Shown: positions 1 to 64,000 of the stretch, one piece after another | How the letters are laid out: every line of letters starts with the position of its first letter | How positions within the stretch are numbered: position 1 is the first letter of the stretch | Assembly (NCBI GenBank): GCA_965178125.1 | Contig: OZ237772.1 | Span: 496,001 to 560,000, forward strand | Source: Bilabrum cf. latius | Taxonomy: Eukaryota | DNA: 64,000 nucleotides | Direction: 5' to 3' | Notes under the pieces: model-generated | The model's database searches: none | Seen by the model: the letters and a program-made list of their open reading frames with translations, nothing else | Told to the model about the DNA's origin: nothing | Position numbers and translations under genes: made by a program

Positions 1-585
1 GAGCTAGTAGCCTTCGGCTCGGGTGGAAACGACTGCGCTCGCGCGGCGGCAGGCGCCGGAGCTGGCGCCTCTACCTGCGATGGGTTGGAAAAGGATCCGA
101 ATCGTCAAGTGTGACATTGAATCGGTACAGTTATATGCAGCGAAACATGCATGCATGCCGGTGGCTTGAAGTTTCAGCTCGTCGCTCGCCGGTGGTGAAC
201 GGTTCAGAGCGTGAGGCCGCAAGTCGCATCAAAAAGGCGCTATCAATCGACACAGCCTCACCGACTTTGCAGTCTCAATATCATCGTTCGATAAGTTAGA
301 TGCACCGCAACCCATGATTAGCGGTCCTACAGGTTTGGGCTCGAAATGCGCACGCTGATTGGCACCGAAGAACCGCCGGAGCGAACCGAAAAGGGGATCG
401 GCACCGTGACGAACCACAGGCAACGGTGGATGCAAGCACCATGCAAGGCTTTGCCCCCGCATGGTCCAGCGAGAACCTGAGATATTGCTGGTGTAGTAAC
501 AAGTAGGACCGTGCAAGGCGCACCACGTGACTGGAATTGAAAATCGCTGCTCTCAGCGCAAAGCAGCCAACACGCCTGCTTAAAA

Positions 586-3417
586 TCAGAACGGCCTCGC
601 CCCTCTCTTGCCCTTGCCCCCGCGCTTGCCCTTGCCCTTGGCACCGCCCCGGTACATCCCCACGCGATTCGCGCTCTGCCACTGCCTCCTCCCGCTGGCC
701 CCTGCCGCATCCGCAAGCCCTGCCCCCGCCCTCGCCTTGTCGCTCAGGCCCCCGTACCCGACGGCCGCCACTGCCTCATACTGCCGGCCCACCGCCCCGC
801 TTCCGCTCCCCGTCTGCGCCTCTGCCGCGGCCACCTGGCGAGCGTTGTTCGCGAACGACCGCAGCGGATCTGCACCGCCCATCCCCCCCCTGGCCCCCGC
901 CCCAGGGGCCATCTGCCTCCGCCTCTTGCGCTCCCGGCGACTGCCCCCCTGGTCCAGTCCGCCACCCGCCGCCTCCGCCGCGGCCTTGATCGAATCCGGA
1001 ATCAAATAGTCCGGCAGCTTGCCCAGGTGCGCCCGCACGGCAGCCCCCGCCCCCCTGGCTCCCTGCCTCAGTTTCTGCGCGAGGGCCTCCTTGTCCCTCG
1101 GGTTGGCCTCGAAGTGCGCCTGCAGCCTGGCCGAGTTGAGCATCTCCCTCCGGAGATCTTCCGCGCGGGCATGCCGCACCTTGGTCCTTGTTATGCTCTG
1201 CAGCACGTCGTCCACTCTGTACCTGAAGCCCTCCACCTCTCTCGCGTCGAAGGGCAGGGGCGCGGGCTGGGGCCCACCGTCCTCCCCCGGTGCCTGCGAG
1301 GCCCTCAGCTCCTCCAGCAGCGACTGCTCCGCCTTGTTCAGCGTTGTGACGAGTGAGACGGCGGCTCCGCTGGCTCCCCCGCGAGCCACCCTCCCGATCC
1401 TGTGCCTGTATGCCCGCGCGTCGGCCGGCATGTCCACGTTCACGACAGTGCCCACCCCCCTAAGGTCGATTCCACGGGCAATGCCGTATTCCGCGTCGGT
1501 GCCTGGACCCCTGCCCCCGCTGCTCTTGCCGTTGCCCCTGCTCCTGCTTGGCCCGAATCGCTCTTTCTTCTCCTCGTCCTCCTCTAACTCAGCGCGGGGC
1601 CTCTTGCGGCCAGCCGATGCCTTGGGAGCCCCGGACTTGCCGCCCCCCTCCCCCTCCCCCTCCCCCTCCTCATCGTCATCGTCATCCTCATCATCGTCGT
1701 CATCATCCTCCTCATCGTCATCGCCAGCATCCTCCTCATCGTCGTCTCCCTCGCTTCCACTCTGTTCCCCCCCATCGCCTTTCGCGCCGACAGCCTCCTC
1801 CTACTCCTCCTCTTCGTCGCTTTCACTTTCACCTTCACTTTCACTTTCGCTATCACTTTCACTTTCGCTATCACTTTCGCTGTCGCTGTCCTCCTCTGCC
1901 CCTCCCAGCGCCCCATCGGTGGCCACAAGGTAATCGAACATGCCCCGCTCAAACTCGCGGAGCACACGAAGCCTAGAGTTGGCAGGAAGTTCGCCGTGGA
2001 CAGCGGCGCACGGCACACCAAAGGCCTCCAGTAGCAGCCGCACCCTGTAGCACTCGTCAGTGTCTTTCACGAACAAAATCGCCCTCCCGCTGATGAGCCG
2101 CAGCTTGATCAGCGAGAACAGAAGCAGCGGCTTGTCCCCCGGCCGCACCTCGATCGCGTACTGCGCCAGCTTCCCGTCAGTGGGCGCGTCCTCCAGCCTC
2201 AGGACCGCGGGCGCAGTCAGCACGAGCTTCCTGAGAGCGTCCAGCTCCGTGGTCATTGTGGCAGACACGAGCATCCTCTGGCACCCCCGAGGGACCCACT
2301 CGGCCAGCCGAGCCATGGCCCCACCGTGCCCGAACGACAGGACCGCGTCAGCCTCGTCCACCACCAGCACCTGCAAGTGCCGCAGGCAACCGACCAGCGA
2401 AGCAGCGGCCTCTGCCCCGCTGGGCAAAGCCGCCGCCGCATCGGCTCTATCCTTCGCCTCCTGCTCAGCGTCCTCGTCGCCCGCCTTGAGCCGGGCCCTG
2501 AGGGCGGCCTTCTGCGCCCGCCTGGCCTCCTTGCCCTTGGCTGCGTCCAGCGCGCGCTTGCCCCGGTGAGTGAAGGCGTCGGGTCCCACCTGCAGCATCT
2601 TGCCCTTGGTCCTGCGCTGACGAGTGCGCTTGGCGTGCCTCTCGGCAGCCCGCACCAGCCGGCCCGGAGTGGCCACGATCACGTCGGGGCACTCGTCCAG
2701 CAGGTCCATCTCCTCGGATGGGGTCTGCGAGCCGTCCAGGGCCGCGATTCTGAGCACGTCCTGGCAGTAGTGCGCCAGTCGGGCGAGGGCCGCTCTGGTC
2801 TGGGCCACCAGCTCCCGTGTGGGGGCGAGGACGGCAGCGAGGATGCGGCGGGTGGGGGCGGCGCCCAATGTGCCGGCGCCGGAGGAGGAGGAGGAGGAGG
2901 AGGACGCAGCCGTACTGGAAGCCGCGGATGAAGAAGATGATGCCAGCTCGCCGCCGGCTCCTGCTGCGGCCGCTGCGTCTGCCTTTGCCTGCAATACCCG
3001 CTAGAGAAGGGGCAGCCCGAACGCTGCGGTTTTGCCGCTGCCTGTGCTCGCCCGTACCACTAGGTCACGCCCACTCAGTGCCAGCGGCACGGCCTACGCC
3101 TATACTAGAGTAGGATGAACCCACCCGATGAACGCCACTGCCTTGGTCAACCGTGAATCCAGTCCTGCAAGTGCGAAAAGCAGCGAGAGTTGCAGTTGGT
3201 GCTTTCAGCGATGAAACAATGCAGTACTTGCGATTGAGGCATTAAGGTGATGCGCATGATACAAATTTAAGAACAAAAGGGAAGATAAGAATGTGATCTC
3301 ACCAAGCTCGAGGGTAGCGAAGGTCTTCTCCTGGTCAAGCAATCGGGTGTTTACGGTCGTTCCCCGGGCAGCCGCATCGGTTGCGCCGACCTAATCTCCA
3401 GTTTTCACAAGGGACAT
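586..3417 (-). CDS. DDX56: DEAD-box RNA helicase, DDX56/Dbp9 family (2 exons: 3417-3303, 3164-586; TAG read as Gln)
   Basis: Q-motif [15 protein letters not shown], motif [52 protein letters not shown], and C-terminal [16 protein letters not shown]...LPDYLIP typical of Dbp9. In-frame TAG at 3391, 3100, 3094, 3001 and 1801. Intron 3165-3302 (GTGAG...TGCAG). Ends TGA at 586. Confidence 0.92.
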
Positions 3418-3584
3418 TGAAACGCAATTTCAGAGAATTAAGCTATTTTGCCGAGCCTCGAAAGAAACAGGCGCAAATAAGAGGTAACCGCGCAGCTGAA
3501 ACTGTGTTCGCTGCACTCGTCACATGCAAACAGCAACAGTCGAGCGAGCAAGACCTAATTGCCTGGCTCTACCCGCCTGGCTGA

Positions 3585-4472
3585 TCATGCCGCGTCACTA
3601 CCTTCTCTCGATATTACTTCCCTTCTCCAATCCTCCAGTCCGATCGCGTTCACCTGCCCAGCGAGCGCCTGCCCCGCCCCTCCAGCCAGCGCCTCGGCCA
3701 CCCCGGCCCCCCCCTCCCCGATGTGGGGCAGCCACGGAGGCATCTCGCGAACCATGCCACCGGCGGGGCCTCCTCCCTTCCGCACCCCCTCCCGCAGGCC
3801 CAGTGCCAGCGTTGCGTGCAGGTCGCCCCCGTGGGCCTTAGTTCTCAGCTGCTCCCCGCCTGCATCGCATTGCGCTGGGCTGCCCTCGGGGCATCGTCCC
3901 AAGGGGAGATCGCCTGCCCATGCGCTGAACGGGGGCACGCCTGGTGTGAAGTCGTGCACCGTCACGTTCTCCCACCCCATGAATGTGCCGAAGGGGGTCA
4001 CCTTGCGATTCAGGCGCACCGGTGTCTGGAGGGTGCGGTCGATCTCGAGCGAGACAGAGCCCATCACGATCGGGCCCAGGTCTTCGTGCCACGTGTGCCT
4101 CTGAATCTTGCCATCGTTCAGTGTTTCGACAGCATCGCTATGGGCGCTGCCCTCAGGGTTGACGACCATGGAGAAGGGCAGACTGGCTCGCTCAGCAGCA
4201 ATCTAGCAGGAAAAGGCACACTTCTTCGGTGACTCCAGGTGAAAAGCTGTCGCCGCACCGTCCTGCTCGTATTTATAAACACTAATTCCCTTGCTAGACC
4301 AATATGCCACAGTCTCCGGGCTCCAATACATTGAAATGTTTGCGTGGGCCTGCAGCGTGGGAGCTCCCGCAGTCATGCGAACATTTGCCGTAAACATCTC
4401 GGGCGGCTGCCATGCAAAACAATGGCAGAGAGACATAATTGCTACTACTATCGCTAACACATGCGGTTGCAT
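3585..4472 (-). CDS. Secreted protein of unknown function (possibly ependymin-related fold), paralog of the 9408-10360 gene
   Basis: Signal peptide MQPHVLAIVVAIMSLCHCFA. ORFs 4203-4472 and 3585-4169 are in one frame, joined by TAG 4203-4205. Ends TGA. Shares WxEDLGPIVM...RKxTPFGxFxGWENVT with the second copy. Confidence 0.75.
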
Positions 4473-4615
4473 TGGACACTGCGCGGCTTAATGTGAAAAA
4501 TGCAACTTGGTGCATTATAACGTGTTGGTTGTAAATCGAATCCGATTTAGCACGGCCGGCGCTCCCATCCTTGCAAGTGCCCATCTGTGCTGTCGCAGTC
4601 AGTTGGCATGAAATA

Positions 4616-7600
4616 ATGAAAATATTTCTCGTTGTAGCCACCTTAGCTTCGATCGCGTATCGAGCATATGGAACGGAAGGGATTGCCTCTGGTCGACCGG
4701 TTTCGCTGCACGCACCCCTCCCACCGACAGAGGTAACGGAGCCTGGAACAGTATCCCAGGAGAAACCAAGTAGGTACAATCGAGCGCTCCGAGCATCTAG
4801 CATTGCTCGGAATGCCGTGCCAGTGCCATCTCAGGTGCTGCATCACACGGACCCTAAACGGCAGCTCCTCCTAAGGCCCGATGCTTTCTTCAACGGCGGC
4901 TCGAAACCCTACGGCGCCGTCAGGCTCGAAATTCGAGAGCAGGCAGCGCCAGGCGCAAACTTCTCGTACGTTTCCGGAACCGATGCATCAGCGCTGGGGC
5001 CGAATGTGACGGACCGATTCAACGCACCGGTTCGAGCCAGCCCGTTCGTGCACCTGGACCGGAACAGCTCACTGCTGAGCGCACAGCCTAGCGGTGCAGT
5101 AGCTCTCGTAATCGATCCATCGAATACCACGGCCCCAGTGAACGGCACGACCCGAGGGCCCGCCTCGCTGCAGCCCGTCCCCACCCTGGGGGTCACGTAC
5201 GAGCTGCGGCTCATCGTGAGCGACTCCATGGGGGTGGAGAGCTCGCTGTCACTGTCTTTCGAGGTGATCCGAGACTGTCACATGGAAGATTGGGGTAACT
5301 GGACGGAGTGCACCGAGGTGTGTGGGGGGGGCATACAGAATCGATCCAGAGAGGTTGGCCTGCCCGCCATCGGGAGCCGCGCCGCGCAATGCGGAACCAC
5401 CTTCGAGTCGCGGTCCTGCGCGGGCGACGCGTGCGACTCTGGCGCCTTTGTGTCTCAGTCCGTCACCCTCGCTGGTCTCTCGAAGGAGCAGCTGCTGGCC
5501 CCCGGTGACCCCAGTGTCAGGGCGAGACTCCGGGTCGCCCAGGCCTCGTTGATGCCGCTGCTGCCTGGCGGAGAGCCGTACCCTCCCGAGCTCGTGCGGC
5601 TGTAGTCTATCGATGGAGTGGCCCACATCGACGATCCCATCGATGCGGTGAGGCGGGAGGTCCTGCAGTATGCTGCCTGGCTCGTCCAGTCGGCGGGGCA
5701 GCAGGCAGGTGGTGCCGGGGCATCTGAATCGCCCGACAGCTGTGCCGGGAATGCAACACAGTGCAATGCAACCTCCACCCGCCGCCGCCTGGATTCAACC
5801 GATATGCCAGACACAATTCCTGCAACTGCCGCCCAGCACGCGGCTCGCCGTGAGCTTGCACTGCTGCAGGCTGTTGCGGCGCAAGGCCCAGGAGCTGCAT
5901 TTGCAGTCAGCGAGGGTCACCACGTGAACAGCGAGGGTCACCACGTGAACAGCGAGGGTCACCACGTGAACACGCGGGCGAGGAGTCTGGGACTCGCGGT
6001 GGGCCCGGGCCTGCAGCGACTCGCTGACGGATTTGCCGCGCCCCTGAGCAGCTCATTGGGCCAGGGTGGGGCGCTTGCCACAGGGCAACAGCAGCTGCAG
6101 TAGGTGCAGAAGAGCTGGGCTGCACTCGTGGCCAACATGCGAATGAGCGGCACTGGAAGCGGCACGAACCACGCTGGCGAGGAGACAGCAGAGAGCGCAA
6201 GCTCCGGTGTGATGCGACACCTCCGGCTGCATGCCCTCAGGTTGCTGCAGGCGGGACACCAACAACAACAACAACAACAACAACAACAGGAGGAGGACAT
6301 GTGGCTGGAACCCGCGCATCCCGGGGCACGCAGTACGCCAGGGGAAACAGACGGCAGCGAGGCGCCTGCGGCAGATGCCAGCGCAGCGCACAGCGCGCGA
6401 CAGGCAAAGAATCTGCAAGACCCACCAGGCGGTAGTCGCGAGCGGCGAGGAAGAAATAGAGGAAGAGGAAGAGGCCGTCGGCTGCAGTCATTGTCGTCCA
6501 CTGCTAGCTCATCCTCGTCCTTGTCTTCGTCCCCATCTCTCCCCATCACGCTGCGAATGCTGCTGCCCCCCTCCCTGGGCCTCGACGAGTACTCCGCCGC
6601 TCGCTCCCTGGTGGGGGCCTGGGCCACCCCGGGGGTAGGCCTGGCCCCCGCCCTGAGGGCCTTGGGCTTGGTGCAGGCGGGGGCGACGCTCCTGCGATTG
6701 GACGTCACCTCGGCGGAGCAGAGGGCAGGGAACAGGAACATGAGGCCCATCGCGCTGCACGGCATTGCAGTGGTCCCACCCGCTGCGGCGGGGACCTCCT
6801 TGACCGGGGAACAAGGGACCCTGCTGGCTCTGGGGGGCTATGACCAGGACTCTCAGGACGTGCCGTCTGCCGTGCTGCTGCAGACACCGCGGGCCACCGC
6901 GGGCCGCACCTCCCAGCTGGCCCAGGTGTTTTCCCAATTCGGCTACCCCCCTGTAGGGGGCATCGATGTATCGGGTCTGTCGGTGATCGCGGCCAGCGCG
7001 AGGGCACTCAACACCACCACGCTGTCCTTCCGCAGCGACGGGGATGTCTCTGCCACGGGTGCTCTTTTGCCCGAGCAGGACGGAGCCACGGCTCCCAGGG
7101 TGCAGGTGGACCCACTCGAGGCCGTCCTGGTGACTGGCAGCGGCGGGCGGGTCCTTTTCCAGCCACCAGCGGGGAGGGGCTCGCCCCCAGCGGCGTACGG
7201 AAGGCTGGTGTACTCGCTGGTGGATAGGCTAGGAGCCGCCTCGGAGCCGGGGATCGTGTGGCTGGTGCCCCCGCACCGGCGACTCCTCTCGAGCTTCTTC
7301 CGAGATGGGACGGGCGGATGGACCGTGTCGGGGAACGGGCAGCGGGCCGGTGCAGACGCGGTGTCGCACCACTAGCTGCGGCTGGGCGAGGGCATGGAGG
7401 CGTACATTGTGGGGCAGGAGAGGTCGGTGAGTCCAGTGGGGGAGGGCGGGCAGGACGCTGATCTGTGGTACTTTGAAGCGCCTTCATCTGCGCTGGAGGT
7501 GCTGCGAGCCTTGCCATCGGGGATGCGGTCTGCGAGTGCGTCAGGACTGCTCGCAAGGAGTCAGGGTTTGGATGAGGAGAGCTCTGCCTTGGCCGAGTCC

Positions 7601-8251
7601 GAGGCTTTGATCGCGAGTGGGGGGGCGTGGAGGGGGAACTAGGGGGCCGCATACGGGGGTACCATCCGGTTCCTGCTGCATGGTCTGGAGGGAGACTTCT
7701 GGTCCATCCAGGAGGGCGGGGACATGGCGGGAGGGGGAGGAGGGGCGCACAGTGATAGGTCACCTCTCGTCCGGCTCGTGTGCCAGTCCTGTGGGGCCAA
7801 TCGAGGCGTGGAGCTGGGGTACTTTGCGGGTGCCAGCGAGGTGCAGGGAGTAGGGGAGGCCAGCCCCGCCCGATTTGAGGTTCCGCTTGTGGAGGGTGTG
7901 TGGCTGCGGCGCCCCCGCGGACAGCTGGCCGAGACCAGGGGCCGGTCGGCGTGGGAGCCCGTGGGCGCCTGCGACCTGGTGGAGGTGCTGAGCGACCTGT
8001 CCAGCGTGTCTATCCTGGGGGACCTGCTGGAGGGTCACGAGGCGGTGGCGCTGGATGGGGTGGAGGTGGCGGGGAGGGGGGCACCGGGGGGGGTGGAGGT
8101 GGTGGCGAGGGGGGCACCGGGGGGCGCGGGCGGTGGTGCTGCCGCTGGTGGGGGTGGGGGTGGCGGTGGGGAGGGAGGTGTGATGAGTGAGGAGGAAGCG
8201 AGGCGGCTGCGATCCATCGTGCCCCGTCGGTGCGCGGGAAGCGTATACTGA
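4616..8251 (+). CDS. ~1211-aa secreted protein with a thrombospondin type-1 (spondin-like) repeat and a C-terminal laminin domain IV-like region
   Basis: Five track ORFs (4571, 5618, 6104, 7394, 7724) share one frame and are separated only by TAG. Signal peptide MKIFLVVATLASIAYRAYG. TSP1 signature DCHMEDWGNWTECTEVCGGGIQNRSR. GGWTV...LWYFEAP...AYGGTIRF...EVLSDLSSVSILGD resembles laminin IV. Ends TGA. Confidence 0.8.
5908..5972 (+). repeat. 21-bp tandem repeat x3 (CAGCGAGGGTCACCACGTGAA), encoding SEGHHVN x3
   Basis: Three identical in-frame copies read directly from the sequence. Confidence 0.95.
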
Positions 8252-8396
8252 CTGTAGGAAGGCGCACTTCGGGCGTTCGCAGGTGCAGTTAGATGTACAG
8301 CATGAGGCCTGTTCCGGCTTGCCCATGGGCTGCGGTTCGATCTGATTGCAGGTGCAATTTAGAACATATAATTTGCATGTGCCTAATGGTTCTTTT

Positions 8397-9266
8397 TCAT
8401 GTCCCGAACCCAGCTCCGGCCCTGCCCAGTCCCGTCCCTGCCCCCTCTTGATCCCCGCCCCCCAGGACGAGCTCCCTGAGGCTGCCCGCCCCACCTGCGA
8501 ATGGGTCCGTGACCAGATCCAGCTCGTGGGCCTATCCCCCCGCCGATGCACCTGCACCAGCACCTGCACCTGCACCTGCACCGCCAGTGGCCTGTGTCGC
8601 CGATGCAGAGGCAGATGACGAGGAGGAGGCCGCTCCCGCTCCCGCTCCCGCCCCAGCACCGGCACCGGCACCGGCATCGCCATCGCTCGTTGCGGCAGCA
8701 GTCGATGGTGCGCGCAGCCCAGCAGCGGCCTCGGTCTCAAGTTGAACCAGCCGGTCTGCGGCCTAGCTTGCTTTTTGCTGGTCTCTGTCTCGAATCAATT
8801 CGGCGATCGCTGCTTTGGTGGCAAGCTCCAGCTGTTCTGTCACTGGAGCGAGCTCCTCTTTCAGGTCCCATGCAGGGCGCCTAGGGGCAAGCTTGATGGG
8901 ATCCAAAGCATCCAATTGATCCGGGGCTACTCGTTCCATTGCCTGCAAGGTATGCATTAGTCATGAGAAAGGGGACAAGAAGGCCTCAGCCGCACACAGT
9001 ATAATGGACACCACGATTCATGCAGCCGGGCTTACTTTCTCTGCTAGCCTGGCTTCATCAGACCTTGTCTACGATCTTTCACTTTCGACCAGTTGCTTTG
9101 CAGCCATAGATGGCAAAGCTATGCTACTGTGAGACCTGGTGCCATCCATGCCTGGCTGCTCACTGGTCTAGTCACTCTACTCTTTCTGAACCCCCTCACT
9201 GGAGCCCTAGACCTACGATGGCGTGTAGTTCTTAAATACGACCCGGCGTTTCTTCGTTGCACTCAT
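8397..9266 (-). CDS. CCDC12: CCDC12/Cwf18-like splicing factor (2 exons: 9266-9036, 8942-8397)
   Basis: N-terminal VFKNYTP and C-terminal LAPRRPAWDLKEELAPVTEQLELATKAAIAELIRDR match Cwf18 motifs. Intron 8943-9035 (GTAAG...TGCAG). About 7 in-frame TAG. Ends TGA at 8397. Confidence 0.8.
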
Positions 9267-9407
9267 CGCCACCCACCTGTAAATGCCAAAAGAAGCCCGA
9301 TCTGTTTCTATTCCGGACGTTATTTCAACTGCACGTTATAAAAACCCAGTCAGGAAACCACACCTGCTTTCGGCCTCAGTAATTACCCCGGGTAAAAGCC
9401 ACAAACC

Positions 9408-10360
9408 ATGTACTCGTGAGGAATGAATGAAAGTAATACTTGGTACCACGTGACCGAATCATGTGGCTAAATAACACCGTACATGTCTAGGGCGGCACGA
9501 TCACCACATCCAGGATCTTACCCTTCCCATCCCTTGGTTCTAGTCGTATTATGATCCAAAATGAATCCATAGAACTGTCTTGAGAATCTTTTAAGTCATT
9601 TGGACGATTATTCGTGTTTCCATTTCGCAGTATGGTCGCTGTGCTGAGCTCCGCTGCTGCCATTGCAGCAAGCGTGCCTACGTTCCCACCGTCTTTCACG
9701 GCGCAAGAATTCATTCGAGTGCAGCAGACAGGCCAGCCGCTGCAGGAGGGCAACTAGACCAGCTACTGGTCGCAGGGCGCCGTGAAGAACGCCACGACCT
9801 ACACGGGCACCCGCGGCACCACGGTGTACCTTTTCGACGAGGAGGGCTCCTTCGGCCACGGAAACGTATACGTTGCCTTTGCAGACCGTTGCCAGTACTA
9901 CTGCGGCAATGGAATGCTTCAGGAGGACCTCGCAGACACGCTGGAGGCCCCCGAGTACCTGCACAATGCCAAGTTCACCGGGTCTGGCACATTTGACGGC
10001 ATCAAGGTCAACAACTATGCTTGGAACGAGGACCTCGGCCCCATCGTGATGAACTCGCTCACTCTGGCAGTGAGACCCGACACTGTAGCACCCGTGCACC
10101 AGACCCGCAAGCTGACCCCGTTCGGAAACTTCATCGGCTGGGAGAACGTGACTTGGAACTCGTTCGTGCCAGGCGAGCCCCCGGCCAGCGCCTGGAACAT
10201 CCCCAACAAGGAGTACTGCGAGCGAGGTAGCGAGGCCCAGTGCCAGCAATTCGAGACCAAGACTGTGCGCGTGGAGGGGCAGGAGGTGCGTGTCCCGCAC
10301 AGCCCCCGGCAGGTGCTGCTCAACCTCGAGGCCAGGTGGGAGCAGAACGGGTCCCTGTGA
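9408..10360 (+). CDS. Secreted protein, paralog of the 3585-4472 gene (proposed 8-nt first exon 9408-9415, intron 9416-9630; alternative start ATG 9632)
   Basis: Hydrophobic N-terminus MVAVLSSAAAIAASVPTFPPSF. In-frame TAG at 9755. WNEDLGPIVMNSLTL...RKLTPFGNFIGWENVTW. Ends TGA. Confidence 0.75.
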
Positions 10361-10496
10361 TGAGTGTGGTTGCCGCATTCGTCCCAGATCAGTTGGAGAA
10401 CCCGATGGACCAGATGGCAGTGAGAGCTTTGACTGGCCCGGCCTGGCCTGGCCCCGGCGTCAAGCCCGGGCCATGCCAGCTTCTGGACTTTTGCCA

Positions 10497-10527
10497 GGAC
10501 TGACTGACCGACTGACTGACTGACTGA
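10497..10527. repeat. (GACT)n microsatellite
   Basis: gactgactgaccgactgactgactgactga between convergent 3' ends. Confidence 0.85.
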
Positions 10528-10604
10528 GGTGCATCCGTTATGGATGTGGTTCCAGCAGATTACACGTTTCGATGCAAACTGCGATTCAAGTTCCTACTCT
10601 ACCT

Positions 10605-10826
10605 CCCTGCCTCACTGTGCACCCATGGCCCCCTTGCCCTGCTACCCCTCAGGGTCCCTACCCTGCCTCACTGTGCACCCATGGCCCCCTTGCCCTGCTA
10701 CCCCTCAGGGTCCCTACCCTGCCTCACTGTGCACCCATGGCCCCCTTGCCCTGCTACCCCTCAGGGTCCCTACCCTGCCTCACTGTGCACCCATGGCCCC
10801 CTTGCCCTGCTACCCCTCAGGGTCCC
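10605..10826. repeat. 56-bp tandem repeat x4 overlapping the last codons and stop of the RP2-like gene
   Basis: Unit CCCTGCCTCACTGTGCACCCATGGCCCCCTTGCCCTGCTACCCCTCAGGGTCCCTA starts at 10605, 10661, 10717 and 10773; no spacers. Confidence 0.95.
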
Positions 10827-13357
10827 AAGACCGGAACCACAGCCCCGCGATTCGCTCGGTTGCCTGTGTCCCATCCACCAAAACCCCAACCGCAGCCTCG
10901 TCCTCCCTCTCGCCCTCGTCCTTCTCGCCACCGTCTTCGTTATCCTCGTCCTCATCGCTTCTCTCCAATTCTGACGTGCACGCCCCTGCCCATCTCAGCC
11001 TTGATAGACCACTCCCCTCTCCCAGACCGGCCTAGATCTAGGACAGCCACACCGTAACATCCTCACTCGTCACAGTGGACTGCCCCTCCCGACTGGCAGC
11101 AAACACCAGCTCCACCCCGATGACCGTGCAGGGCCCATCCACTACTGCACGCAGCCGCCCCATCGCCCCTGCATTCTCCTCCCCGCCCGCCTCCCGCAAG
11201 ATGCCCCACTGGCTCATGGACAGTGGCAGTGCCCTAGTCCTGCCCAGCCGACACATGGGTCTACCCTCGCTTGCATTGTCTGCCCCGCTCCTGTCCACTT
11301 CGTCCTCATCCTCACCCCCGTCCCTGTCCCATTCCCTATCCACTCCGCCGCCACCAGCATCCGCTTCTCCACCGGCATTGCTTGCTTGCTCGAGCACAAG
11401 CCTGCACCCGGCCCCAACTCGATTACAGATCTCCGTAGCTGTTCGCTCCGCGGCCCATGCCTCCTAGCCTCCATCGGCCTCCCCCTCCATCCCGGCTCTA
11501 GACTGCTGCAAGGGTGGCCCGGGGCCCAGCAGCACAAGGAGACGGTGAAACTCGCGACTGGCAGCAATGTCGGATTTAGCCGGGGATGGCAGGGTGTAGG
11601 GGACTGCAGGCAGACCCTCTGAGCCGATCCCCTTCCGTACCGTGTCTGCGTGAGGACCTGCTCCAAGTGCTCCCTGTCCCGCTCTGGCAGGACCACCTGA
11701 ACCTGCTCCTGCCCCTGCACCCGCGTTACCGCTCGCACACGCACCAGCACACGCCCCCGCACAAACGCCTGCATGCAAACCTGCAACTGCGTTTGCACCT
11801 GCCCCTACTCCTGCATTCCCGCTCGCATATGCACCAGCACACGCCCCCGCACACACATTTGTGCGCGCAACTGCGCCGGCATCAAGCCGGTCCCCTGCAG
11901 CCTTGGCAGCCGCATCATCATCATCACCTATTAGCTTCTCACTCGTCACACATCCCCACCCCCAGAAGAGAGCTAGATCACAAGGCACAGCAGGAGGGTG
12001 CTCCGAGTCCCCTGCTCCTCCTGCCTTCGCCGCTGTACCTGCTCTCGCAGTGTCACCAGCCGAAGCGGGGCTGCCGGCAGCACTGCCGGCAGCACCACCA
12101 CCTGCTTGCCGCACCTCTGCAGCTCGCGATGCTCCGCTCTCATGTGTACTATCTCTTTCCTCTTGTTCCCTGGCTTTCAGCTCCCTCTTCCTCCTCAGAG
12201 CCTCGTAGAAGCCTCCCTTCTTCTCTTGCCCACGCCCCTACCCATGCCCCTGTCCTTTACCTTGAGTCTTTCCGCGGCCGTCCTACAAATTCCTCCCTCC
12301 CCTCACTTTGTCTGGCACTTTCACACCTCTAATTTCACCCCTTTCCCCACCACCAGCCTCCTCTGTGCCCCCAACCGGCAAGGCCTACGGGCCCCCCGCC
12401 TGCACCTACCCGCATCTAACCCTCACATCTTTCGCCTCCATCACCTTCCAGTGCCACTTGCCGCGGCCCGGGCTTGCGTCTTCCCAGCCCAGGGACCGAC
12501 CGTGCCCCTTCACACCAGCATGCGATGCACTCGGCTCGCTGAAGTCGTGCACCTCGGACCAGCGGTTGTTGAAGGGGTGCAGCCCGGCAGCCTGAAGCAG
12601 CTCCCCGTGGCTCCTCTGTGGCACAGGGGGGTGATCGCCGGGTGCGCCAGGGTTATCACCTCGAACAGCAGTATCTGGCAATGCTCCATCATCCTGGCCG
12701 CCCGTGGTGCCCCCTGCATCTTCGGTCCGAGTCGCGGCGGGAGGAGGAGGACCCGGCAGCATGGCCCGAGGGAGGGCAGCGGCCCAGCACGCCACCCTGA
12801 CTCTCCGGGAGCCCTCCAGGATGGGGCGGCTAGCGGTGCACAGAAATAAATCGCAGTCGAAGATAGCCCTGGTGCGGAGTTGCTGCCCGCAGAAAAACAC
12901 GGAGCAGTTGCGGCAGGAGCGCAGGAAGAGAGAGGTGCGGCAGGCAGCCACCAGGATGGTGCAGTTTTCGCATCGGTCTACGGTGACTTGCTCGGTAGCT
13001 CCAAGGACAAGAATTGTGCTATTCGTGCACTCTGCCAATTTGAACGGAAGTCCGGACACCTGGCTGCGTATGGCTGGAATAATAGGAATTCACTGGGAGT
13101 ATAACAGGTGCACTTCGTAGCTTTATGACCCTTCATCCAGCATTGTCTCACAAATCAGATCGAACAACTAGCTCAGAATTTATGCCAGACACGCGATAGT
13201 CTGATGCAGGGTGCAGCTTCTCCATTGCAGCTTTGCGCTCCATCAGTTTCTGCATCCCTCCTTTCTCGATGGAAGCCATGGCAACAGAGCTATCTGCCCC
13301 ATCGATACTGGGTATTGTATGGACATGTTCTTCAACGTGCGAACTACCGCATCCCAT
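10780..13357 (-). CDS. RP2: RP2/XRP2-like TBCC-domain protein with long low-complexity insertions (2 exons: 13357-13152, 13063-10780)
   Basis: MGCGSS acylation motif. TBCC beta-helix FKLAECTNSTILVL...VTVDRCENCTI...SLFLRSCRNC...GQQLRTR...RPILEGS and AGLHPFNNRWSEVHDFS. Intron 13064-13151. ORFs 12406, 11464 and 11038 are in one frame joined by TAG. First TGA at 10780. Confidence 0.8.
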
Positions 13358-13496
13358 TGCGTGCTTCTGTCTTGGTCGTATTGCGAAAATAGACTAAGCG
13401 AACGTGCGTGTGCAATCGTGCGGTGCATGCAGAATTGCGAACAGTTGCAGTTGCACTGCCCACGGACTCACAAATATATTCAAGGAAAGGAAAAAC

Positions 13497-14378
13497 ATGA
13501 GAGTATCAAGGATCAGTCGATGCATGAGACAGGCCAAGCAGGCCAAGCCGCCTGTGGCAAGGGCCTGGCTGTCCAAACCAGCGGTGAGTTCAGTGCTGCG
13601 AAGAGGAGACCGGTGGAGCCAGTCCACCGGTGGCCGATCGATCCCATCTCACCCGTTGCAACGAGCCTGCGGCAGGAAAATGCTACCGAACCAATATGCT
13701 GCTGCTGTAATACAATGCTTTCCAAGCGCCCAGTTTGTTATTCCTTTGGGGCTACCTTGGTGCTTGCTGACTGGGCCCCCGGAACGGTGGTACGTGTGCA
13801 CTGGACGGTGGGCGTGGCCCTTTTTCGGGCGAAATGCGGGATCAATCACGCGCTTCTACCAAACCACTATACTTCACAGTTATTCATATTATGAGATGGG
13901 CATGTTTTGCACCAAATGGCTGGCAGTGGCTAGTCTAGTAGGCCCATCCATGCCCACTCCCCAACAACCGGCAACAACCACCTCCCCCACCACTGATTTT
14001 ACCACTGCTGCACCGCAGAAATGGGGCTTGCTCGCGACCACCGCCGGAGTGATCGGCTGGGCCTTGTTCAGCGGAAGTAGGGCCGCAGTCAAACAGCCCG
14101 AGGCGCAGTGGAACAAGGACAGGAGGCAGCAGATGGTGCCCCCAGAAACGGACAAGCAGGACGACTGGGTGAAGGAAAGACTCAAGCACTCGAGTGGGTA
14201 CAAGGAGGCCCATGCGAAGGGAGAGACAGACGGACAGTTCTCGCCGTTCATGGAGGTGGCGCAGGGGAAGGAAAAGGCCGAGGAGGCGGCTGCTTCCAAG
14301 TATGCCAACGTGAAGGACACGAGTCGAAAACAGGGCGAGGAGGAGCAGGAAGGGGACTTGCATGTGCAGCGGGAGTGA
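13497..14378 (+). CDS. Hypothetical protein, possibly mitochondrial with one TM segment (5' structure uncertain; may contain an intron)
   Basis: Stop-free frame; Arg-rich N-terminus MRVSRISRCMRQAKQ; hydrophobic WGLLATTAGVIGWALF; charged C-terminus; ends TGA. Confidence 0.5.
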   Translation: MRVSRISRCMRQAKQAKPPVARAWLSKPAVSSVLRRGDRWSQSTGGRSIPSHPLQRACGRKMLPNQYAAAVIQCFPSAQFVIPLGLPWCLLTGPPERWYVCTGRWAWPFFGRNAGSITRFYQTTILHSYSYYEMGMFCTKWLAVASLVGPSMPTPQQPATTTSPTTDFTTAAPQKWGLLATTAGVIGWALFSGSRAAVKQPEAQWNKDRRQQMVPPETDKQDDWVKERLKHSSGYKEAHAKGETDGQFSPFMEVAQGKEKAEEAAASKYANVKDTSRKQGEEEQEGDLHVQRE

Positions 14379-14624
14379 TGGGAACTCGAGGTGACGCAAT
14401 GCGTGAATTGTACTATATTTCGGATTGAGATTTGAACCTAGCAGCAGTGAGAAACTTGAGACATGACGCGGTGGCCAAAAGTGTACTCGTCACACTCATA
14501 TTCGCGCCGTGACTTGCGACCAACCGCTGCGACCGCAGAAACATGTGGCCACATTCTTGCACCTACCAGCGGCCAAGCTTAGCCAAGACACAGGTCGAGC
14601 GCCGTTTTGTTGTGTGTAGAGAAT

Positions 14625-17600
14625 ATGAAGATCAATGGTGCGGTTGCATTCGTCGCTGCAGCGGCTGCATCGCTAGCAGCTGGGCACCAGCATGGGTCCA
14701 CGGAGTTCGTTTCGCTGGGATCAATGAAAGCGATTGGCAGGGTAGGCTCCGGGGACTTTATGAACGGCACCGGCGGCGGAATGTACAGGGAACTTGTTTT
14801 GGACATGAACACCTACCCCATCAATGGCGAGGCGGAGTCGATCTATTTCAGCCACAAGGGTGCGATAGTGTCCGGGATGCGCCACCTCGACGATGGCCAG
14901 CGCAGCCTGTTCATACTGCCCCCGGTGGACTCTTCCAATGCGATTGTTCGTGCGCATTATGGTGGGTTTAGCATGCCGGTGGAAGGCGGCGCCTACGCTC
15001 TTCTGGACAACGATTTCGCCATCGTGGAGATGCTTCATCCGAGCTTCCTGGAGGCCCCGCCTTCTTTGTTCCTCTTTGCCGTGGATCGCCAGACATCCGG
15101 GGCAATCCTGCTTGGATCTCGTGCACGCTCTGTGTAGGGATCCGTCGCGGCGGTCGGCAACGAGACGTTTTGCTGGATGGCCCTGTTCAACGGGACCTCG
15201 GACACGGCGCTGACGTGCTGGCGCGCCCCTGCCCCCGGGGAGGACAGATTCCCCGCCCCGCTGGCCAACGGGACCGATGAGCAAGGCACAAACATGACAG
15301 AGCTGCCAGAGGACAGCTACGTGCACTACAGTGCGGTGCAGTTCGAGGACACCACCGGCGCGCACCGGCTGTCTCCCTTCGCGCCCACCTACGGAACCGG
15401 CTCTGTGCACGGCGACCACCGGATCTGCTTCGCGATGGACGGCCAGATCGAGCTGAATGACGGGGACGACGACGGTGCGGTGATGGACGTGGGCGTGGAG
15501 CTGTTCTGCCTGGAGCTGGGCCCTGGCCTCTTGCACGCCATGCCTCGGGTGATCGCCCCCACCAACACCACGGAGGGACGCATGCTCCCGGCCATCGACG
15601 AGGACTCACACCCGCAGCTCATCTGGGACGCAAGCCCTGGGTCCTCCAGCGGTTTCGCGGGGAACAACGAGCTGGCCCTGACCGGGGGGGACTCCATCTG
15701 CCAGACGGCCCAGCCGTGGAGCAATGGCCCGAAGCAGGAGTCTGCCGTGGTCGCCTGCCACCGGGTATTGAACCTGGGCATGGACCCCTCCAACGAAACC
15801 GCAATGGAAGACCCCATGGACGGCTTCATGGTGCACTCCCTCGTGGGGTGGGAAGGCTATCTGCCAGCGAGTGAGGGCTTCGGGAACGACTACTTCAGCG
15901 ACCAAGGGGGTCCGGCGGTGCTGGGGGTGGGCCGGCTGGCCTATGCCGCCTCTTCTGCAGAGGGGGGCGAGGGGCACAGGGACGTCTTCGTGATCGACCA
16001 GCGGCGCAATACGACGGTCCAGATCGAGGTGCCCGTGGGCGACGGCGGCAACTCGCAGGTGCATTTCCTGCAGGCTCTGGGCACGGGGGTGGTGTTCTTC
16101 AACGGCACCTCCACGAGGGGGCAAGAGGGGGCGGACCGTATGATGCACTGGTACGACAGCGACGAAGAGGACGGGTTCTTCCCGGGAGGCGCGTTCAGCA
16201 ACCGCACGGGCGAGATGGGGGCTTTCACGAGCAGCCCAACCCAGGTGGACATGCATGGTCACATGCTGCTCAAGGCCTGTGACGAGCTGCACCTCGCCCA
16301 GATCGGGGCCATGACGCCGCCGTACTACGGCAGCTGGAACGAAACAGGCGCAGGCCACTACCCCGAGATGCGGCCCGCCAACGGCACATGGTGCGGGGGT
16401 TGCGAGGCTGACCTGGGGGAGGGCTCCGGGCAGACCAGCCGCGTGCTTGCATGTGTGCAGGTGCAGCCCATGGCGATGCACGACATGCCCAATCACGTGA
16501 ACCACTCAGACTCCGAGTCCATGGATCTGCTGGAGGCGCGCGCCTTCATCGCAATGCAAGCCGTCAACGAGACTGACGAGAATGGGACAGACACGGGGAA
16601 CACCACCATGGTGCCCATCGAGGTGCAGGGACCCACGGGGGCAGCTCCTGGACTCCACGGGATGGAGCACTCGCTGACTGTGTACTTCCAGCGGCAGGTG
16701 AGCACAGGGGAGGGGGAGGGCATGCCCATGGTTCCGCAGGTGGTGCTGTGGGACGGCACCGCGCATTCGCTGCACGTGGTGGAGGGTACATTCCAGGGAC
16801 AGGCAGGCGGGATCGTGGCTCCGGGGGTGCGATTCGGGAACCCTCCCGGGCTGGCGGTGCACACGCTCGTGCTACCCAGCCGAACCCTGGTGTCCCCGGT
16901 TCGGGGTCAGGCGCTGGTGATGCGGGACGCCGGCACTGCCTCCCAGCAGGCGGAGCACTTCGTGCTGTCCGCTCAGACGATCGACTCTGGCACGCTGCTG
17001 ACGCCTGCCCTGGGACTGTGCTCGATGGCCAGCATCAGGGGGGGGGAGGGCCAGTCCTCTGTGCCCATGGAACTCATGATGGCAAGGAGCCCCGTGTGCC
17101 TGTACGGCGACTGGTCCAACTTGAGCCCGCCTGCAGGGGCGCCCTCCCTGTCCATCGACGGGGTGAGCTCAACGGATCTATTTGCGTCGGCCGCGCTGCT
17201 GTTCCCTGATACTGCGAGCTCGGAGCCATTCGATTTCACCGGGGACTTCGGGAGCGCCCAGATGATGCAGGTCGACAATTACGAGCAAGCAGGTGTGGGG
17301 ACACAGCTAGAGCTGCAGATGTCCTCTGGAGGCGGCGTCGAGGTGACAAGGCACCCGGGGCGGGGACTCTTTTACGATGCAGGTGACCCGGCATAGGCTC
17401 TGCCTGACCTGCCCGAGAACCCGCACAGGGCGCAGGCGGGTGCAGCTCGAGTTTCGGGGGAGACCAATGAGCACACGTGCGCCATCTACCGCGAGCCCGT
17501 GAATGGCACGTGGTGGCTGGACCACCGGCTGTACTGCGAGGCCGATGGCACAGGCACCACACTGATGCACCTGCCGTACACCGCAGGCGCGACTCTCCGG

Positions 17601-19970
17601 GGGCCTCTCGCCTTTGCCAGCTCCTCGAGCTTCGGCAAGGACCTCGGACTCATGTTCGCAGAGAGCCTTGCGGACCAGCAAGGCGCCAGCACGCTGTGGG
17701 TGTTCAACACGAGCAGGGGGCCGTCCAACGAGAGCACCGGGGGCATGCCGCCCAACCCCGTGCAGACCGAGGCCGGGATCATGCTGCATCCCTCGGGGAC
17801 CAGGGCGCAGAGCATGATGCCGTACGACCAGCCGGCCAACCACGTCAACACCACGGTCCCTTACGTGCAGCTGGGCCAGCATTTCATCGTGGAAGGGCGT
17901 GAGGGCGTGACTCTGGTGTGGATCAACAAGACCAACATCGCGATGGACGGGCCACCGGCCATGCACGCCAAAACGCAGCTGGTCCAGAACGTGATCTCGA
18001 TATCAGATCCGGGCCCAGCTGGACAGCTGTTGCCTGAAAACAGCTTTGCCTTGTTTCAGAATGGCAGCACCAGCTTCGAAGTGCTCGTCCGCGGCAGTGT
18101 GGGCAGCGGGAAAGAAGGACTTGTAAGCTTCCACCTGTATGGCTCGCCCGAAATGGCCACTGAGGCTCTCCCCGTTGAGCCAGGGATGGAGTATGAGGCC
18201 ATCCACAGCGTGCGGGCGCTCACGGGAATTGAACATTCCGCCGTATTCGTGGCTCACGAGTCCGTGGAGGGTCGCGTGGATGCGTACTTGCGGTATATCG
18301 GTCAGTCGTACGGGGAGTCCGTCCGTGCCCCGGGGCAGTGGGCCATGCAGACTGCCATCCACTCCTTGAGCACCCCGACAACCGGGCTGGCGTGCTTCGG
18401 GGTGTCGTACAACGGGGACATGATGCCTGCGTGCTGGAAGGGCCCTGGCACGAGCGTGCTGTACATGGAGCACTCGGCAGTGTCGGGCACCATGGGTCGG
18501 TTCCACTCCCTCCGCAACTTCCAGGACGATGCGGTGGCGGTGCGGGCGCATACGCAAGACAGCGGCATCGAGTGGGTCATCATCGAGCCCTCTTTTGCTC
18601 CGGTCAGGCCCAGCGCGCCGCCCTCGGCCTCCCCCACCCCTGCCACGACCGCGTCTGCGACCCCCAGCCCCACGCCGAGTGTCACCGCCAGCGTTTCGGT
18701 GACCCCGACGTCGAGCCTATCCCCTGGCGCGTCTCCCAGCGGCAGCACCACCCCGAGCGTCACTCCGTCGATCAGTGCCACACCCAGCGTGTCGGGCAGC
18801 ACCAGCGTCAGCCCTTCCACCAGCCCCACCCCGAGTGTGTCCAGCAGCGAAGGCTCCGTCCCTTCCAACAGCCCCACCCCGAGTGTGTCGAGCAGCGTCC
18901 CCCCCTCGCCCAGTAGACAGGGTCGCCCCTCCAACACGCCCTTCTCCACCTCCAGTCCCACGGCATCGACCACGCCCACGTCCGGACTGTCCCCGACCCC
19001 GAGCAACTCCCCGCCGCCTCCCAGCAGCAGCCCTACGCCGTCCACCACGCCGGCACCACTGGGAAACCCTTCGCCTCCTGCCCTGGAGCCCTCGGGACAG
19101 CCGCTGCCCGCCAGACCCGCCCGGGTGTGCATCCAGGCCACCAACAACGCGGCCGCATTGGCCTCCCTGATGGTGGCGGAGGTGCGGCTGAGGATGCTGG
19201 GCATCGACGCGGACACTTTCGGGTGCACCGGCGTGCTCTCCGTGGTGGACTTCCTGGAGCGATCGCCGGAGGTGGACACTGACTCGCTGACTGCATGGGT
19301 CACTGCGGTGCGGACCAGACGCGCGCTGGGCGTGCTGGGCGCAGGCTCGCCGCGCCAGTTGCAGATCCAGAGCGCGGACGTGGTGTTGCGGCAGCTTGTC
19401 AACACCACGCAGCAGGCCGCTCGCCTGCAGGCGGTGCTGGACCGTGCCGTGAGCTCGGATGCCTTCGTGTCAGAGGTGAGGACTGACCTGGGGGCATCGG
19501 GCGCGCTGCTGGCAGGCATCGCGGGGCGCCCGCAGGACGGGAGGGTGGGTGCCAACCCCGAGTACGTGGAGCCCGGCCTAGGGGGAGACGGGGACGACGG
19601 CGGCGGGGGTCTCAGCGGTGGTGCAGTGGCCGGGATCGTGATCTTCGTGATCCTTCTGGTGATCGTGGGCGGGGTTGCCCTCCATCTGTACTGCAACGGC
19701 AAGTGCGGCGGAAATGCCAAGAAGAAGGCAACAACCATGCAGATGTCGTACGTGGGCCAGGGGCAGAGCAGCTCAGCCATGCAGGCCACGTACGCTGGCA
19801 TGACGTCAGTGAACAACCCCGTGGGAGGAGGCGGCGGGTACGTCGGTCTCCAGCGAGATGTCCAGCCCGGCTTCCAGGCAGTGCAGATGACGCCCATGCA
19901 GGCGGCGGTGCCATCGGCGGCGGCGCAGCAGATGAGCCACCTGTACGGCAACAGTGGCAGCAGGGTGTGA
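14625..19970 (+). CDS. ~1781-aa type I membrane surface glycoprotein with Ser/Thr/Pro mucin-like stalk
   Basis: Signal peptide MKINGAVAFVAAAAASLAAG. Three ORFs in one frame joined by TAG (15135, 17394). Many N-x-S/T sequons. S/T/P tract ~18610-19090. TM GAVAGIVIFVILLVIVGGVALHLY. Ends TGA. Confidence 0.85.
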
Positions 19971-20478
19971 GTGTGGGTGCGGTGCTGCTCGTCTTGCGTG
20001 TGCGCGCGCCACGCATGCCCTCTCCTACGTGTCCCCGTTGTCTCTGTATCGAGAGTCGTGTGCCGTGGCGCGCGTTCGTCCATTCCAGTGCCAGTAGCCT
20101 AGTACACCTGTAGATTGCGAGGCTGCACCGAGCAGAGCTTGCTTCTGCTTTGTACGGCAGACGGATGGACTTGATGTGTTTGATCCAAATGGATGTCAAT
20201 TGGTTGATGCTTTCGAAAGATTTGGATCGCTAGTTGGGCTTCTGCTATTTTCTAGATACCACGACCTCTGCCTTTATCCGATCCGACCAATTCATGGATT
20301 CCTATGGGACCAGACCAACCCTCACTGGGGCGCAGACAGTCGTCATCCGGATTCTGTGCTCTACCATCTACCCGGTCAATTGTCAGTAGTACACGATGCT
20401 CACTTCATGAGAAAGCAATCTGCCCCTAGCACCACAGCCTCGGGTTGCCCGCAGCGCCTGCAAACCAAAGAGCTGGAG

Positions 20479-21498
20479 TCAGTTCCCATGCTTCCTCGCA
20501 GCAGCAGCTCTCTTCCGCATCATGTAATACACAGACCCGATGGCAGTGCCCACAAGGTGCGCCCCGCCGTCCAGCCGCAGCCTCGTCGCCACGGCGGGCA
20601 CCATGAGGACCGCGTTCATGGCCAGCAGCCCCCAGTACAGCTGCTGCCCCGTTGCTGGGATCACGAAGAAAAACCGCCACTGGCTCTGGGGCTCGCTTAG
20701 CATTAGGTAGGACGCCACCGCAAAGACCGCCCCCGATGCACCCAGCCCAGGGACCACCTGTCCGGAGATTGCCCTGTTGATGGGCGCAGAAGCCAGCGAG
20801 GCAGCCAGGCCAGACACCGTGTAGAGCGAGAAGAACTCGGCCGGACTCATCTGGTACCACCTACGAGCGTTCCTCGGCAGGGCAAAGGGCCATGCACCTG
20901 GTAGACTGCGAATGCCCGCCCGATTCGGCTTGGGTGTGGGCGTGAATGGGAGCAGTGCCGCCGCGTCCTGCAGCGGCGAGCCAACCACGAGCCACCCGAT
21001 GACCGAGTTGAGAGCCATCATGTTGAACGCAATGTGCGCCACACTCTGATGGGAGTACGTGCAGCCCAGGGCAGATGCCACCGATGTTAACGTGCCGTGA
21101 TTCTGGTGCACTGTCGAGTGCATGAAGTACTGGTACAGCGAGCGGTGCAGGGCGTCCGATGTCCTGGGCGGTAAAGAAATTACTTGTGCCAGTAGCCCGT
21201 CACCAACAAACTACCATAGTCCAAACACGGCGAGATTGGCTCCGTAAAGCCAGCCATTCATCAGCGTCGCGTCGGTAAGGCTTGATCTGCTCGGACCGCC
21301 GGTTCCGCTCTGCATCATCGACGTTGCACGCACTCCAGAGCGGCTCCGCTTGGCGCGGCCTTCTTTCTACCATGAAAACCTATCCTGTGACCGTAGAACT
21401 GCAGTGCCAGCGAGTTTAGTGCGCATACCAGGCACTGCTCCAAGAAGCAATGCTTGCAGCCGACGTGAATAGAACGACGACTGCTCTCGCACCACCAT
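20479..21498 (-). CDS. Rhomboid intramembrane serine protease, PARL-like (start uncertain; frame open to ATG 21591)
   Basis: GANLAVFGLW*, SHQSVAHIAFNMMAL, catalytic GASGAVF and GAHLVG. TAG at 21211 and 21367 in frame. Ends TGA. Confidence 0.85.
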
Positions 21499-21751
21499 AC
21501 TAATGGCACGATACTCTCCTCCGCCATGGGTCGGCCAATCTCGAACAGGACTAAGACCCAGCAACCCCGCAACGCCCTGGCTGGCGCTCATGGGTTCAAG
21601 AGTGTTGCCCTCTTGCCAGTGGTTTGGTTGTTACCAGTTCCGGGTTTGCAGAATGTGTCCACGTGGACGAGAGTACAGAGACGCTGCTTACTTGCTTGCA
21701 AAAGATGTTTGACCCACTCCAGTACTTCTGATCGACACGGGCGATCTCACC

Positions 21752-23572
21752 TCATTTCTGATCTCCACCTCCAGCCTCACCGTCCTTGTCCTTGCCCGCA
21801 TCGCCTCCGCCCTCGCCCCCCGCAGAGCCTCCATCCCCTTCCCCCTCACCCTGCCGCAGCGCCCGCAACGCCTCTTGCAGGGCCGGATCATCCGCATCTC
21901 CTCCCTGCAGCAGCTCGGCCAGGAAATCGTCCTGCTGCAGCTGGGCCGCGAGAGCCCCGGCCTCATCGCTCTGGATGTCCCCCGCGCTGCCACTGGCTGT
22001 CCCCGCACTGGGGTCAGAGGACTGCCCCGAGGATGCAGCGGCGCCGGACGCATCACCACTGGCAGGGGCAGCAGCCCGCCTGGGAGCAGCGGGCGCGCTG
22101 GCACCCTGTCCGCCGCTGCTGCTCGAGGCAGGCGTGCTTGGCCCAGGCCCAGGCCCTGCCCCTCCACTGGGCACAGCCTGCACCCCGTCCTCTCCGTCCT
22201 CGTCCTCCTCATCCCCGTCCCCTGCCCCGCCCCCTTCCTGCATGGAGGCCTGGATGGCTGCCTGGATCATCGCCTCCTCGTCACTCAGCCCCCCCATGTC
22301 CATGCCCCCCGTGCCGCCACCCATCTCGCCGTCACCAGCTCCTGCACCAGCGCCTGCATCCCCGCCCCCTGCCCCACCCCACTCCTACGCACTGGCCCGC
22401 AAGGCAGCCTCCAGCTCCGCATCCGCCGCTTGCTGGGTGGCAGCCAGCGAGGCTTGCATCGCAGCCGCCATCTCGTCCCCGGGCCCTCCGCCAGCGGCGC
22501 CCGGCCCCCCACCTGCCGCGCCTGCCATGGCACCAGCCCCGCCAGCGTCTCCGCCCGCGGCAGCACCCCCGCCTATGGCTCCGAATCCGAGGTGGGAGTT
22601 CTGCAGCAGCCCGGAGATGGAGAAGTCGTCCGATGACGGGGGACACAGCAGCAGGTGCGAGTTCCCGTCCTTGTCTGCTGCCTGCACGAATGCCTGGGCA
22701 AGGGACTCGTTCTGCTCATGCTCGCCCACCAGCAGCACGTCCAGCGCCACTGAGTTCTTCCTGAGCTGCTTGCCCAGCGCCACCAGCTCTGCCTCGGAGT
22801 CGGTGATGGGCGAGGCTACGAACAGCACCACCCTAGCCTAAGAGGCGGGCACTGGGCGGCCCTTGAGCGATAGCTGCGAGGTGACTTAAAGAGGTTATAG
22901 TATGGTAGGAAGGTGGCGAATGAGCCATACAGAGTGCTCTGAAAGAGGTGCAGTGCGACGCGCGTCTCACCGCGGCAATTCGGACAGCCTGCAGTGGCCT
23001 AGCGGTGCCAGCCGGTTTGAGGTGGGCAGCATCCATTGCATCCTTAACTTCGGTATCAAGGGCACTACCAGTGTGCAAGATTTCCACGCCTGCCCCGGCG
23101 CTCGTCGCCAGGCCAACGCGCTGGTCGGGAGACTGCAGCCGGAACGTCAGAATGGTATCCAGTCCCATCTGTTGGCTTTCTAGCCGCGACGGGTAGTAGT
23201 CGCCATTCCTAGAATATTCGCTATTGTCCAAGCTGCACGAGATGGAGGCAAGCAAGGGGAAAACGGTACTTGTACTCGCGCCCGTTCCATTTGGTCCACG
23301 CCACAGAACGGCAAGTGTTCATTAGGCATGGATTCCAGCCACCAATGGGATAAACACTTTGGCATTATCATGTGGTAGGTCAAGGCTTCCCACAATAATG
23401 CGGTAACCAAACGCAATACATCAAGAACGCAAGATGAGCATTCACTTGGAGAGACTGACCAATATGCCGGAATCCAAAGCGACACCCCAGGCTTCTAACT
23501 GTGTGATGCCACCACGCGGCAACTGACACCAACTATTGAACTATCTCACATCACTACGATTGCTTCGGGCAT
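21752..23572 (-). CDS. RPN10: 26S proteasome subunit Rpn10/PSMD4 (3 exons: 23572-23550, 23232-22971, 22873-21752)
   Basis: MPEAIVVILDNSEYSRNGDYYPSRL VWA N-terminus; RVVLFVASPI; LGKQLRKNSVALDV; UIM-like DAELEAALRASA*E and DEEAMIQAAIQASMQE. Introns 23233-23549 and 22874-22970. TAG at 22838 and 22385. Ends TGA. Confidence 0.9.
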
Positions 23573-23735
23573 TTTCTTTTGAACGCACGGGACTGCTTGT
23601 GGCCGCTCACTAATATACCACATTCAGAATGCTAAGTGCACTGCTCAATCAGCAGTTGCAGTGGTGCGCGTCATCTGGTTTGTACGCCCAAATTGAGCTA
23701 AAGTGTCTTGTTAACACGCGTGTTCTGTTGTTATC

Positions 23736-25751
23736 ATGTTAAGGCCCTGTCGCTCGTGGAGAAGTGCTGCCACCCGCACGATTCGCGCCGGTGTGGTCGC
23801 AACTGGCTCCCTGGCTGCCACGGCTCGGATTTCATCGTGCGGAGCCCCGAAGTCTGGATCCTCTGGGCGTTGTATGTCAACTAGTGTGCTAGGATAGGAT
23901 GGCATCGCGCTGGGGGTGGATAGTAGCACGCAGGGCGTCAAGGTGGTGGCAATCGATTCCGCGCTCAAGATCGTCCACAGTACTGCGCTCCGATATGACG
24001 ACGACCTGCCTGAGTATGGAACCACCAATGCAGTGCACGAGGGACCGGAGCCGGGTGAAGTCACCCAGCCGACGGCCATGATCGCGGACGCCATAGATCG
24101 CGCCTTTATGCGCATGAAGGAGGAGGGTTTCCAGTTCGAGAGGGTGCGAGCAGTCAGCGGGAGCGGGCAGCAGCACGGGAGTGTCTACTGGGCTCGTGGT
24201 GCGGACGAGGGACTGGCCGCGATGGACCCGGGGCAGTCCGTGGCTGAGCAGCTGCCCGCGCTGCTGGCCCGTTCCCGCAGCCCGATCTGGATGGACTCCA
24301 GCACGCGGCCGCAGTGCAGTGCACTCGAGGAGGCCGCGGGGGGCCCCGAGGCGCTGGCTAGAGCCACGGGGTCCAGGGCATACGAGCGCTTCACGGGGAA
24401 CTAGGTGGCTCGGCTTGTGCGCGGGGGAGGTGCCCCTGGGTCCAGGAGCAGCAGCTCGGGTGCTGCTGGATCGGAGGGGCAGGGGCAGGGGCAGGCCGAT
24501 GGAGATGGCGCGGCTTTGGCGGATCGACTGTCCCGCGTGTCTCTGATCTCCTCCATGGGGGCCTCCTTGCTGGCGGGGCATGTGGCACCAATCGACTACA
24601 GCGACGGGAGCGGGATGAACCTGCTGGACATCCGGGGAACAGGGGACGGGAGCCAGGGCATCGAGTGGCTGGGCGAGGCACTGGAGGCCTGCGGGCCAGA
24701 GGGGGGCAACGGGGCGGATCGGCTGCGGGCGTGGCTTGGGGATCCGGTGCCCTCTCATGCCCCCGTTGCGGGGGAGGTGTCTGCCTTCTGCAGGGAGAGA
24801 TACGGATTCGGAGCCGATGTCACGGTGGCGGCGTGGTCTGGGGATAACCCCAACAGTGTGGCTGGCCTGAGGCTGTCACAGCCGGGTGAAATCGCCGTCT
24901 CGCTGGGCACCAGTGACACAATCTTCGGTATCGCGGGCGCGAGGGACGCTGCTCCGGGCCTTGAAGGACACGTGTTCGTGTCTCCCAGCGACCCAGCCTC
25001 CCGCATGCTGATGCTGTGCTACAAAAACGGGTCTTTGACACGGGAGCGAGTGCGGGACATGCACGCGGGTGGGTCCTGGGAGCACTTCAACGCCGCTCTG
25101 GAGAGGACTTCCCCAGGGAACAACGGGACCATCGGGTTCTTCGTGGACCACCCGGAGATCACGCCCCCGATCCAGGCCACTGGAGACAGGCTCTTTGACG
25201 GGCAGGGCAGGCGGGTGGACGTGCCCGTGGCGCCGGATGGCTTGCCGGCCGAGAGCCGCAAGCTGGCGGCCCCCATGCCGGGGGCCAAGGGAGAGATGGT
25301 GTCCCTGGAATCAGTGGGGGGCAGCGATGCCGTGGTGCGAGCCGTGGTGGAGTCCCAGTTCCTCAGCATGAAGGCACACGGGGCGGCGCTGGGCCTGCAC
25401 TCGCCCAAGCGAGTCCTCGTCACAGGCGGTGCCAGTGCCAACGAGGCAGTGACCCAGGTGCTGGCGGACGTGCTGGGGGCACCCGTGTACGCTGCTGACA
25501 CTGCCGACTCGGCGGCTTTGGGAGCAGCCTACCGTGCAGTGCACTCTAGGGCGTGCGTGCGGGAGGGCAATTTCGTTCCCCTGGAGCAAGCCCTGAGGGA
25601 GTGCGCGGCTGCAGCGGGGCGGGACGGGGAGCCGTCGGTGCGTCTGGTGGCCAAGCCCCGGCCCTAGGCGCAGCTGGTGTATGCTCAGATGGAGGAGGCC
25701 TTCAGGGCGAGAGAAGCCGTGGTGATGGGGGAGAAGCCAGCCAGGGGGTGA
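23736..25751 (+). CDS. XYLB: Xylulokinase (eukaryotic XYLB type, FGGY family), ~671 aa, with presequence-like N-terminus
   Basis: LGVDSSTQGVK, AVSGSGQQHGSVYW, SPIWMDSST, TGSRAYERFTGN*, SLISS, IDYSDGSGMNLLDI, GDNPNS, SLGTSDT, LCYKNGSLTRE, TGGASAN, SAALGAA. TAG at 23895, 24402 and 25665. Ends TGA at 25749. Confidence 0.93.
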
Positions 25752-25838
25752 TTTCAATGGATGGATCTGCGTCATGCATGCAAATAGGTTATGCTTGGAC
25801 ATCACAGAGTTTCAAGGTGTTGCGCAACAGGGTCTAGG

Positions 25839-27272
25839 TCAGTCACCACCCGCTGCACCCTTGGTTTGGTTCTCCTTCTCCCCCAAGAATCCCTCGAGAT
25901 CTGCCACTAAATCATCTTCGCTCTCGTCTCCATTGCCCTCTCCGTCCTGCGCGTCTGCTGCACCTGCACCTGGCTTTGGCTCCTCCTCCTCCTCGTCCAT
26001 CTGCCCCTCCACCTCCCCTCCCTCTGCCCCCTCCCCAGCACCCCCACTCGACTCCACTCCCAGCAGATCCTCATCCTCACCTTCATCTACCCCATCCCCA
26101 GCTGCAGTAGATCCGCTCGATCCGCCAGACGCGCCAGTGGCCTCCCCTCCCCCCGCGGATGCCTCCAAGTCCACGTCCAGAGCCAGCACCCCCCGAGCAT
26201 CTGCACCCCCTGTTGCGCCTACATCTTCATCTTCATCTCCATCCCCGCTGCACACCGCCAGAAGTACCTCGCATGCCCGCAGCAACTCCCCAGCAGCAGC
26301 GCCCTCCCCTTTCTCCACTGCGGGCCGCCCGTCCGAAGCCACCACTGGCTCAGGCTTGGAGCTGCCACCTCCCCCTTCCGCCACACCGGCAGCCTCGCAC
26401 AGCCTCTGCAGCCTGGCCCGCGCCTGCACCGCGAAGTCCCTCAGCTCCCTGAACTCAGTCGCAGACAAGCGGCAGGGAGGTACTGCTCTCTCCTCTGTCC
26501 GTCCTCCATCCTCCTCCTTGTCATCTTGCGCCCCGCTGGCACCGAGCAAGTGCCTGGCCCTCGCACGCTGGTCGGCCGGCGAGCAGCCGTCTGCAGGCGC
26601 AGCCGTGGCACTCGCATCGGCCGGGTCAAGGCCGCAGAGCGCTCTGGCCATGGACGCCAGGCGTGCACCTGTCACCTGGAGATCGCGCTGCAGCTTGGCA
26701 CGCGCTGCGATGAGCTCGGGGTCGGGAGTATCAGGCGATGGCGAAGCCTCTGGTCCTGCTTCCGAGATTGCAGCAAGCAACGAAGTGGCAGGACCCAGGC
26801 CAGCATCGGGGATAACTCCTTCATCGATGGCCTATCGAATAGCATCGTCTACCCCTAGTCTCTGCATGGCGTCCTTTGCTGGTGTGCCGGCTGTGTCGAC
26901 GAGTGTGTGGCAAAGCGCGACTGCTTTCTCTGCAACGTGCCCTTTCTTCGTCACAAGGGCGCTACACAGAGTATCAGCGATCACATCAGCCCTGTGGTGG
27001 TGTACTCAAGCATATGGTGGACATATGGTAGGAGGAAAGCATAAAGAATGCGTGCTTGCTAAGCACTATTCGCAGGTAGGCCATCGACCTGGTTCTCCGT
27101 TGTCCCAGCGTGATACGCTAGACTACTAGTACACTCAAAATCCTCACTGTGATGGATCACGCATGCAGGCGTCCATAAGCATCGTGGTGGAACTAGGATC
27201 TAGCGAATGGACATCACTGCCATCACTCAGAACAACCTTCTTTACTAGGTCTCGCAGGCTTTCCACGGCCAT
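25839..27272 (-). CDS. Putative VHS-(GAT) domain trafficking adaptor, TOM1/GGA-like (2 exons: 27272-27148, 26991-25839)
   Basis: Spliced model gives MAVESLRDLVKKVV...DACMRDPSQADVIADTLCSALVTKKGHVAEKAVALCHTLVDTAG (VHS-like helices), then KLQRDLQVTGARL (GAT-like) and an acidic tail. Intron 26992-27147; one TAG; ends TGA. Confidence 0.6.
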
Positions 27273-27566
27273 ATGCTGCTATCAAAGATTTATGTATGCT
27301 CTTTCTGTTGCGGCTACTTTGCAGTGTGGCTCTTCGGTACCAGTCACTAGGTTATTGAACAGAACATTCCCGGTCGTGTCCCAGGAACCCGGATCAATCA
27401 CAGACAAGCGCCCACGAACGCCCATTAAAGCCGCATTACTCTGCTGGAAACAACGGACTCTGAATGATGAACACACACTCATACGAACAAGCACGAAACC
27501 TTGCGACGCAGGCCACACATAGACTACCAGCCCGCAGGCCCGGTCCAATCCTCATCTGGCCGCGGC

Positions 27567-29333
27567 TCAGCCGTACACGACCTGCGCCAGGTTGCGCTCG
27601 TACAGCTCCTGCTTACCCGACTTGATGGCTGGCTCCCCGTTGTCCTGCACATACTTCCTCAGGTCCTCCAAAGTGACTCCCTCACCGCCGGTCTGCTCCA
27701 CCTTGGCACCCAGCCCATCGTCCCAGGACGAGTACCTCTGCTTCACGTCATCCAAAGTGACGCCCTTCTCGCGCATAGCCGCCGCATTCTTAAGACCAAG
27801 AGCCCACGCATCCATTGCCGCGATGTGCGCGATGAAGATGTCCTCCAAATCGGTGCTCTCCCGCCTCACCTTGCAGTCGAAGTTAAGGCCGCCAGAGTGC
27901 AGCCCGCCCTGCGCCAGCACGTGCAGCATCGACAGCGTCGTCCACTTGGCGTCCTGAGGGAACTCGTCCGTGTCCCAGCCGAGCAGCTCGTCTCCGGTGT
28001 TCGCGTCGATGGACCCCAGCATGCCGTACTGCGCCGCGATCATGATGTCGTGGTCGAACTGGTGCCCCGCCAGGGTGGTGTGGTTGGGCTCGATGTTGAG
28101 CTTGAACTCATTCTGCAAGCCGTACTGGTGCAAGAAGCCCATCGTGGTGGCGGCGTCGTAGTCGTACTGGTGCTTCATGGGCTCCTTGGGCTTGGGCTCC
28201 ACCAGCAGCTGGAAGGAACCGCCCAGGTCGTTCCTGCGCTGCACCACCATGCGGAAGAATGCAGCCGCATGGTCCAGCTCCCTCTTCACGTTGGTGTTGA
28301 TCGAGGACTGGTAGCCCTCTCTGCCCCCCCAGAAGACGAAGTTCTCCCCGCCCAGCTTGGTGTTCACCTCGAGCATCTTGTTCACGTTGGCGCCAGCGCG
28401 CGCGTACACGTGGAAATCGGGGCTGGTCATGCCTCCGTTCATGAATCGAGGGTCCGAAAACAGGTTGGTGGTGCTCCAGAGCAGCTTAGTGCCGGTCTCC
28501 TTCTGCTTGTTGTGCAGATACCCTGCCATGTGGTCCACGTTCTTCTCATAGTTGGACAGCTTGGCGTCATAGGGGGCCATGTCAGCGTCGTGGAAGGTGT
28601 AGTACTCCACGCCCAACTTGGAGAACAGCTCGAAGGCTGCGTCTGCGATGCGCTCGTACTCCCCCACGGTGTTGCTGTCGTCGTTCCAGGGCCTCTCCAT
28701 CGTGGGCATGCCGAAGATGTCGCGCCCCACCCAGCGGAAGGTGTGCCAGTAGCTGCGTTGGTAGGCAGAACGTACGGCATGTTGCAAATATTATTGACTT
28801 GTTATTGCAACTGGTTTGCACGCTCAGTAAGTCTTCGTTCAACCAAGCCACGCAGCAGGCACTCTACGGTAACAGCTGGATCTTGGGCACCAACATGCAA
28901 CTTCGGTCGATCCGTGCGCAGGGCTGATGCCGAGCGGGTACATGCCCTCACCATACTGCAAATCGCATATGCTCCTTCATGCTCTGCGGTTGTAAGGTGG
29001 AAAGAAACATCGAAGTGGACGAATGTGCAAGTAAATCGCAACGCCGGCGTGCTACGCGTCACGTGACGCGAGGCAGGAATGGCCTATTCATGCACGCCGG
29101 CCCGCTTGGCTCTCTTGAGAATTAAAGCAACATACCTTTCCTTCAATGATGGCTTCGGGATCGTAGTGGCGGAATGCCAAGGGGTTTGACGAGGACGCGC
29201 CCTCGTACTTGATCTGGCCGATCGAAGGGAAATACTGCCCGGATGACATCATGCGGATGGCTGAACGCCCACCGCTAACCATTCCCGAACGTGTCGACAG
29301 TCTAGAAGCAACAGACCGAGCAGCACGCATCAT
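27567..29333 (-). CDS. xylA: Xylose isomerase, class II, ~471 aa (3 exons: 29333-29136, 28983-28952, 28752-27567), with presequence-like N-terminus
   Basis: YFPSIGQIKYEG...NPLAFRHYD, MKEHMRFAVCYWHTF (restored by splicing), FHDADMAP, VFWGGREGY, EPKPKEPMKHQYD, LNIEPNHTTLAGH, GSIDAN, GWDTDEFP, GGLNFDCKVRRES. Introns 28984-29135 and 28753-28951. Ends TGA; no TAG codons. Confidence 0.96.
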
Positions 29334-29528
29334 GCTTGGGCTTTCTGTGCTGATGAAGTGGCGCAATCGTAAACTCGGATCTCGCTTTTTGGTAAGGTGC
29401 ACTTTTGGATGGCCCAGCGTGTTGCCGCATTGGTCATCCTGGAGGATGCTGCTGCTGTGCACTGAGTGTCACGTCGACACATTGGTTGCGAAACGCAAGC
29501 ATGCTAGTATTTCCCCCAATGCACTCAC

Positions 29529-32500
29529 TCAGTCCCATCTCGTGTGCATGGCCACGGCCTCCGCAGCCAGCTCGTCCGCCGCTCTCGCCTCGCGCCCCAG
29601 CCCCACGGCTGCCGCCTGCCCAGCCGCCTCCGTCCCCTCGCCCGCCGCAAGCACGGCAGCCTCCAGCGCAGCCAGAGCCGCGCGCCCCCGAGCCCTAGCC
29701 TGCGCCGCTGCCCCCGCGCCCCTCACTGGCACGGCCACCCCATGGAACCCACCCCCCGCTGCTCCTACACCTACACCTACCCCTACCCCTACCCCTACCC
29801 CACCGGGCTATCCACCCCCCCTGAAACCAGCCCCGCTCCGGTGCCCTCTTGACCCCCCCACCAGTGCCCGCTCCACCTCTGCATCCTCCCTCGCCCGACG
29901 GTCCAGAGCAGCAAGCCGCCCCCCCCCAGCACCCCCACCCTGGGGGGTGCGTCCCCTGACCCTCCCCCTCTTCCTCCGCTCCATCGCGGCCGTCGTGCGC
30001 TGGTGCGAAGGCACAGCCGCACCTCCACCAGTCGGACCCCCATCAGCACCCGTTCCCTCTCCCGCCCTGGATCCGCCCACAGGTGCCTGCCGCAGCGCGC
30101 TCCGCAGCTGGGTCATGGCTACTCGCAGCCGCCCCGCATCCCCCGCGATCTCCATCTAGGCCGCTGCCTCTCGGCTCAGCAGAGTGGAGGGCACGGCCCC
30201 TAGGGCCACGGGCTGTGCACCACCACGCAGTGCACCCGATCCGATCTCCCGGTCCTCCTCCTCGTCGCCCCCCATGGCTCCGCCCCCTGTCCAGTCCCGG
30301 ACCAGGCCACTCCCCTTCCCCGCACCCTCTTGCCAATCACTCGCCTCACCCTCCACAGAGTCCCCGGCCCGGACTCCCTCCGCCAGCGCCCGCCCAATTG
30401 CATGCGCCCCCAAACTGAATCCCATCCCCAGCCCCGCCCCATCAGCACCGGTCCCCTGCTCGGGTCCCCCGGGCCGCAGCCTCAGCCTCATGCCCCCGCC
30501 CTGCAGCCCCCTGTACTCCCTGCCCTCTGCCTCGGGCAGCATCGCGGACACCCTGCCACCCCCACCCTCTAGTGCCCCACCCGCACCCCCGCCCTGCGAG
30601 GCCAGACCCACCCGTCTCACGGGAGCCCCGCGCGCCTTCCCGCCCTAGCCACTGGACCGCTGCCCGCCCCCCGACCGCCCCAGTCTCGAGGACCGCAGCT
30701 CTGCTCTCATGCGCCTCACCTCCTCCTCGAGCGCAGCCGCAGCCTCCCGCTCCTCCTCTTCCGCCTCGTCGCCCACGTCCTCGGCACTCCCATTCCTGCC
30801 ATCGCCCGCCCCCCCTGCGCCCACAAGCGAAGCCCCAGCGCTGAAGCCCTCGTCCAGTGAAGCCACGCCCAGCCCCTCCAGCTGCGAGCTGCCCGCGGGA
30901 CCGACCTGCCCAGGTACTCCCGCCCCACTCCCACCCCCACCAGTGCCGTAGATGCCCTTGAGCGCCCGCCGCCGCGCCGCTTCCCCTGCACTGCGCCACT
31001 GCAGCCCAGTCAGTCCCCCTGCCCTCTCGTCCCCGACCCCGCGCATGCCCCTGGCACGAGCTCGCATCACGGCAGGCAGCAGGCCAGTGGCAGTCACGCG
31101 CGCCCCACCCTCCCCTGCTACCTCAAACTCGCTGTGCTGCGGCCCTGCAGCCCTGTCCTGCTTGCCCTCTGGCTGTACCCCCGCCCTTGTCCTTCGGCTG
31201 GGCGCGCTCCTCGTTCCCTCTCCCTCCGTGACCACGAGCACTTCTGCATCCCCCCCCAGCGTACCCCCCCCATGCCCGCCCCCAAGAGGGGCACCCTCCT
31301 CCCCTTTGGCCCGCCGCAGAGCCGCCCCCTGCAGCCCGGCCAGCAGCAGGGGATCTCTGGGCACATCGTCCAGCCCCTCATTGGAACCGGCAACGGACCT
31401 CATGCCCGCACTCTCGCCCATGCCCTAGCCCAACTCCTGCTCCATGCCCTAGCCTAACTCCTGGTCCTTGCCCTGGTCCTCCCACTGGGCGTCTGCCCGG
31501 GGTGTAGCATCCGAAGCCACAGCCTGACCTACCACCCTGCCCTTGCCCTTGCCCTTGCTCTAGCCCTTGCCCCTGCCCATCTCCTCCAGCCTCACCTCGG
31601 CAGATCTAGCTGCAATCGGGGTGTCCGTCAGCACCAGAACTGCCAGGGAAGGCAGTGCCAGCAGCCTGGCCACCTCCTGAGGCCGACCCACGGCGGCATG
31701 TGCAAGGGAAAGCCACTCGAGTTGGGGGAAGGCCACGGGGGACGGGACAGAGGGAGAGGGAGGCGACTTACCGTCCTCCACCGATTGCGCCTTCAGGGCA
31801 CCCTCGTCAGCGCCGGCCTCCACCTCCCAGGCCACCGGAGTGCAGTGCACCTTGGTCTTGCTCAGATCCAGTACGCGCAGGGAAGGCATCCCCGCCAGCA
31901 GCTGCCAGCCCCACTCCCATTCCCCTCTTCCCCCATCTCCATCATTCGCGGTGCCCTGTTGGCCTGTTGACTGCTGGCCCGCTCCCAGGGGGTTCTCCGA
32001 GACATCCAGCTCCTCCAGAGCGGGGAACAGAGGGACTCGACCGAGACCCGGGCTGGATGCCCCGGTCCCCCGCACGAGTGGTGGGTCCGTGACCTGTCCC
32101 CGTACCGCCTCCACCGCCCGCCTGCACCTGGCAGCAGAGGGCAACGACCGCATCCCGTTGCCGGCCAAAGACAGCCGCTGCAGCTGAGGCAGAGCCGCAA
32201 GCAAAGCCACGGCCCTGGGCTGCAGTGCATTGTAGGCCAGGCTGAGACGGCGTAGTGAACAAAAGGGAAGCGTGCTCCTGGGGGCTGTAGAGGGGTTGCT
32301 GCTCCCCGATGGGGGCAGTGGCACGGCGGGCAGCCTCACCCCCGCGAGCGAGTTGCAGTCGAGTGCGAGCTCCTGCAGCACGGGCAGCCTCGCCAGGGCA
32401 GAGAGCGGCAGGGCGTTGTCAGAGGCATCCAGCCGCTCGAGAGACGAGAAGAAACCCAGGTCCTGGGGAACAGCGTCCACCAGCCCCCGGCCGGACACGT

Positions 32501-33320
32501 CTGCCTGCACGGCCTCTCCCGGCAGCGCGCGCCCCGCCGCCTGCAGCAGCTGGAACCCATCCAGCACCCTGGGCCGCCTGCCTCCCAGGATGCGCTTCGT
32601 CGCGTCCCTCGGTGCACTCGTCACACCAGTGAGAGGGCCCGGGGCGGGAACACCGGCGCGTGGCCTAGGCTTTCTCCCTGGCCCCGGCCCAAGAGCCCCG
32701 CCCACCGACACAGCCTCCTGCTGCACCGGCCCTCTGGCGGGGCCACCGAGAGCCAGTCGGGCGCGGCTCTGGCTGCTTGGGCGGGAACTTGGAGGCGGGA
32801 CCAAACCCATCGATGATGCAGTGCCCATTCTGATCGCCTCTCTGCTGGCAGGTCCTGCGGCGGGCCGGCGCACGGGCACCGAGCGTCCCGCCCCTCGTAG
32901 CATGCCCTTGGCGGATGCTGCTCTGCTAGTGCCCGGCGGGCCGATGCCGCCCAGTCCGATTTTTAACTAGCTATCACGGTTCTATCGTAGCCTGCTGTCG
33001 ATAATCGCGGATCTGGCGAGCGCGTGGTGGGCGCGACCAGCGGCAAGCCTCGCGAGAGCAGCAGGGCTCGTAGCATCTGAGGGCGGTGGAATGGCCTGAT
33101 CAGCTCGAACCAGGACGCCTTCCAGAGGTGCTGCTGCATATGATTCCGATCGTAAATGGGCTATCCGATTATATCGAGATGCTTGCTATGCATGCAGCGA
33201 TGTGGGCATGAAGTCGGACTGTCTGGCCGGAGCTTCAGCGACTGTTGAAGGCAACTGATGCTAGTTCTACAATGTTCGCGAGCCGACTATGGTCGATCCA
33301 GCCAGCGATAGTCCATTCAT
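29529..33320 (-). CDS. ~1263-aa leucine-rich repeat protein, XRRA1-like
   Basis: VLDGFQLLQAAG...ADVSGRGL...SLERLDASDNAL...LQELALDCNSL and further LRRs. Five track ORFs in one frame joined by TAG; frame open upstream to ATG 33320 with only TAG. Ends TGA. Confidence 0.75.
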
Positions 33321-33457
33321 GCTGCCTTTCAGACAGAATCAGGTGAATCGGAGCCGGCCTTTCCGTTGCAACTTTTGGTTCGCTACGAACTTTCGCATGG
33401 CAAAAACTAAATCCCGCAGCAGGGACACGTCACACGATCGTTGACCGCTGCGCAAGC

Positions 33458-34978
33458 ATGCAGACAATTTCCACTACGCTGGTGCTTCTAGTATCGATTG
33501 GATGTAGAAGTGGTTCTGCAGCATCCGGGCCTTCCCTTGTTGCAAGCCTGAACGTGACATAGCCTGCCTTTCTGAACCTGCTGGACGGAATCTCCCCGGA
33601 TGGCGGCAAGGCCCTGGTAATGTCACAGTTTACTGGCAACCCGCTCGCAAAGGATAAACTTAGTGCGATATTTGATGTGGATCAGTACGCTAGCGCATCA
33701 AAATGGCCCAGTGCTCCAATTTCCGAGCTTACTGATGCGATCACGTGGCCCAACACTGTTGGGCTCCCGTCACCCGGCCAACTTGGGGATGGCTTCAAGG
33801 GTTTCATCAACAGCGGCGGCTTCTTAGTTCCCCCGAAGTGCGTGGGTGCAGTGTCCGCCGTGCAGATCGATTCCTCTGGCTCGGCGGAGGTATCTGTGCT
33901 CTCTGTGCCCAAGGGCAATGCATTCGCGGGAGGCTGGTTCTACCACATGGCGCTGCCCCTCGACGTAGATGGAGACGGGCTGGAAGATCTCATCACCGCC
34001 AGAGCCATCAAGCCGATCATCGGGCAGTCAGGGGGCGAGCTGGTTTGGCTTAAGCGGCCCGCGGGCGCCTCCCCCCTTGCCCCCTCCTCTCTGCCCTGGG
34101 AGGAGGCCGTGCTGGCCAACGGGACCGGCTCACCGGACGTGTTCTTCGCGTTCGTGTGCGAAGTGCCCTCGGCGGACGGGCCAGGGTCGCCCGCTCGGCT
34201 GGTGCTGCGAGGCGCAGGGAGCACTCGTCACACCGCTGGCTGCGCCGACCCGGTCGCGATGGTGCACACTGCCTTTTTCTCGGGAGAGGGGCTCTGGATC
34301 ACTGCCCCTAGGGCCCCTCGGGGAACAAAGGGGCGCTGGGCGAACGGGGCCATGCTGCAGCGCGTGCAGCTGGATGGGAGCATCGGGCAGTCCTTTGGCG
34401 TGCAGCTGGCTGACATCGACGGGCAGGGGCAGGGCGAGGGCGAGGGCGAGGGGTCGTCTCAGTCGCTGGAGCTTCTAGTGACCAACCACGTGGACAACGC
34501 CACGCTGGCGGGGGTGTACGCCTACCGGCTCAAGGCGGGGGCCAGCGACCCCCTGCAGCCCGCATCCTGGGAGCGTGCCGTGCTGACGAGTGGATTCACG
34601 GTGCGGATCCCCGGGCCCGGGCAGGCTGCCCCGGGAGCCGCGGCCGCGTTCACCCCGTGCAGCGGGGCTGCCGCGGAAGGTGCCCCTGCGGGTCTGACCA
34701 AGCCGTGGGTCGTGGTGGCAGGGGATGGGGACGAGCGCGTGTACCTGCTGTCTCCCCAGAGCCAGAAGCAGGAGCAGCAGCAGGAGCAGGAGCAGGGGGG
34801 TGAAGGATGGGCGCCTGCGTTCGACCGGAACCTGCTGTCCAACTGCGCGGGGACTACTGGTGCCCCCGTGGTTGGCGATTTGGACGGCGATGGTGCGCAG
34901 GAGGTGCTTGTTCCCTGCTATGACACGGGATTCGTGCAGCTCTGGAGCTTCAAGGATGCGTGCAGTGGCAGCGCGTGA
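33458..34978 (+). CDS. Secreted FG-GAP/VCBS-repeat (beta-propeller-like) protein, ~506 aa
   Basis: Signal peptide MQTISTTLVLLVSIGC; TAG at 33560 in frame; Ca-binding-type loops LDVDGDGLEDLI, LADIDG and GDLDGDGAQEVLV; ends TGA. Confidence 0.8.
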
Positions 34979-35369
34979 GGACGGGGTGCGGGTGGGCGCG
35001 GCGTCACGGCGCGGGACGAATTGGCCTGTTTGGGAGTGCCGAGATACCCTCACAGCAGAAAACTTGGGTTGATGGGCAGAGTCTGCCACCTGTGTGCCCG
35101 TCGCCTGCGCGCCTCTCTAGGGTGAATGGTCGCCCTCGGGAGCGTCCAGCGACGAGTGAAACATGACGTCGTGCGTAACGCTGTAGAATTCCCACGTTGA
35201 GATTCATTCTAAGCATACCATACTACCAGCACAGATTCAGTTTTTATTTGCATGCGCCGGTAGTGACGAGTATTTGGGAAGGTCGCAAACGTGTCCTGCT
35301 GCTGCCACTAGACCCACCTCGGTACGTTACGGTTGCGGGACGCCGCAGCTCTGGTCGAAACATTGCATC

Positions 35370-38300
35370 ATGAGTGGCAAGGCTAGTAAAAATCCGGGGA
35401 AGAAGGGCGGGAAAAAAGCTACTGGCGGCGGCAAATCGAGCAGGACACCTCCCGCATCTGCTGCGGTCGGCTCCGAAGAAGATGTGCGGGTCAGAGACAT
35501 GCACATTCCAGCATTTTTAAAGAAACTGTGGACAATGATGGAACGGAAGGAATTCGCAGACGAGGGGATGATCCGGTGGAGCGAGGACGGTGAATCGTTG
35601 ATTGTAGACAAAGTGAGTCTTCGCGCAGGATAGCGAGCTGCCATGACAGTTGATATGTGTTCGTGTGTGTACTACTTGGTTGTTCTTGCCTGGTGCGGAC
35701 CAGTAGCCTCGACTAGGCCACAATGTGCACCAGTCACTCTCTTGTCGATCCACTGGCGTCCCTGTCCGCGTGTTCGCAGCTAACCGCATTCCAGTCCAGG
35801 GTGCTTCCGAAATACTTCAGGCACCGCTCGTACACGTCATTTGTCCGCTCGCTGAACATGTACGGCTTTCGTCGAGTTGGGATTGAAAACACGAGAGAGT
35901 TTGCGCACCCAAATTTTAAGCGGGGAAGGCTGGAGCTCTTGCCGTTGGTGAAGCGAAAAGCTTCAGCAAAGAAGAAAAAGCCTCCAGCAGATCAGTAGTC
36001 GCAAGACTTGGCAGCCGCATAGGTGTTGGCAGCCGCGTCCCGTGGTACTGACGAAGGCGGCACAGCGACCAGGTCTGCGGTGGATGCGAGCACGGAACTG
36101 GGCAGCACCAGGTCGGGGCGAAGACGAAAGCTATCAGCTCGGCAGCGAGCCCGCCTTGATTCCGAGGCGGCAGGACGCAGAGGGGCGCAGGGCTCGAGCG
36201 CGCACGCCGGCCTCCCCGCGAGCCTGGTTGAGGCGGCTGGGAGCGGCAGGCGGCGCGCCGGCGTGGCCAGCGTGCGGTCTGGACTGACCTCCAGCACGGT
36301 GTCTGGCGGGGAGGGGGAGGGGGAGGGCGGCGATGGGGAGGGTGCGTGGGCCAACGGTAGGAATGGGGGCGGGCGGGCGGGCACTGGAGGGTATGCGCAT
36401 AGGATGGGCGGGGGGCTAGAGCCAGAGGCAGGCACCCGGTCATATTGGGGAGGCCGGTTGGGGCTGGGGGTGGGGTAGTAGTACACTGGCAGCGATGCTG
36501 GGTCCATGGCCGAGAGCGCCAGCATGGTCGACGCGGGTGCAGGCGGAGGCGTGGGAATGGGGAGTGCGCTGGTCCCCTTGCAGCAGGGGGGCATGGTGGC
36601 TCTTGGGTATGGCGGGGGTGGTGGGCACGGGATCCAGAGGGACCATCTGGGTCAGTTGAGTCACGGCGTGAGGCAGTTCCAGCGCGAGATGGACCAGCTG
36701 TTTCAGAGCCACAGGAGGGTGCTGCAGCGCGTGGGCGAGTTGCAGAGGGGCGTGGATGAGGCCAGGGAACAGGCCTCGGGCGTGGGGAGCTCGTTGCAGA
36801 GGCACCAGCAGGTTCTGGGATAGAGAGAAAGTGAGCTGAAGAGGATGCAGCAGCGGCTGGAACACGTGGTTCTGCTGCTGTTCAACGTGTTCAAGCGGCA
36901 GTAGAGCGTGCAGGACCGTATCGGGGCGGTGGAAGCCAGCATTGGGATGCCAGTAGGAGGGGATCCCCAGGCGGGGGCCATGCATCTCGTGCCATTCGGG
37001 AGCCGGCGCTCGAATTCCATGGCGAGGACTCACGCCCCGTCCTCCTCTTCTTCATCCTCCTCGTCGTCATAGCCGCACACGGCAGGCGGGCAAACGCACG
37101 TCCGGTCCTCGCCGGTGTCCTCTGAGGGAGGCGACCTGCCGCCCCCTTCGAGAGCGGCGGGGGGACTTGCGTTCGGGCCATCCGTAGAGGGGGGCGACTC
37201 TTTGGGGGGCACACCGCGCATGGGGATGGGCATGGGGATGGGGATGGGTGTGCAGGACGGGCCGTTCGCGGGCTTCTGGTCCGGGGGATCGTCGTCCATG
37301 GGGCAGTCGGGGCGTGCCGAGGACCTGCGTCGCTCGTCGTCTTCGGGGGGCATATCTGGGATGGGGACCGGGGGCAGCTTGGGCAGTTTGAGCAGCGGCG
37401 GACTGGTGACACCGATGGTGGGCCCAGGGACCACCAACACCCCCCTGGGTCTGTAGGGCGAGGGCGAAGGCGAGGACGACAGCTCCTCCAGTGCATTTGA
37501 CACCAGCCCAGCGCCCGCCCCAGCACCCGCTCCTTCCCCGGTGCAATACGGCCAAGGACACTCCATGCAGCCATCGTCCATCGTGTCCATGCCGGCTGGC
37601 AGTGGCGCTGACGGGGCTGTGGGCGGGCTGACCCCGGGGATGAGTCCAAGTCCAGGGTCGCTGGGCCAGTCTGCATCTGCTGGGGCACAGGGCGAGAGGG
37701 GCCCGGGCAAGGGGCAGGGACAGGGGTAGAAGCAGGGCATGCGGCGATCGTCGAGCGTGCAGTCCGCTTCATCCATGGAGGCCGGGGCGAGGGAGGGGCC
37801 GGGGCTGGTGCCCAGGGCAGGAGACCGCGTCCAGGGGCAAGCCGCCCGTTCGAGATCTGGATCCAGGGGGCGCGGGCCGCTGGAGAGGAGCGTGTCTGCA
37901 CCAGCACCAGCACCAGCACGTGAATCTGAACCTGCACATGTCATTGCAAGTGTCGGTCGGGCAGGCGAGGGGGTATCCGCAGACGACAACACTCCTAGGT
38001 CGGGCACTGGCAGTGTTCCGGTTGAAGAGGGCAGCAGGAGTGGCGCTGGGCCGGGCGGTAGGCCCCAGTCGTCCTCTGCCAGTGGGACTTTCTAGCACTG
38101 GTCCATGGGGGGGTAGGCAGCAGGGGCCAGCGGCGAGGGGAAGGAGCATAGAATGCGAGGGGGGGGTGCAGGGGGAGGGACGCAGGCACCAGGCAGGGTG
38201 GGGCCCGAGCATAGGGTGAGGCAGAAGAGGGACGAGCGTGCTGGCAGCGGAGCAGATGGTACGGACGGGCAAGGTGACATTGGTCATAAGAGAGGTAGGG

Positions 38301-39544
38301 AACAGGCCGGGCTTTCTGCCGGACATGGGCCCGTGCGACCCCGCCCACTGTCGATCCGCACAGGAGGCGACGCAGATGGGGCTGAAAGGGCAGGTGACGC
38401 GCCCACCCCGACCCAGCGAACCCGCGAGGAGGCCGTGCGGCAGCTGCAGCAGGCGCAGCAGGAGAGACAGAGCCTCATGGAGGCCAGCGAGCGCCTCATG
38501 ACTCGCATGCAGCAGCATGAACGCACCATCCAGCACGCGCTAGACACCCTGCAGCGACACGAGAGGCAGAGCCAGGCCCAGTACTAGCACTAGCACCAGC
38601 AGCACGCGCACGCACCTCCTGTGCACAGGGGCCTGCAGGACTTGACCAATGCAGCCGCGATCACTGAAGGGTAGTCGGATGTTGAACGGCGCAGCCCTGG
38701 TACCGGGGAGTCCACCGGTGGATTGTACCGAGTGGCTCTTCAGCCGTACGGGGGCGGCGGCAGGCGAGCGCCCATCTCCGCGCCTGCCTCGGTGGTCTCT
38801 GGCAGGGGCGTTCCCTCCGGGGAACAGCAGGGCGCGGCGGGGCACGGAAGCTACTCTCCCACGCATTCGACCACCGGCAGCGGAGGCATGCGGCACTCTG
38901 CGAGCGCCTCCGCTTTGCCCGGGGCCGCACTCCTCATGGCAGCAGGGGGTGAGATGCAGCGGGGCGCAGGCAACCGATCGGGGGGCGCTTCCTCTGCCTC
39001 TTCGGGGCACCAGCATCAGCACTCAGTCTTGGGCAGCGGGGTGCAGTACGCATCGCGCGGGTCCCCCGTGCTGCTACACTCCTCGTCCTCGGCGGCCCCT
39101 GCCCCCAGGTCACCCTCCACCGCTGGCAGAGGGGGGCTGGCCATCCGCCGGCCCACGGACCCCGCCCACGAAGATGCCCTGCTGCTGGCTGAGCTGAGGG
39201 AGAGTGCCAGGGTCAGTCCGGCGGCGAGCGGGGATGGGGGCGGGGACGGGCAGAGCGCCGCCTCGAGGGGGAGCCAGGCCAGCGGGAGCGGCGGAGGCAG
39301 TGCGCCGAGGAGCGGCAGCAGAGGCGCCATGTCTGCTGCCAGCAGGTCGGGCAGCGCAACTGGCATGGAGGCTGGAACAGACCGGAGCCTGCCCGTGGGC
39401 AGCCCGGTGAGTTTGGCGGGCGGAGGCCCCGAGTCCGAGTTCGGGGGCCCGACAAGTCCGTCTGCATTGGCTGCCTCCGCTTCCGGAGGGTTCGACACAG
39501 GCAGGTCTGGGTCCGGGGGAGGGGTGTCTCCCACCAGCATCTGA
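35370..39544 (+). CDS. Heat shock factor (HSF)-type transcription factor with long disordered C-terminus (2 exons: 35370-35612, 35780-39544)
   Basis: PAFLKKLWTMM...IRWSEDGESLIV|...VLPKYFRHRSYTSFVRSLNMYGFRRV...EFAHPNFKRGRLELLPLVKRK; coiled coil ~36660-36900; intron 35613-35779; exon 2 has about 14 in-frame TAG and no TAA/TGA until 39542. Confidence 0.88.
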
Positions 39545-39992
39545 GGGGAGAGGGCCTAAACTTGAGGACTGGGTAAGCTGCTCGGGATCATGTCTAGCCG
39601 AGAGTCCATGTGATCTAGATCCTGATCGGGATGTGTGATCCTGGTGTGCGCCTGAGACTGGAGCAGGTTCATGTAGAGTAGATCAATTGAGGAATGGTGC
39701 AGCATAGGTAGTCGTAAAGTGCAGGGTAAATCAGTGCTTGCAACAATCAATGAATCAATCGCTTGATCCGGTCCAGGCACATACGCCGGGCAGCAGGGCA
39801 GTTCGGCCACACAAGCCCATCCAAGGGCCGGGGGCCGGCTCACCCACGGCGAGGCGCGCGCTTAGATGCAACGATCGTGCAGTGCACGTTCCTGGTCCCC
39901 GGCAACCCTTGCCCCACCCCCTCAGGAGTGGATGCCCGGGCGCGAAGAAGGCATCATGCAAAGCGTCCAGCTGTCCAGTCCGCACTGCGCGC

Positions 39993-40772
39993 TCACATGC
40001 CGGCGCCGAGGCGGAAGTTGGGCGCGTCCTCGCTCAGGAGCTCGGGGGCCACGGCCTTGGGGTGGGCGGGGGTGTTGCCGCTCGAGTCCCAGGTGATGGA
40101 GACCGTGGTGGCGTTGTGCACGACGGCCTTCATGCCGCAGTTCGCGTCCATGACGTGGGAGCTCCACTGGGGCTGGAAGTTCTTCTGGATGGAGCCATCG
40201 GGCATCTTGATGGACACGTCGATGTCGAAGAAAGTCACCGCGTCGTTCGGGGGGTAGTACTCGCAGGGCCAGACCTTCTCGAACACGATGTAGGGGAGGT
40301 CGAACTTCTTGGGCTTGCCGTCTGGCCCGTTCTGGATAGGGATCACTGCCTGGGTGGTCTGCCCGGTCGCGACGTTCTCGTTCTTCATCGTGTAGGACGA
40401 GGCGCTGTCTCCGTTGTAGGTGATAGTGCCGTGGATCAGATCACCTGGTTTGGTGGGCACCTGGTCCGTGTTGACGTTGTGCTCCGGGGACCACTGGAAA
40501 TACTCGCAGTAGATCACCCAAGAGCTGCCGAGCCACGGGTTCACGGGCTGAATCAGGTTCAGGTTGTCCGACGGGTCCATGCCGTACCATGGGGAGTAGA
40601 AGGCACCGCCCTTCGAAGGGTTGTCAAGGTTCCTCCACTTCATGCTCATCGTGTTGATGATGGCTCCCTCCGGAAGCTCGGCCTTTGCGTAGGCCATCCA
40701 GCCGGGCGCGGGGTCCTGAGCGTACGCCACAGAGGCGACGGCAGCCGTTGCAATGGCGACAGCCTGGAGCAT
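39993..40772 (-). CDS. Secreted protein, 259 aa, possibly a glutamic peptidase G1 (eqolisin)-like beta-sandwich
   Basis: Signal peptide MLQAVAIATAAVASVAYA; pattern PWYGMD...LIQPV...CEYFQW...PGDLIHGTI...YIVFE resembles the G1 Gln/Glu arrangement; strong GC3 bias; ends TGA. Confidence 0.65.
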   Translation of the reverse strand: MLQAVAIATAAVASVAYAQDPAPGWMAYAKAELPEGAIINTMSMKWRNLDNPSKGGAFYSPWYGMDPSDNLNLIQPVNPWLGSSWVIYCEYFQWSPEHNVNTDQVPTKPGDLIHGTITYNGDSASSYTMKNENVATGQTTQAVIPIQNGPDGKPKKFDLPYIVFEKVWPCEYYPPNDAVTFFDIDVSIKMPDGSIQKNFQPQWSSHVMDANCGMKAVVHNATTVSITWDSSGNTPAHPKAVAPELLSEDAPNFRLGAGM

Positions 40773-41169
40773 AGTGTGTTTGTCTGCTCTCAGAACACGA
40801 AAAGACAACATAGATAGTAAAGCATGCAAAGGTTATTGGCGGCTGCACTTCGGCACTTGTGGATAGTGAACTAGTGCTTGTTTGCCAAAATGAACCTGAA
40901 TACCGATCCAAATTCTCAGGCATTGACAGAGCAAAAGCGCTTTTAAATGGTTGGTGCTATTATCAATGTTGAAAGGTCTCACATAGGTTGGGAATTGACA
41001 AGATCCGGCCTCTTTGCTGAGTATCGGATGCACCTTATAAAAACAATACAGAAAAATTATGTACCGTGTTATTTCAATTTAATCGGATTCAGGAAGGTCC
41101 TCGACAGTTTACACAGACACACAGGCTAGAGCCTAGACTACGAACCACGTATACCTTGTATCCACGAAG

Positions 41170-43038
41170 TCATACTGCCTGCATGCCGGCTTTCCTTCCT
41201 TTTTTCTTGCCTGCCCTACGAGCCATCTTGCCACCGCCCGCACCCGCCGCCTTGCGGGCCCTCCTGAAGGCAGCACTCGCCGAGCCGGAGCCCGAGCCCG
41301 AGCCCGAGCCTTGTCCTCGTCCCGCCTGCGCCCCTCCACTGGCAGCCGGCCCTGTCTCATCCCCTCCCACTCCCAAGTCAGCAGCGAGGGGCACCGGCAG
41401 CTCCACCTTCCCCAGCACGTCGGCAGGCACTGGATTGCTCCTCATCACACGGACCATGTCCCCGAATGCGGATCGCAGCTCCTTCCGCTTGGCCCCCGCC
41501 CCCACCATGGGGGACATCAGCAGGTCGATGACCCGCCTGGCCTCTCTCGCCTGGTGCTTGTCGCCCCCTGGCAGCTCCAGCCCTGCCTGCAACTGGGCCA
41601 CGGCCCACCGGATCCTGCTGCCGAGAAGGATCTCGCCGGCGATGGGGCGCGGGGCAGACTGCACGGATGCTGGTGTTGGCGCTGGTGCTGGCGCTGGTGC
41701 TGGCGCTGGTGCTGGCGCTGGCGCTGGTGCTGGCGCTGGTGCTGGCGCTGGTGCTGGCGCTGGTGCTGGCGCTGGTGCTGGCGCTGGTGCTGGCGCTGGT
41801 GCTGGCGCTGGGGCTGGCGCTGGTGCTGGCGCTGGTGCTGGCGCTGGTGCTGGTGCTGGTGCTGGTGCTGGTGCATCCACCTCTTGCTGTATACCCCAAG
41901 CAGCCGCAATATCATATTCATCGTCACCGTTTTCGGCACTCGGTTTGCCACCGAAGCCGAACGAGAAATCCCCCTCGCCCTCACCCTCCTCCTCACCCTA
42001 CCCCTAGCCCTGCGTCTCGCTCTACCCCTCGTCCCTATGCTGCTCCTCACCTTCGTCTTTGTCCATGCCGCTCGCCGTGCTCTCCTATCCATCGATTCCC
42101 TCGCTAATACTCAAGCTCTATTTCGTAGCATCTACTTTCCCGTCCTCATCCCCTACACCACTACCAATGGCACTGGCTGCAATGCTCCCCTGTGGTCGTG
42201 CTGCTGAGGACCCCGCCTCCGCTTGCACTGGTACTAGTAGCCCGAGAGCCAGGTCTGCCGAGGCTGTGCTGTCGCGTGGATGTGCACCCAGCTTCAACCC
42301 GCGCCCGGGGCCTTCACTACGAGCTGATAAGTTACTACCACCAATTGATGCCTTCGTTGATTGCTCTCTGCCGCTCCGTTTCTCAAATTTGTTGCTTTTC
42401 CGGCCTCTTCTTCCGGTCCTAGGCCCACCTGCACCTGCCTCCGGCTCGACTCTGGTGGTACTGGTTGTGTGATCTGAACCGGTCTGTTTCGCATGTTTTT
42501 GACCTTTTCTTCGTCTATTCAATTTCCACGGCCCGCTATCTTGAGAAGCACTGGCCCTCGCAGGCACCGAGGTTTCCTCAACTACGTTCCCACCGACATT
42601 GCCTACCCGAACGTGTTCGGCCGGTTTCAACGCTTGGCGCTTGTCATCTCGCGAGATAACTATATGCTCTCCATCAATAAAAGCTTCATTGGCTGCATCA
42701 TCGTGCCAAGCCAGCCATTTGCCGCCAACAAGCGCCTTTAATCTTGGAACAACACCACCAGCATCGGAGGTATCGCCATGGGAATCACTGGACACTGAAG
42801 TTACTAATCTTGCCCGCTGCCACACAGCTCCACACACCTCTCGTACTGTAGGCCAACCGCCACGCCATCTACGGCGCACGGCGTACCGCAGCAATGTGGC
42901 ACTCTGTGGCTTTGCTTTGCCGCTTGCAGGTTGAACAAGGTGGACCTCACAATTGAGTCTGCGCACTTCCCGTGGAGCTGCAGCAGGTCCATATCGCTAC
43001 GAATGGGACAATGCGGCATTTCGATCTGTAGACATCAT
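41170..43038 (-). CDS. Hypothetical protein with possible ubiquitin-like N-terminal region, acidic region and (AP)n linker
   Basis: ORFs 42118-42966 and 41170-41880 are in one frame, interrupted only by TAG; ATG 43038; ends TGA. Confidence 0.6.
41669..41875 (-). repeat. Hexamer repeat (GCTGGY)n, about 34 units, encoding poly(Ala-Pro)
   Basis: Read directly from the sequence; in frame in the minus-strand gene. Confidence 0.95.
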
Positions 43039-43148
43039 GAACTTGAGTGCACTATTTTGGCTCAAGTTGCCAAACCTCCAAACCGGAACTAGACAAAGAC
43101 AGGGTACTACACTGTGGCACTGCCGGTGCCGGTGCCACCCAGCAAGAA

Positions 43149-44339
43149 TCAGCGCTTCCCTTTCTTCTTGCCCTTGGCTCGCCGGGCTGCGGCCTCCTTT
43201 GCTGCCCTAGCAGCCGCACTGCCCCCCTTGCTCTTGCCCTTGGCCTTGGTCTTGCTGCCGGTGCCGGTGCCGGTGCCGGTAGCGGTGCTGGTGCTGGCTG
43301 CAGCTGGCGACTCGCTTGGCGTGGCTTCACCAGCCCCGGAAGCGGCACCACTCTTCTTCTTCTTCTTCTTCTTCTTGCCCCCGCCTCCCCCTCCGCCTCC
43401 ACTCCCACCACCAACAGCCCCGAGCGCCTAGAGGAGCGCTGCAGCCTCGTCTTGCACAGCTGCTGCTGCCTCTTCTTCCTCCTTCTTCTCCTCATCCTCC
43501 TCCTTAGCACCCGGTGCTGCCTCATCTGACTTTCCAGTTGTTCCCTCAAATGCCTCCTGCTGCTTCTGGGCCAGAGCCAAGAGAGCCTCGACCGACATCG
43601 CGTCTGCGTCGGTCCTCGAGGCCACGGGGGCTGCAGCCGCCGCTGCGCTGTCAGGGGCAGCCGTGCTTTCCGCAGCGTCGCCAACATCATCGTCCTCAGG
43701 GGCTGCGGCATCGGCCTCGTCGGCATCTCCACCGGCATCAGCAGCAGCGGCCCCTGCGGCGGCTGCCGAGGTACTAGCGGTCTGATCTGCATCGTCCTGG
43801 GCCCCCCGCCCGCCCTTTCTACGCTTCTTGCTGGGTTTGTCCTCATCCACACCAATGTACCTGAGCTTGGAGACTGCATCTTCCAACTCAGGGATGGACT
43901 TGTGCTTGCCTTCCTTTTCCTTCTCGGCTGGTGCTGCGGCTGTCACGCCGGCCTCCTCCAGCTCTGCCTTTGTTGCACGCTCGCGGGCACGTCTGAGCCT
44001 CCGAAGGCTTAGTCCGCCGTCGGATGGCATCCGAAGCTCCGTGAGGGCCCCCTTTTTTGGCACGTATCCCTCAGGCAGCAAAGCTGGCTGAGGAACGCCG
44101 GCCATTGGCTCAGGCCACACTACACCAAAGGTGTCACCCCACCTAGCGGATCCACCCCATACTGGGAGTGTGATCTATTCGCTGTCCTTCTGCTTTGACT
44201 TGTGCTTTTTCCGGGCAGCGCGAGACACTGCGGCAGCTTCTTCTCTGTCAGAATCTGAGTCCTCGAAGAGGCTCTTCAGGCTCGTCAAGCCCCCCTTCCC
44301 GGACCCTGGAAGCACAACTAACTAGTCTCGACCAGCCAT
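43149..44339 (-). CDS. Hypothetical Lys/Ala/Glu-rich, probably disordered protein
   Basis: ATG 44339; three in-frame TAG (44322, 44175, 43428); poly-Lys tracts; ends TGA at 43149. Confidence 0.6.
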
Positions 44340-44549
44340 TATGAACGGTGAAATGAGCGAGTGGAGAGTTGGGCTCGCTTTTGAATGCAGATCTCGCCAG
44401 TAGCGGTGGCTGGCGATAAGGTGCAATTTTGAGGAAGATACTAGCATAAAGGGCACTAGTGCATGCTGAGGAGTAGCCTCGTGCGAATTCCCAGGTGTAT
44501 TCATAGTACATCTAGAATCCCATCTGCAGCTTTAAGGACATACTCCACA

Positions 44550-47094
44550 ATGTCGCTGGTGAGCCAAGGTGCCCTCTGCATCAGTCGTTGTCGGCCAAGG
44601 CTCATTTCCAGCTTGATTGTCGAAACAAATACCTGCTCATCGAATGCATGCTTTGCTGGAACTTGAGTTAGCTTTATGTGCACAACACTTGCATAAACTG
44701 CAGAAACTCATCGCTGGGGCAGCAGACACCCGGACAAACATGGTGAGAAAGATGCTGCGCCTGCAGATTGCGCCAGATCTGGATTTTTTGGCCGTGTGTT
44801 CTATCATCACTCGTGCTGCTGAAGTCGTATGCTCCTGATAGTCGGCCTTCGCACCCCTCGTCCCGCAGGTCAAGATCGCGGCGTCGCTTGCCGGCGTGAG
44901 CCTCGACGTGCAGGTGAAAGGTGAGGCGGGGCTGCGGGACCCCGAGGTAGCTGGAGCCCACATTCAGACCCTTCCCATGTTGGTAACAAGGCATGGCGCC
45001 CTGCCGCGGACGGATGCCATCTTGCGGTACGTGGCTGCTCTCCGCGAGGACGCCGGGCTTCTGGGCGAGGGCCCCTGGCAGCAGGCCCAGGTGGACCAGT
45101 GGCTCTCGGTGGCCATGGGGGACGCAGCGCAGGCTGCCGAGGCCTTCTTGGAAGGCTCTAAGGCAGGGGGCAAGGACGGTGCCAGCGTGTGCGCCGAGGC
45201 CACTCGCGAGCTGGTTCTCCTCGTCTCGATGCTGGACGCAGCGGTTGAGGCCAGCACCTTTCTCGTGGGCGAGCGACCCACACTCGCAGACGTGGCGCTC
45301 TGCTGCGCCCTATCCCCGGTGGTGGGACAGGGCAGGGCCATCGAGCCGCAGCCCGCACAGGCCCGCGTGCCCTCTTTCCTCCGGTGGTACCGCACCTGCC
45401 GGGCCCTGCCAGCATGTGCAGAGCACCTGGGCCAGGACGACTCGGGGCACCCCCTCGCCCTCGCTGGACATGGACCCGCTGTGCCCGCCGCCTCGGGGGC
45501 GGGCGCCGATGCACCAGCCTCCGTTACTGCGGCCCCCCGTGCCCCTGCGAGCTCTGGGTACCCCGGGGTGCCCCCGGAGGCCTGCGCCTCAGCTGGGGCC
45601 CTTGAGCCCTCCCCCGAGCTGCCTGCCCCCCGCTTCAACAGGGGTCGGCTGAGGGTGAAGGAGGTGCTGGCGGGTGGCAAGCAGCTGCTGGGACAGTCCA
45701 TCACGGTGGCCGGCTGGGTGCGCACCAAGCGGGGCCAGAAGAACCTCGCCTTCGTGGAGGTGTCGGACGGGAGCTGCGCCGCCGTGCTGCAGGCAGTGGG
45801 CTCGCCCGACTCGTACGAGGCCTTCTAGCAGAAGCAAGGCAAGGACGGCGCGGGGTCGCTGGAGAGGGACCTGGCGGAGGTGCGGACAGGGACTTGCGTC
45901 AGGGTGCAGGGCCGTGTGGTGGCCAACCCCAAGCCAGACAAGCCCGTGGAGCTGGAGCTGCAGGACCTTAGGGTGGTGGGCGGCGTGCCCGAGAAAGGAT
46001 ACCCCTTGGCCAAGGCGCGCATGAAGCTCGAGACGCTCAGGGAACACCAGCACCTCCGCATGCGCAGCCGCATTGGGGGTGCTGTGGCTCGCATGCGCAA
46101 CGCGCTCGCATTCGCCACGCACCGCTTCTTTTAGGAGCGCGGCTTCTACTACGTGCACACGCCGCTCATCACCGCAAGCGACGCGGAGGGCGCCGGTGAG
46201 ATGTTCCGGGTGAGCTCGCTCGACGCAGAGGAGCCCCCGCGCCTGCCCAACGGCCGCGTGGATTTCTCCAAGGATTTCTTTGGGCAGCAGTCGCACTTGA
46301 CTGTGTCGGGTCAGCTGCAGGTAGAGTCGTTTGCGTGCTCGATGAGCGACGCCTACACCTTCGGGCCTACTTTCAGGGCCGAAAACTCCCACACCTCAAA
46401 GCACCTGGCCGAGTTCTGGATGATCGAGCCAGAGATCGCATTTGCAGACCTGGAGGCAGACATGGACCTGGCCGAGGACTACCTCAAGTTCTGCACGGCA
46501 TACGCTCTCAAGCACTGCGGAGACGACCTGGCCACGTTCGAGATGGCATGCGAGAAGGGGCTGCGAGCCAGGCTGCAGGCCGTGGTGGACGCGCCTTTCA
46601 AGCGCATCACGTACACGGAGGCGCAGGAGCTGCTGTGCGACAAGGCTCTGCAGAAGAAGCACAAGGCCAAGTTCAGGGAGGCGCCCGGGTGGGGCAAGGA
46701 CCTGGCCAGCGAGCACGAGAAGTTCCTCACCGACAGCGTGTTCAAGTGCCCCGTGGTGGTCACGGACTGGCCCAAGTCCATCAAGGCGTTCTACATGCGC
46801 GCCAACGAAGACGGGAAGACCGTCGCAGCCATGGACGTGCTTGTGCCCAAGATCGGGGAGGTGATCGGCGGGTCTGCCCGAGAGGAGCGGCTGGACGTGC
46901 TCAAGGCGCGCATGGCCGAGGCGGGCGTGGAGGAGGAGCACCTGGGTTGGTACATGGACCTCAGGAGGTTCGGATCTTGCCCGCACGCAGGCTTTGGGCT
47001 TGGATTCGAGCGGCTGCTCATGTACGTCACCGGCATGGAGAACATCCGTGACGTGATCCCCTTCCCCAGGTACCCTGGCCATGCGGCTTTCTGA
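44550..47094 (+). CDS. asnS: Asparaginyl-tRNA synthetase (bacterial/organellar-type core) with N-terminal GST-like domain (exons 44550-44558, 44704-44742, 44869-47094)
   Basis: [111 protein letters not shown]-terminal AILRYVA...AQVDQWL...[13 protein letters not shown] is GST-like. TAG at 45826 and 46132. Ends TGA. Confidence 0.93.
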
Positions 47095-47344
47095 GGATGA
47101 GTCGGAAGGCAGGTCCCTGGTGCTTGCTCCAGTGGGGAAGGAGGGAAGAGGAGAGGAGAGGTTGGGGCTACGACACTAGGCCTAGCTGAGTGGATCTACC
47201 GGCGTGGATCCGGAGCGGATTTTGGAGACCAAACCATTGGTCTGTGGACCTGGATCTAGAGAACAGAAAGTCTTTACTCAATACAAGCCTTGGCCATCGC
47301 ATTTGTATCCATGGTATGAAGCCCCCTCGCGAGTCATGACTCAT

Positions 47345-47514
47345 GACACTCACACAGCCTCAGCTCCCTGTGCCTACTAGGACACCTCGCCACCCCCACC
47401 GACACTCACACAGCCTCAGCTCCCTGTGCCTACTAGGACACCTCGCCACCCCCACCGACACTCACACAGCCTCAGCTCCCTATGCCTACTAGGACACCTC
47501 GCCACCCCCACCGA
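47345..47514. repeat. 56-bp tandem repeat x3 overlapping the last codons and stop of the 47462-50686 gene
   Basis: Unit GACACTCACACAGCCTCAGCTCCCTRTGCCTACTAGGACACCTCGCCACCCCCACC at 47345, 47401 and 47457. Confidence 0.95.
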
Positions 47515-50500
47515 ACGGCCTCCTTGCCACCACGACCCCAGCCGAATCGTTGTCCTGCTCGCCCCCGTCCTCGTCCTCGTCCTCACTGGCATCGTACCGT
47601 ACATCCCCCCTAGTTCTTCTACCACCACCACGCAAGCCCTTCTCCTCGTCCAGATCCCCTTCTTCCTGCAGCTGCCGGAGCAGCTCCCGTTGCTGCATGG
47701 CCAGCAGCAGCTGGGACGCCCGCTTGGCTCGCCGCCCACGCCCTCCCCTCAGGAAGCTCAGTCGGTGTCGCCTGGCTCTCTTCCTCCTGGACGCATCGTC
47801 CCCGGCCCCCTTGAGGGCCTCCTGGTCCTCCGCAGTGAGGCCCACAATGTCAGCGGGGTGTCCGTCATCCACCGCCTGCGTCCGGCTGGATGCGAGAGGA
47901 TACAGGGAGGACATGCGCGACCACGCGCCAAGCAGCAGCGCAAGGCCGCCAAGATCAAGCGCGAGTCCAGAGGCAAGGGTCACAGGGGCCGCCAGGGGCC
48001 CATCGGCCCAGCCCTGCCCCACGCCCGGTAGGCTGGACCCGCCGGGCACCACCAGCAGCATGGCCAATACGAGTGCCTGCAGCCCCCCCACGGCCAGCAT
48101 GGGCAAAATGGTGGCGGGCAGGTGGTGGTCCAGCAGCTCGGCCAGAGTCACCTGGGCTCGGGTACGCCAGTGCTTGCGGGGGTCACTGAATGTGTGGTAG
48201 TATGGGTCCAGGTCCCCCACCCCGAGCAGAACGTACAGGAGAGCCAGCTGAGGAGCCACCAAGCTAGCGCCGACTAGGACCAGCAGCAGGGGCATCCACG
48301 CCAGCAGAGACTGACTCCACATGCCACCGAAGCATGCGCAGCAGCAGCAGTACGCCCCCAGCCCGCAGCAATCGTCCTCAATCCCTTGCGCGCTGTCCGC
48401 CTCCAGCACCAGCCTGGCTTCCTCATCGTCCTCCTCGGCCCGCCCCTGCCCCTGGTCCTCAAGTGCCTTGGGCCCGCATCGGCAGCACGAGCACACACTC
48501 CCGCAAGCTTTGTCGCAGGGACTGGGCCCCAACGCGATGGTGAGGCCCCACCAGAACCTCCAGCCCAAAAAGTCGCCGAACAGGCAGTGCGGCACCACGG
48601 CCAGCACAGCAGATGCAATCACCAGCGCCATAAGCACAGCCACCCGCCAGTCGCTGATCTGACCCGCGAAATGAACCCACAGCAAAGCGGACTCCCCAGT
48701 TGTGCCCGTAAGATCCTAATCGCCTTCTCCATCCTCCTGCTACCCGCCCCCTCTGCCGGTCCCAGGCACGCTTACTTGGTCCAGGGGCAGCGACAGCTCG
48801 GCAGATGCTGCTGCATCTATAGCATCGGCCGGGCTGCCCCCCCTCCAGAGCATCCCCACCACAGCCAGTGGCACTATGGAGCCCATCACCAGCAGCGCGA
48901 TGGCCCCGCACCACAGGCAGGGAACACACACCTGGCCCTCCACCGGCTGCAGGAGCCGTGAACCGAACAGGAGCTGTGGCCTGCGCCCCCCAAGCCCCAG
49001 TGCAGCCGCTGCCTTAACCGAAGCATCGCCCCCCAAGTCGTCCACATGCCCCCTGCCTACCAGCGCCTCTGCAATCGAGAGGGGCCGCCCCCCCACCTCA
49101 CCCAGCTGGTTCGCGTCATCATCGTCCCATCCCACATCGTCCTCTGGCTCCACTCCGGCATCCGGCCCGCCCCTTCGGATGTCACGTATGCTCTTGCTGC
49201 GCATCACAAGCACCTTGTGTTCGCGGTCCGTGAGGCCTGGTTTATCCGGCACGCCAGCCACGGGAGCTCTTGATCGATTGTCGTTGCCCCCACCCAAAGG
49301 TGCCCCAGGTACCCGTTCCGCTTGCCCCTGCCCCAGTCCCTGCCCCCCTGCAGGCTCAATGGCGCCAGTGCACAGCCCGCAGCACCCCACAGCATCGGGA
49401 CCAGGTGCAGCAACCGCCTTTGTCGAGGCCTCGTCGATGGCGGCGTCCATCTCGGCCTCGGGCCCGCCCCCGCCTGCGCTGATGCGAGCAGCAGCCAGCA
49501 TGGTCTCGGCGCTGGTGGTGGCCCATGACCTGGCCCACGCAATGCCCCGATGCGCCAACATGAGACCGGAGGGACCCACTGCAAGAGCCACTGCTGCCAT
49601 CACCTGGGCCACCACGAGAGACTGCGGCGGGGACTCCTCTCCAGCCACTGCCGCCCCTCTGTCAGCGGCCGCAGCATACCTGAATCGGAGGAACACACCA
49701 GGACCCGTGGACAGGGTGGCCATGGCCATGGGCAGTAGCAGGGACTACGATGCGGCGAACTCTGGCACCGAGGCGCCCAGGTATGGCGCCAGCGGCAGCA
49801 GCGGCAGCATAAGCAGTCCCCACACCGGGCGGGCAGATCGCTTGAAGCATACATACATCGCGGCACAGGCTCGCCTCCCTGTGCACGACCCCAGGCAGGA
49901 TTCCACTGCAGCACCCAGCCCTGCCAGCACCCGCATGAGCCACGCCGCCCCCACAACGACCATCGGCACCACGGCAAAGATGCGCGCTGCATCCACCTCC
50001 CCCGGTCGCAGCCCGTGGTCTGCCTCGCCGAACGCCCACGCGATGTCGACCCACATGGACGCCGTCAGTAGCCCGCCAGCCACGAGTTGCATGTAGGATC
50101 TCCAGGAGCACCAGAGCAAGAGGCAGCGAGAGGGACAGCAGTGCGACCACACACCGCAGCAGGGACACAGCGTCTCGCTGCACCCCGGAGGCGCGAGCGG
50201 GCAGGATTCCTCGGGACACAGGCACCAGCAGCAGGCACGCAGGCCGCACCAGGACGGGCAGCACGGAATGCAGCAGCAACTGCTTCCCGATGCTGCGCCA
50301 GGCTTGATGCCGAGCCTCTCTTCCTCGTCCTTTCCCTCTGGCTCTGGCTCATCTGGCTGGTCTTCGCCTTGGGTCGCATGTTTCGATTGCTTATCTCCCC
50401 CGCCGGCGCTCGCCTCCGGGATCGGTGCTGGCTGAACTTTATTTTTGACAAATGAGCCTCCTAGTCGTGGCAATGGTTTCAGGTCGGCGTTTCCTAGAAG

Positions 50501-50686
50501 GCGCCGAGGGCTGCCCCTAACTGGAGACCTCACCGCCAGCTTTCCCACATCCCGCTGAAAGGCTCTCTGCAGCGGTGATGCTGCCCCAGATCGACTTCCA
50601 ACAAACGATGGATTGCGTGCCAATGCCTGCTGCGAGGCACTTGCCCATCCATCGAACCTTTCATGAAGTTTCACACCCTACTACAT
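47462..50686 (-). CDS. Hypothetical multi-pass membrane protein with Cys-rich segments
   Basis: ORFs 49745, 48740 and 47489 are in one frame joined by TAG; many hydrophobic helices; ends ...EVS**A*GAEAV-TGA at 47462. Confidence 0.72.
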
Positions 50687-50951
50687 CGCGCCTCCAATCA
50701 ACGGAACTCGGCAAGACCGTTCTATGCCACAAGATATCTGTACGAAGTACAGTCCAATCCAAGTCTGGACTAATTCAAGTAGAATCCATGTAATTCAAGC
50801 GCATGTAATAAACGATCACACGAACCCGTGTGAAGCGCAAAGCCAAGCACCCACTCCACCGGTGCTTGCCGGCGCCGCGCATTGGCACAGTGCGGAACCA
50901 ATGCTTAGCACGCAGAAAACGCTGCTTGTGGGCACTTCGATCTCGAGTACT

Positions 50952-53900
50952 ATGCTGTTCTGGCCACTAATTGCGTGTATAGCAGTTGAGGCACTGCCGG
51001 GGGTACAGTGGAAGATTCTGAGCCCGAGCATAGCTGATCAGGACAGGTCCACGAATCATCCACATCCGCAAATACGCTACTCCCACGCATCTGAGGCGAT
51101 TGATATGGGAGAAGAAGGTGTTTCATTGCTAGTTTCGCTTGGTTATAACCATCACGGCAAACCCACCTGGTTTGGCGACTCCTGGATCACAGACCTCGAC
51201 GGTCAATCCAACGTGTAGAAAGGTTCGCAAGACGCCATTTCTACCCATGGAGACGTCTCGAGCACATTGTTCCCGGCAAATTGGCGCTAGATAGCATATG
51301 CCCCAGGTCAGCCCGCCCCGGTGGCAAGGTACGGACACGCCATGTTGCTGGCTGCACCGGATACGGTCCTAGTGTTTGGCGGCGACGACGGAGGCCATCT
51401 CAAGTCCCAGGGTTATCACTGGGGTTCTTACCGGCGCGATATGTGGTTATTATCCGCACAGCAGGGCGTCTGGTCTGAATTGAGGGCGCGCGCCAGTGAT
51501 GTATCCCCGGGCATGGGAGAGGCCTGGCCCCCTGCAGTGGCCCTGCACACCCTCACCGGGGTCTACGGCCTCGCTTCGGAGTGGGTGCGGTAGCAAGGGA
51601 AGGAGGGTCTTCTGCCGGCAGAGTGCGATGGTGCGTCACTTTCACAGTCCCGGAGTCAATCCGGCGACGATGCCGGTGGGGATGACACAGATGGAGAGGG
51701 CGAGGGCGAGGGGGAGGGGGGTGTGGGGGGCGCGCTGGGAAGCGGCAGATCCCGCGCTGCAGACTCTCCCCGGCTGCAGTTCGCACTTCTCTTCGGAGGC
51801 TTGGCGCGGTCGGACCACAGCCCCTCTGCCCCTCGCCCTGAGGGTCTGAGTCTGGGTCGTGGCCACAATGAGAAAGGCGATGGACACGGGCAAGGGGAGG
51901 GCGAGGGCTTGCGGGGGCACGCATCGTCCAGTTGGGACGGGCGGGGCTCCCACGCCGAGACGCTCGCCGAATTGTCGAGGGGAAAGCACTGGGAGAGAAT
52001 CGACGGAAAGGTGGTTGCCATTTCCACTGCCACTGAGTAGGAGAAGGGCGGGGATAGTGAGAGCCCTGCAGGAGTCATAGGGTCAAGCACAGCAGGGGCA
52101 GCAGAGACAAAGCAACAAGATGGGACTAACGGGAAAGGCACCAAGTTGGCCTAGGGCATTGAGTCAGTGAGCTCAGGCGAGAATGGTGCCTCTGTTCCGG
52201 CCGAGAGGGGAGAGACGTCCCCATCACCGACACCAGGCCCTTCTATGGACCTGGGTCTGGGCCTGGGTCTGAGCCCAGGCCTGGGCCTGGACACGGAAGG
52301 TATGTCTCGAGTGCTTGGGTGGCCAGACGAGGATACAGAGCCTCTGCCGGCAGGGAGGGGTGTCCTGCAGCGGACAGGGCATGCCTCCGAAGAATAGCGC
52401 CGCTCAACCACCCACTCTAAGCGCAGGCTTGCGAACGCCTCGAAGACCTCCCGGTCTTAGCGCCCATCATCTCGGTCTCAATCGCCCACGCATGACTCGG
52501 CTGACCTATGGGTCCTGGTAGCTCCGCTGGACGTCGGTGTGGGGGGTGCAGCAGCTTCAGAGCCGGCAGCAGGTGCGGGGGTGCAGCGCATGGGGGCCAG
52601 TGGGTGGCGGTGGTGGCATGCTGGTGGCATGCACGCCCCTCACAGCAGCGAAGATGGAGAGCTTCATGCCCACGCACACCCAAGTGATACCAGGCACCAT
52701 AGTGGTGCAGGAGGAGATCCCATCGCTCAGGTACCGTGCGCGCACGACGTGATGCTCCCAGCCGAGCAGGGCGCGATTGCATCTGCACCGGCAGTGCGCG
52801 GCACGTGGCAGTGGGACGACCGATTGGGTCCAAAGCCGGCAAGTGAGGCCGACATGCCCTGGCCGCAGCCTAGGCACGGGCATGCATCCGTGTTCGTACC
52901 AGACCCGGCCCGGCCCGGTGATGTGCAGGGGAGCGAGGTGGATGGCTCACAGGACGGGCCCGAGTGGCGGGAGGTGCAGCGCGGTGCTGGCAGGCTGTTC
53001 GTATTCGGGGGATCCTCCCAGCGGTGCGAGCCGCCGGGCGGTGCACAGCTGCCTGAGGGCATGCGGTTCAAGTACGGGGGCTTCCACGCCGCCACCAAGC
53101 CGCTCAAGGCAGTATCAGGGACAGCGCATGGATCTGCACACAGCCCGCCAGTGCCCCCCGCCCGGCCCTAGTCGTGCCTGCTGTCGGATCTCTGGGCCCT
53201 TGAGGTATCGTGGGAGAGGGAGCGTAGGCAGCCGAAGCGCCTGACCATGGTGAATGGGAGGGTGCCATCCCTGGCGGAGGCCTCCTATGGCACCCTGTCC
53301 GTTACACTCCACGGGTGGACGAGAGTGTAGGGTCCACCAGAGGCTGAAGGGGCGCGCCCCCCTGCGGCCCCCTTGCACTCCAGCGAGTTCGCTGCTGTAG
53401 AGGGACCCAGAGCCATCGGCAGCAGCCCGGGCTCGTCTGGCTTGTGGCCCAGCCCCAGGGCACACGCGACCATGGTGTGGCTTGCTGACTCGCTGCTGGT
53501 GTATGGAGGGGCGCGATGCTCACCGGGGTGCACCTGTCTGTGCGACGCGTGGCGAGTGCAGATCGTGGGGGCGGGCAAGAGCGGCGATGGCCAGCTCCGA
53601 GGGGAAGCGGGCGGCTCGCCTGCCCGCAGTAGCCCGATGGAGGCCCGGTGGCACTTTGCAGGGCCTGATGCAGCGGCTGCGGCCTGGGGCACGGCGGCTG
53701 GCGCTCGCACGCCCACCAACTTCCACTCGGTTTGCGGCCCAAACCAGCGGGGTACTCGGGACTAGGCTGCCAGCGGGGCGCTGGGTATCGGACTGGCACA
53801 GGTGGGCGACAAGTTCCGCGGCATGGAGATCCAGTCGTGGCACGGTGTGCCTGCGAGGAGGTACAGGCATTCCATGAGCGGGCGGGGGGCGACTCGCGCG

Positions 53901-54821
53901 GCCCTAATGCTGGCCTGCGGACTAGAGGCACATCATGGACAGGAAGAGGATGGAAGTGGGCACGCCCAAGGACACGGCTGGGCGAGCCTCAGCCCCGGTG
54001 TGTCTTCAGCTGACCGACTGCCCTCTGTGGATGCACTGGCCCGGGGCCCATCCAAGGCGGTTCTATTCGGTGGCGAGGCCTACGGGCCCTCTACGTACTA
54101 CTCTGACCTATGGGAGGTGCGTGCTGCAGAGGTACCCGCGGGTGGACTGATGGCGCGGGCGAGTGCCTCCCTGGCAGCAGCAGGAGACGCGCTGCTGGAC
54201 GTGCTCGGGATCCGGCCCAAGAAGAAGAGCAAGTAGATCCAGACTGCCAGTGGGGTGGCCCTGCCCCAAGGTGGGGAGGCTGGCCAAGGGAGTGCACGGG
54301 CTGGCGCTGGCGCAGAGAGCAGTAGTAAAGGAGGCACCGATGACAGACCAACCGGGGCAAGGACAGGGCGCGATGAGGCCGATGACAGACCAACCGGGGC
54401 AAGGACAGGGCGCGATGAGGCCAAGGCCAGGAACATCGCCTTGGACCGCGGCGCTGACATGCACTTCCTCGTGTGGCTCACCATGGCTGGGTGTGTCTGC
54501 TTTGGGGTCGTCGCGGTGGGCCTTCAGGGAGTTTTATGGTCGACTGGATCCACTGCCAGTGTATGTCCCTGCCAGCAGCGGGTAGGTGGTGGGCATAGGG
54601 TGGAGCATCGTGCTGGTAGTGCTGGGCCCTCAGGGCCACCGGCATTGAAGCGTCGGGGGACCAACGGAACGCACGGCGCTAGAGATCCCGTAAATGGAGA
54701 GTTAGACGTAGAGATCGGTACGACGAATGGCACGCATATGTATGAGCCAGTCCATGGCGGTGCTGCGAGTGTGGGAGAGGGAAAGATCCGGCGAAGAGGA
54801 GGTGATGCGCACGAGGATTGA
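50952..54821 (+). CDS. ~1289-aa Kelch-repeat type I membrane protein
   Basis: Eight track ORFs in one frame joined only by TAG. Signal peptide MLFWPLIACIAVEA; Kelch motifs ARYGHAM...LVFGGDDG...DMW, PRHGHASV...LFVFGG, PRAHATMV...LVYGG, VLFGGE...YSDLW; C-terminal TM FLVWLTMAGCVCFGVVAVGL; ends TGA. Confidence 0.82.
54337..54422 (+). repeat. 42-bp in-frame tandem duplication (DDRPTGARTGRDEA x2)
   Basis: Two identical copies read directly from the sequence. Confidence 0.92.
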
Positions 54822-54907
54822 ACTTCCGGTTTCATTGGTACCCACCGCCGGCGACAGATGCGACCAGATTCATTACCAAACAGCCCCTCCGTACAAGTTT
54901 TTGTAGC

Positions 54908-57900
54908 ATGCGACTTCATTCCATAGCTCGCCGCATGCAGCCTCACTTTCCAAAACTGCCTTGGAGCCTGGCCAGATACAATGTGAACAACGCCGCCACG
55001 GTCTCGCTCCCACCTCGCCAGAGTAAGCTTGTAACGGCAAACCACTGAGGGTCCATCCCATGTGCATAAGTCAAGTTCTATCTATTTTGCCGTTTTGATC
55101 ACCCCGCAGGATCCCCAATGGCGTCGGCCTACGACCCTAGCACGGAGATGGAGTGGGATGCTTGGTGGTAGCAGCATTTGGTAGCTCCAGGTGCAGCAAA
55201 GCGCATGATTAGTGGTATAGGCGAATCAAATAATACATTTTCAATGCTGCTGCCCCCGCCAAACGTGACTGGGGCGCTCCATGTTGGCCATGCGCTTACA
55301 GTTACGCTACAGGACGCTCTTGCTCGCTGGCAACGCGCGAGAGGTAAGCGGGTAGTATGGGTGCCGGGCCTGGATCATGCGGGGATTGCCACACAAGCAG
55401 TGGTCGAGAGGGAGCTGCTTCGCACCCAAGGCCTCACTCGGCATGATCTAGGCAGAGAAGAGTTCGTGCGGCGCGTCCATGAATGGACCAGGGAGTATGG
55501 TGGGCGCATTCGGCAGCAGATCAGGCGCATGGGGGCAAGTCTCGACTGGAGAAGAGAATTCTTCACGCTAGATGAGTAGAGGAGCAAGGCAGTCCGCAGG
55601 GCTTTCGTCCGCATGGCGCGGTCTGGCCTGCTATACCGGTCCACTCGCAAGGTGCACTGGTGCCCGCACCTGCGCACTGCCCTCTCCGATGCAGAGGTAG
55701 AGCCCACTAGAGTCAAGAACCAGATCCTGCATCTGCCTGTGCCGGGTGGTAACGGTGCAAATGCTGCACATGGCAGTAACAGTGGCACGCGCCCAGTCCG
55801 ACTCGGACTACTGTACTCGATCGGATACCCCCTGGCCCCGGACGCCCTGGCTTTAGTCTAGGACCACCAGGGGTCTGCTGTGGCTGAGTATCACGCTTCC
55901 ATGCAGGACTGGGGCACGGCCTCGTCCCACGAAGAGGGTGCATCTGAGGGCTCAGATAAGCCAGAGACAGAGTCAGGGAGTGCCTTGACACCCAGCGTGC
56001 CTGTCCTCCTAGTGGAAACGACTCGCCCCGAGACGCTGCTGGGCGACGTGGCAGTTGCGGTGCACCCTGAAGATGGCAGGCTCGGTCCGATGGCAGCCGC
56101 GGGGTGCCATGTAGTGCAGCCCATGTCCCTTCCAGGAACAGAGGAGGGGGTACAGGCAGCCATGCAGGCGCTGCGGGAGGGGTTTGCTTCAGGTGGAGCG
56201 GAAGGCATGAAGCGAGCAGCTAATGCTGTGGGGATTCAGCTGGTGCCCATCGTGGCTGACCCAGTTCTAGTGGACCCTGAGCTCGGCACAGGCGCGGTGA
56301 AGGTGACCCCGCACCACGACCCCTCGGACAGGGAGTGCGCCGATCGGCTGGGACTTCCCCTGGGCTCTCCCGTGTACGGGCCGGACGGTGTGGTGCGAGG
56401 TCTGTTCCAAGGCAGCGCTGCTGGGGCCCAGCTGGCGGGGTAGGATCGGCTGGATGCAAGGCAAGGTATAGTGAGGGTATTGCAGGGGTAGGGATTGTAC
56501 TGCGGGGAACAGCCGTGGGAGATGAGCGTTCCTTTGTGCTCCAGAAGCGGGGACCTGATCGAGCCGATGTGGATGCCCCAGTGGCACGTGAGGTGCGGGC
56601 CCCTCGAGTAGGCACAAGAGCAAGGCGGACTCAGAGCAGGCCACGCACAGGTGAGCGAGTGCCCCGGTGCGACAGGTTTGATGCCCCTAGCGCGAGACAT
56701 GGTGAATTCGGGCGCAATAGACATGATGCCTGAGGATGGAGCGAAAGAATGGAACCGCTGGCTGGGAGCCAACCAGGACTGGTGCATCTCCAGGCAGCTG
56801 TGGTGGGGGCATCGTATTCCAGCTTGGGTAGTATGCGATGGTACAAGAGCTGCGCCCATATCATTTGGATGCGGGAGCAAGGCGAGCGGTGGCGAGGGTG
56901 TTGCCCTCAATTTGGATGATGCAGCTCGATAGGCGTGGGCCCGCCGAGGCGTGGTGCTGCAGGCGACAGGCGAGCCCGGCAACGAGATAGATACCACGTG
57001 GCACGCGTGGGTAGTGGCAGAAGATGCAGAGGAGGCACGCGGTCTGTGGGTGGCATTTTGCGAGGAGACATGCATAGGAAGCTCAGCAGGGTTTGGAAGC
57101 GCAGTCCTCGAGCAAGACGAAGACGTGCTGGACACGTGGTTTTCGTCAGGCCTGCTACCCCTGAGTGCTCTGGGATGGCCATGGGCCCCGGGTGAGGTAG
57201 CCGCTGTTGGTGAATCCCTGCATGCTGACTCACAGCTTCCAGGTGTATCCGTACAGGAGCACAAGCATCGAGTCAGGGGCATCGGCGGAGAGTGGGGCTA
57301 GCCGGAGTCCAGCCCTGGGCGAGGGCTAGACTTTCCGCTGGAGGAATTGCCCCCGAGTCACAGAGACATGTATCCGTTGAGCACCATGGAAACAGGGGCA
57401 GACATTCTGTTTTTCTGGGTTGCTCGCATGGCGATGATGTGCGCTTCGGCAGGACCAGATGGGCTCGGGCGGGCAGGAGACGGGGGCAATGCGGCCTCCA
57501 TGCTGCGTCCGTTCAACTAGGTCCTGCTGCATGGGATGGTGCGGGACGGAGAGGGTCGCAAGATGAGCAAGAGCAAGGGCAACGTGATCGACCCCATGCA
57601 CGTGATCCAGGGGCGGCCGCTGGAGGCTATGGTCGAGGACATCGAGCAGAACCACGTGCTGCCGGCCCGGGAGAAGAAGCGGGCCATCAAGGCAACTCGC
57701 AGGGACTTCAAGGATGGGCTCCCGCAGGCAGGCGCGGACGCACTTCGGTTTGCCATGTGCTACCATGCCTCATAGGCTGCTGGGATCAACATGGATGTGC
57801 GACGGGTGCATGAGTTCAGGCTATTCTGCAACAAGGCCTGGCAGTCAGTGCGATTCTCCTTGCAGCATATTGAGGCCGATGCTGCGGCCGTGGGTGCTGC

Positions 57901-59128
57901 GATGGGCGAGAGGCAAGGCCGTGTGGGATGCCTCCCGAGCGGGCTGGGGCTGCCGTCCTTGCCGTTGCCAGAGGCAGGCCCGCAAGCCCTGCCGCTGCCG
58001 AGCCGATGGGTTTTGAGCAGACTGGCGGCCTGCTGCGGGGACGTAGAGACGGGGTTAGAGACATTCAACATGAGCCGCAGCACGAAAGCCTTGCACCGAT
58101 GGTGGCAGCAAGATTTCTGCGACGTCTACCTTGAGTGGTCCAAGCCGGCTCTGTGGGCAGGCGGCCAGGATGCCCTGCTGCACCGAGGCACCCTGGCTGT
58201 TTGCGTGGATGCAGCTGCACGACTGCTGCAGCCCTTCATGCCACATTTAGCCGAGGAGTTCTACCAGCGGTTGCATCGGACAGGGCTTGATGGTGAAGGA
58301 GACACAGCGAAGGGAGCAGGTTGCAAGCTTGATCGGTCCCATAGCCCGGCGCCAAGCGTGGGTCTCGCTCCGTTCCCGACCTTATCCGGTACGTCTAGTT
58401 GCCTAGCCTAGGATGCTGAATGTGCACCATCCCATGGAATAGTTGAAAGGCCTATTTCCGAGTTCATGTCCGCACAGACCGAGAGCAGTTTTGGCTTCTT
58501 GCTCAATGTCGTGGCGGCCGCACGGGGCATGGCTGCAGTCCGCAGCCGCATCCTGGGCGCAGGGAGGACAGAGCCGTCTGCTAGACGATTCCTGCTTATG
58601 GCGGGGAGCCAAGAGCTCGTTGATCTGCTGGAAGAGCATCGATCCGAGCTGGAGTACCTGCTGCGATTGAGGGGGGACAGTGAGGAGGGCGGGGCTGTGC
58701 CCAAGCTGCTCGAGGTGCACCTCGCGGCTAGAGAGGAGGACGGGTCGATGGATAGGCCAGCGGGTCATATTGGTCGACTGGTGGAAGGGGGACAAGGAAT
58801 GTATGGGGGACAGCTTGCTGTGCTAGTGGCTGCCTCGCTCCCCTCTAGCTCCGACATGGGCTCTGATGGCGCGTCCAGTGCACGGGGGTTGCAGGCCGAG
58901 TCCCAGCGCCTGTACAAGAGCAGCGCCAAGCTCCTGAAGCAGATCGAGCAGATTCGCAAGAGGCAGCAGAGGGCCCAGTATCGCGACAAGACGCCCGTGC
59001 GTGTCCAGGAGAAGGACGCTCAGGCAGCTGAGGCCCTCGCGGAGCAGGCCAGCGAGCAGCAGGCACAGGCGGAGGAGCTGCTGGTCGTGGCCCGGGAGGT
59101 CGAGGTCGAAGGGGGCTCGCTGCGGTGA
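54908..59128 (+). CDS. valS: Valyl-tRNA synthetase, probably mitochondrial (exons 54908-55022, 55110-59128)
   Basis: [13 protein letters not shown] (HIGH), [103 protein letters not shown]. About 11 in-frame TAG. Presequence-like [11 protein letters not shown]. Intron 55023-55109. Ends TGA. Confidence 0.93.
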
Positions 59129-59543
59129 TTGCATCCAATTGAGTGACAATATGACAACATGGCAACAGTTTACGCAACGAAGATTAGCCTAGATCTATGC
59201 CGAATGGATCCGGAATCCAGATTCTAGAATTCATCCGATCCGTCAAGTCGAAAGCACACGTCGGATGTTGCGGTTTGTGGCAGCCTCTTTGCCCAGATGA
59301 TGCATGGATGCACAAGATCCAGGTGTGGACGCAAGTCTGGCTGGCAGATCCTACGTCGGGGCGCTCTGTGTATTTGTTGTGTCAAGTTTCGAGTAGGTCA
59401 AGCAACGAGCACCAAGCAAGCTCAGGTGAAAACCACGTGGCCAGACTCTCGCATGACAACTAGTGTATGGATACGCCCTGCTGCACGCCCAGCAAACTGC
59501 ACGTCCACTACTAATGCAGCGAAGCGATCGGCCAGCTTCGCAC

Positions 59544-61567
59544 TCAGAGCTCCGCGTGCTCCTGTAGGCGTGCATCGTGCTGCTAGATCCACTTGCGGAT
59601 GTACTCGAGCTCTTTCTCGCGGACCAGTTTGACCGAGGGCGTGTCAAGTGGGTTGGAGAAGAAGAGGTCCATGTGGTGTCCGCCCACCTGCAGAGGAGAG
59701 GGTACTGGGGCAGCGCGCACAGCATAGAGCATTGCGGCGCAAGGCAGTGGGGAGAGCGGTTGGCAACAACCCGACGATGCCGAAGCACGACTAAAGGCAA
59801 TCTCACCTGGATGTACGACACAAGGTCCCGGTCAAGGCTGATGTTGGCATGCGGGCCCCCGCCCCGCCATGGGTCGTAGGACCCCTGTGAGAAGAAGATG
59901 TTGGAGGCAGCCTGCAGGCGCCTGCCCCCGAAGCTGATCTGCGCCCAGTCCGATCTGGGAGTGACCCCCCACTGGTCCTGGCAGCCCTACGAGAAGGATG
60001 CAAAGTCCCATGGCACGGGCCAAAACATGTCCAGGGGTGGGCCGCTCTGGTTCTGCGGCATCACCATCTCCGTGCAGGCTAGGTAGTCCCACAGCAGCCC
60101 ATCCCGCTGAGTCTCCGGGTTGGGGGCTGCGTCCCAGTCATAGCACGACAGCGATCCGGTGTAGTTGAACCACGCACCCACGGCGTCCGCCAGGCGCTCC
60201 AGCGACTGACGCTGGTCCTTGGGGGCTGATCCATCGCCCACAGCACCCTGACACATGCCCTTGATGGGGAAGGCCGGCAGGATGCCCTGCAGGGTAGAAA
60301 GCGGAGGTGCGGTGCGATGAGAGGGTTGGTGATACTACGCGTGCGCGAGGAAACCAGCAAGCAGACGCAGAGCATCAAATCAAGCGATCTCACTTGGCCA
60401 TTCAGCATGTAGCTGCGATGAAAAACCAAAAGTCAAGGTGAAAGGATGCACAAATGTGGGCAACAGACACAGCAGCAGGGACGGTTCCACACTCCTAATG
60501 GATAGCCCAAGCCTCACCTGCTTGGGTAGGGGTAGCTGCCCATGGCTAGATAGGAGGGTGCGTTGGTGGCCCAGTAAGCCAGGCTAGTTGCATCTCCGGC
60601 GGTCTTGATGGGCTTGCACAGGCGCATGCCCTCGCTGACCTCCTGCCTGCCTGACTCGGTCTGGCCCAGGTCCAGGATGGCCTGAAAGCCTGCGTGCATG
60701 GCCCCTTTGCACCCAGGGACGAATGAGTCCGCCGTGTCGGTCACGATCCCGTTGTAGTAAGAGGGCTCCACGGCGGGGGTCTCGAAGGGGAAGGCCCAGA
60801 TGGGAGCTGAGCCAGCGATGGCGCCGTCGAATTGGGCTGGGTACTTGATGCGCGCCCATGAGGCCAGCATGCCACCATAGGAGCCTCCGAATGCAATTAC
60901 GGCGCTGTCGGGTGCATTCCAGTCTGCTTTCTTGTGCAGCAGCAGCCTGGCGTAGTCAGCGAGTGCCTGTTCGGCGCTCAAGTAGTTGGAGTGCTTGACC
61001 GAGTCCTACGGACTGAATGGGAGGCTCGCACCAAAGTACCGATGCTCGGCGAACACAAGAAGGGCGCCAAACTGTTCGGCATTCTCCCACATGAGACCAG
61101 TGTGGTTGAGACTGCGGAAAATGGCACAGCGGCAGGCGGTATTTATGGATGTACGTCGTGGCTGACTTGACAGCTGGTCAGTCAAAGCCGCCATAGAATA
61201 CTCACTAGAGGGTAACATCAGCCTCATTTCCGGTATAAAACCAGATAGGGCCTCCTTGTTTCTAGAATTGATCGCAAACGAAGACGCGCTGCTTGTACGT
61301 TGTCTACTTCGACCCGGCAGGAACATCAGTGGGCGCCTTCCAAGTGAAGTGGTCTAATGGCTACTCGAACCACTCGAGAGAGCAGTTCTGTGGGCCGACC
61401 GGCGTTGCAATCTTCCCAGTGCCGGCGATGTTTGGGAAAAACTCAGTCGATCTGCTCGGTACCTTTGGAGCTCGATGGCTCAACAGCGGGCGGCTACCAG
61501 TGGCCCATGCAGGTGATAATAGTACTGTAGCTGATGCTACGCTAAAAAAAGTTGAAAAGGTCCTCAT
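59544..61567 (-). CDS. PRCP: Lysosomal Pro-X carboxypeptidase / peptidase S28 family (5 exons: 61567-61206, 61111-60518, 60412-60394, 60286-59807, 59687-59544)
   Basis: Signal peptide; WFE*PLDHF; GPIWFYTGNE; AEHRYFG; catalytic GGSYGGML, YDPW and HHMDL; LACTEMVMP; four GT-AG introns restore the frame; ends TGA. Confidence 0.92.
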
Positions 61568-61701
61568 TTGGAAGGTTTGTGGTGCGAATCCTGGCTCGCT
61601 TTAGAAAGCGGAACCAAAGCGCGGCGCCGAAGCTACATAGATCCGGGATCCTTGGATGTCCCAAGTCTACTTCTAAGCTTAAAAAGAAAAAGTCAAAAGC
61701 C

Positions 61702-64000
61702 TTAATCTGCCTGATCATCCTATCCAACTCCGCTGTACAGGTATGCCAGCACTGACCGCGGCACTACCACACTCCCAACAGTACCGGCGTGCAGCCACTC
61801 CGGCAGCAGAGCATCGGGCAGGCGGTGGCACCCGAACCTCGCATACCACTCCCTCGCGTACAGGACCAGCAGCAGCCCCGTGCCCACGATGAGCATCATC
61901 CACACAAAGGTCGAGCTGGTGCCCCTGGCAGTCTTGAGCTGCGCGAAGAACACGCCGGGTCCCCCGAACATGAGGAACAGAATCGGGTAGAAGCACCCCA
62001 TGGCGAACGTCACGATCCACTCGTGCAGCAGATTGGAGATCAAAAAGGTCAGCATCAGCGCGTCAAACCGCGAGAGACCGTCTCCGCCGTGGCGGGCGGC
62101 TGTAGCACCTGCCTTGGGCTAGACTGCTGCCGTGTCCGCCTCCTCCTCCGCCCCGCCTGCGCCCGTGCCACTGCCTCTTACCTGCCGCTTGCCTGCTCTT
62201 TTACCTTTACCTTTGCCCTTTGCCCCCCCACCAGCGCCTCCCTCTTGTGCTATCTCAGCCAGGCCGCCAATGTCTGCCCCCTCGTTCGCTTCGACTTCTC
62301 CGCTCGCCCCTGTGATGGCCCGCCGCCCAGCCTCCGATGTGAACCGCATCAGGTCGAAGTAAATGTACGTGCGAATGTGCTGGCCCACCACCACATTCCA
62401 GAGGCGATAGAACTGTCCAAAAGATGCGGCATTCCACCAGTCCTGCGAACAAGGAAGGACGGGAGCAGAGGCAGGCACGCACACATGCAAGTTGCCGCAA
62501 TGCGGTCCATCCATGTCACACACAAACGGGCGGAAGGCCCCAATAACACAGCCCGCAGGCAGACACTCACACTCGCAAACTGTCCTCGATCTCCGAACCG
62601 CAGCAGCTCGGCCCACATGTTGAGCCACGAGTGCAGCACTCCGTAGAACATGAGCACCAGCAGTAGGGAAGCGGGCAGCATAGAGTGGAAGACGCTGAGC
62701 ACGAACGCCTGCAGATCTCCCGGATACAAAGCAGTGTGCTTGAACTGCGGAGCCACCGCCACCACGAAGAGAAGGTACACGAACCCGACCACCAGTAGGA
62801 AATTGAGGCCGTGCTTTCCCGCCTCGACCCATCTCACGTCGGGTGCCAAGCCGGGGTATCTGTCTCTGTACACGAGCGTGGGCGCGAAGGAGAAATACAT
62901 GTACCTGCCAATTTCTCGTTGCACGTCCCCCACATCGATGCGGGGCACCAGCACGTGCTCTTCCGTGACCCCTTTCTTCCGGGCCCAGCCAGGGATGTAC
63001 CGGGCCAGCGCGCTGTCGCCGTACAGCCCGTACAGCATCTTCTCCCTGAAGTACGCGTGCGCCTTCATCAGAAAACGGGCCATCTCGGCCTGCAAAATCA
63101 CCGCGCTAGGGGGTGGCAGCGGGCTGTCTGCCACGGCCAGGAAGTACAAGCAGACAGCGGTGGGCACCAACACCTGCAGGCCCTGCCCGATGCAGTAGAG
63201 CGGGAGCCACACATGCCAGCTCCAACTGAACCTCCGGACGCCCTGCACCAGCAGGATAGGGAAGAAAGATAGCACAAACTGCGCTACCCAGCAAGGCGCC
63301 ACGACTCCGACGTGTCCGAAGCCCCACACGAGCAGCCCAATGTCCGGTGTCAGGTCCGGCTCCACTGGCACCGCGGTCAGCTGAGAGGCCACCTGGCTCC
63401 ACTGCAGCGCAGGCGCAAGCTGTGCCCCGCCCTCATTCTCCGTGGCATTCAGCCCGTGGGTGGATGCATGCGCCGCCCAAGCCCTCCCCGAGCCCCCGCA
63501 GGCCCAGCCCTGGTCCGATTCCCCCGGCCTCTCCGCCTGCCGCTGCAGCTGAAAGGCCGCCTGCACCACCATGTTGATGCCCAGCCACGCCATGCCTGCC
63601 ACCGCCATGCTGTAGATCGTGCGGTAGTCCCGCCGCCCCTCCAGCATGGTGGTCAGCAGCGAGGCCCGGGGCCGGAAGGCAGGCTGCGACCATGCTCTCC
63701 TCAGCCGGGCCTGTCTGGCCGCTTCCTGCTGGGTCTCGGACAGCTGACTGCCCGAGGCCCGGGGCTCTCTCCTCTCCATGCCCGCATCGTCCTCGCCCAT
63801 GCCCTCCGCGCGGTCCAGCTGCGTCTCTAGCGAGGCTCCCAGGTCGCGCACTGCCTCCGCATGCCTGGCCAGGTCTCCGTGCAGCGATGTGCGCAGGGCC
63901 AGGAGCTCGTCTCGGAGAGAGTCCACGGCGCGCAGGTGAGCATGCACGCCCTAGCGATCCAGAAGGACTCGGGAATCTTCTGCCGTGGTCGCGGAGTTTG
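61702..64000 (-). CDS. SOAT1: Sterol O-acyltransferase (SOAT/ACAT, MBOAT family), 5' end outside the window; intron 62443-62570
   Basis: FRPRASLLT, EMARFLMKAHAY, YFSFAPTLVYRDRYP, HSWLNMWAELLRFGDR...DWWN, FYRLWNVVV, SNLLHEW (catalytic His), LYAREWYAR. TAG at 63951, 62119 and 61720; first non-TAG stop is TAA at 61702. Confidence 0.9.

What the first reader, a model, noticed from the sequence alone, without database searches (positions are those of the whole stretch)
586..64000. Non-standard nuclear genetic code: UAG encodes glutamine throughout the window
Seen: nearly every gene is broken in the ORF track only by in-frame TAG (about 110 by hand count) and resumes in the same frame. I found no internal in-frame TAA or TGA and no frameshifts. 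Affected genes include core housekeeping ones (ValRS, AsnRS, Rpn10, DDX56). Established: several of the TAG positions correspond to conserved Gln residues in these families. Most nuclear stop-to-Gln codes reassign UAA and UAG together (table 6). UAG-only Gln (table 15-like) is rare in nuclear genomes; one precedent I recall is the fornicate Iotanema spirale. Inference: this organism reads UAG as Gln, which implies a tRNA-Gln(CUA) and an eRF1 that no longer terminates at UAG. It may be an undescribed independent reassignment in this lineage.
Basis: partly seen in the sequence, partly recalled or inferred. Interest (0 to 1): 0.97.

Follow-up and report, generated by a model that had tools for sequence, protein, structure and literature searches.

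The report
UAG read as glutamine, stramenopile nucleus
This GC-rich protist genome, related to the flagellate Cafeteria, translates the stop codon UAG as glutamine and ends nearly all its genes with UGA, a rare genetic-code change that appears not to have been reported for this major group of eukaryotes.

Summary
In 21 frames read from the first ATG (16,245 codons) there are 95 in-frame TAG, 0 TAA and 0 internal TGA; off-frame rates predict 103, 34 and 262. Homology runs straight across TAG in ValRS, AsnRS, a DDX56-like helicase and a xylulokinase. Three TAG columns are near-invariant Gln in homologues (119/119, 118/118, 107/118). On 11 well-aligned columns, Q has log-odds +13.5 and the next residue, K, −3.8; TAG columns look like the window's own CAG/CAA columns. 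Spliced transcript contigs from two studies carry the TAGs unchanged, which excludes assembly error and editing. Of 23 gene ends, 22 are TGA. One is TAA, with a TGA two codons later. TAA is therefore not a sense codon, and the code is table-15-like, not table 6. The nearest named relative is Cafeteria roenbergensis, whose nuclear genome was annotated with the standard code. Nine literature searches found no nuclear UAG reassignment in a stramenopile. tRNA-Gln(CUA) and eRF1 could not be examined: no whole genome is held.

The parts
586..3204 (-). DDX56/DBP9-like DEAD-box helicase frame with 4 in-frame TAG. The TAG at 3100-3102 is the invariant Gln of the Q-motif (PTLV#); further TAGs at 3094-3096 and 3001-3003. 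Ends in TGA.
   Evidence: Pfam DEAD 6.6e-30 and Helicase_C 2.5e-18; best relative Cafeteria, 1e-142; column Q 119/119; coordinates checked
23736..25751 (+). FGGY xylulokinase with 3 in-frame TAG. The TAG at 24402-24404 sits in 'RFTGN#V'. Ends in TGA.
   Evidence: Pfam FGGY_C 3.3e-18; column Q 118/118; public 416-aa gene call P0241 stops right before the TAG at codon 651
44869..47094 (+). Last exon of AsnRS (GST_C + OB fold + class II core) with 2 in-frame TAG (45826, 46132). TGA falls exactly at the conserved C-terminus. Upstream introns at 44558-44702 and 44742-44867.
   Evidence: PDB 6pqh_A 3.1e-136, aligned to the last residue of both; TAG column 422 has Q 54/137 as top residue; three RNA runs cover it with 0 differences and GT..AG joints
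55118..59128 (+). ValRS, 1336 codons, 11 in-frame TAG (for example 57773-57775 in 'CYHAS#AAG'). Ends in TGA.
   Evidence: Pfam tRNA-synt_1 1.5e-109; PDB 1gax_A 8.2e-114 with alignment blocks across the X positions; column 886 Q 107/118; transcript contig 55110-59199 with 0 differences
59373..61550 (-). S28 serine carboxypeptidase, 5 exons. The spliced frame has 526 codons and 6 in-frame TAG, and ends in TGA. Introns at 59685-59803, 60286-60392, 60413-60517 and 61112-61205.
   Evidence: Pfam Peptidase_S28 1.3e-38; CT..AC joints in X5, X6 and X7 but not in X1; spliced frame count
61643..64000 (-). SOAT/DGAT-like MBOAT gene, open at the window end, intron 62442-62569. The spliced frame has 722 codons and 3 in-frame TAG, and is terminated by TAA at 61702-61704. 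An in-frame TGA follows at 61693-61695.
   Evidence: Joint in X5, X6 and X7; spliced frame; PDB SOAT2 7n6q_A 4.7e-16, aligned to chain residue 515 of 530; sequence read
35654..39544 (+). HSF-type transcription factor frame with 15 in-frame TAG (14 after the first ATG), several in Q-rich or (GQ)n context. Ends in TGA.
   Evidence: Pfam HSF_DNA-bind 7.7e-16; contexts such as 'gqgqg#kqg' and 'aqy#h#hqqh'
10780..13089 (-). TBCC-domain frame with 8 in-frame TAG, one of them 10 codons before the TGA.
   Evidence: Pfam TBCC 4.4e-27
47462..50794 (-). Multi-pass membrane protein frame with 8 in-frame TAG, three of them in the last 10 codons (S##A#GAEAV then TGA).
   Evidence: three of its TAGs lie inside an X5 RNA piece
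50724..54821 (+). Kelch-repeat membrane protein with 11 in-frame TAG. Ends in TGA.
   Evidence: Pfam Kelch families, 1.5e-6 to 2.3e-9, below the curated cut-offs for the two beta-propeller models; 8 of 11 TAGs lie inside listed RNA pieces
29529..33338 (-). LRR protein frame with 11 in-frame TAG. Ends in TGA.
   Evidence: Pfam LRR_4 1e-9
27567..28790 (-). Xylose-isomerase-like exon. It has the highest GC3 (0.88) and 0 TAG among 18 Gln codons, illustrating that TAG is avoided in strongly biased genes.
   Evidence: Pfam AP_endonuc_2, weak, 9.4e-4, below cut-off

Best explanation
The window is nuclear DNA of a GC-rich (63%), intron-poor stramenopile related to, but distinct from, Cafeteria. In this organism UAG is an ordinary minor glutamine codon, about 12.5% of Gln codons. 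Termination uses UGA almost exclusively, and UAA is kept out of coding frames and probably survives as a rare stop. Shown: TAG is translated, it stands where homologues have Gln, it is in the mRNA, and TAA/TGA are excluded from frames. Inferred from established knowledge of other UAG-reassigned eukaryotes (recalled, not tested here): a tRNA-Gln with anticodon CUA, or an equivalent suppressor, decodes UAG, and eRF1 has lost efficient UAG recognition while keeping UGA. New TAG codons most likely arise from CAG by C-to-T transition and are tolerated as synonymous. That fits their higher share in weakly biased genes and their presence even at invariant catalytic Gln positions.
For: (1) Translated, not a break: PDB and Pfam alignments continue in the same frame across TAG in ValRS (1gax_A, 8.2e-114), AsnRS (6pqh_A, 3.1e-136), the DEAD-box helicase and the FGGY kinase. 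(2) Identity Gln: TAG columns are Q in 119/119 (DEAD-box Q-motif), 118/118 (FGGY), 107/118 (ValRS) and 54/137 (AsnRS, top residue) homologues. On 11 columns with at least 80% occupancy, mean Q frequency is 0.333 at TAG, 0.284 at CAG (n=63), 0.250 at CAA (n=10) and at most 0.104 at any other codon. Log-odds are Q +13.5 and K -3.8. The same test recovers the right residue in 186-200 of 200 subsamples for 8 control codons. (3) Many TAGs sit in (GQ)n or Q-rich repeats. (4) RNA: runs X5 and X6 (one study) and X7 (another) carry GT..AG-bounded skips that DNA run X1 lacks, and no differing letter was listed over 44500-64000. 24 of 32 in-frame TAGs of four genes lie inside the listed RNA pieces, 9 of them in two or more runs; all 11 ValRS TAGs lie in one contig. 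(5) Frames: 95 TAG, 0 TAA and 0 TGA in 16,245 codons, against 103, 34 and 262 expected. (6) Termination: 22 of 23 gene ends are TGA. The AsnRS TGA coincides with the homologue's last residue. One end is TAA. (7) TAG share of Gln codons falls with GC3 (rho -0.58, p 0.005). (8) A public 416-aa gene call ends right before a TAG, so that standard-code gene call truncated the gene at TAG.
Against: Only 12 TAG columns in 4 genes could be scored. At 8 of them Q is not the commonest residue (for example M/L at ValRS 442, K at ValRS 458), as also happens for true CAG columns (Q is top in 17 of 63). 5 of the 11 ValRS TAGs and many others lie in lineage-specific insertions or low-complexity sequence, where identity cannot be tested. 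No tRNA of any kind was found in the window, and no genome is held, so the decoding machinery is unseen. No peptide evidence exists. The tool itself marks X5-X7 as RNA only by guess (X5 as 'probably DNA'); my call that they are transcript-derived rests on the spliced joints. TAGs are somewhat enriched in the last 10 codons: 5 in 3 of 23 genes against 1.35 expected, Poisson p 0.012, but per-gene p 0.14. The single TAA end is followed by a TGA two codons later, so it cannot prove that TAA terminates.
Confidence: 0.92

Rival explanations
1. Table-6-like code: both UAG and UAA encode Gln, and UAA is merely rare because of GC pressure.
For: Only 1 of 23 gene ends uses TAA, and that TAA is followed by an in-frame TGA two codons later, so reading TAA as sense there would add only 3 residues. 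UAA and UAG are usually reassigned together (PMC11687900 Discussion passage).
Against: 0 in-frame TAA in 16,245 codons, where 18.6 are expected if TAA:CAA followed TAG:CAG. No TGA-delimited frame shows coding-like segments on both sides of a TAA, apart from antisense or overlapping spurious frames. TAA clusters in non-genic, AT-richer DNA (129 in 9,789 non-genic bases counted on both strands). The sequence turns T-rich immediately after the MBOAT TAA.
Confidence: 0.04
2. Context-dependent UAG: sense inside genes but still a terminator near the 3' end of some mRNAs, as reported for Condylostoma-type codes (recalled from memory, not read here).
For: 5 TAGs fall within the last 10 codons of 3 of 23 genes (TBCC, the membrane protein with three, and the MBOAT-like gene), against 1.35 expected; Poisson p 0.012.
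Against: Per gene the excess is not significant (3 of 23, p 0.14). Three of the five TAGs are in one Q-rich tail. In the four genes with homologue-defined C-terminal regions (ValRS, AsnRS, DDX56-like, FGGY), homology continues past the last TAG and none ends at TAG.
Confidence: 0.06
3. Artefact or non-functional DNA: assembly or sequencing error, RNA editing of UAG to CAG, pseudogenes, or TAGs hidden in short introns.
For: None beyond the a-priori rarity of code changes.
Against: No differing letter was listed between the window and contigs of four runs from three studies. The spliced transcript contigs keep the TAGs and do not skip them. Essential genes are affected (ValRS, AsnRS). TAG sits on invariant catalytic Gln columns. 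TAA and TGA are fully excluded from the same frames.
Confidence: 0.01
4. UAG is decoded as an amino acid other than Gln (Glu, Lys, Leu, Tyr or Ser, as reported in other lineages).
For: At some columns E or K is the commonest residue in homologues (ValRS 18: E 61 against Q 25; ValRS 458: K 53).
Against: Pooled log-odds are Q +13.5, K -3.8 and E -5.7. Three columns are near-invariant Q.
Confidence: 0.01

Closest known systems
Iotanema spirale (Fornicata) nuclear code: UAG = Gln, UAA and UGA stops (PMC5304391, abstract read)
   Same: UAG alone is reassigned to Gln, and UAA is not a Gln codon.
   Different: Unrelated supergroup (Metamonada against Stramenopiles). UAA is the primary terminator in Iotanema (abstract), whereas here UGA closes 22 of 23 genes and the genome is 63% GC.
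Protocruzia tuzeti and two phyllopharyngean ciliate lineages: UAG (not UAA) = Gln (PMC11687900, Discussion passage read)
   Same: Same codon and same amino acid, arisen independently several times.
   Different: Ciliates (Alveolata), the group known for frequent code changes. The present organism groups with Cafeteria and the oomycetes on ValRS.
NCBI translation table 15 (TAG = Gln; table name and content recalled, and mentioned as 'genetic code 15' for phages in the abstract of PMC9523058 seen in the listing)
   Same: The codon table that fits this window: TAG = Q, with TAA and TGA not sense.
   Different: Table 15 is a formal table; here it would apply to a stramenopile nuclear genome.
Table 6 type codes (UAR = Gln) of many ciliates, ulvophycean green algae, Hexamita, Streblomastix and Amoeboaphelidium (list from PMC11687900 Discussion passage)
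   Same: UAG = Gln, with UGA as the main or only terminator.
   Different: Here TAA is absent from 16,245 coding codons (about 19 expected if it were Gln) and apparently closes one gene.
Cafeteria roenbergensis nuclear genome (PMC6972860, passages read)
   Same: Nearest named relative by ValRS and DDX56. GC-rich (about 70%), with few introns (1.67-1.89 per gene).
   Different: Only a non-standard mitochondrial code is mentioned, and its ValRS and DDX56 are full-length NCBI proteins. Only 41-54% identical to the window's proteins.

Membership tests
UAG-only-to-Gln nuclear code (table-15-like) | In-frame UAG is translated inside bona fide protein-coding genes | tested here: met
   Homology continues across TAG in ValRS, AsnRS, the DEAD-box helicase and FGGY. 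95 TAG in 16,245 codons.
UAG-only-to-Gln nuclear code (table-15-like) | UAG corresponds to glutamine | tested here: met
   Q 119/119, 118/118, 107/118 and 54/137 at four columns. Pooled log-odds Q +13.5 against K -3.8, with controls. No peptide evidence.
UAG-only-to-Gln nuclear code (table-15-like) | UAG is present in mature mRNA (no editing, no assembly error) | tested here: met
   Spliced contigs of X5, X6 and X7 with no differing letter listed. 24 of 32 TAGs lie in listed RNA pieces. The runs are contigs, not raw reads, and their RNA label is a guess backed by the splice joints.
UAG-only-to-Gln nuclear code (table-15-like) | UAA is not a sense codon | tested here: met
   0 in-frame TAA against 18.6 expected if Gln. 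No coding continuation across TAA.
UAG-only-to-Gln nuclear code (table-15-like) | UAA still functions as a terminator | tested here: inconclusive
   1 of 23 gene ends is TAA (MBOAT-like, 61702-61704), but an in-frame TGA follows two codons later.
UAG-only-to-Gln nuclear code (table-15-like) | A cognate tRNA-Gln(CUA), or another UAG decoder, is encoded in the genome | not testable with these tools
   0 tRNA genes in the window by ARAGORN and 0 Rfam hits. No whole genome is held.
UAG-only-to-Gln nuclear code (table-15-like) | eRF1 N-domain altered so that UAG is no longer recognised | not testable with these tools
   eRF1 is not in the window, and no genome is held.
Table 6 (UAA and UAG = Gln) | UAA is used as a Gln codon inside genes | tested here: not met
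   0 of 16,245 codons.
Stramenopiles, near Bicosoecida | Conserved proteins group with stramenopile sequences | tested here: met
   ValRS ML tree: the window groups with Cafeteria and unnamed environmental sequences (93/97), and this clade is sister to oomycetes (91/90), on a long branch of 1.36. The best DDX56 hit is Cafeteria, 1e-142. Two genes only, and no rRNA in the window.

The most novel reading that the evidence does not exclude
This is the first nuclear genetic-code change in stramenopiles, and it is caught in an unusual state. UAG is fully captured as Gln. UGA is effectively the sole working terminator. UAA is a nearly abandoned codon that is neither sense nor a regular stop. That would be an intermediate between the standard code and the UAR = Gln codes, reached in a GC-rich genome rather than in the usual AT-rich ones.
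Probability: 0.25. Interest if true: 0.85.

Novelty: new member of a known kind. Interest (0 to 1): 0.72.

Why it matters
Nuclear code changes that separate UAG from UAA are few: Iotanema, Protocruzia, two phyllopharyngean ciliate lineages, a rhizarian (Leu) and Scotinosphaera (Ser), per the PMC11687900 Discussion passage. My searches found none reported for stramenopiles. A further independent origin in a GC-rich, UGA-terminating genome adds a contrasting case for models of how stop codons are captured, and for how eRF1 can distinguish UAG from UAA and UGA. There is also a practical consequence. Standard-code gene calling truncates or splits most genes of this organism: a public 416-aa gene call ends at a TAG, and no full-length ValRS or DDX56 from it turned up in the protein collection. 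Proteomes, phylogenomic matrices and metagenomic bins containing it will be wrong unless a TAG = Gln table is used.

Tried and rejected
(1) Whole genome: none is held, so no search for tRNA-Gln(CUA) or eRF1 and no genome-wide stop-codon tally was possible.

(3) tRNA and ncRNA in the window: 0 by ARAGORN and 0 Rfam families at gathering threshold.

(4) ORF-length comparison of single-stop read-through is not discriminating. TGA-sense gives 30 ORFs of 500 codons or more, TAG-sense 22, TAA-sense 5 and the standard code 5, because TGA is the commonest stop triplet in GC-rich DNA. I dropped it as evidence.

(5) Distant PDB homologues alone showed K, N, G or T opposite the TAGs, which says nothing about residue identity. 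Larger homologue sets were needed.

(6) The metagenome scan for DNA of a close relative, to look for TAG/CAG interchange, returned 80 loci, all at most 57% identical and mostly shown only for the core domain. No close relative was found, and the loci were not used.

(7) P0363, a 97%-identical 266-aa fragment of the AsnRS N-terminal part, shows that a close relative or allele exists. It does not reach a TAG site and its DNA could not be fetched.

(8) The paralogue pair 3585-4487(-) and 9584-10360(+) is only 35% identical and uninformative at its TAG sites.

(9) Sequencing runs: no listed holder is on record as RNA; RNA status was inferred from the splice joints. Parts of the membrane-protein and Kelch genes were not inside the listed RNA pieces (8 of 32 TAGs). 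Table 8 was cut (324 pieces not shown), so this means nothing.

(10) Pfam failed through my own frame slip on the first MBOAT exon. It was not repeated because the PDB match was enough.

(11) Literature: 9 searches found no nuclear UAG reassignment in stramenopiles. The library lacks most subscription journals, and supplements were not opened.

Full report
WHAT IS THERE

The window is 63% GC (59.8-67.8% per 4 kb) and is tiled by long frames on both strands. Under the standard code the longest ORF is 823 aa. With TAG read through, frames of 1,835, 1,365, 1,336, 1,295, 1,263 and 1,226 aa appear. Pfam identifies a eukaryotic nuclear gene set:
- a DEAD-box helicase
- a TSP1-domain protein
- TBCC
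- an FGGY kinase
- LRR and FG-GAP proteins
- an HSF-type factor
- AsnRS with a GST_C domain
- a Kelch protein
- ValRS
- an S28 peptidase
- a rhomboid
- an Rpn10-like UIM protein (weak match)
- a B12D protein
- a peptidase A4
- a xylose-isomerase-like exon (weak match)

CHECKING THE OBSERVATION

Counted from the first ATG, 21 frames hold 16,245 codons:

| Codon | In-frame count | Expected from off-frame rate |
|---|---|---|
| TAG | 95 | 103 |
| TAA | 0 | 34 |
| TGA (internal) | 0 | 262 |

TAG is therefore as common in frame as out of frame, while the other two stops are completely excluded. The frames were picked for lacking TAA/TGA, so this count is partly circular. A crude ORF-length control also fails to discriminate, because reading TGA as sense lengthens ORFs in GC-rich DNA too. 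The independent evidence is as follows.

- Homology. PDB alignments of ValRS (1gax_A, 8.2e-114) and AsnRS (6pqh_A, 3.1e-136) run in one frame across positions translated as X, inside high-confidence blocks.
- Termination point. The AsnRS alignment ends at the last residue of both proteins, directly before the TGA.

IS IT IN THE RNA?

Seven runs from three studies hold at least half of the sampled words of the ValRS stretch. I laid four of them on 44500-64000.

- X1 gives long unspliced contigs and no GT..AG joints, so it is DNA.
- X5 and X6 (one study) and X7 (another) share contigs with GT..AG- or CT..AC-bounded skips: two in AsnRS, four in the S28 peptidase and one in the MBOAT-like gene. 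They therefore hold spliced transcripts.
- The tool labels their RNA status a guess, and labels X5 'probably DNA'.
- No differing letter and no indel was listed.
- One X5 contig (55110-59199) spans the whole ValRS with all 11 TAGs.
- 24 of the 32 in-frame TAGs of AsnRS, the membrane protein, the Kelch protein and ValRS lie inside the listed RNA pieces, 9 of them in two or more runs. The piece table was cut, so the other 8 are simply unknown.

This excludes assembly error, TAG-to-CAG editing and hidden mini-introns. These are contigs, so rare variants would be missed.

WHICH AMINO ACID?

I translated TAG as X to avoid bias and aligned each gene with its homologues.

- ValRS, 120 homologues. 6 of 11 TAGs fall in aligned columns; 4 of the other 5 lie in insertions with no aligned residue and one in a column with only 5 of 120. 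One column is Q in 107 of 118. Others are mixed: E 61/Q 25; K 32/Q 30; K 54/T 20/R 11/Q 10; M 70/L 35/Q 4; and K 53/M 27 with Q not among the top six.
- DEAD-box helicase, 120 homologues. The TAG at 3100-3102 is the Q-motif glutamine, Q in 119 of 119 (motif name recalled). A second column is R/A/K with Q 4. A third is E 94/Q 12 over all DEAD-box hits, but Q 9 of 17 among the 18 closest DDX56-type hits.
- FGGY kinase, 119 homologues, with the self-fragment P0241 left out. One column is Q in 118 of 118. One is A/E/K. One is poorly occupied (37 of 119).
- AsnRS, 149 representatives, with P0363 left out. One column has Q 54 of 137 as the top residue. One lies in an insertion (4 of 149 occupied).

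A calibrated test used the 11 TAG columns with at least 80% occupancy in the first three genes:

| Codon in the window | Mean Q frequency in homologue columns | Columns |
|---|---|---|
| TAG | 0.333 | 11 |
| CAG | 0.284 | 63 |
| CAA | 0.250 | 10 |
| any other codon | at most 0.104 | - |

Pooled log-odds are Q +13.5, K -3.8 and E -5.7. The same procedure, run on random sets of 11 columns, recovers the correct residue in 186-200 of 200 trials for eight control codons. Q reaches a frequency of 0.5 or more in 3 of 11 TAG columns and in 14 of 63 CAG columns. TAG is therefore used at functionally critical Gln positions as freely as CAG, which argues for accurate decoding rather than leaky suppression (inference). 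Many further TAGs lie in (GQ)n or Q-rich repeats, such as 'gqgqg#kqg', 'tqg#g#gee' and 'aqy#h#hqqh'.

UAA AND TERMINATION

No TAA occurs in 16,245 coding codons. If TAA were Gln in the ratio TAG:CAG, 18.6 would be expected. All TGA-delimited frames of 300 codons or more that contain a TAA were inspected. None has coding-like segments on both sides, other than antisense or overlapping spurious frames.

Gene ends:
- The 21 frames end in TGA.
- The spliced S28 peptidase has 526 codons and 6 TAG, and ends in TGA.
- The MBOAT-like gene, spliced as in the RNA contigs, has 722 codons and 3 TAG, and ends in TAA at 61702-61704.

That last exon aligns to sterol O-acyltransferases up to residue 515-521 of 530. 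The sequence turns T-rich directly after the TAA, and the X7 contig ends about 60 nt further on. An in-frame TGA follows two codons later, so this single case is suggestive only. My earlier tally of '24 of 24 TGA' counted exon-internal frames for the two spliced genes. The corrected tally is 22 TGA and 1 TAA in 23 genes. The code is thus table-15-like and not table 6, with UGA as by far the main terminator.

A LOOSE END

Five TAGs lie in the last 10 codons of three genes: TBCC (1), the membrane protein (3) and the MBOAT-like gene (1). The expectation is 1.35 (Poisson p 0.012; per gene p 0.14). This may be chance in Q-rich tails. It also leaves a small opening for position-dependent termination at UAG.

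CODON-USAGE PATTERN

TAG makes up 12.5% of Gln codons. Its share falls as GC3 rises (Spearman rho -0.58, p 0.005). It is 0 of 18 and 0 of 11 in the two most biased frames, and 16-27% in ValRS, HSF, TBCC, the Kelch protein and the LRR protein. This is what a minor synonymous codon fed by CAG-to-TAG transitions would show (inference).

WHO IS IT?

- The best ValRS hit is Cafeteria roenbergensis (41% identity, 3.7e-194), followed by oomycetes.
- The best DDX56 hit is again Cafeteria (1e-142).
- In an ML tree of 38 ValRS sequences, the window groups with Cafeteria and unnamed environmental sequences (support 93/97). This clade is sister to the oomycetes (91/90). The window's branch is long, at 1.36.

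This is a single-gene placement of a divergent sequence, and there is no rRNA gene in the window. The Cafeteria genome paper mentions a non-standard code only for the mitochondrion (passages read), and its ValRS and DDX56 are full-length NCBI proteins. At the TAG columns Cafeteria has Q at 4 of 11 aligned sites. The change therefore arose after the split from the Cafeteria lineage (inference).

WHAT IS KNOWN

- PMC5304391 (abstract read) established UAG = Gln with UAA retained in Iotanema, and UAG = Leu in a rhizarian.
- The Discussion of PMC11687900 (passages read) adds Protocruzia tuzeti and two phyllopharyngean lineages for UAG-only Gln, and Scotinosphaera for UAG = Ser. It lists the UAR = Gln lineages and names no stramenopile.
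- Nine full-text searches combined UAG, glutamine, genetic code and reassignment with stramenopile, heterokont, bicosoecid and similar names, including searches limited to 2024 onwards and 2025 onwards. None returned a stramenopile nuclear case.
- The library lacks most subscription journals, and supplements were closed, so a description elsewhere cannot be excluded. The runs holding this DNA date from 2025.
- In the protein collections no full-length ValRS or DDX56 of this organism turned up. The one identical hit is a 416-aa FGGY fragment ending right before a TAG. That gene call was evidently made with the standard code.

MECHANISM

Shown: UAG is in the mRNA, is translated, and stands for Gln; UAA and UGA are excluded from frames; UGA terminates.

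Inferred from what is known of other reassigned lineages (recalled): a tRNA-Gln(CUA), and an eRF1 that no longer recognises UAG efficiently. Neither could be looked for, because the window has no tRNA gene and no genome is held.

VERDICT

The finding is real, well supported within one 64-kb window, and correctly interpreted. It is a known kind of code (UAG-only Gln) in a lineage where it seems not to have been reported. It carries the unusual combination of a GC-rich genome and near-exclusive UGA termination.

Noticed in passing
window 23736-25751 (+) and 27567-28790 (-): A xylulokinase lies 1.8 kb from a xylose-isomerase-like exon (weak Pfam match). Named xylulokinase hits are few and mostly bacterial (Lentisphaerota, Kiritimatiellia, Verrucomicrobiota), alongside some eukaryotes such as Klebsormidium. 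This may be a xylose-utilisation gene pair in a heterotrophic protist, perhaps acquired from bacteria.
   Followed up: no
window 44869-47094 (+): The AsnRS is of the bacterial type (best PDB match 6pqh_A; metagenome relatives 44-57% identical). It carries an N-terminal GST_C domain and two short 5' introns. P0363 is a 97%-identical 266-aa fragment of its N-terminal part, so a close relative or allele exists in public data.
   Followed up: partly
window 41170-43326 (-): The frame contains a run of about 50 perfect Ala-Pro dipeptides, plus GQ/GE repeats. Low-complexity GE, GQ, AP and poly-S/poly-Q tracts are common in most proteins of the window.
   Followed up: no
window 3585-4487 (-) and 9584-10360 (+): Two paralogous secreted-looking proteins without any Pfam family, 35% identical over 200 aa and sharing the motif 'EDLGPIVM...TPFG.F.GWENVT'.
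   Followed up: partly
window 14463-19970 (+): An 1,835-aa protein with no Pfam match. It has an N-terminal signal-like segment, many N-x-S/T sites, a long S/T/P-rich stalk and a C-terminal membrane anchor, so it is mucin-like. GC3 is 0.81, with only 3 TAG in 81 Gln codons.
   Followed up: no
sequencing runs X1-X7: The same stretch, with no differing letter listed for the four runs laid (X1, X5, X6, X7), is held by runs filed under three different coded organism labels in three studies. Small shares appear in runs labelled protist and algae metagenome. The organism may travel as a co-cultured or contaminating flagellate. Not pursued.
   Followed up: no
window 47462-47490 (-), 10780-10812 (-), 61702-61722 (-): TAG codons cluster in the last 10 codons of three genes: 5 against 1.35 expected.
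   Followed up: partly

What the first reader, a model, noticed from the sequence alone, without database searches (positions are those of the whole stretch)
3001..3123. Invariant Gln of the DEAD-box Q-motif is encoded by TAG
The minus strand reads [54 protein letters not shown] 3100-3102 sits at the invariant adenine-binding Gln of the Q-motif (PTxIQ). TAG 3001-3003 matches the usual Gln after motif I (PxLQ). This is the best single site identifying the amino acid as Gln rather than Leu, Tyr or Glu.
Basis: partly seen in the sequence, partly recalled or inferred. Interest (0 to 1): 0.85.

Follow-up and report, generated by a model that had tools for sequence, protein, structure and literature searches.

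The report
TAG codon read as glutamine
In this GC-rich protist DNA, whose nearest named relative is the marine flagellate Cafeteria, the "stop" codon TAG sits inside essential genes exactly where related proteins have glutamine, so the organism very probably reads TAG as glutamine, a rare genetic-code change I found no published report of in this group.

Summary
On the minus strand, TAG codons lie at 3100-3102, 3094-3096 and 3001-3003, inside an 897-codon DDX56/Dbp9-type DEAD-box helicase gene. The gene has two exons and five in-frame TAGs, and it ends in TGA.

TAG 3100-3102 falls on the Q-motif glutamine, which is Q in 41 of 41 orthologs with a residue there. Contigs from three RNA-like public runs (two studies) splice out a 138-base GT..AG intron and keep the TAG-bearing exon unchanged. 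The segment is therefore transcribed, exonic and unedited.

The pattern is window-wide:
- 19 long ORFs (16,070 codons) carry 96 in-frame TAGs, no TAA and no TGA.
- Conserved-Q columns are also hit by TAG in ValRS (107/119), AsnRS (91/120) and xylulokinase (131/142).
- A profile score over 13 alignable TAG columns ranks Gln first (1.93; Lys and Glu 0.96), and 55 of 55 control codons recover their standard meaning.

TGA is a true stop: four conserved C-termini end on it. TAA never appears in frame.

The tRNA and eRF1 behind the change could not be examined, because no genome is held. UAG-only-to-Gln is known in Iotanema and some ciliates. Eight literature searches found no stramenopile nuclear case. 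I class it as a new member of a known kind.

The parts
3303..3417 (-). Exon 1 of the DDX56/Dbp9-like helicase gene. Start ATG at 3417-3415, with an in-frame TGA five codons upstream.
   Evidence: Sequence; spliced model checked (115 + 2579 bases, length divisible by 3, ATG...TGA); contigs of X5, X6 and X7 cover 3302-3449/3470 joined to exon 2.
3391..3393 (-). In-frame TAG, codon 9 of the spliced CDS (N-terminal, not alignable).
3165..3302 (-). 138-base intron, GT..AG on the minus strand.
   Evidence: Joint 'skips 138' in one contig each of X5, X6 and X7 and none in the DNA-like run X1; intron ends GTGAGATC...ACTTGCAG.
586..3164 (-). Exon 2 of the helicase gene, including the TGA stop at 586-588. 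It carries all the helicase motifs.
3100..3126 (-). Q-motif [14 protein letters not shown] at 3100-3102 is CDS codon 60.
   Evidence: Column is Q in 41 of 41 orthologs; aligned to Q of 5ivl, 7pli and 4ct4.
3094..3096 (-). In-frame TAG, CDS codon 62, on a variable column.
   Evidence: Column K 15, A 10, S 4, Q 3, R 3, E 3, D 1, C 1, H 1, gaps 2.
3028..3051 (-). Motif I (Walker A), ASTGSGKT.
   Evidence: Pfam DEAD E = 6.6e-30.
3001..3003 (-). In-frame TAG, CDS codon 93, after motif I (LPLL-TAG).
   Evidence: Column Q 23 of 41, H 10, N 4, E 2, A 2.
2347..2358 (-). Motif II, DEAD.
1801..1803 (-). In-frame TAG, CDS codon 493, inside an acidic low-complexity insert.
   Evidence: the column is a gap in 35 of 43 orthologs.
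1381..1404 (-). Motif [10 protein letters not shown].
   Evidence: Pfam Helicase_C E = 2.5e-18.
57773..57775 (+). In-frame TAG in the valyl-tRNA synthetase ORF (55070-59125; 11 TAGs) on a conserved Gln column.
   Evidence: Q in 107 of 119 homologs with a residue.
46132..46134 (+). In-frame TAG in the asparaginyl-tRNA synthetase ORF (44839-47091) on a conserved Gln column.
   Evidence: Q 91 of 120, N 17.
24402..24404 (+). In-frame TAG in the xylulokinase ORF (23715-25748), in the motif YERFTGN-TAG.
   Evidence: Q in human xylulokinase 4bc2; Q in 131 of 142 representatives with a residue.

Best explanation
The window is nuclear DNA of a GC-rich eukaryote. Its nearest named relative in three searches is the bicosoecid stramenopile Cafeteria roenbergensis. 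In this organism TAG is a sense codon translated as glutamine. TGA is the working stop codon, and TAA is not used inside genes. The helicase gene at 586-3417 (minus strand) is a functional, spliced DDX56/Dbp9-type DEAD-box helicase. Its adenine-binding Q-motif Gln and four other residues are written as TAG.

Inferred, not shown: UAG is decoded by a tRNA-Gln with anticodon CUA, which is one base away from the standard CUG anticodon and cannot pair with UAA. The release factor eRF1 has probably lost efficient recognition of UAG while keeping UGA, and probably UAA.
For: Shown here:
1. The TAG positions and the otherwise open 872-codon ORF ending in TGA.
2. All DEAD-box motifs are present, with Pfam DEAD and Helicase_C matches.
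3. TAG lies on the invariant Q column in 41 of 41 orthologs and on the Q of three solved helicases.
4. Contigs of X5, X6 and X7 (two studies) join 3163 to 3302 across a GT..AG intron and carry 2916-3163 with no differing letters. The X1 contig is unspliced. The TAGs are therefore in mature mRNA and are not edited.
5. The spliced CDS runs ATG...TGA over 897 codons with TAG at codons 9, 60, 62, 93 and 493.
6. The pattern holds across the window. In 19 ORFs (16,070 codons) frame 0 has TAG 96, TAA 0 and TGA 0. Frames 1 and 2 have TAG 107 and 92, TAA 26 and 38, TGA 270 and 236.
7. TAG falls on conserved Q columns in ValRS (107/119), AsnRS (91/120) and xylulokinase (131/142).
8. The profile score over 13 TAG columns is Q 1.93, K 0.96, E 0.96, and 55 of 55 control codons recover their standard residue. 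Of the 32 Q-majority columns, the query has CAG at 17, TAG at 5 and CAA at 2.
9. TGA ends coincide with homolog C-termini: AsnRS 120/120 within 5 residues, ValRS 116/120, xylulokinase 130/149 and DDX56 35/43 within 20 residues.
10. A database protein (P0365) is 100% identical to xylulokinase residues 235-650. It begins just after TAG 230 and ends just before TAG 651, which is what standard-code gene calling would produce.

The mechanism is inferred from passages of PMC5304391: only a CUA anticodon reads UAG while ignoring UAA.
Against: - No protein-level evidence exists here.
- No tRNA gene is in the window (ARAGORN 0; Rfam 0) and no genome is held. The tRNA and eRF1 parts are therefore untested.
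- 8 of the 13 alignable TAG columns are not Q-majority. Lys is the commonest residue at 5 of them, Met at one (ValRS 458: M 81, L 19, Q 7) and Glu at two.
- The RNA nature of X5-X7 is the tool's guess, and it flags X5 as 'probably DNA'. I infer cDNA only because these runs hold the spliced form alone.
- The absence of in-frame TAA and TGA is partly by construction, since the ORFs were delimited by those codons.
- Two gene ends (cwf18, and the 1110-codon membrane-protein ORF) have TAGs where a stop codon could plausibly sit.
Confidence: 0.86

Rival explanations
1. TAG is a sense codon but stands for another amino acid: Lys or Glu, or Leu, Tyr or Ser as in other lineages.
For: Lys is the commonest residue at 5 of 13 alignable TAG columns and Glu at 2. 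UAG = Leu, Ser and Glu are known elsewhere (passages of PMC11687900).
Against: Five TAG columns are Q-majority, at 56-100% Q. Scores are Q 1.93 against K 0.96 and E 0.96. The pooled profile of 11 TAG columns (Q 0.34, K 0.18) resembles that of CAG columns (Q 0.25), not those of AAG, GAG, CTG, TAC or TCG. An invariant adenine-binding Gln is unlikely to be replaced in an otherwise intact helicase.
Confidence: 0.05
2. The code is ambiguous. TAG is read as Gln inside genes but still ends translation at some gene ends, depending on context, as in some ciliates and Blastocrithidia.
For: In the cwf18-like ORF the Pfam domain ends at residue 59 (profile position 134 of 135) and a TAG follows at residue 66. 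Solved homologs end 6 to 17 residues beyond the aligned part, whereas this ORF runs on for 121 low-complexity codons. The 1110-codon ORF has TAG at three of its last nine codons. TAG codons cluster.
Against: There are only two suggestive gene ends, and low-complexity extensions are common inside proven coding sequence here. All four conserved C-termini end at TGA. Xylulokinase TAG 651 is read through 27 codons before the stop, with homology to human xylulokinase continuing past it.
Confidence: 0.1
3. The helicase is a pseudogene, or the TAGs are assembly or sequencing errors.
For: Three stops within 34 codons would normally mark a dead gene.
Against: Four runs from three studies agree with the window with no differing letters at covered positions. 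The gene is spliced and otherwise open for 897 codons with every helicase motif. Many other conserved genes show the same feature. Only TAG is affected, never TAA or TGA.
Confidence: 0.01
4. Genomic TAG is converted to CAG in the mRNA by U-to-C editing, or TAG is passed only by inefficient read-through with near-cognate tRNAs.
For: Neither can be excluded from DNA alone.
Against: Spliced contigs keep TAG with no differing letters. With five TAGs in one essential gene and 11 in ValRS, low-efficiency read-through would yield almost no full-length protein. In-frame TAG is as frequent as out-of-frame TAG (96 against 107 and 92), so there is no selection against it.
Confidence: 0.03

Closest known systems
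UAG-only reassignment to Gln in nuclear genomes: Iotanema spirale (fornicate), Protocruzia tuzeti and two phyllopharyngean ciliate lineages (passages of PMC5304391, and PMC11687900); in effect NCBI table 15.
   Same: TAG is sense and aligns with Gln. TAA is not used as sense. TGA still terminates. The expected decoder is a tRNA-Gln(CUA).
   Different: The host lineage differs: the nearest named relative is Cafeteria, inside a stramenopile-like clade. The genome is GC-rich (58-70%) and TGA is the only terminator seen in this window (19 of 19 ORF ends). In Iotanema, UAA is described as the dominant stop. The tRNA and eRF1 were not examined here.
UAR = Gln codes (NCBI table 6): many ciliates, Ulvophyceae, Hexamita, Streblomastix, Amoeboaphelidium (list in PMC11687900).
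   Same: A stop codon is turned into Gln, probably through a mutated tRNA-Gln.
   Different: Those codes also read TAA as Gln. Here no TAA lies in frame in 16,070 codons, against about 20 expected if TAA:TAG followed CAA:CAG (113:551).
Other UAG-only nuclear reassignments: rhizarian exLh (Leu), Scotinosphaera (Ser), some ciliates (Leu, Glu).
   Same: UAG is uncoupled from UAA.
   Different: The amino acid differs. Here the conserved columns are Gln, and pooled frequencies at 11 TAG columns are L 0.03 and E 0.07, with S below the eight listed.
DDX56 (human) / Dbp9 (yeast) DEAD-box helicases of 60S ribosome biogenesis.
   Same: All motifs are present (Q, I, Ia, Ib, II, III, V, VI). The best hits are named DDX56/DBP9 by their sources.
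   Different: This protein is 897 residues long, with Ala/Ser-rich and acidic low-complexity inserts, and five of its codons are TAG.
Phage 'code 15' (TAG = Gln) in gut and rumen phages
   Same: The codon has the same meaning.
   Different: This is a cellular eukaryotic nuclear genome with spliceosomal introns, not a phage.

Membership tests
DEAD-box RNA helicase (DDX56/Dbp9 group) | Q-motif: aromatic residue upstream, then G-[FW]-x-x-P-T-x-[IV]-Q with an invariant Gln. The motif definition is recalled; the column was tested. | tested here: met
   GWVHPTLV followed by TAG at 3100-3102. The column is Q in 41 of 41 orthologs and in 3 solved helicases. It is met only if TAG = Gln.
DEAD-box RNA helicase (DDX56/Dbp9 group) | Motifs I (AxTGSGKT), Ia (PTRELA-like), Ib (TPGRL), II (DEAD), III (SAT), V (ARGID), VI (HRxGRxxR). 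| tested here: met
   All found by position. Pfam DEAD E = 6.6e-30 and Helicase_C E = 2.5e-18.
DEAD-box RNA helicase (DDX56/Dbp9 group) | Orthology to DDX56/Dbp9 rather than to other DEAD-box groups. | tested here: met
   The first 43 listed hits (P0002-P0044; E from 8.3e-147 to 1.9e-47) include the rows that JGI names DDX56/DBP9 and a Balamuthia ddx56. The next listed hits (E = 1e-38 and weaker) are mostly RRP3, DeaD and RhlE types, with a few unnamed rows. No reciprocal search was run.
DEAD-box RNA helicase (DDX56/Dbp9 group) | ATPase/helicase activity and a role in 60S biogenesis. | not testable with these tools
   Needs biochemistry or genetics.
Nuclear code with UAG = Gln only (table 15-like) | In-frame TAG in conserved, expressed genes. 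| tested here: met
   96 in-frame TAGs in 19 ORFs. The three helicase TAGs quoted in the finding (3001-3003, 3094-3096, 3100-3102) lie in spliced contigs.
Nuclear code with UAG = Gln only (table 15-like) | TAG aligns with Gln in homologs. | tested here: met
   5 of 13 columns are Q-majority (P = 3.6e-7). Score Q 1.93 against K and E 0.96. 55 of 55 controls correct.
Nuclear code with UAG = Gln only (table 15-like) | TAA is not a sense codon. | tested here: met
   0 in-frame TAA in 16,070 codons, and full-length ValRS, AsnRS, xylulokinase and DDX56 are recovered without crossing a TAA. This covers one window only and is partly by construction.
Nuclear code with UAG = Gln only (table 15-like) | TAA and TGA act as terminators. 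| tested here: inconclusive
   TGA does: four conserved C-termini end on it. For TAA, 0 of 19 ORF ends use it, so its role is unknown.
Nuclear code with UAG = Gln only (table 15-like) | A tRNA-Gln with CUA anticodon, and altered eRF1 N-domain motifs. | not testable with these tools
   No tRNA in the window and no genome held.
UAR = Gln code (table 6) | TAA is also read as Gln. | tested here: not met
   0 in-frame TAA where about 20 would be expected from the CAA:CAG ratio.
Ambiguous stop/sense codes | The same codon also terminates at gene ends. | tested here: inconclusive
   Two suggestive ends: cwf18 TAG at 8763-8765, and three TAGs at 47480-47491. No expression data were laid on them.

The most novel reading that the evidence does not exclude
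This would be the first nuclear stop-codon reassignment in a stramenopile, with UAG uncoupled from UAA. In the boldest version, UAG is not fully reassigned. It would be read as Gln inside genes but still terminate at some gene ends (the cwf18-like gene and the 1110-codon membrane protein), which would make this a GC-rich, culturable-looking system with a context-dependent stop/sense codon outside ciliates and trypanosomatids.
Probability: 0.12. Interest if true: 0.8.

Novelty: new member of a known kind. Interest (0 to 1): 0.62.

Why it matters
Nuclear genetic-code changes are rare. Cases where UAG changes meaning while UAA does not are counted on one hand, per the passages read in PMC11687900 and PMC5304391. 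A further, independent case in a Cafeteria-related stramenopile would add a data point on how UAG and UAA become uncoupled, here in a GC-rich genome where TGA dominates termination.

There is also a practical consequence. Standard-code gene calling cuts this organism's proteins into pieces. P0365 in the public protein collection is exactly the xylulokinase fragment between two TAGs. Annotations and phylogenomic data sets built from this genome will therefore be wrong unless the code is set.

Tried and rejected
- Whole-genome access failed: no genome is held for this window. A tRNA-Gln(CUA) search, eRF1 inspection and genome-wide stop usage were therefore impossible.
- ARAGORN and Rfam found no RNA gene in the window.
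- ORF-length comparison under alternative stop sets was uninformative, because TGA is simply the commonest stop triplet in GC-rich DNA.
- A codon-usage log-odds profile around each TAG, meant to tell sense TAGs from terminal ones, discriminated too weakly (about 0.1 per codon) and was dropped.
- No listed run is on record as RNA ('no RNA holder listed'). The RNA nature of X5-X7 is inferred only from their spliced contigs.
- Earlier notes of this scan held nothing on this genome, only phage TAG = Gln cases.
- Eight literature searches found no paper on a nuclear UAG reassignment in a stramenopile. PMC13768787 and PMC11412368 matched only through their reference lists. Supplements were closed, and subscription papers are not in the library, so prior publication cannot be excluded.
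- The careful maximum-likelihood tree did not finish, so only the quick tree is reported.
- Pseudogene, sequencing-error and RNA-editing readings were considered and rejected (see rivals).
Full report
**The observation.** The only correction is that the Gly codon of GWVHPTLV lies at 3124-3126, just outside the stated range. With TAG read through, the frame is open for 872 codons (589-3204). It holds a fourth TAG at 1801-1803, has no TAA or TGA inside, and ends in TGA at 586-588.

**The gene.** The ORF matches Pfam DEAD (E = 6.6e-30) and Helicase_C (E = 2.5e-18). It carries the Q-motif and motifs I, Ia, Ib, II (DEAD), III (SAT), V and VI at the expected order and spacing. A search of the 5.8-billion-protein collection gave 974 hits at E <= 0.001 among 8,000 scored candidates. 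The first 43 of the 120 listed (P0002-P0044; E from 8.3e-147 to 1.9e-47) include the rows that sources name DDX56/DBP9. The next listed hits (E = 1e-38 and weaker) are mostly RRP3, DeaD or RhlE types, with a few unnamed rows.

**Where the TAGs fall in the helicase alignment.** I aligned those 43 of the 120 listed hits with the query.
- TAG 3100-3102: the column is Q in 41 of 41 sequences with a residue (2 are gapped).
- TAG 3001-3003: Q 23, H 10, N 4, E 2, A 2.
- TAG 3094-3096: a variable column (K 15, A 10, S 4, Q 3, R 3, E 3, D, C and H 1 each).
- TAG 1801-1803: inside a lineage-specific acidic insert (gap in 35 of 43).

HMMER alignments to the solved helicases CshA (5ivl), DbpA (7pli) and DDX6 (4ct4) also put the first TAG on their Q-motif Gln.

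**Transcription, splicing and editing.** One search for public runs found ten holders of the stretch in five studies. I laid four of them on 300-3800. Runs X5, X6 and X7 come from two studies, and the tool only guesses that they are RNA. Each has a contig that joins 3163 to 3302, skipping 138 bases whose ends on the minus strand are GT..AG. Each contig covers at least 2989-3163, and so all three TAGs, with no differing letters. X1 has one contig running unspliced from 1750 to 3800.

None of X5-X7 shows a piece across the intron, so I take them to be cDNA. This is an inference: the tool marks X5 as 'probably DNA'. The splice joins the frame to an upstream exon (3303-3417). That exon starts with ATG at 3417-3415, five codons after an in-frame TGA, and holds a fifth TAG at 3391-3393. 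The spliced CDS has 897 codons, with TAG at codons 9, 60, 62, 93 and 493.

**The rest of the window.** I scanned 30 ORFs, read with TAG = Q, against Pfam. 17 had at least one family at E <= 0.01: 9 of 10, 5 of 10 and 3 of 10. They include valyl- and asparaginyl-tRNA synthetases, xylulokinase, xylose isomerase, a heat-shock-factor DNA-binding domain, TBCC, rhomboid, S28 peptidase, cwf18 and B12D.

In 19 long ORFs (16,070 codons) the counts of the three stop triplets by frame are:

| Triplet | Frame 0 | Frame 1 | Frame 2 |
|---|---|---|---|
| TAG | 96 | 107 | 92 |
| TAA | 0 | 26 | 38 |
| TGA | 0 | 270 | 236 |

In-frame TAG is thus as common as out-of-frame TAG, while the other two stops are excluded over ORFs of up to 1,836 codons. 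Their absence is partly by construction, because the ORFs were delimited by TAA and TGA. However, the recovered proteins are full-length. Their TGA ends coincide with homolog C-termini: AsnRS 120 of 120 within 5 residues, and within 20 residues ValRS 116 of 120, xylulokinase 130 of 149 and DDX56 35 of 43. All 19 ORFs end in TGA. The six TAAs that bound ORFs on the 5' side lie before the likely start codon or in an intron.

**Which amino acid.** Three more TAGs fall on strongly conserved Gln columns.
- ValRS codon 902: Q in 107 of 119 homologs with a residue.
- AsnRS codon 431: Q 91 of 120, N 17.
- Xylulokinase codon 230: Q in human xylulokinase and in 131 of 142 representatives with a residue.

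Across the four alignments, 32 of 2,561 well-filled columns are at least 50% Q. The query has CAG at 17 of them, TAG at 5 and CAA at 2. Five of the 13 alignable TAG columns are Q-majority (binomial P = 3.6e-7), compared with 17 of 82 CAG columns and 2 of 10 CAA columns. A BLOSUM62 profile score ranks Q first (1.93), ahead of K and E (both 0.96) and R (0.47). The same score returns the standard residue for 55 of 55 sense codons that have at least 8 columns.

Results against Gln are as follows. Eight of the 13 columns are not Q-majority. Lys is the commonest residue at five of them, Met at one (ValRS 458: M 81, L 19, Q 7) and Glu at two. These are variable columns of the kind that CAG codons also occupy. 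Pooled over the three genes, CAG columns are Q 0.25, E 0.12, R 0.09 and K 0.08.

**TAA.** If TAA were Gln with the same A/G ratio as CAA:CAG (113:551), about 20 in-frame TAAs would accompany the 96 TAGs. There are none. This fits a UAG-only change. Whether TAA terminates genes is open, because no ORF end in this window uses it.

**The organism.** GC content is 58-70%, and the genes have spliceosomal introns. The best named hit is Cafeteria roenbergensis in all three searches: DDX56 at 54% identity over the best local alignment, ValRS at 38% and AsnRS at 62%. A quick maximum-likelihood tree of 42 DDX56 rows puts the query in a clade with Cafeteria and unnamed sequences (SH-aLRT 90). That clade sits inside a group (SH-aLRT 97) that also holds Tribonema, Chrysoparadoxa and Chrysophaeum. 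I left out P0027 and P0034 because they lack the N-terminal region. The careful search did not finish, and the query sits on a long branch. I therefore call the organism a stramenopile related to bicosoecids, without naming it.

**Mechanism.** Reading UAG while ignoring UAA requires a CUA anticodon. A tRNA-Gln(CUA) is one mutation away from tRNA-Gln(CUG), and such tRNAs exist in organisms with UAR = Gln codes. eRF1 changes that weaken recognition of the third-position G are expected (passages of PMC5304391). None of this could be tested here: the window has no tRNA and no genome is held.

**Comparison with what is known.** Passages of PMC11687900 list UAG-only-to-Gln changes in Iotanema spirale, Protocruzia tuzeti and two phyllopharyngean ciliate lineages. 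They also list UAG-only changes to Leu (a rhizarian, some ciliates) and to Ser (Scotinosphaera). UAR = Gln is listed for ciliates, Ulvophyceae, Hexamita, Streblomastix and Amoeboaphelidium. Eight full-text searches found no nuclear case in a stramenopile. The library lacks most subscription papers and supplements were closed, so prior description cannot be excluded. I class the finding as a new member of a known kind.

**Open points.**
- TAG codons cluster. There are 9 TAG-TAG pairs within two codons, against 2.45 expected when Gln codons are shuffled within genes (4 of 5,000 shuffles reach 9). The Q-motif pair is one of these.
- In the cwf18-like ORF a TAG follows the end of the domain by seven codons. 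Solved homologs end 6 to 17 residues past the aligned part, whereas this frame runs on for 121 low-complexity codons.
- Another ORF has three TAGs in its last nine codons.

The last two hint at residual terminator use of TAG but do not show it.

Noticed in passing
window-wide (19 ORFs); e.g. 3094-3102, 11032-11040, 33261-33269, 38585-38593, 41998-42006, 47480-47491: TAG codons cluster. There are 9 TAG-TAG pairs within two codons, against 2.45 expected when Gln codon identities are shuffled within genes (4 of 5,000 shuffles reach 9). The cause is unknown: local mutation, unannotated non-coding stretches inside ORFs, or something to do with translation.
   Followed up: partly
8400-8960 (-), TAG at 8763-8765: In the cwf18/CCDC12-like last exon the Pfam domain ends at residue 59 and a TAG follows at residue 66. 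Solved homologs end 6-17 residues beyond the aligned part, but this frame continues for 121 low-complexity codons to TGA. TAG may be acting as a stop here, or the protein may have a C-terminal extension.
   Followed up: partly
47465-47491 (-): The 1110-codon multi-pass membrane-protein-like ORF ends with TAG TAG GCG TAG followed by five sense codons and then TGA. It also has TAG TAG right after a candidate start Met at 50678-50683.
   Followed up: no
23715-25748 (+); database protein P0365: The public protein collection holds a 416-residue protein that is 100% identical to xylulokinase residues 235-650. This is exactly the piece between TAG 230 and TAG 651, so existing standard-code gene calls for this organism are truncated.
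   Followed up: yes
586-3417 and 44839-47091: The best hits of the helicase and of AsnRS are Cafeteria roenbergensis proteins with locus tags three apart (FNF31_00021 and FNF31_00024) on one 1,022,884-base contig. Here the two genes lie about 42 kb apart, which suggests conserved linkage.
   Followed up: no
23715-25748 (+) and 27570-28790 (-): Xylulokinase and a xylose-isomerase-like gene sit tail to tail about 1.8 kb apart. Pfam gave only a weak TIM-barrel hit for the latter, and the name rests on my reading of its sequence. The pair would form a xylose-utilisation pair in a protist. The isomerase exon has no TAG and GC3 of 0.88.
   Followed up: no
3588-4487 (-) and 9584-10357 (+): Two ORFs without any Pfam family share a long similar stretch (both contain EDLGPIVM, followed further on by TPFG.F.GWENVT). 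They look like paralogs of an unknown, probably secreted, protein.
   Followed up: no
window 300-3800 in runs X1, X5, X6, X7: Runs filed under three different coded organism labels (A, B, C) hold this stretch with no differing letters. A run's organism label may therefore not name the true source of this DNA. I did not pursue this.
   Followed up: no
1500-1900 (-) and 2880-2990 (-): The helicase carries long low-complexity inserts: an Ala/Ser run after motif I, and a Ser/Glu/Asp-rich acidic block between the two RecA-like domains. Public contigs break at these places (1636-1749 and 2868-2915).
   Followed up: no

Follow-up and report, generated by a model that had tools for sequence, protein, structure and literature searches.

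We conclude, with a probability that we put at about 0.87, that the organism behind the window (the whole 64-kb stretch of DNA analysed here) translates its nuclear genes with NCBI code table 15, in which UAG encodes Gln and both UAA and UGA are stops, that UAA is a genuine and rare terminator, and that the sterol O-acyltransferase (SOAT) gene is translated through a UAG at 61722 and ends at a UAA at 61704. We draw this reading from codon counts, the reading frame and the ends of orthologues, and the positive evidence for termination at UAA comes from one orthologous gene, SOAT. It agrees with a first-pass annotation of the same DNA, which had described UAA as still a rare stop, and UAA ends one of the 25 gene models.

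UAA is not usable as a Gln codon in this organism, a conclusion that rests on the whole window. The 25 gene models were built from open reading frames, frame scores and splice joints, with some 5' ends placed conservatively and a few upstream exons omitted, and their 17,230 codons include 597 CAG, 102 CAA, 102 TAG and no TAA. Were TAA decoded like TAG, its expected number, taken from the ratios of A-ending to G-ending codons, would be 17.4 (CAR), 13.7 (TTR), 21.0 (GAR), 24.5 (AAR) or 9.1 (CTR), and 26.2 when computed gene by gene; across these estimates the probability of finding none ranges from 1e-4 to 4e-12. The earlier caveat that GC bias could partly hide TAA therefore fails, since between 9 and 26 are expected and none is seen, the most conservative ratio still predicting about nine. 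TAA accounts for 0/801 Gln codons (upper bound about 0.4%; Fisher P = 6e-7 against the CAA:CAG ratio), and CAA is used freely, as the first-pass annotation had pointed out from a poly-CAA tract near 6260, which we find as an in-frame CAA run at 6256–6288 (+). Because the open reading frames are bounded by TAA or TGA, the TAA count is partly circular, and we therefore applied a six-frame context test that retains triplets flanked on each side by 20 codons of coding-like sequence. At a threshold of 2, 0/310 TAA were retained, together with 46/847 TAG, 32/1484 CAA, 4/310 TTA and 4/1397 TGA; at a threshold of 1, four TAA passed, two of them antisense to genes and the other two immediately after TGA stops. 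No coding-like segment was found to run through TAA in the 11,579 unmodelled bases of the window, which are 53% GC. The claim that no in-frame TAA lies inside coding sequence thus stands, as does the proposal drawn from it, that UAA is not a Gln codon and that the code is UAG-only rather than UAR=Gln; the internal use of UAA as Gln that would mark table 6 was not found in 17,230 codons. A possible small gene or exon outside the models, at 29146–29390 (+), starts at ATG and has an early TAG.

Alignments indicate that UAG is read as Gln in the window's organism and also in L001, an orthologous SOAT locus from a metagenome. TAG occurs in 20 of the 25 models; its abundance had been recognized before, and the earlier figure of about 110 internal TAG is corrected to 102 by the exact count. 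The evidence from conserved Gln positions consists of a handful of sites within the window: TAG at 3100–3102 (-) falls on the Gln of the DEAD-box Q motif in a DDX56-like helicase (Gln in 3/3 alignments shown), TAG at 24402–24404 (+) on the Gln of FTGNQ in xylulose kinase (human XYLB, 4bc2), TAG at 46132–46134 (+) in AsnRS on a column with Gln in 74/120 homologues, and TAG 61363–61361 (-) on the conserved Gln before LDHF in a prolyl carboxypeptidase/DPP2-like gene (PRCP; 59544–61567 (-), five exons, six TAG and a TGA end, with four introns spliced in runs X5–X7). Exchanges are seen in SOAT as well, where the window's CAG at 62380–62382 (-) is TAG in L001 (837–839) and the window's in-frame TAG at 62119–62121 (-) is Gln in two proteins of a close relative, P0278 and P0280. 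Other TAG sites lie in variable columns, facing K, L, A, T and G in Thermus ValRS, R/H in Rpn10 and W in DPP2, and many CAG sites likewise align with various residues in such columns. An assignment of UAG to Trp, based on the one PRCP site opposite W of DPP2, was dropped, the column being gap-ambiguous against PRCP (3n2z) and TGG being used normally. Another AsnRS protein, P0275, is 99% identical and has Gln at both TAG sites; we do not count it as independent because the code used by its gene caller is unknown. In viral contigs, 49 AsnRS loci were found at 33–52% identity, none of them from the window's lineage, and in-frame TAG was absent from the AsnRS match in the 38/49 viral loci checked (near-duplicates left out). 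One giant-virus contig (L028, 10001–11389) has a single in-frame TAA within its AsnRS match, which probably reflects a disrupted gene or misassembly. A probable upstream exon of a cwf18-like gene, at 9135–9230 (-) and outside the codon counts, carries four TAG and no TAA in 32 codons. The window also holds xylose isomerase-like sequence at 27567–28750 (-), less than 5 kb from xylulose kinase (23874–25751, +), the two catalysing consecutive steps of xylose use, and two paralogous proteins of about 200–240 aa that have a common motif and no Pfam match (3588–4201, -; 9632–10357, +).

The SOAT gene, of the MBOAT family, lies on the minus strand with its 5' end open at the window edge. An exon at 62571–63998, delimited by its open reading frame and by codon-by-codon alignment with L001, is followed by a 128-nt GT..AG intron (62443–62570), which is spliced out in contigs of X5, X6 and X7, retained in X1 and present at the same place in L001, and by the last exon (61705–62442), whose 246 codons include two in-frame TAG and which matches human SOAT1/2 (E 2.6e-16) and Pfam MBOAT. 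Because the spliced contigs lack the 128-nt intron, the frame of the last exon is fixed. Its 3' end reads GGA TAG GAT GAT CAG GCA GAT TAA GGC TTT TGA, which confirms on the minus strand the order TAG 61722–61720, TAA 61704–61702 and TGA 61695–61693 given in the first-pass annotation; numbered from a conserved PRS motif, the TAG is codon 11, the TAA codon 17 and the TGA codon 20. The five codons between TAG and TAA (61705–61719, encoding DDQAD) score as coding, at a level that only 7% of UTR stretches reach, and the ten codons past the TAA score -8.4, which is UTR-like, in a T-rich 3' flank (61643–61701) that is transcribed at least to 61643. The TAA at 61702–61704, the sole TAA gene end in the window, is probably the SOAT stop, and the TGA three codons on (61693–61695) is probably an incidental triplet of the 3' UTR. 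The gap from this stop to the ATG of PRCP is only 134 nt. Between two conserved blocks, SOAT has a lineage-specific low-complexity insert of about 85–105 aa (62080–62330, -; 900–1220 in L001), which is missing in P0121 and P0127 and shorter in P0279.

The presence of these triplets in RNA can be judged from contigs of X5, X6 and X7, three samples of two studies, which lack the SOAT intron and the four PRCP introns. We treat these runs as RNA because introns are spliced out there and not in X1; no listed run is registered as RNA, and splicing is the sole evidence for it. One spliced X6 contig covers 63444 to 61643 with zero differences and spans the TAA unchanged, and the TAA is therefore part of the spliced RNA consensus, at least 59 nt from the contig end; among the contig matches listed, only this one covers the TAA, the piece from X7 stopping at 61721. 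No sign of RNA editing was seen at 61702–61704 in the X6 contig, a kind of consensus from which rare variants are dropped, and the spliced contigs show no differences over PRCP and SOAT. Contig ends do not equal transcript ends; the 3' flanks contained in the contigs are about 130–190 nt for AsnRS and PRCP. The PRCP contigs of the three spliced runs all start at 61550, at a stretch of T located 17 nt in from the ATG of the presumed signal peptide (61550–61567, -), which is probably an assembly break, and joints in three runs delimit a PRCP micro-exon of 20 nt (60393–60412, -).

Orthologues bear directly on the question of which triplet ends SOAT. The Logan proteins P0278 and P0280, both from a close relative with a diverged insert region, have Ser at codon 11 and the tail DDQAE, with residue 16 as their last, and so the relative appears to terminate exactly where the window has TAA. 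They are predicted proteins without a visible stop triplet, and their caller would stop at TAG as well; since they conserve the tail, the tail in the window is most probably protein and TAG 61722 (61720–61722) is read through. L001, the sole confirmed locus among 319 pattern matches in metagenome contigs, matches the window at 93% of the C-terminal 119 residues of SOAT and is saturated at synonymous sites (61/187 fourfold sites identical to the window). It has TAA at codon 11 and again at codon 17 (1599–1601), its first TGA lying 14 codons past the first TAA. Base identity to the window is 21–24/30 before codon 11 and 5–10/30 after it, and the residues between codons 11 and 17 are not conserved between the two. 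Since only two more TAA occur in the 183-nt 3' part of L001, the match at codon 17 would arise by chance in about 1–4% of cases, a post hoc figure. The coding region of L001 (486 codons, GC3 59%) has 8 CAA, 4 CAG, 1 TAG and 0 TAA, an absence which alone is not significant (about 2 expected). P0274, the second member of the L001 cluster, ends at the same residue as L001, P0279 ends 13 residues past PRS and P0121 ends 11 past it. Among distant SOAT homologues, 83/153 have a PRS-like motif, and 43% of these end within 10 residues of it, 35% at 11–16 and 22% later (median 11); because C-termini are too variable, these homologues do not discriminate between TAG, TAA and TGA as the end. Our search for longer SOAT proteins yielded only five, all distant, and pattern searches of genome contigs gave 285 matches for SOAT and 61 for PRCP, none of which was confirmed. 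The orthologues nevertheless appear to resolve most of the ambiguity that the first-pass annotation had noted at this site: the succession of TAA and TGA that it described stands, and the doubt is much reduced by the ends of P0278 and P0280 and by the TAA of L001 at the same codon. On a basis that is thin, namely one orthologous group (SOAT, in the window and in L001), UAA appears to mark a gene end defined by homology.

UGA is a stop in the window's organism. As had been stated for all gene models except SOAT, 24/25 end in TGA, and the TGA end of AsnRS coincides with the ends of P0001, P0002, P0007 and P0018; TAA ends 1/25 (95% interval 0.1–20%). Third-position and 3'-flank composition predicts that TAA should form about 0.16 of all TAA and TGA ends, or about 4/25, against the one observed (P = 0.06), and we attribute the rarity of TAA largely to composition, though there is a hint of an extra deficit. 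A comparable trend is described for mammals in the available passages of PMC9129041, TAA stops falling and TGA stops rising with GC3. TAG is not depleted near gene ends, where it forms 5/16 of the Gln codons within the last ten codons vs 97/785 elsewhere. In two unrelated genes, the last codons and the TGA stop lie within near-perfect 56-bp tandem repeats (10605–10826, four copies; 47345–47514, three copies), and in the repeat at 47345–47514 a Gln codon reads TAG in the coding copy but not in the copies downstream. TAA lies in frame two codons behind the TGA of the DDX56-like gene (580–582, -) and five codons behind that of an HSF gene (39557–39559, +).

It seems improbable to us that UAA is instead a weak, leaky or nearly unassigned terminator in a lineage en route to UAR=Gln, with an eRF1 shifted toward UGA, avoidance of UAA, and UAA ends that lean partly on a downstream stop. 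Such a state would account for the preponderance of TGA ends and the shortfall of TAA, for the TGA three codons behind the sole TAA (chance about 5%), for the two TAA in tandem in L001, and for a mild enrichment of in-frame stops within six codons behind stops (7 in frame vs 4 in the two other frames, P = 0.04; overall P about 0.04–0.08). However, the TAA deficit is not significant, a stop within three codons is found also behind 3/24 TGA-ended genes, the back-up TGA three codons past the window's TAA is not conserved in L001, and codon 17 has remained TAA despite divergence to saturation, which would hardly be expected of a poor stop.

We think it very unlikely that the code is one in which UAA and UAG both mean Gln (table 6, ciliate-type) with UAA extremely rare, so that SOAT would end at TGA 61695 and L001 at the TGA 14 codons past its first TAA. 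The two TAA of L001 would then face the TAG and TAA of the window as two aligned Gln, every frame examined soon reaches a TGA, and the ends of P0278 and P0280 could be a gene-caller artefact; yet a codon found at 0/801 would have to occur three times, only in an unconserved tail and twice at one position in two saturated species, with no conserved residues between the two sites and UTR-like sequence past the TAA, and with a UUA anticodon TAA would become an ordinary codon, expected to drift up like CAA. Ambiguous, context-dependent stop/sense codes have very short UTRs. That UAG is of this kind, read as sense inside genes and as a terminator close to the 3' end (the situation in Condylostoma and Blastocrithidia), with SOAT ending at TAG 61722 and the TAA serving as a back-up in the UTR, is scarcely credible: it would suit the first TAA of L001, placed exactly at codon 11 where conservation ends, and the end of P0121 at the median distance of the 83 homologues, but P0278 and P0280 have Ser at codon 11 and keep DDQA beyond it although their insert region has diverged, the five tail codons score as coding, other genes that run on to TGA often have TAG among their last codons, and the 3' flanks of AsnRS and PRCP are not very short UTRs.

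Considering a potential mechanism for UAG as Gln with UAA as a stop, we suggest, from established knowledge, that a tRNA-Gln(CUA) that arose from tRNA-Gln(CUG) would read UAG and be unable to pair with UAA, that tRNA-Gln(UUA) would be absent, and that eRF1 may have been weakened, or be outcompeted, at UAG while its recognition of UAA and UGA would be retained. The 64-kb window contains no tRNA gene or Rfam match and no eRF1 gene. In agreement, retention of UAA as a stop in Iotanema is said in the accessible part of PMC5304391 to require a CUA anticodon, which pairs with UAG and not with UAA, and a UUA anticodon would read both (passages of PMC11687900); the eRF1 of Iotanema has a T32G change in GTS that tracks the code, according to the portion of PMC9161772 at hand. 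The rarity of UAA at gene ends would follow mainly from the GC-rich genome (GC3 73% over the 25 models). With regard to SOAT, the stop at codon 17 after PRS may be ancestral in the clade, single changes may have moved codon 11 among Ser, Gln (TAG) and TAA, and a TAA at this codon in the L001 lineage would have created a new stop six codons early, leaving the old TAA behind.

The host appears to be a bicosoecid stramenopile (Bicosoecida) near Cafeteria or the Cafeteriaceae. The best named match of AsnRS is Cafeteria roenbergensis, at 61% identity, with further relatives at 90% and 99%, and in the AsnRS tree (45 rows, a single gene and sparse named taxa) the window and its relatives form a clade sister to Cafeteria, with support of 99/97 and a long stem. 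C. roenbergensis has a likewise GC-rich genome, of about 70%, and the passages available of its genome preprint (bioRxiv 10.1101/751586) mention a variant code for the mitochondrion only, UGA=Trp. No stramenopile nuclear reassignment is described in the passages seen of that preprint or of PMC13768787, PMC11412368, PMC12152300 and PMC10120064. More generally, our literature search, which left most subscription journals and supplements outside its range, found no nuclear reassignment in a bicosoecid or any other stramenopile.

UAA and UAG are almost always reassigned together. The assignments that we propose are those of Iotanema spirale (Fornicata), in which, as far as the available text of PMC5304391 goes, UAG is Gln and UAA and UGA are stops, UAG makes up about 8% of Gln codons, a minority as in the window (102/801 = 13%), and 104 genes end in UAA and 15 in UGA. 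That organism belongs to an unrelated supergroup and has UAA as its main stop, in contrast to 1 TAA and 24 TGA in the window (Fisher P = 4e-16). Table 15 is also given, in the passages of PMC11687900 at our disposal, for the phyllopharyngean ciliates Hartmannula sinica and Trochilia petrani, with Protocruzia tuzeti named as well; the first two resemble the window in assigning UAG to Gln and keeping UAA and UGA as stops, and in the type of evidence, conserved columns and gene ends. The same passages state that UAA terminates 86.9–98.3% of genes in recoded ciliates, and the authors argue that this dominance locks UAA as a stop, an argument not applicable to the window's organism because UAA ends few genes there. 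UAR=Gln is listed in them for ciliates, hexamitin diplomonads, ulvophytes, Streblomastix and Amoeboaphelidium; table 6 is like the window in that UAG is Gln and UGA ends nearly all genes, and differs in that the window's coding sequence is without TAA and a TAA marks an orthologous gene end. UAG-only Leu codes (rhizarian exLh, in the consulted part of PMC5304391; TARA phyllopharyngean MAGs, in that of PMC11687900) likewise decouple UAG from UAA and keep the UAA stop, whereas in the window TAG faces Gln columns and an orthologous CAG rather than Leu. Table 15 itself is therefore known, and in all its characterized cases, to judge from the passages of PMC5304391 and PMC11687900, UAA is the main stop; what would be new here is another supergroup and a reversed stop usage, with UGA as the main stop.

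Finally, it is conceivable, if unlikely, that this lineage stands between the UAG-only and the UAR=Gln codes, UAG having been captured, eRF1 favouring UGA, and UAA being rare, possibly leaky and no longer locking the code. If so, some relatives may have captured UAA, the species of the window and that of L001, which is more AT-rich, would represent two stages of a stepwise path that leads from the standard code to the most common variant among eukaryotes, and no variant nuclear code would have been reported in stramenopiles before this one. With UAA as a genuine stop, the decoupled code would be common to at least two species of different base composition (SOAT GC3 78% and 59%), with spliced RNA in public runs, and would make it possible to test directly what maintains decoupling, the anticodon geometry of the tRNA together with eRF1 or the usage of stop codons; annotation with the standard code and annotation with table 6 would both be wrong for these genomes.
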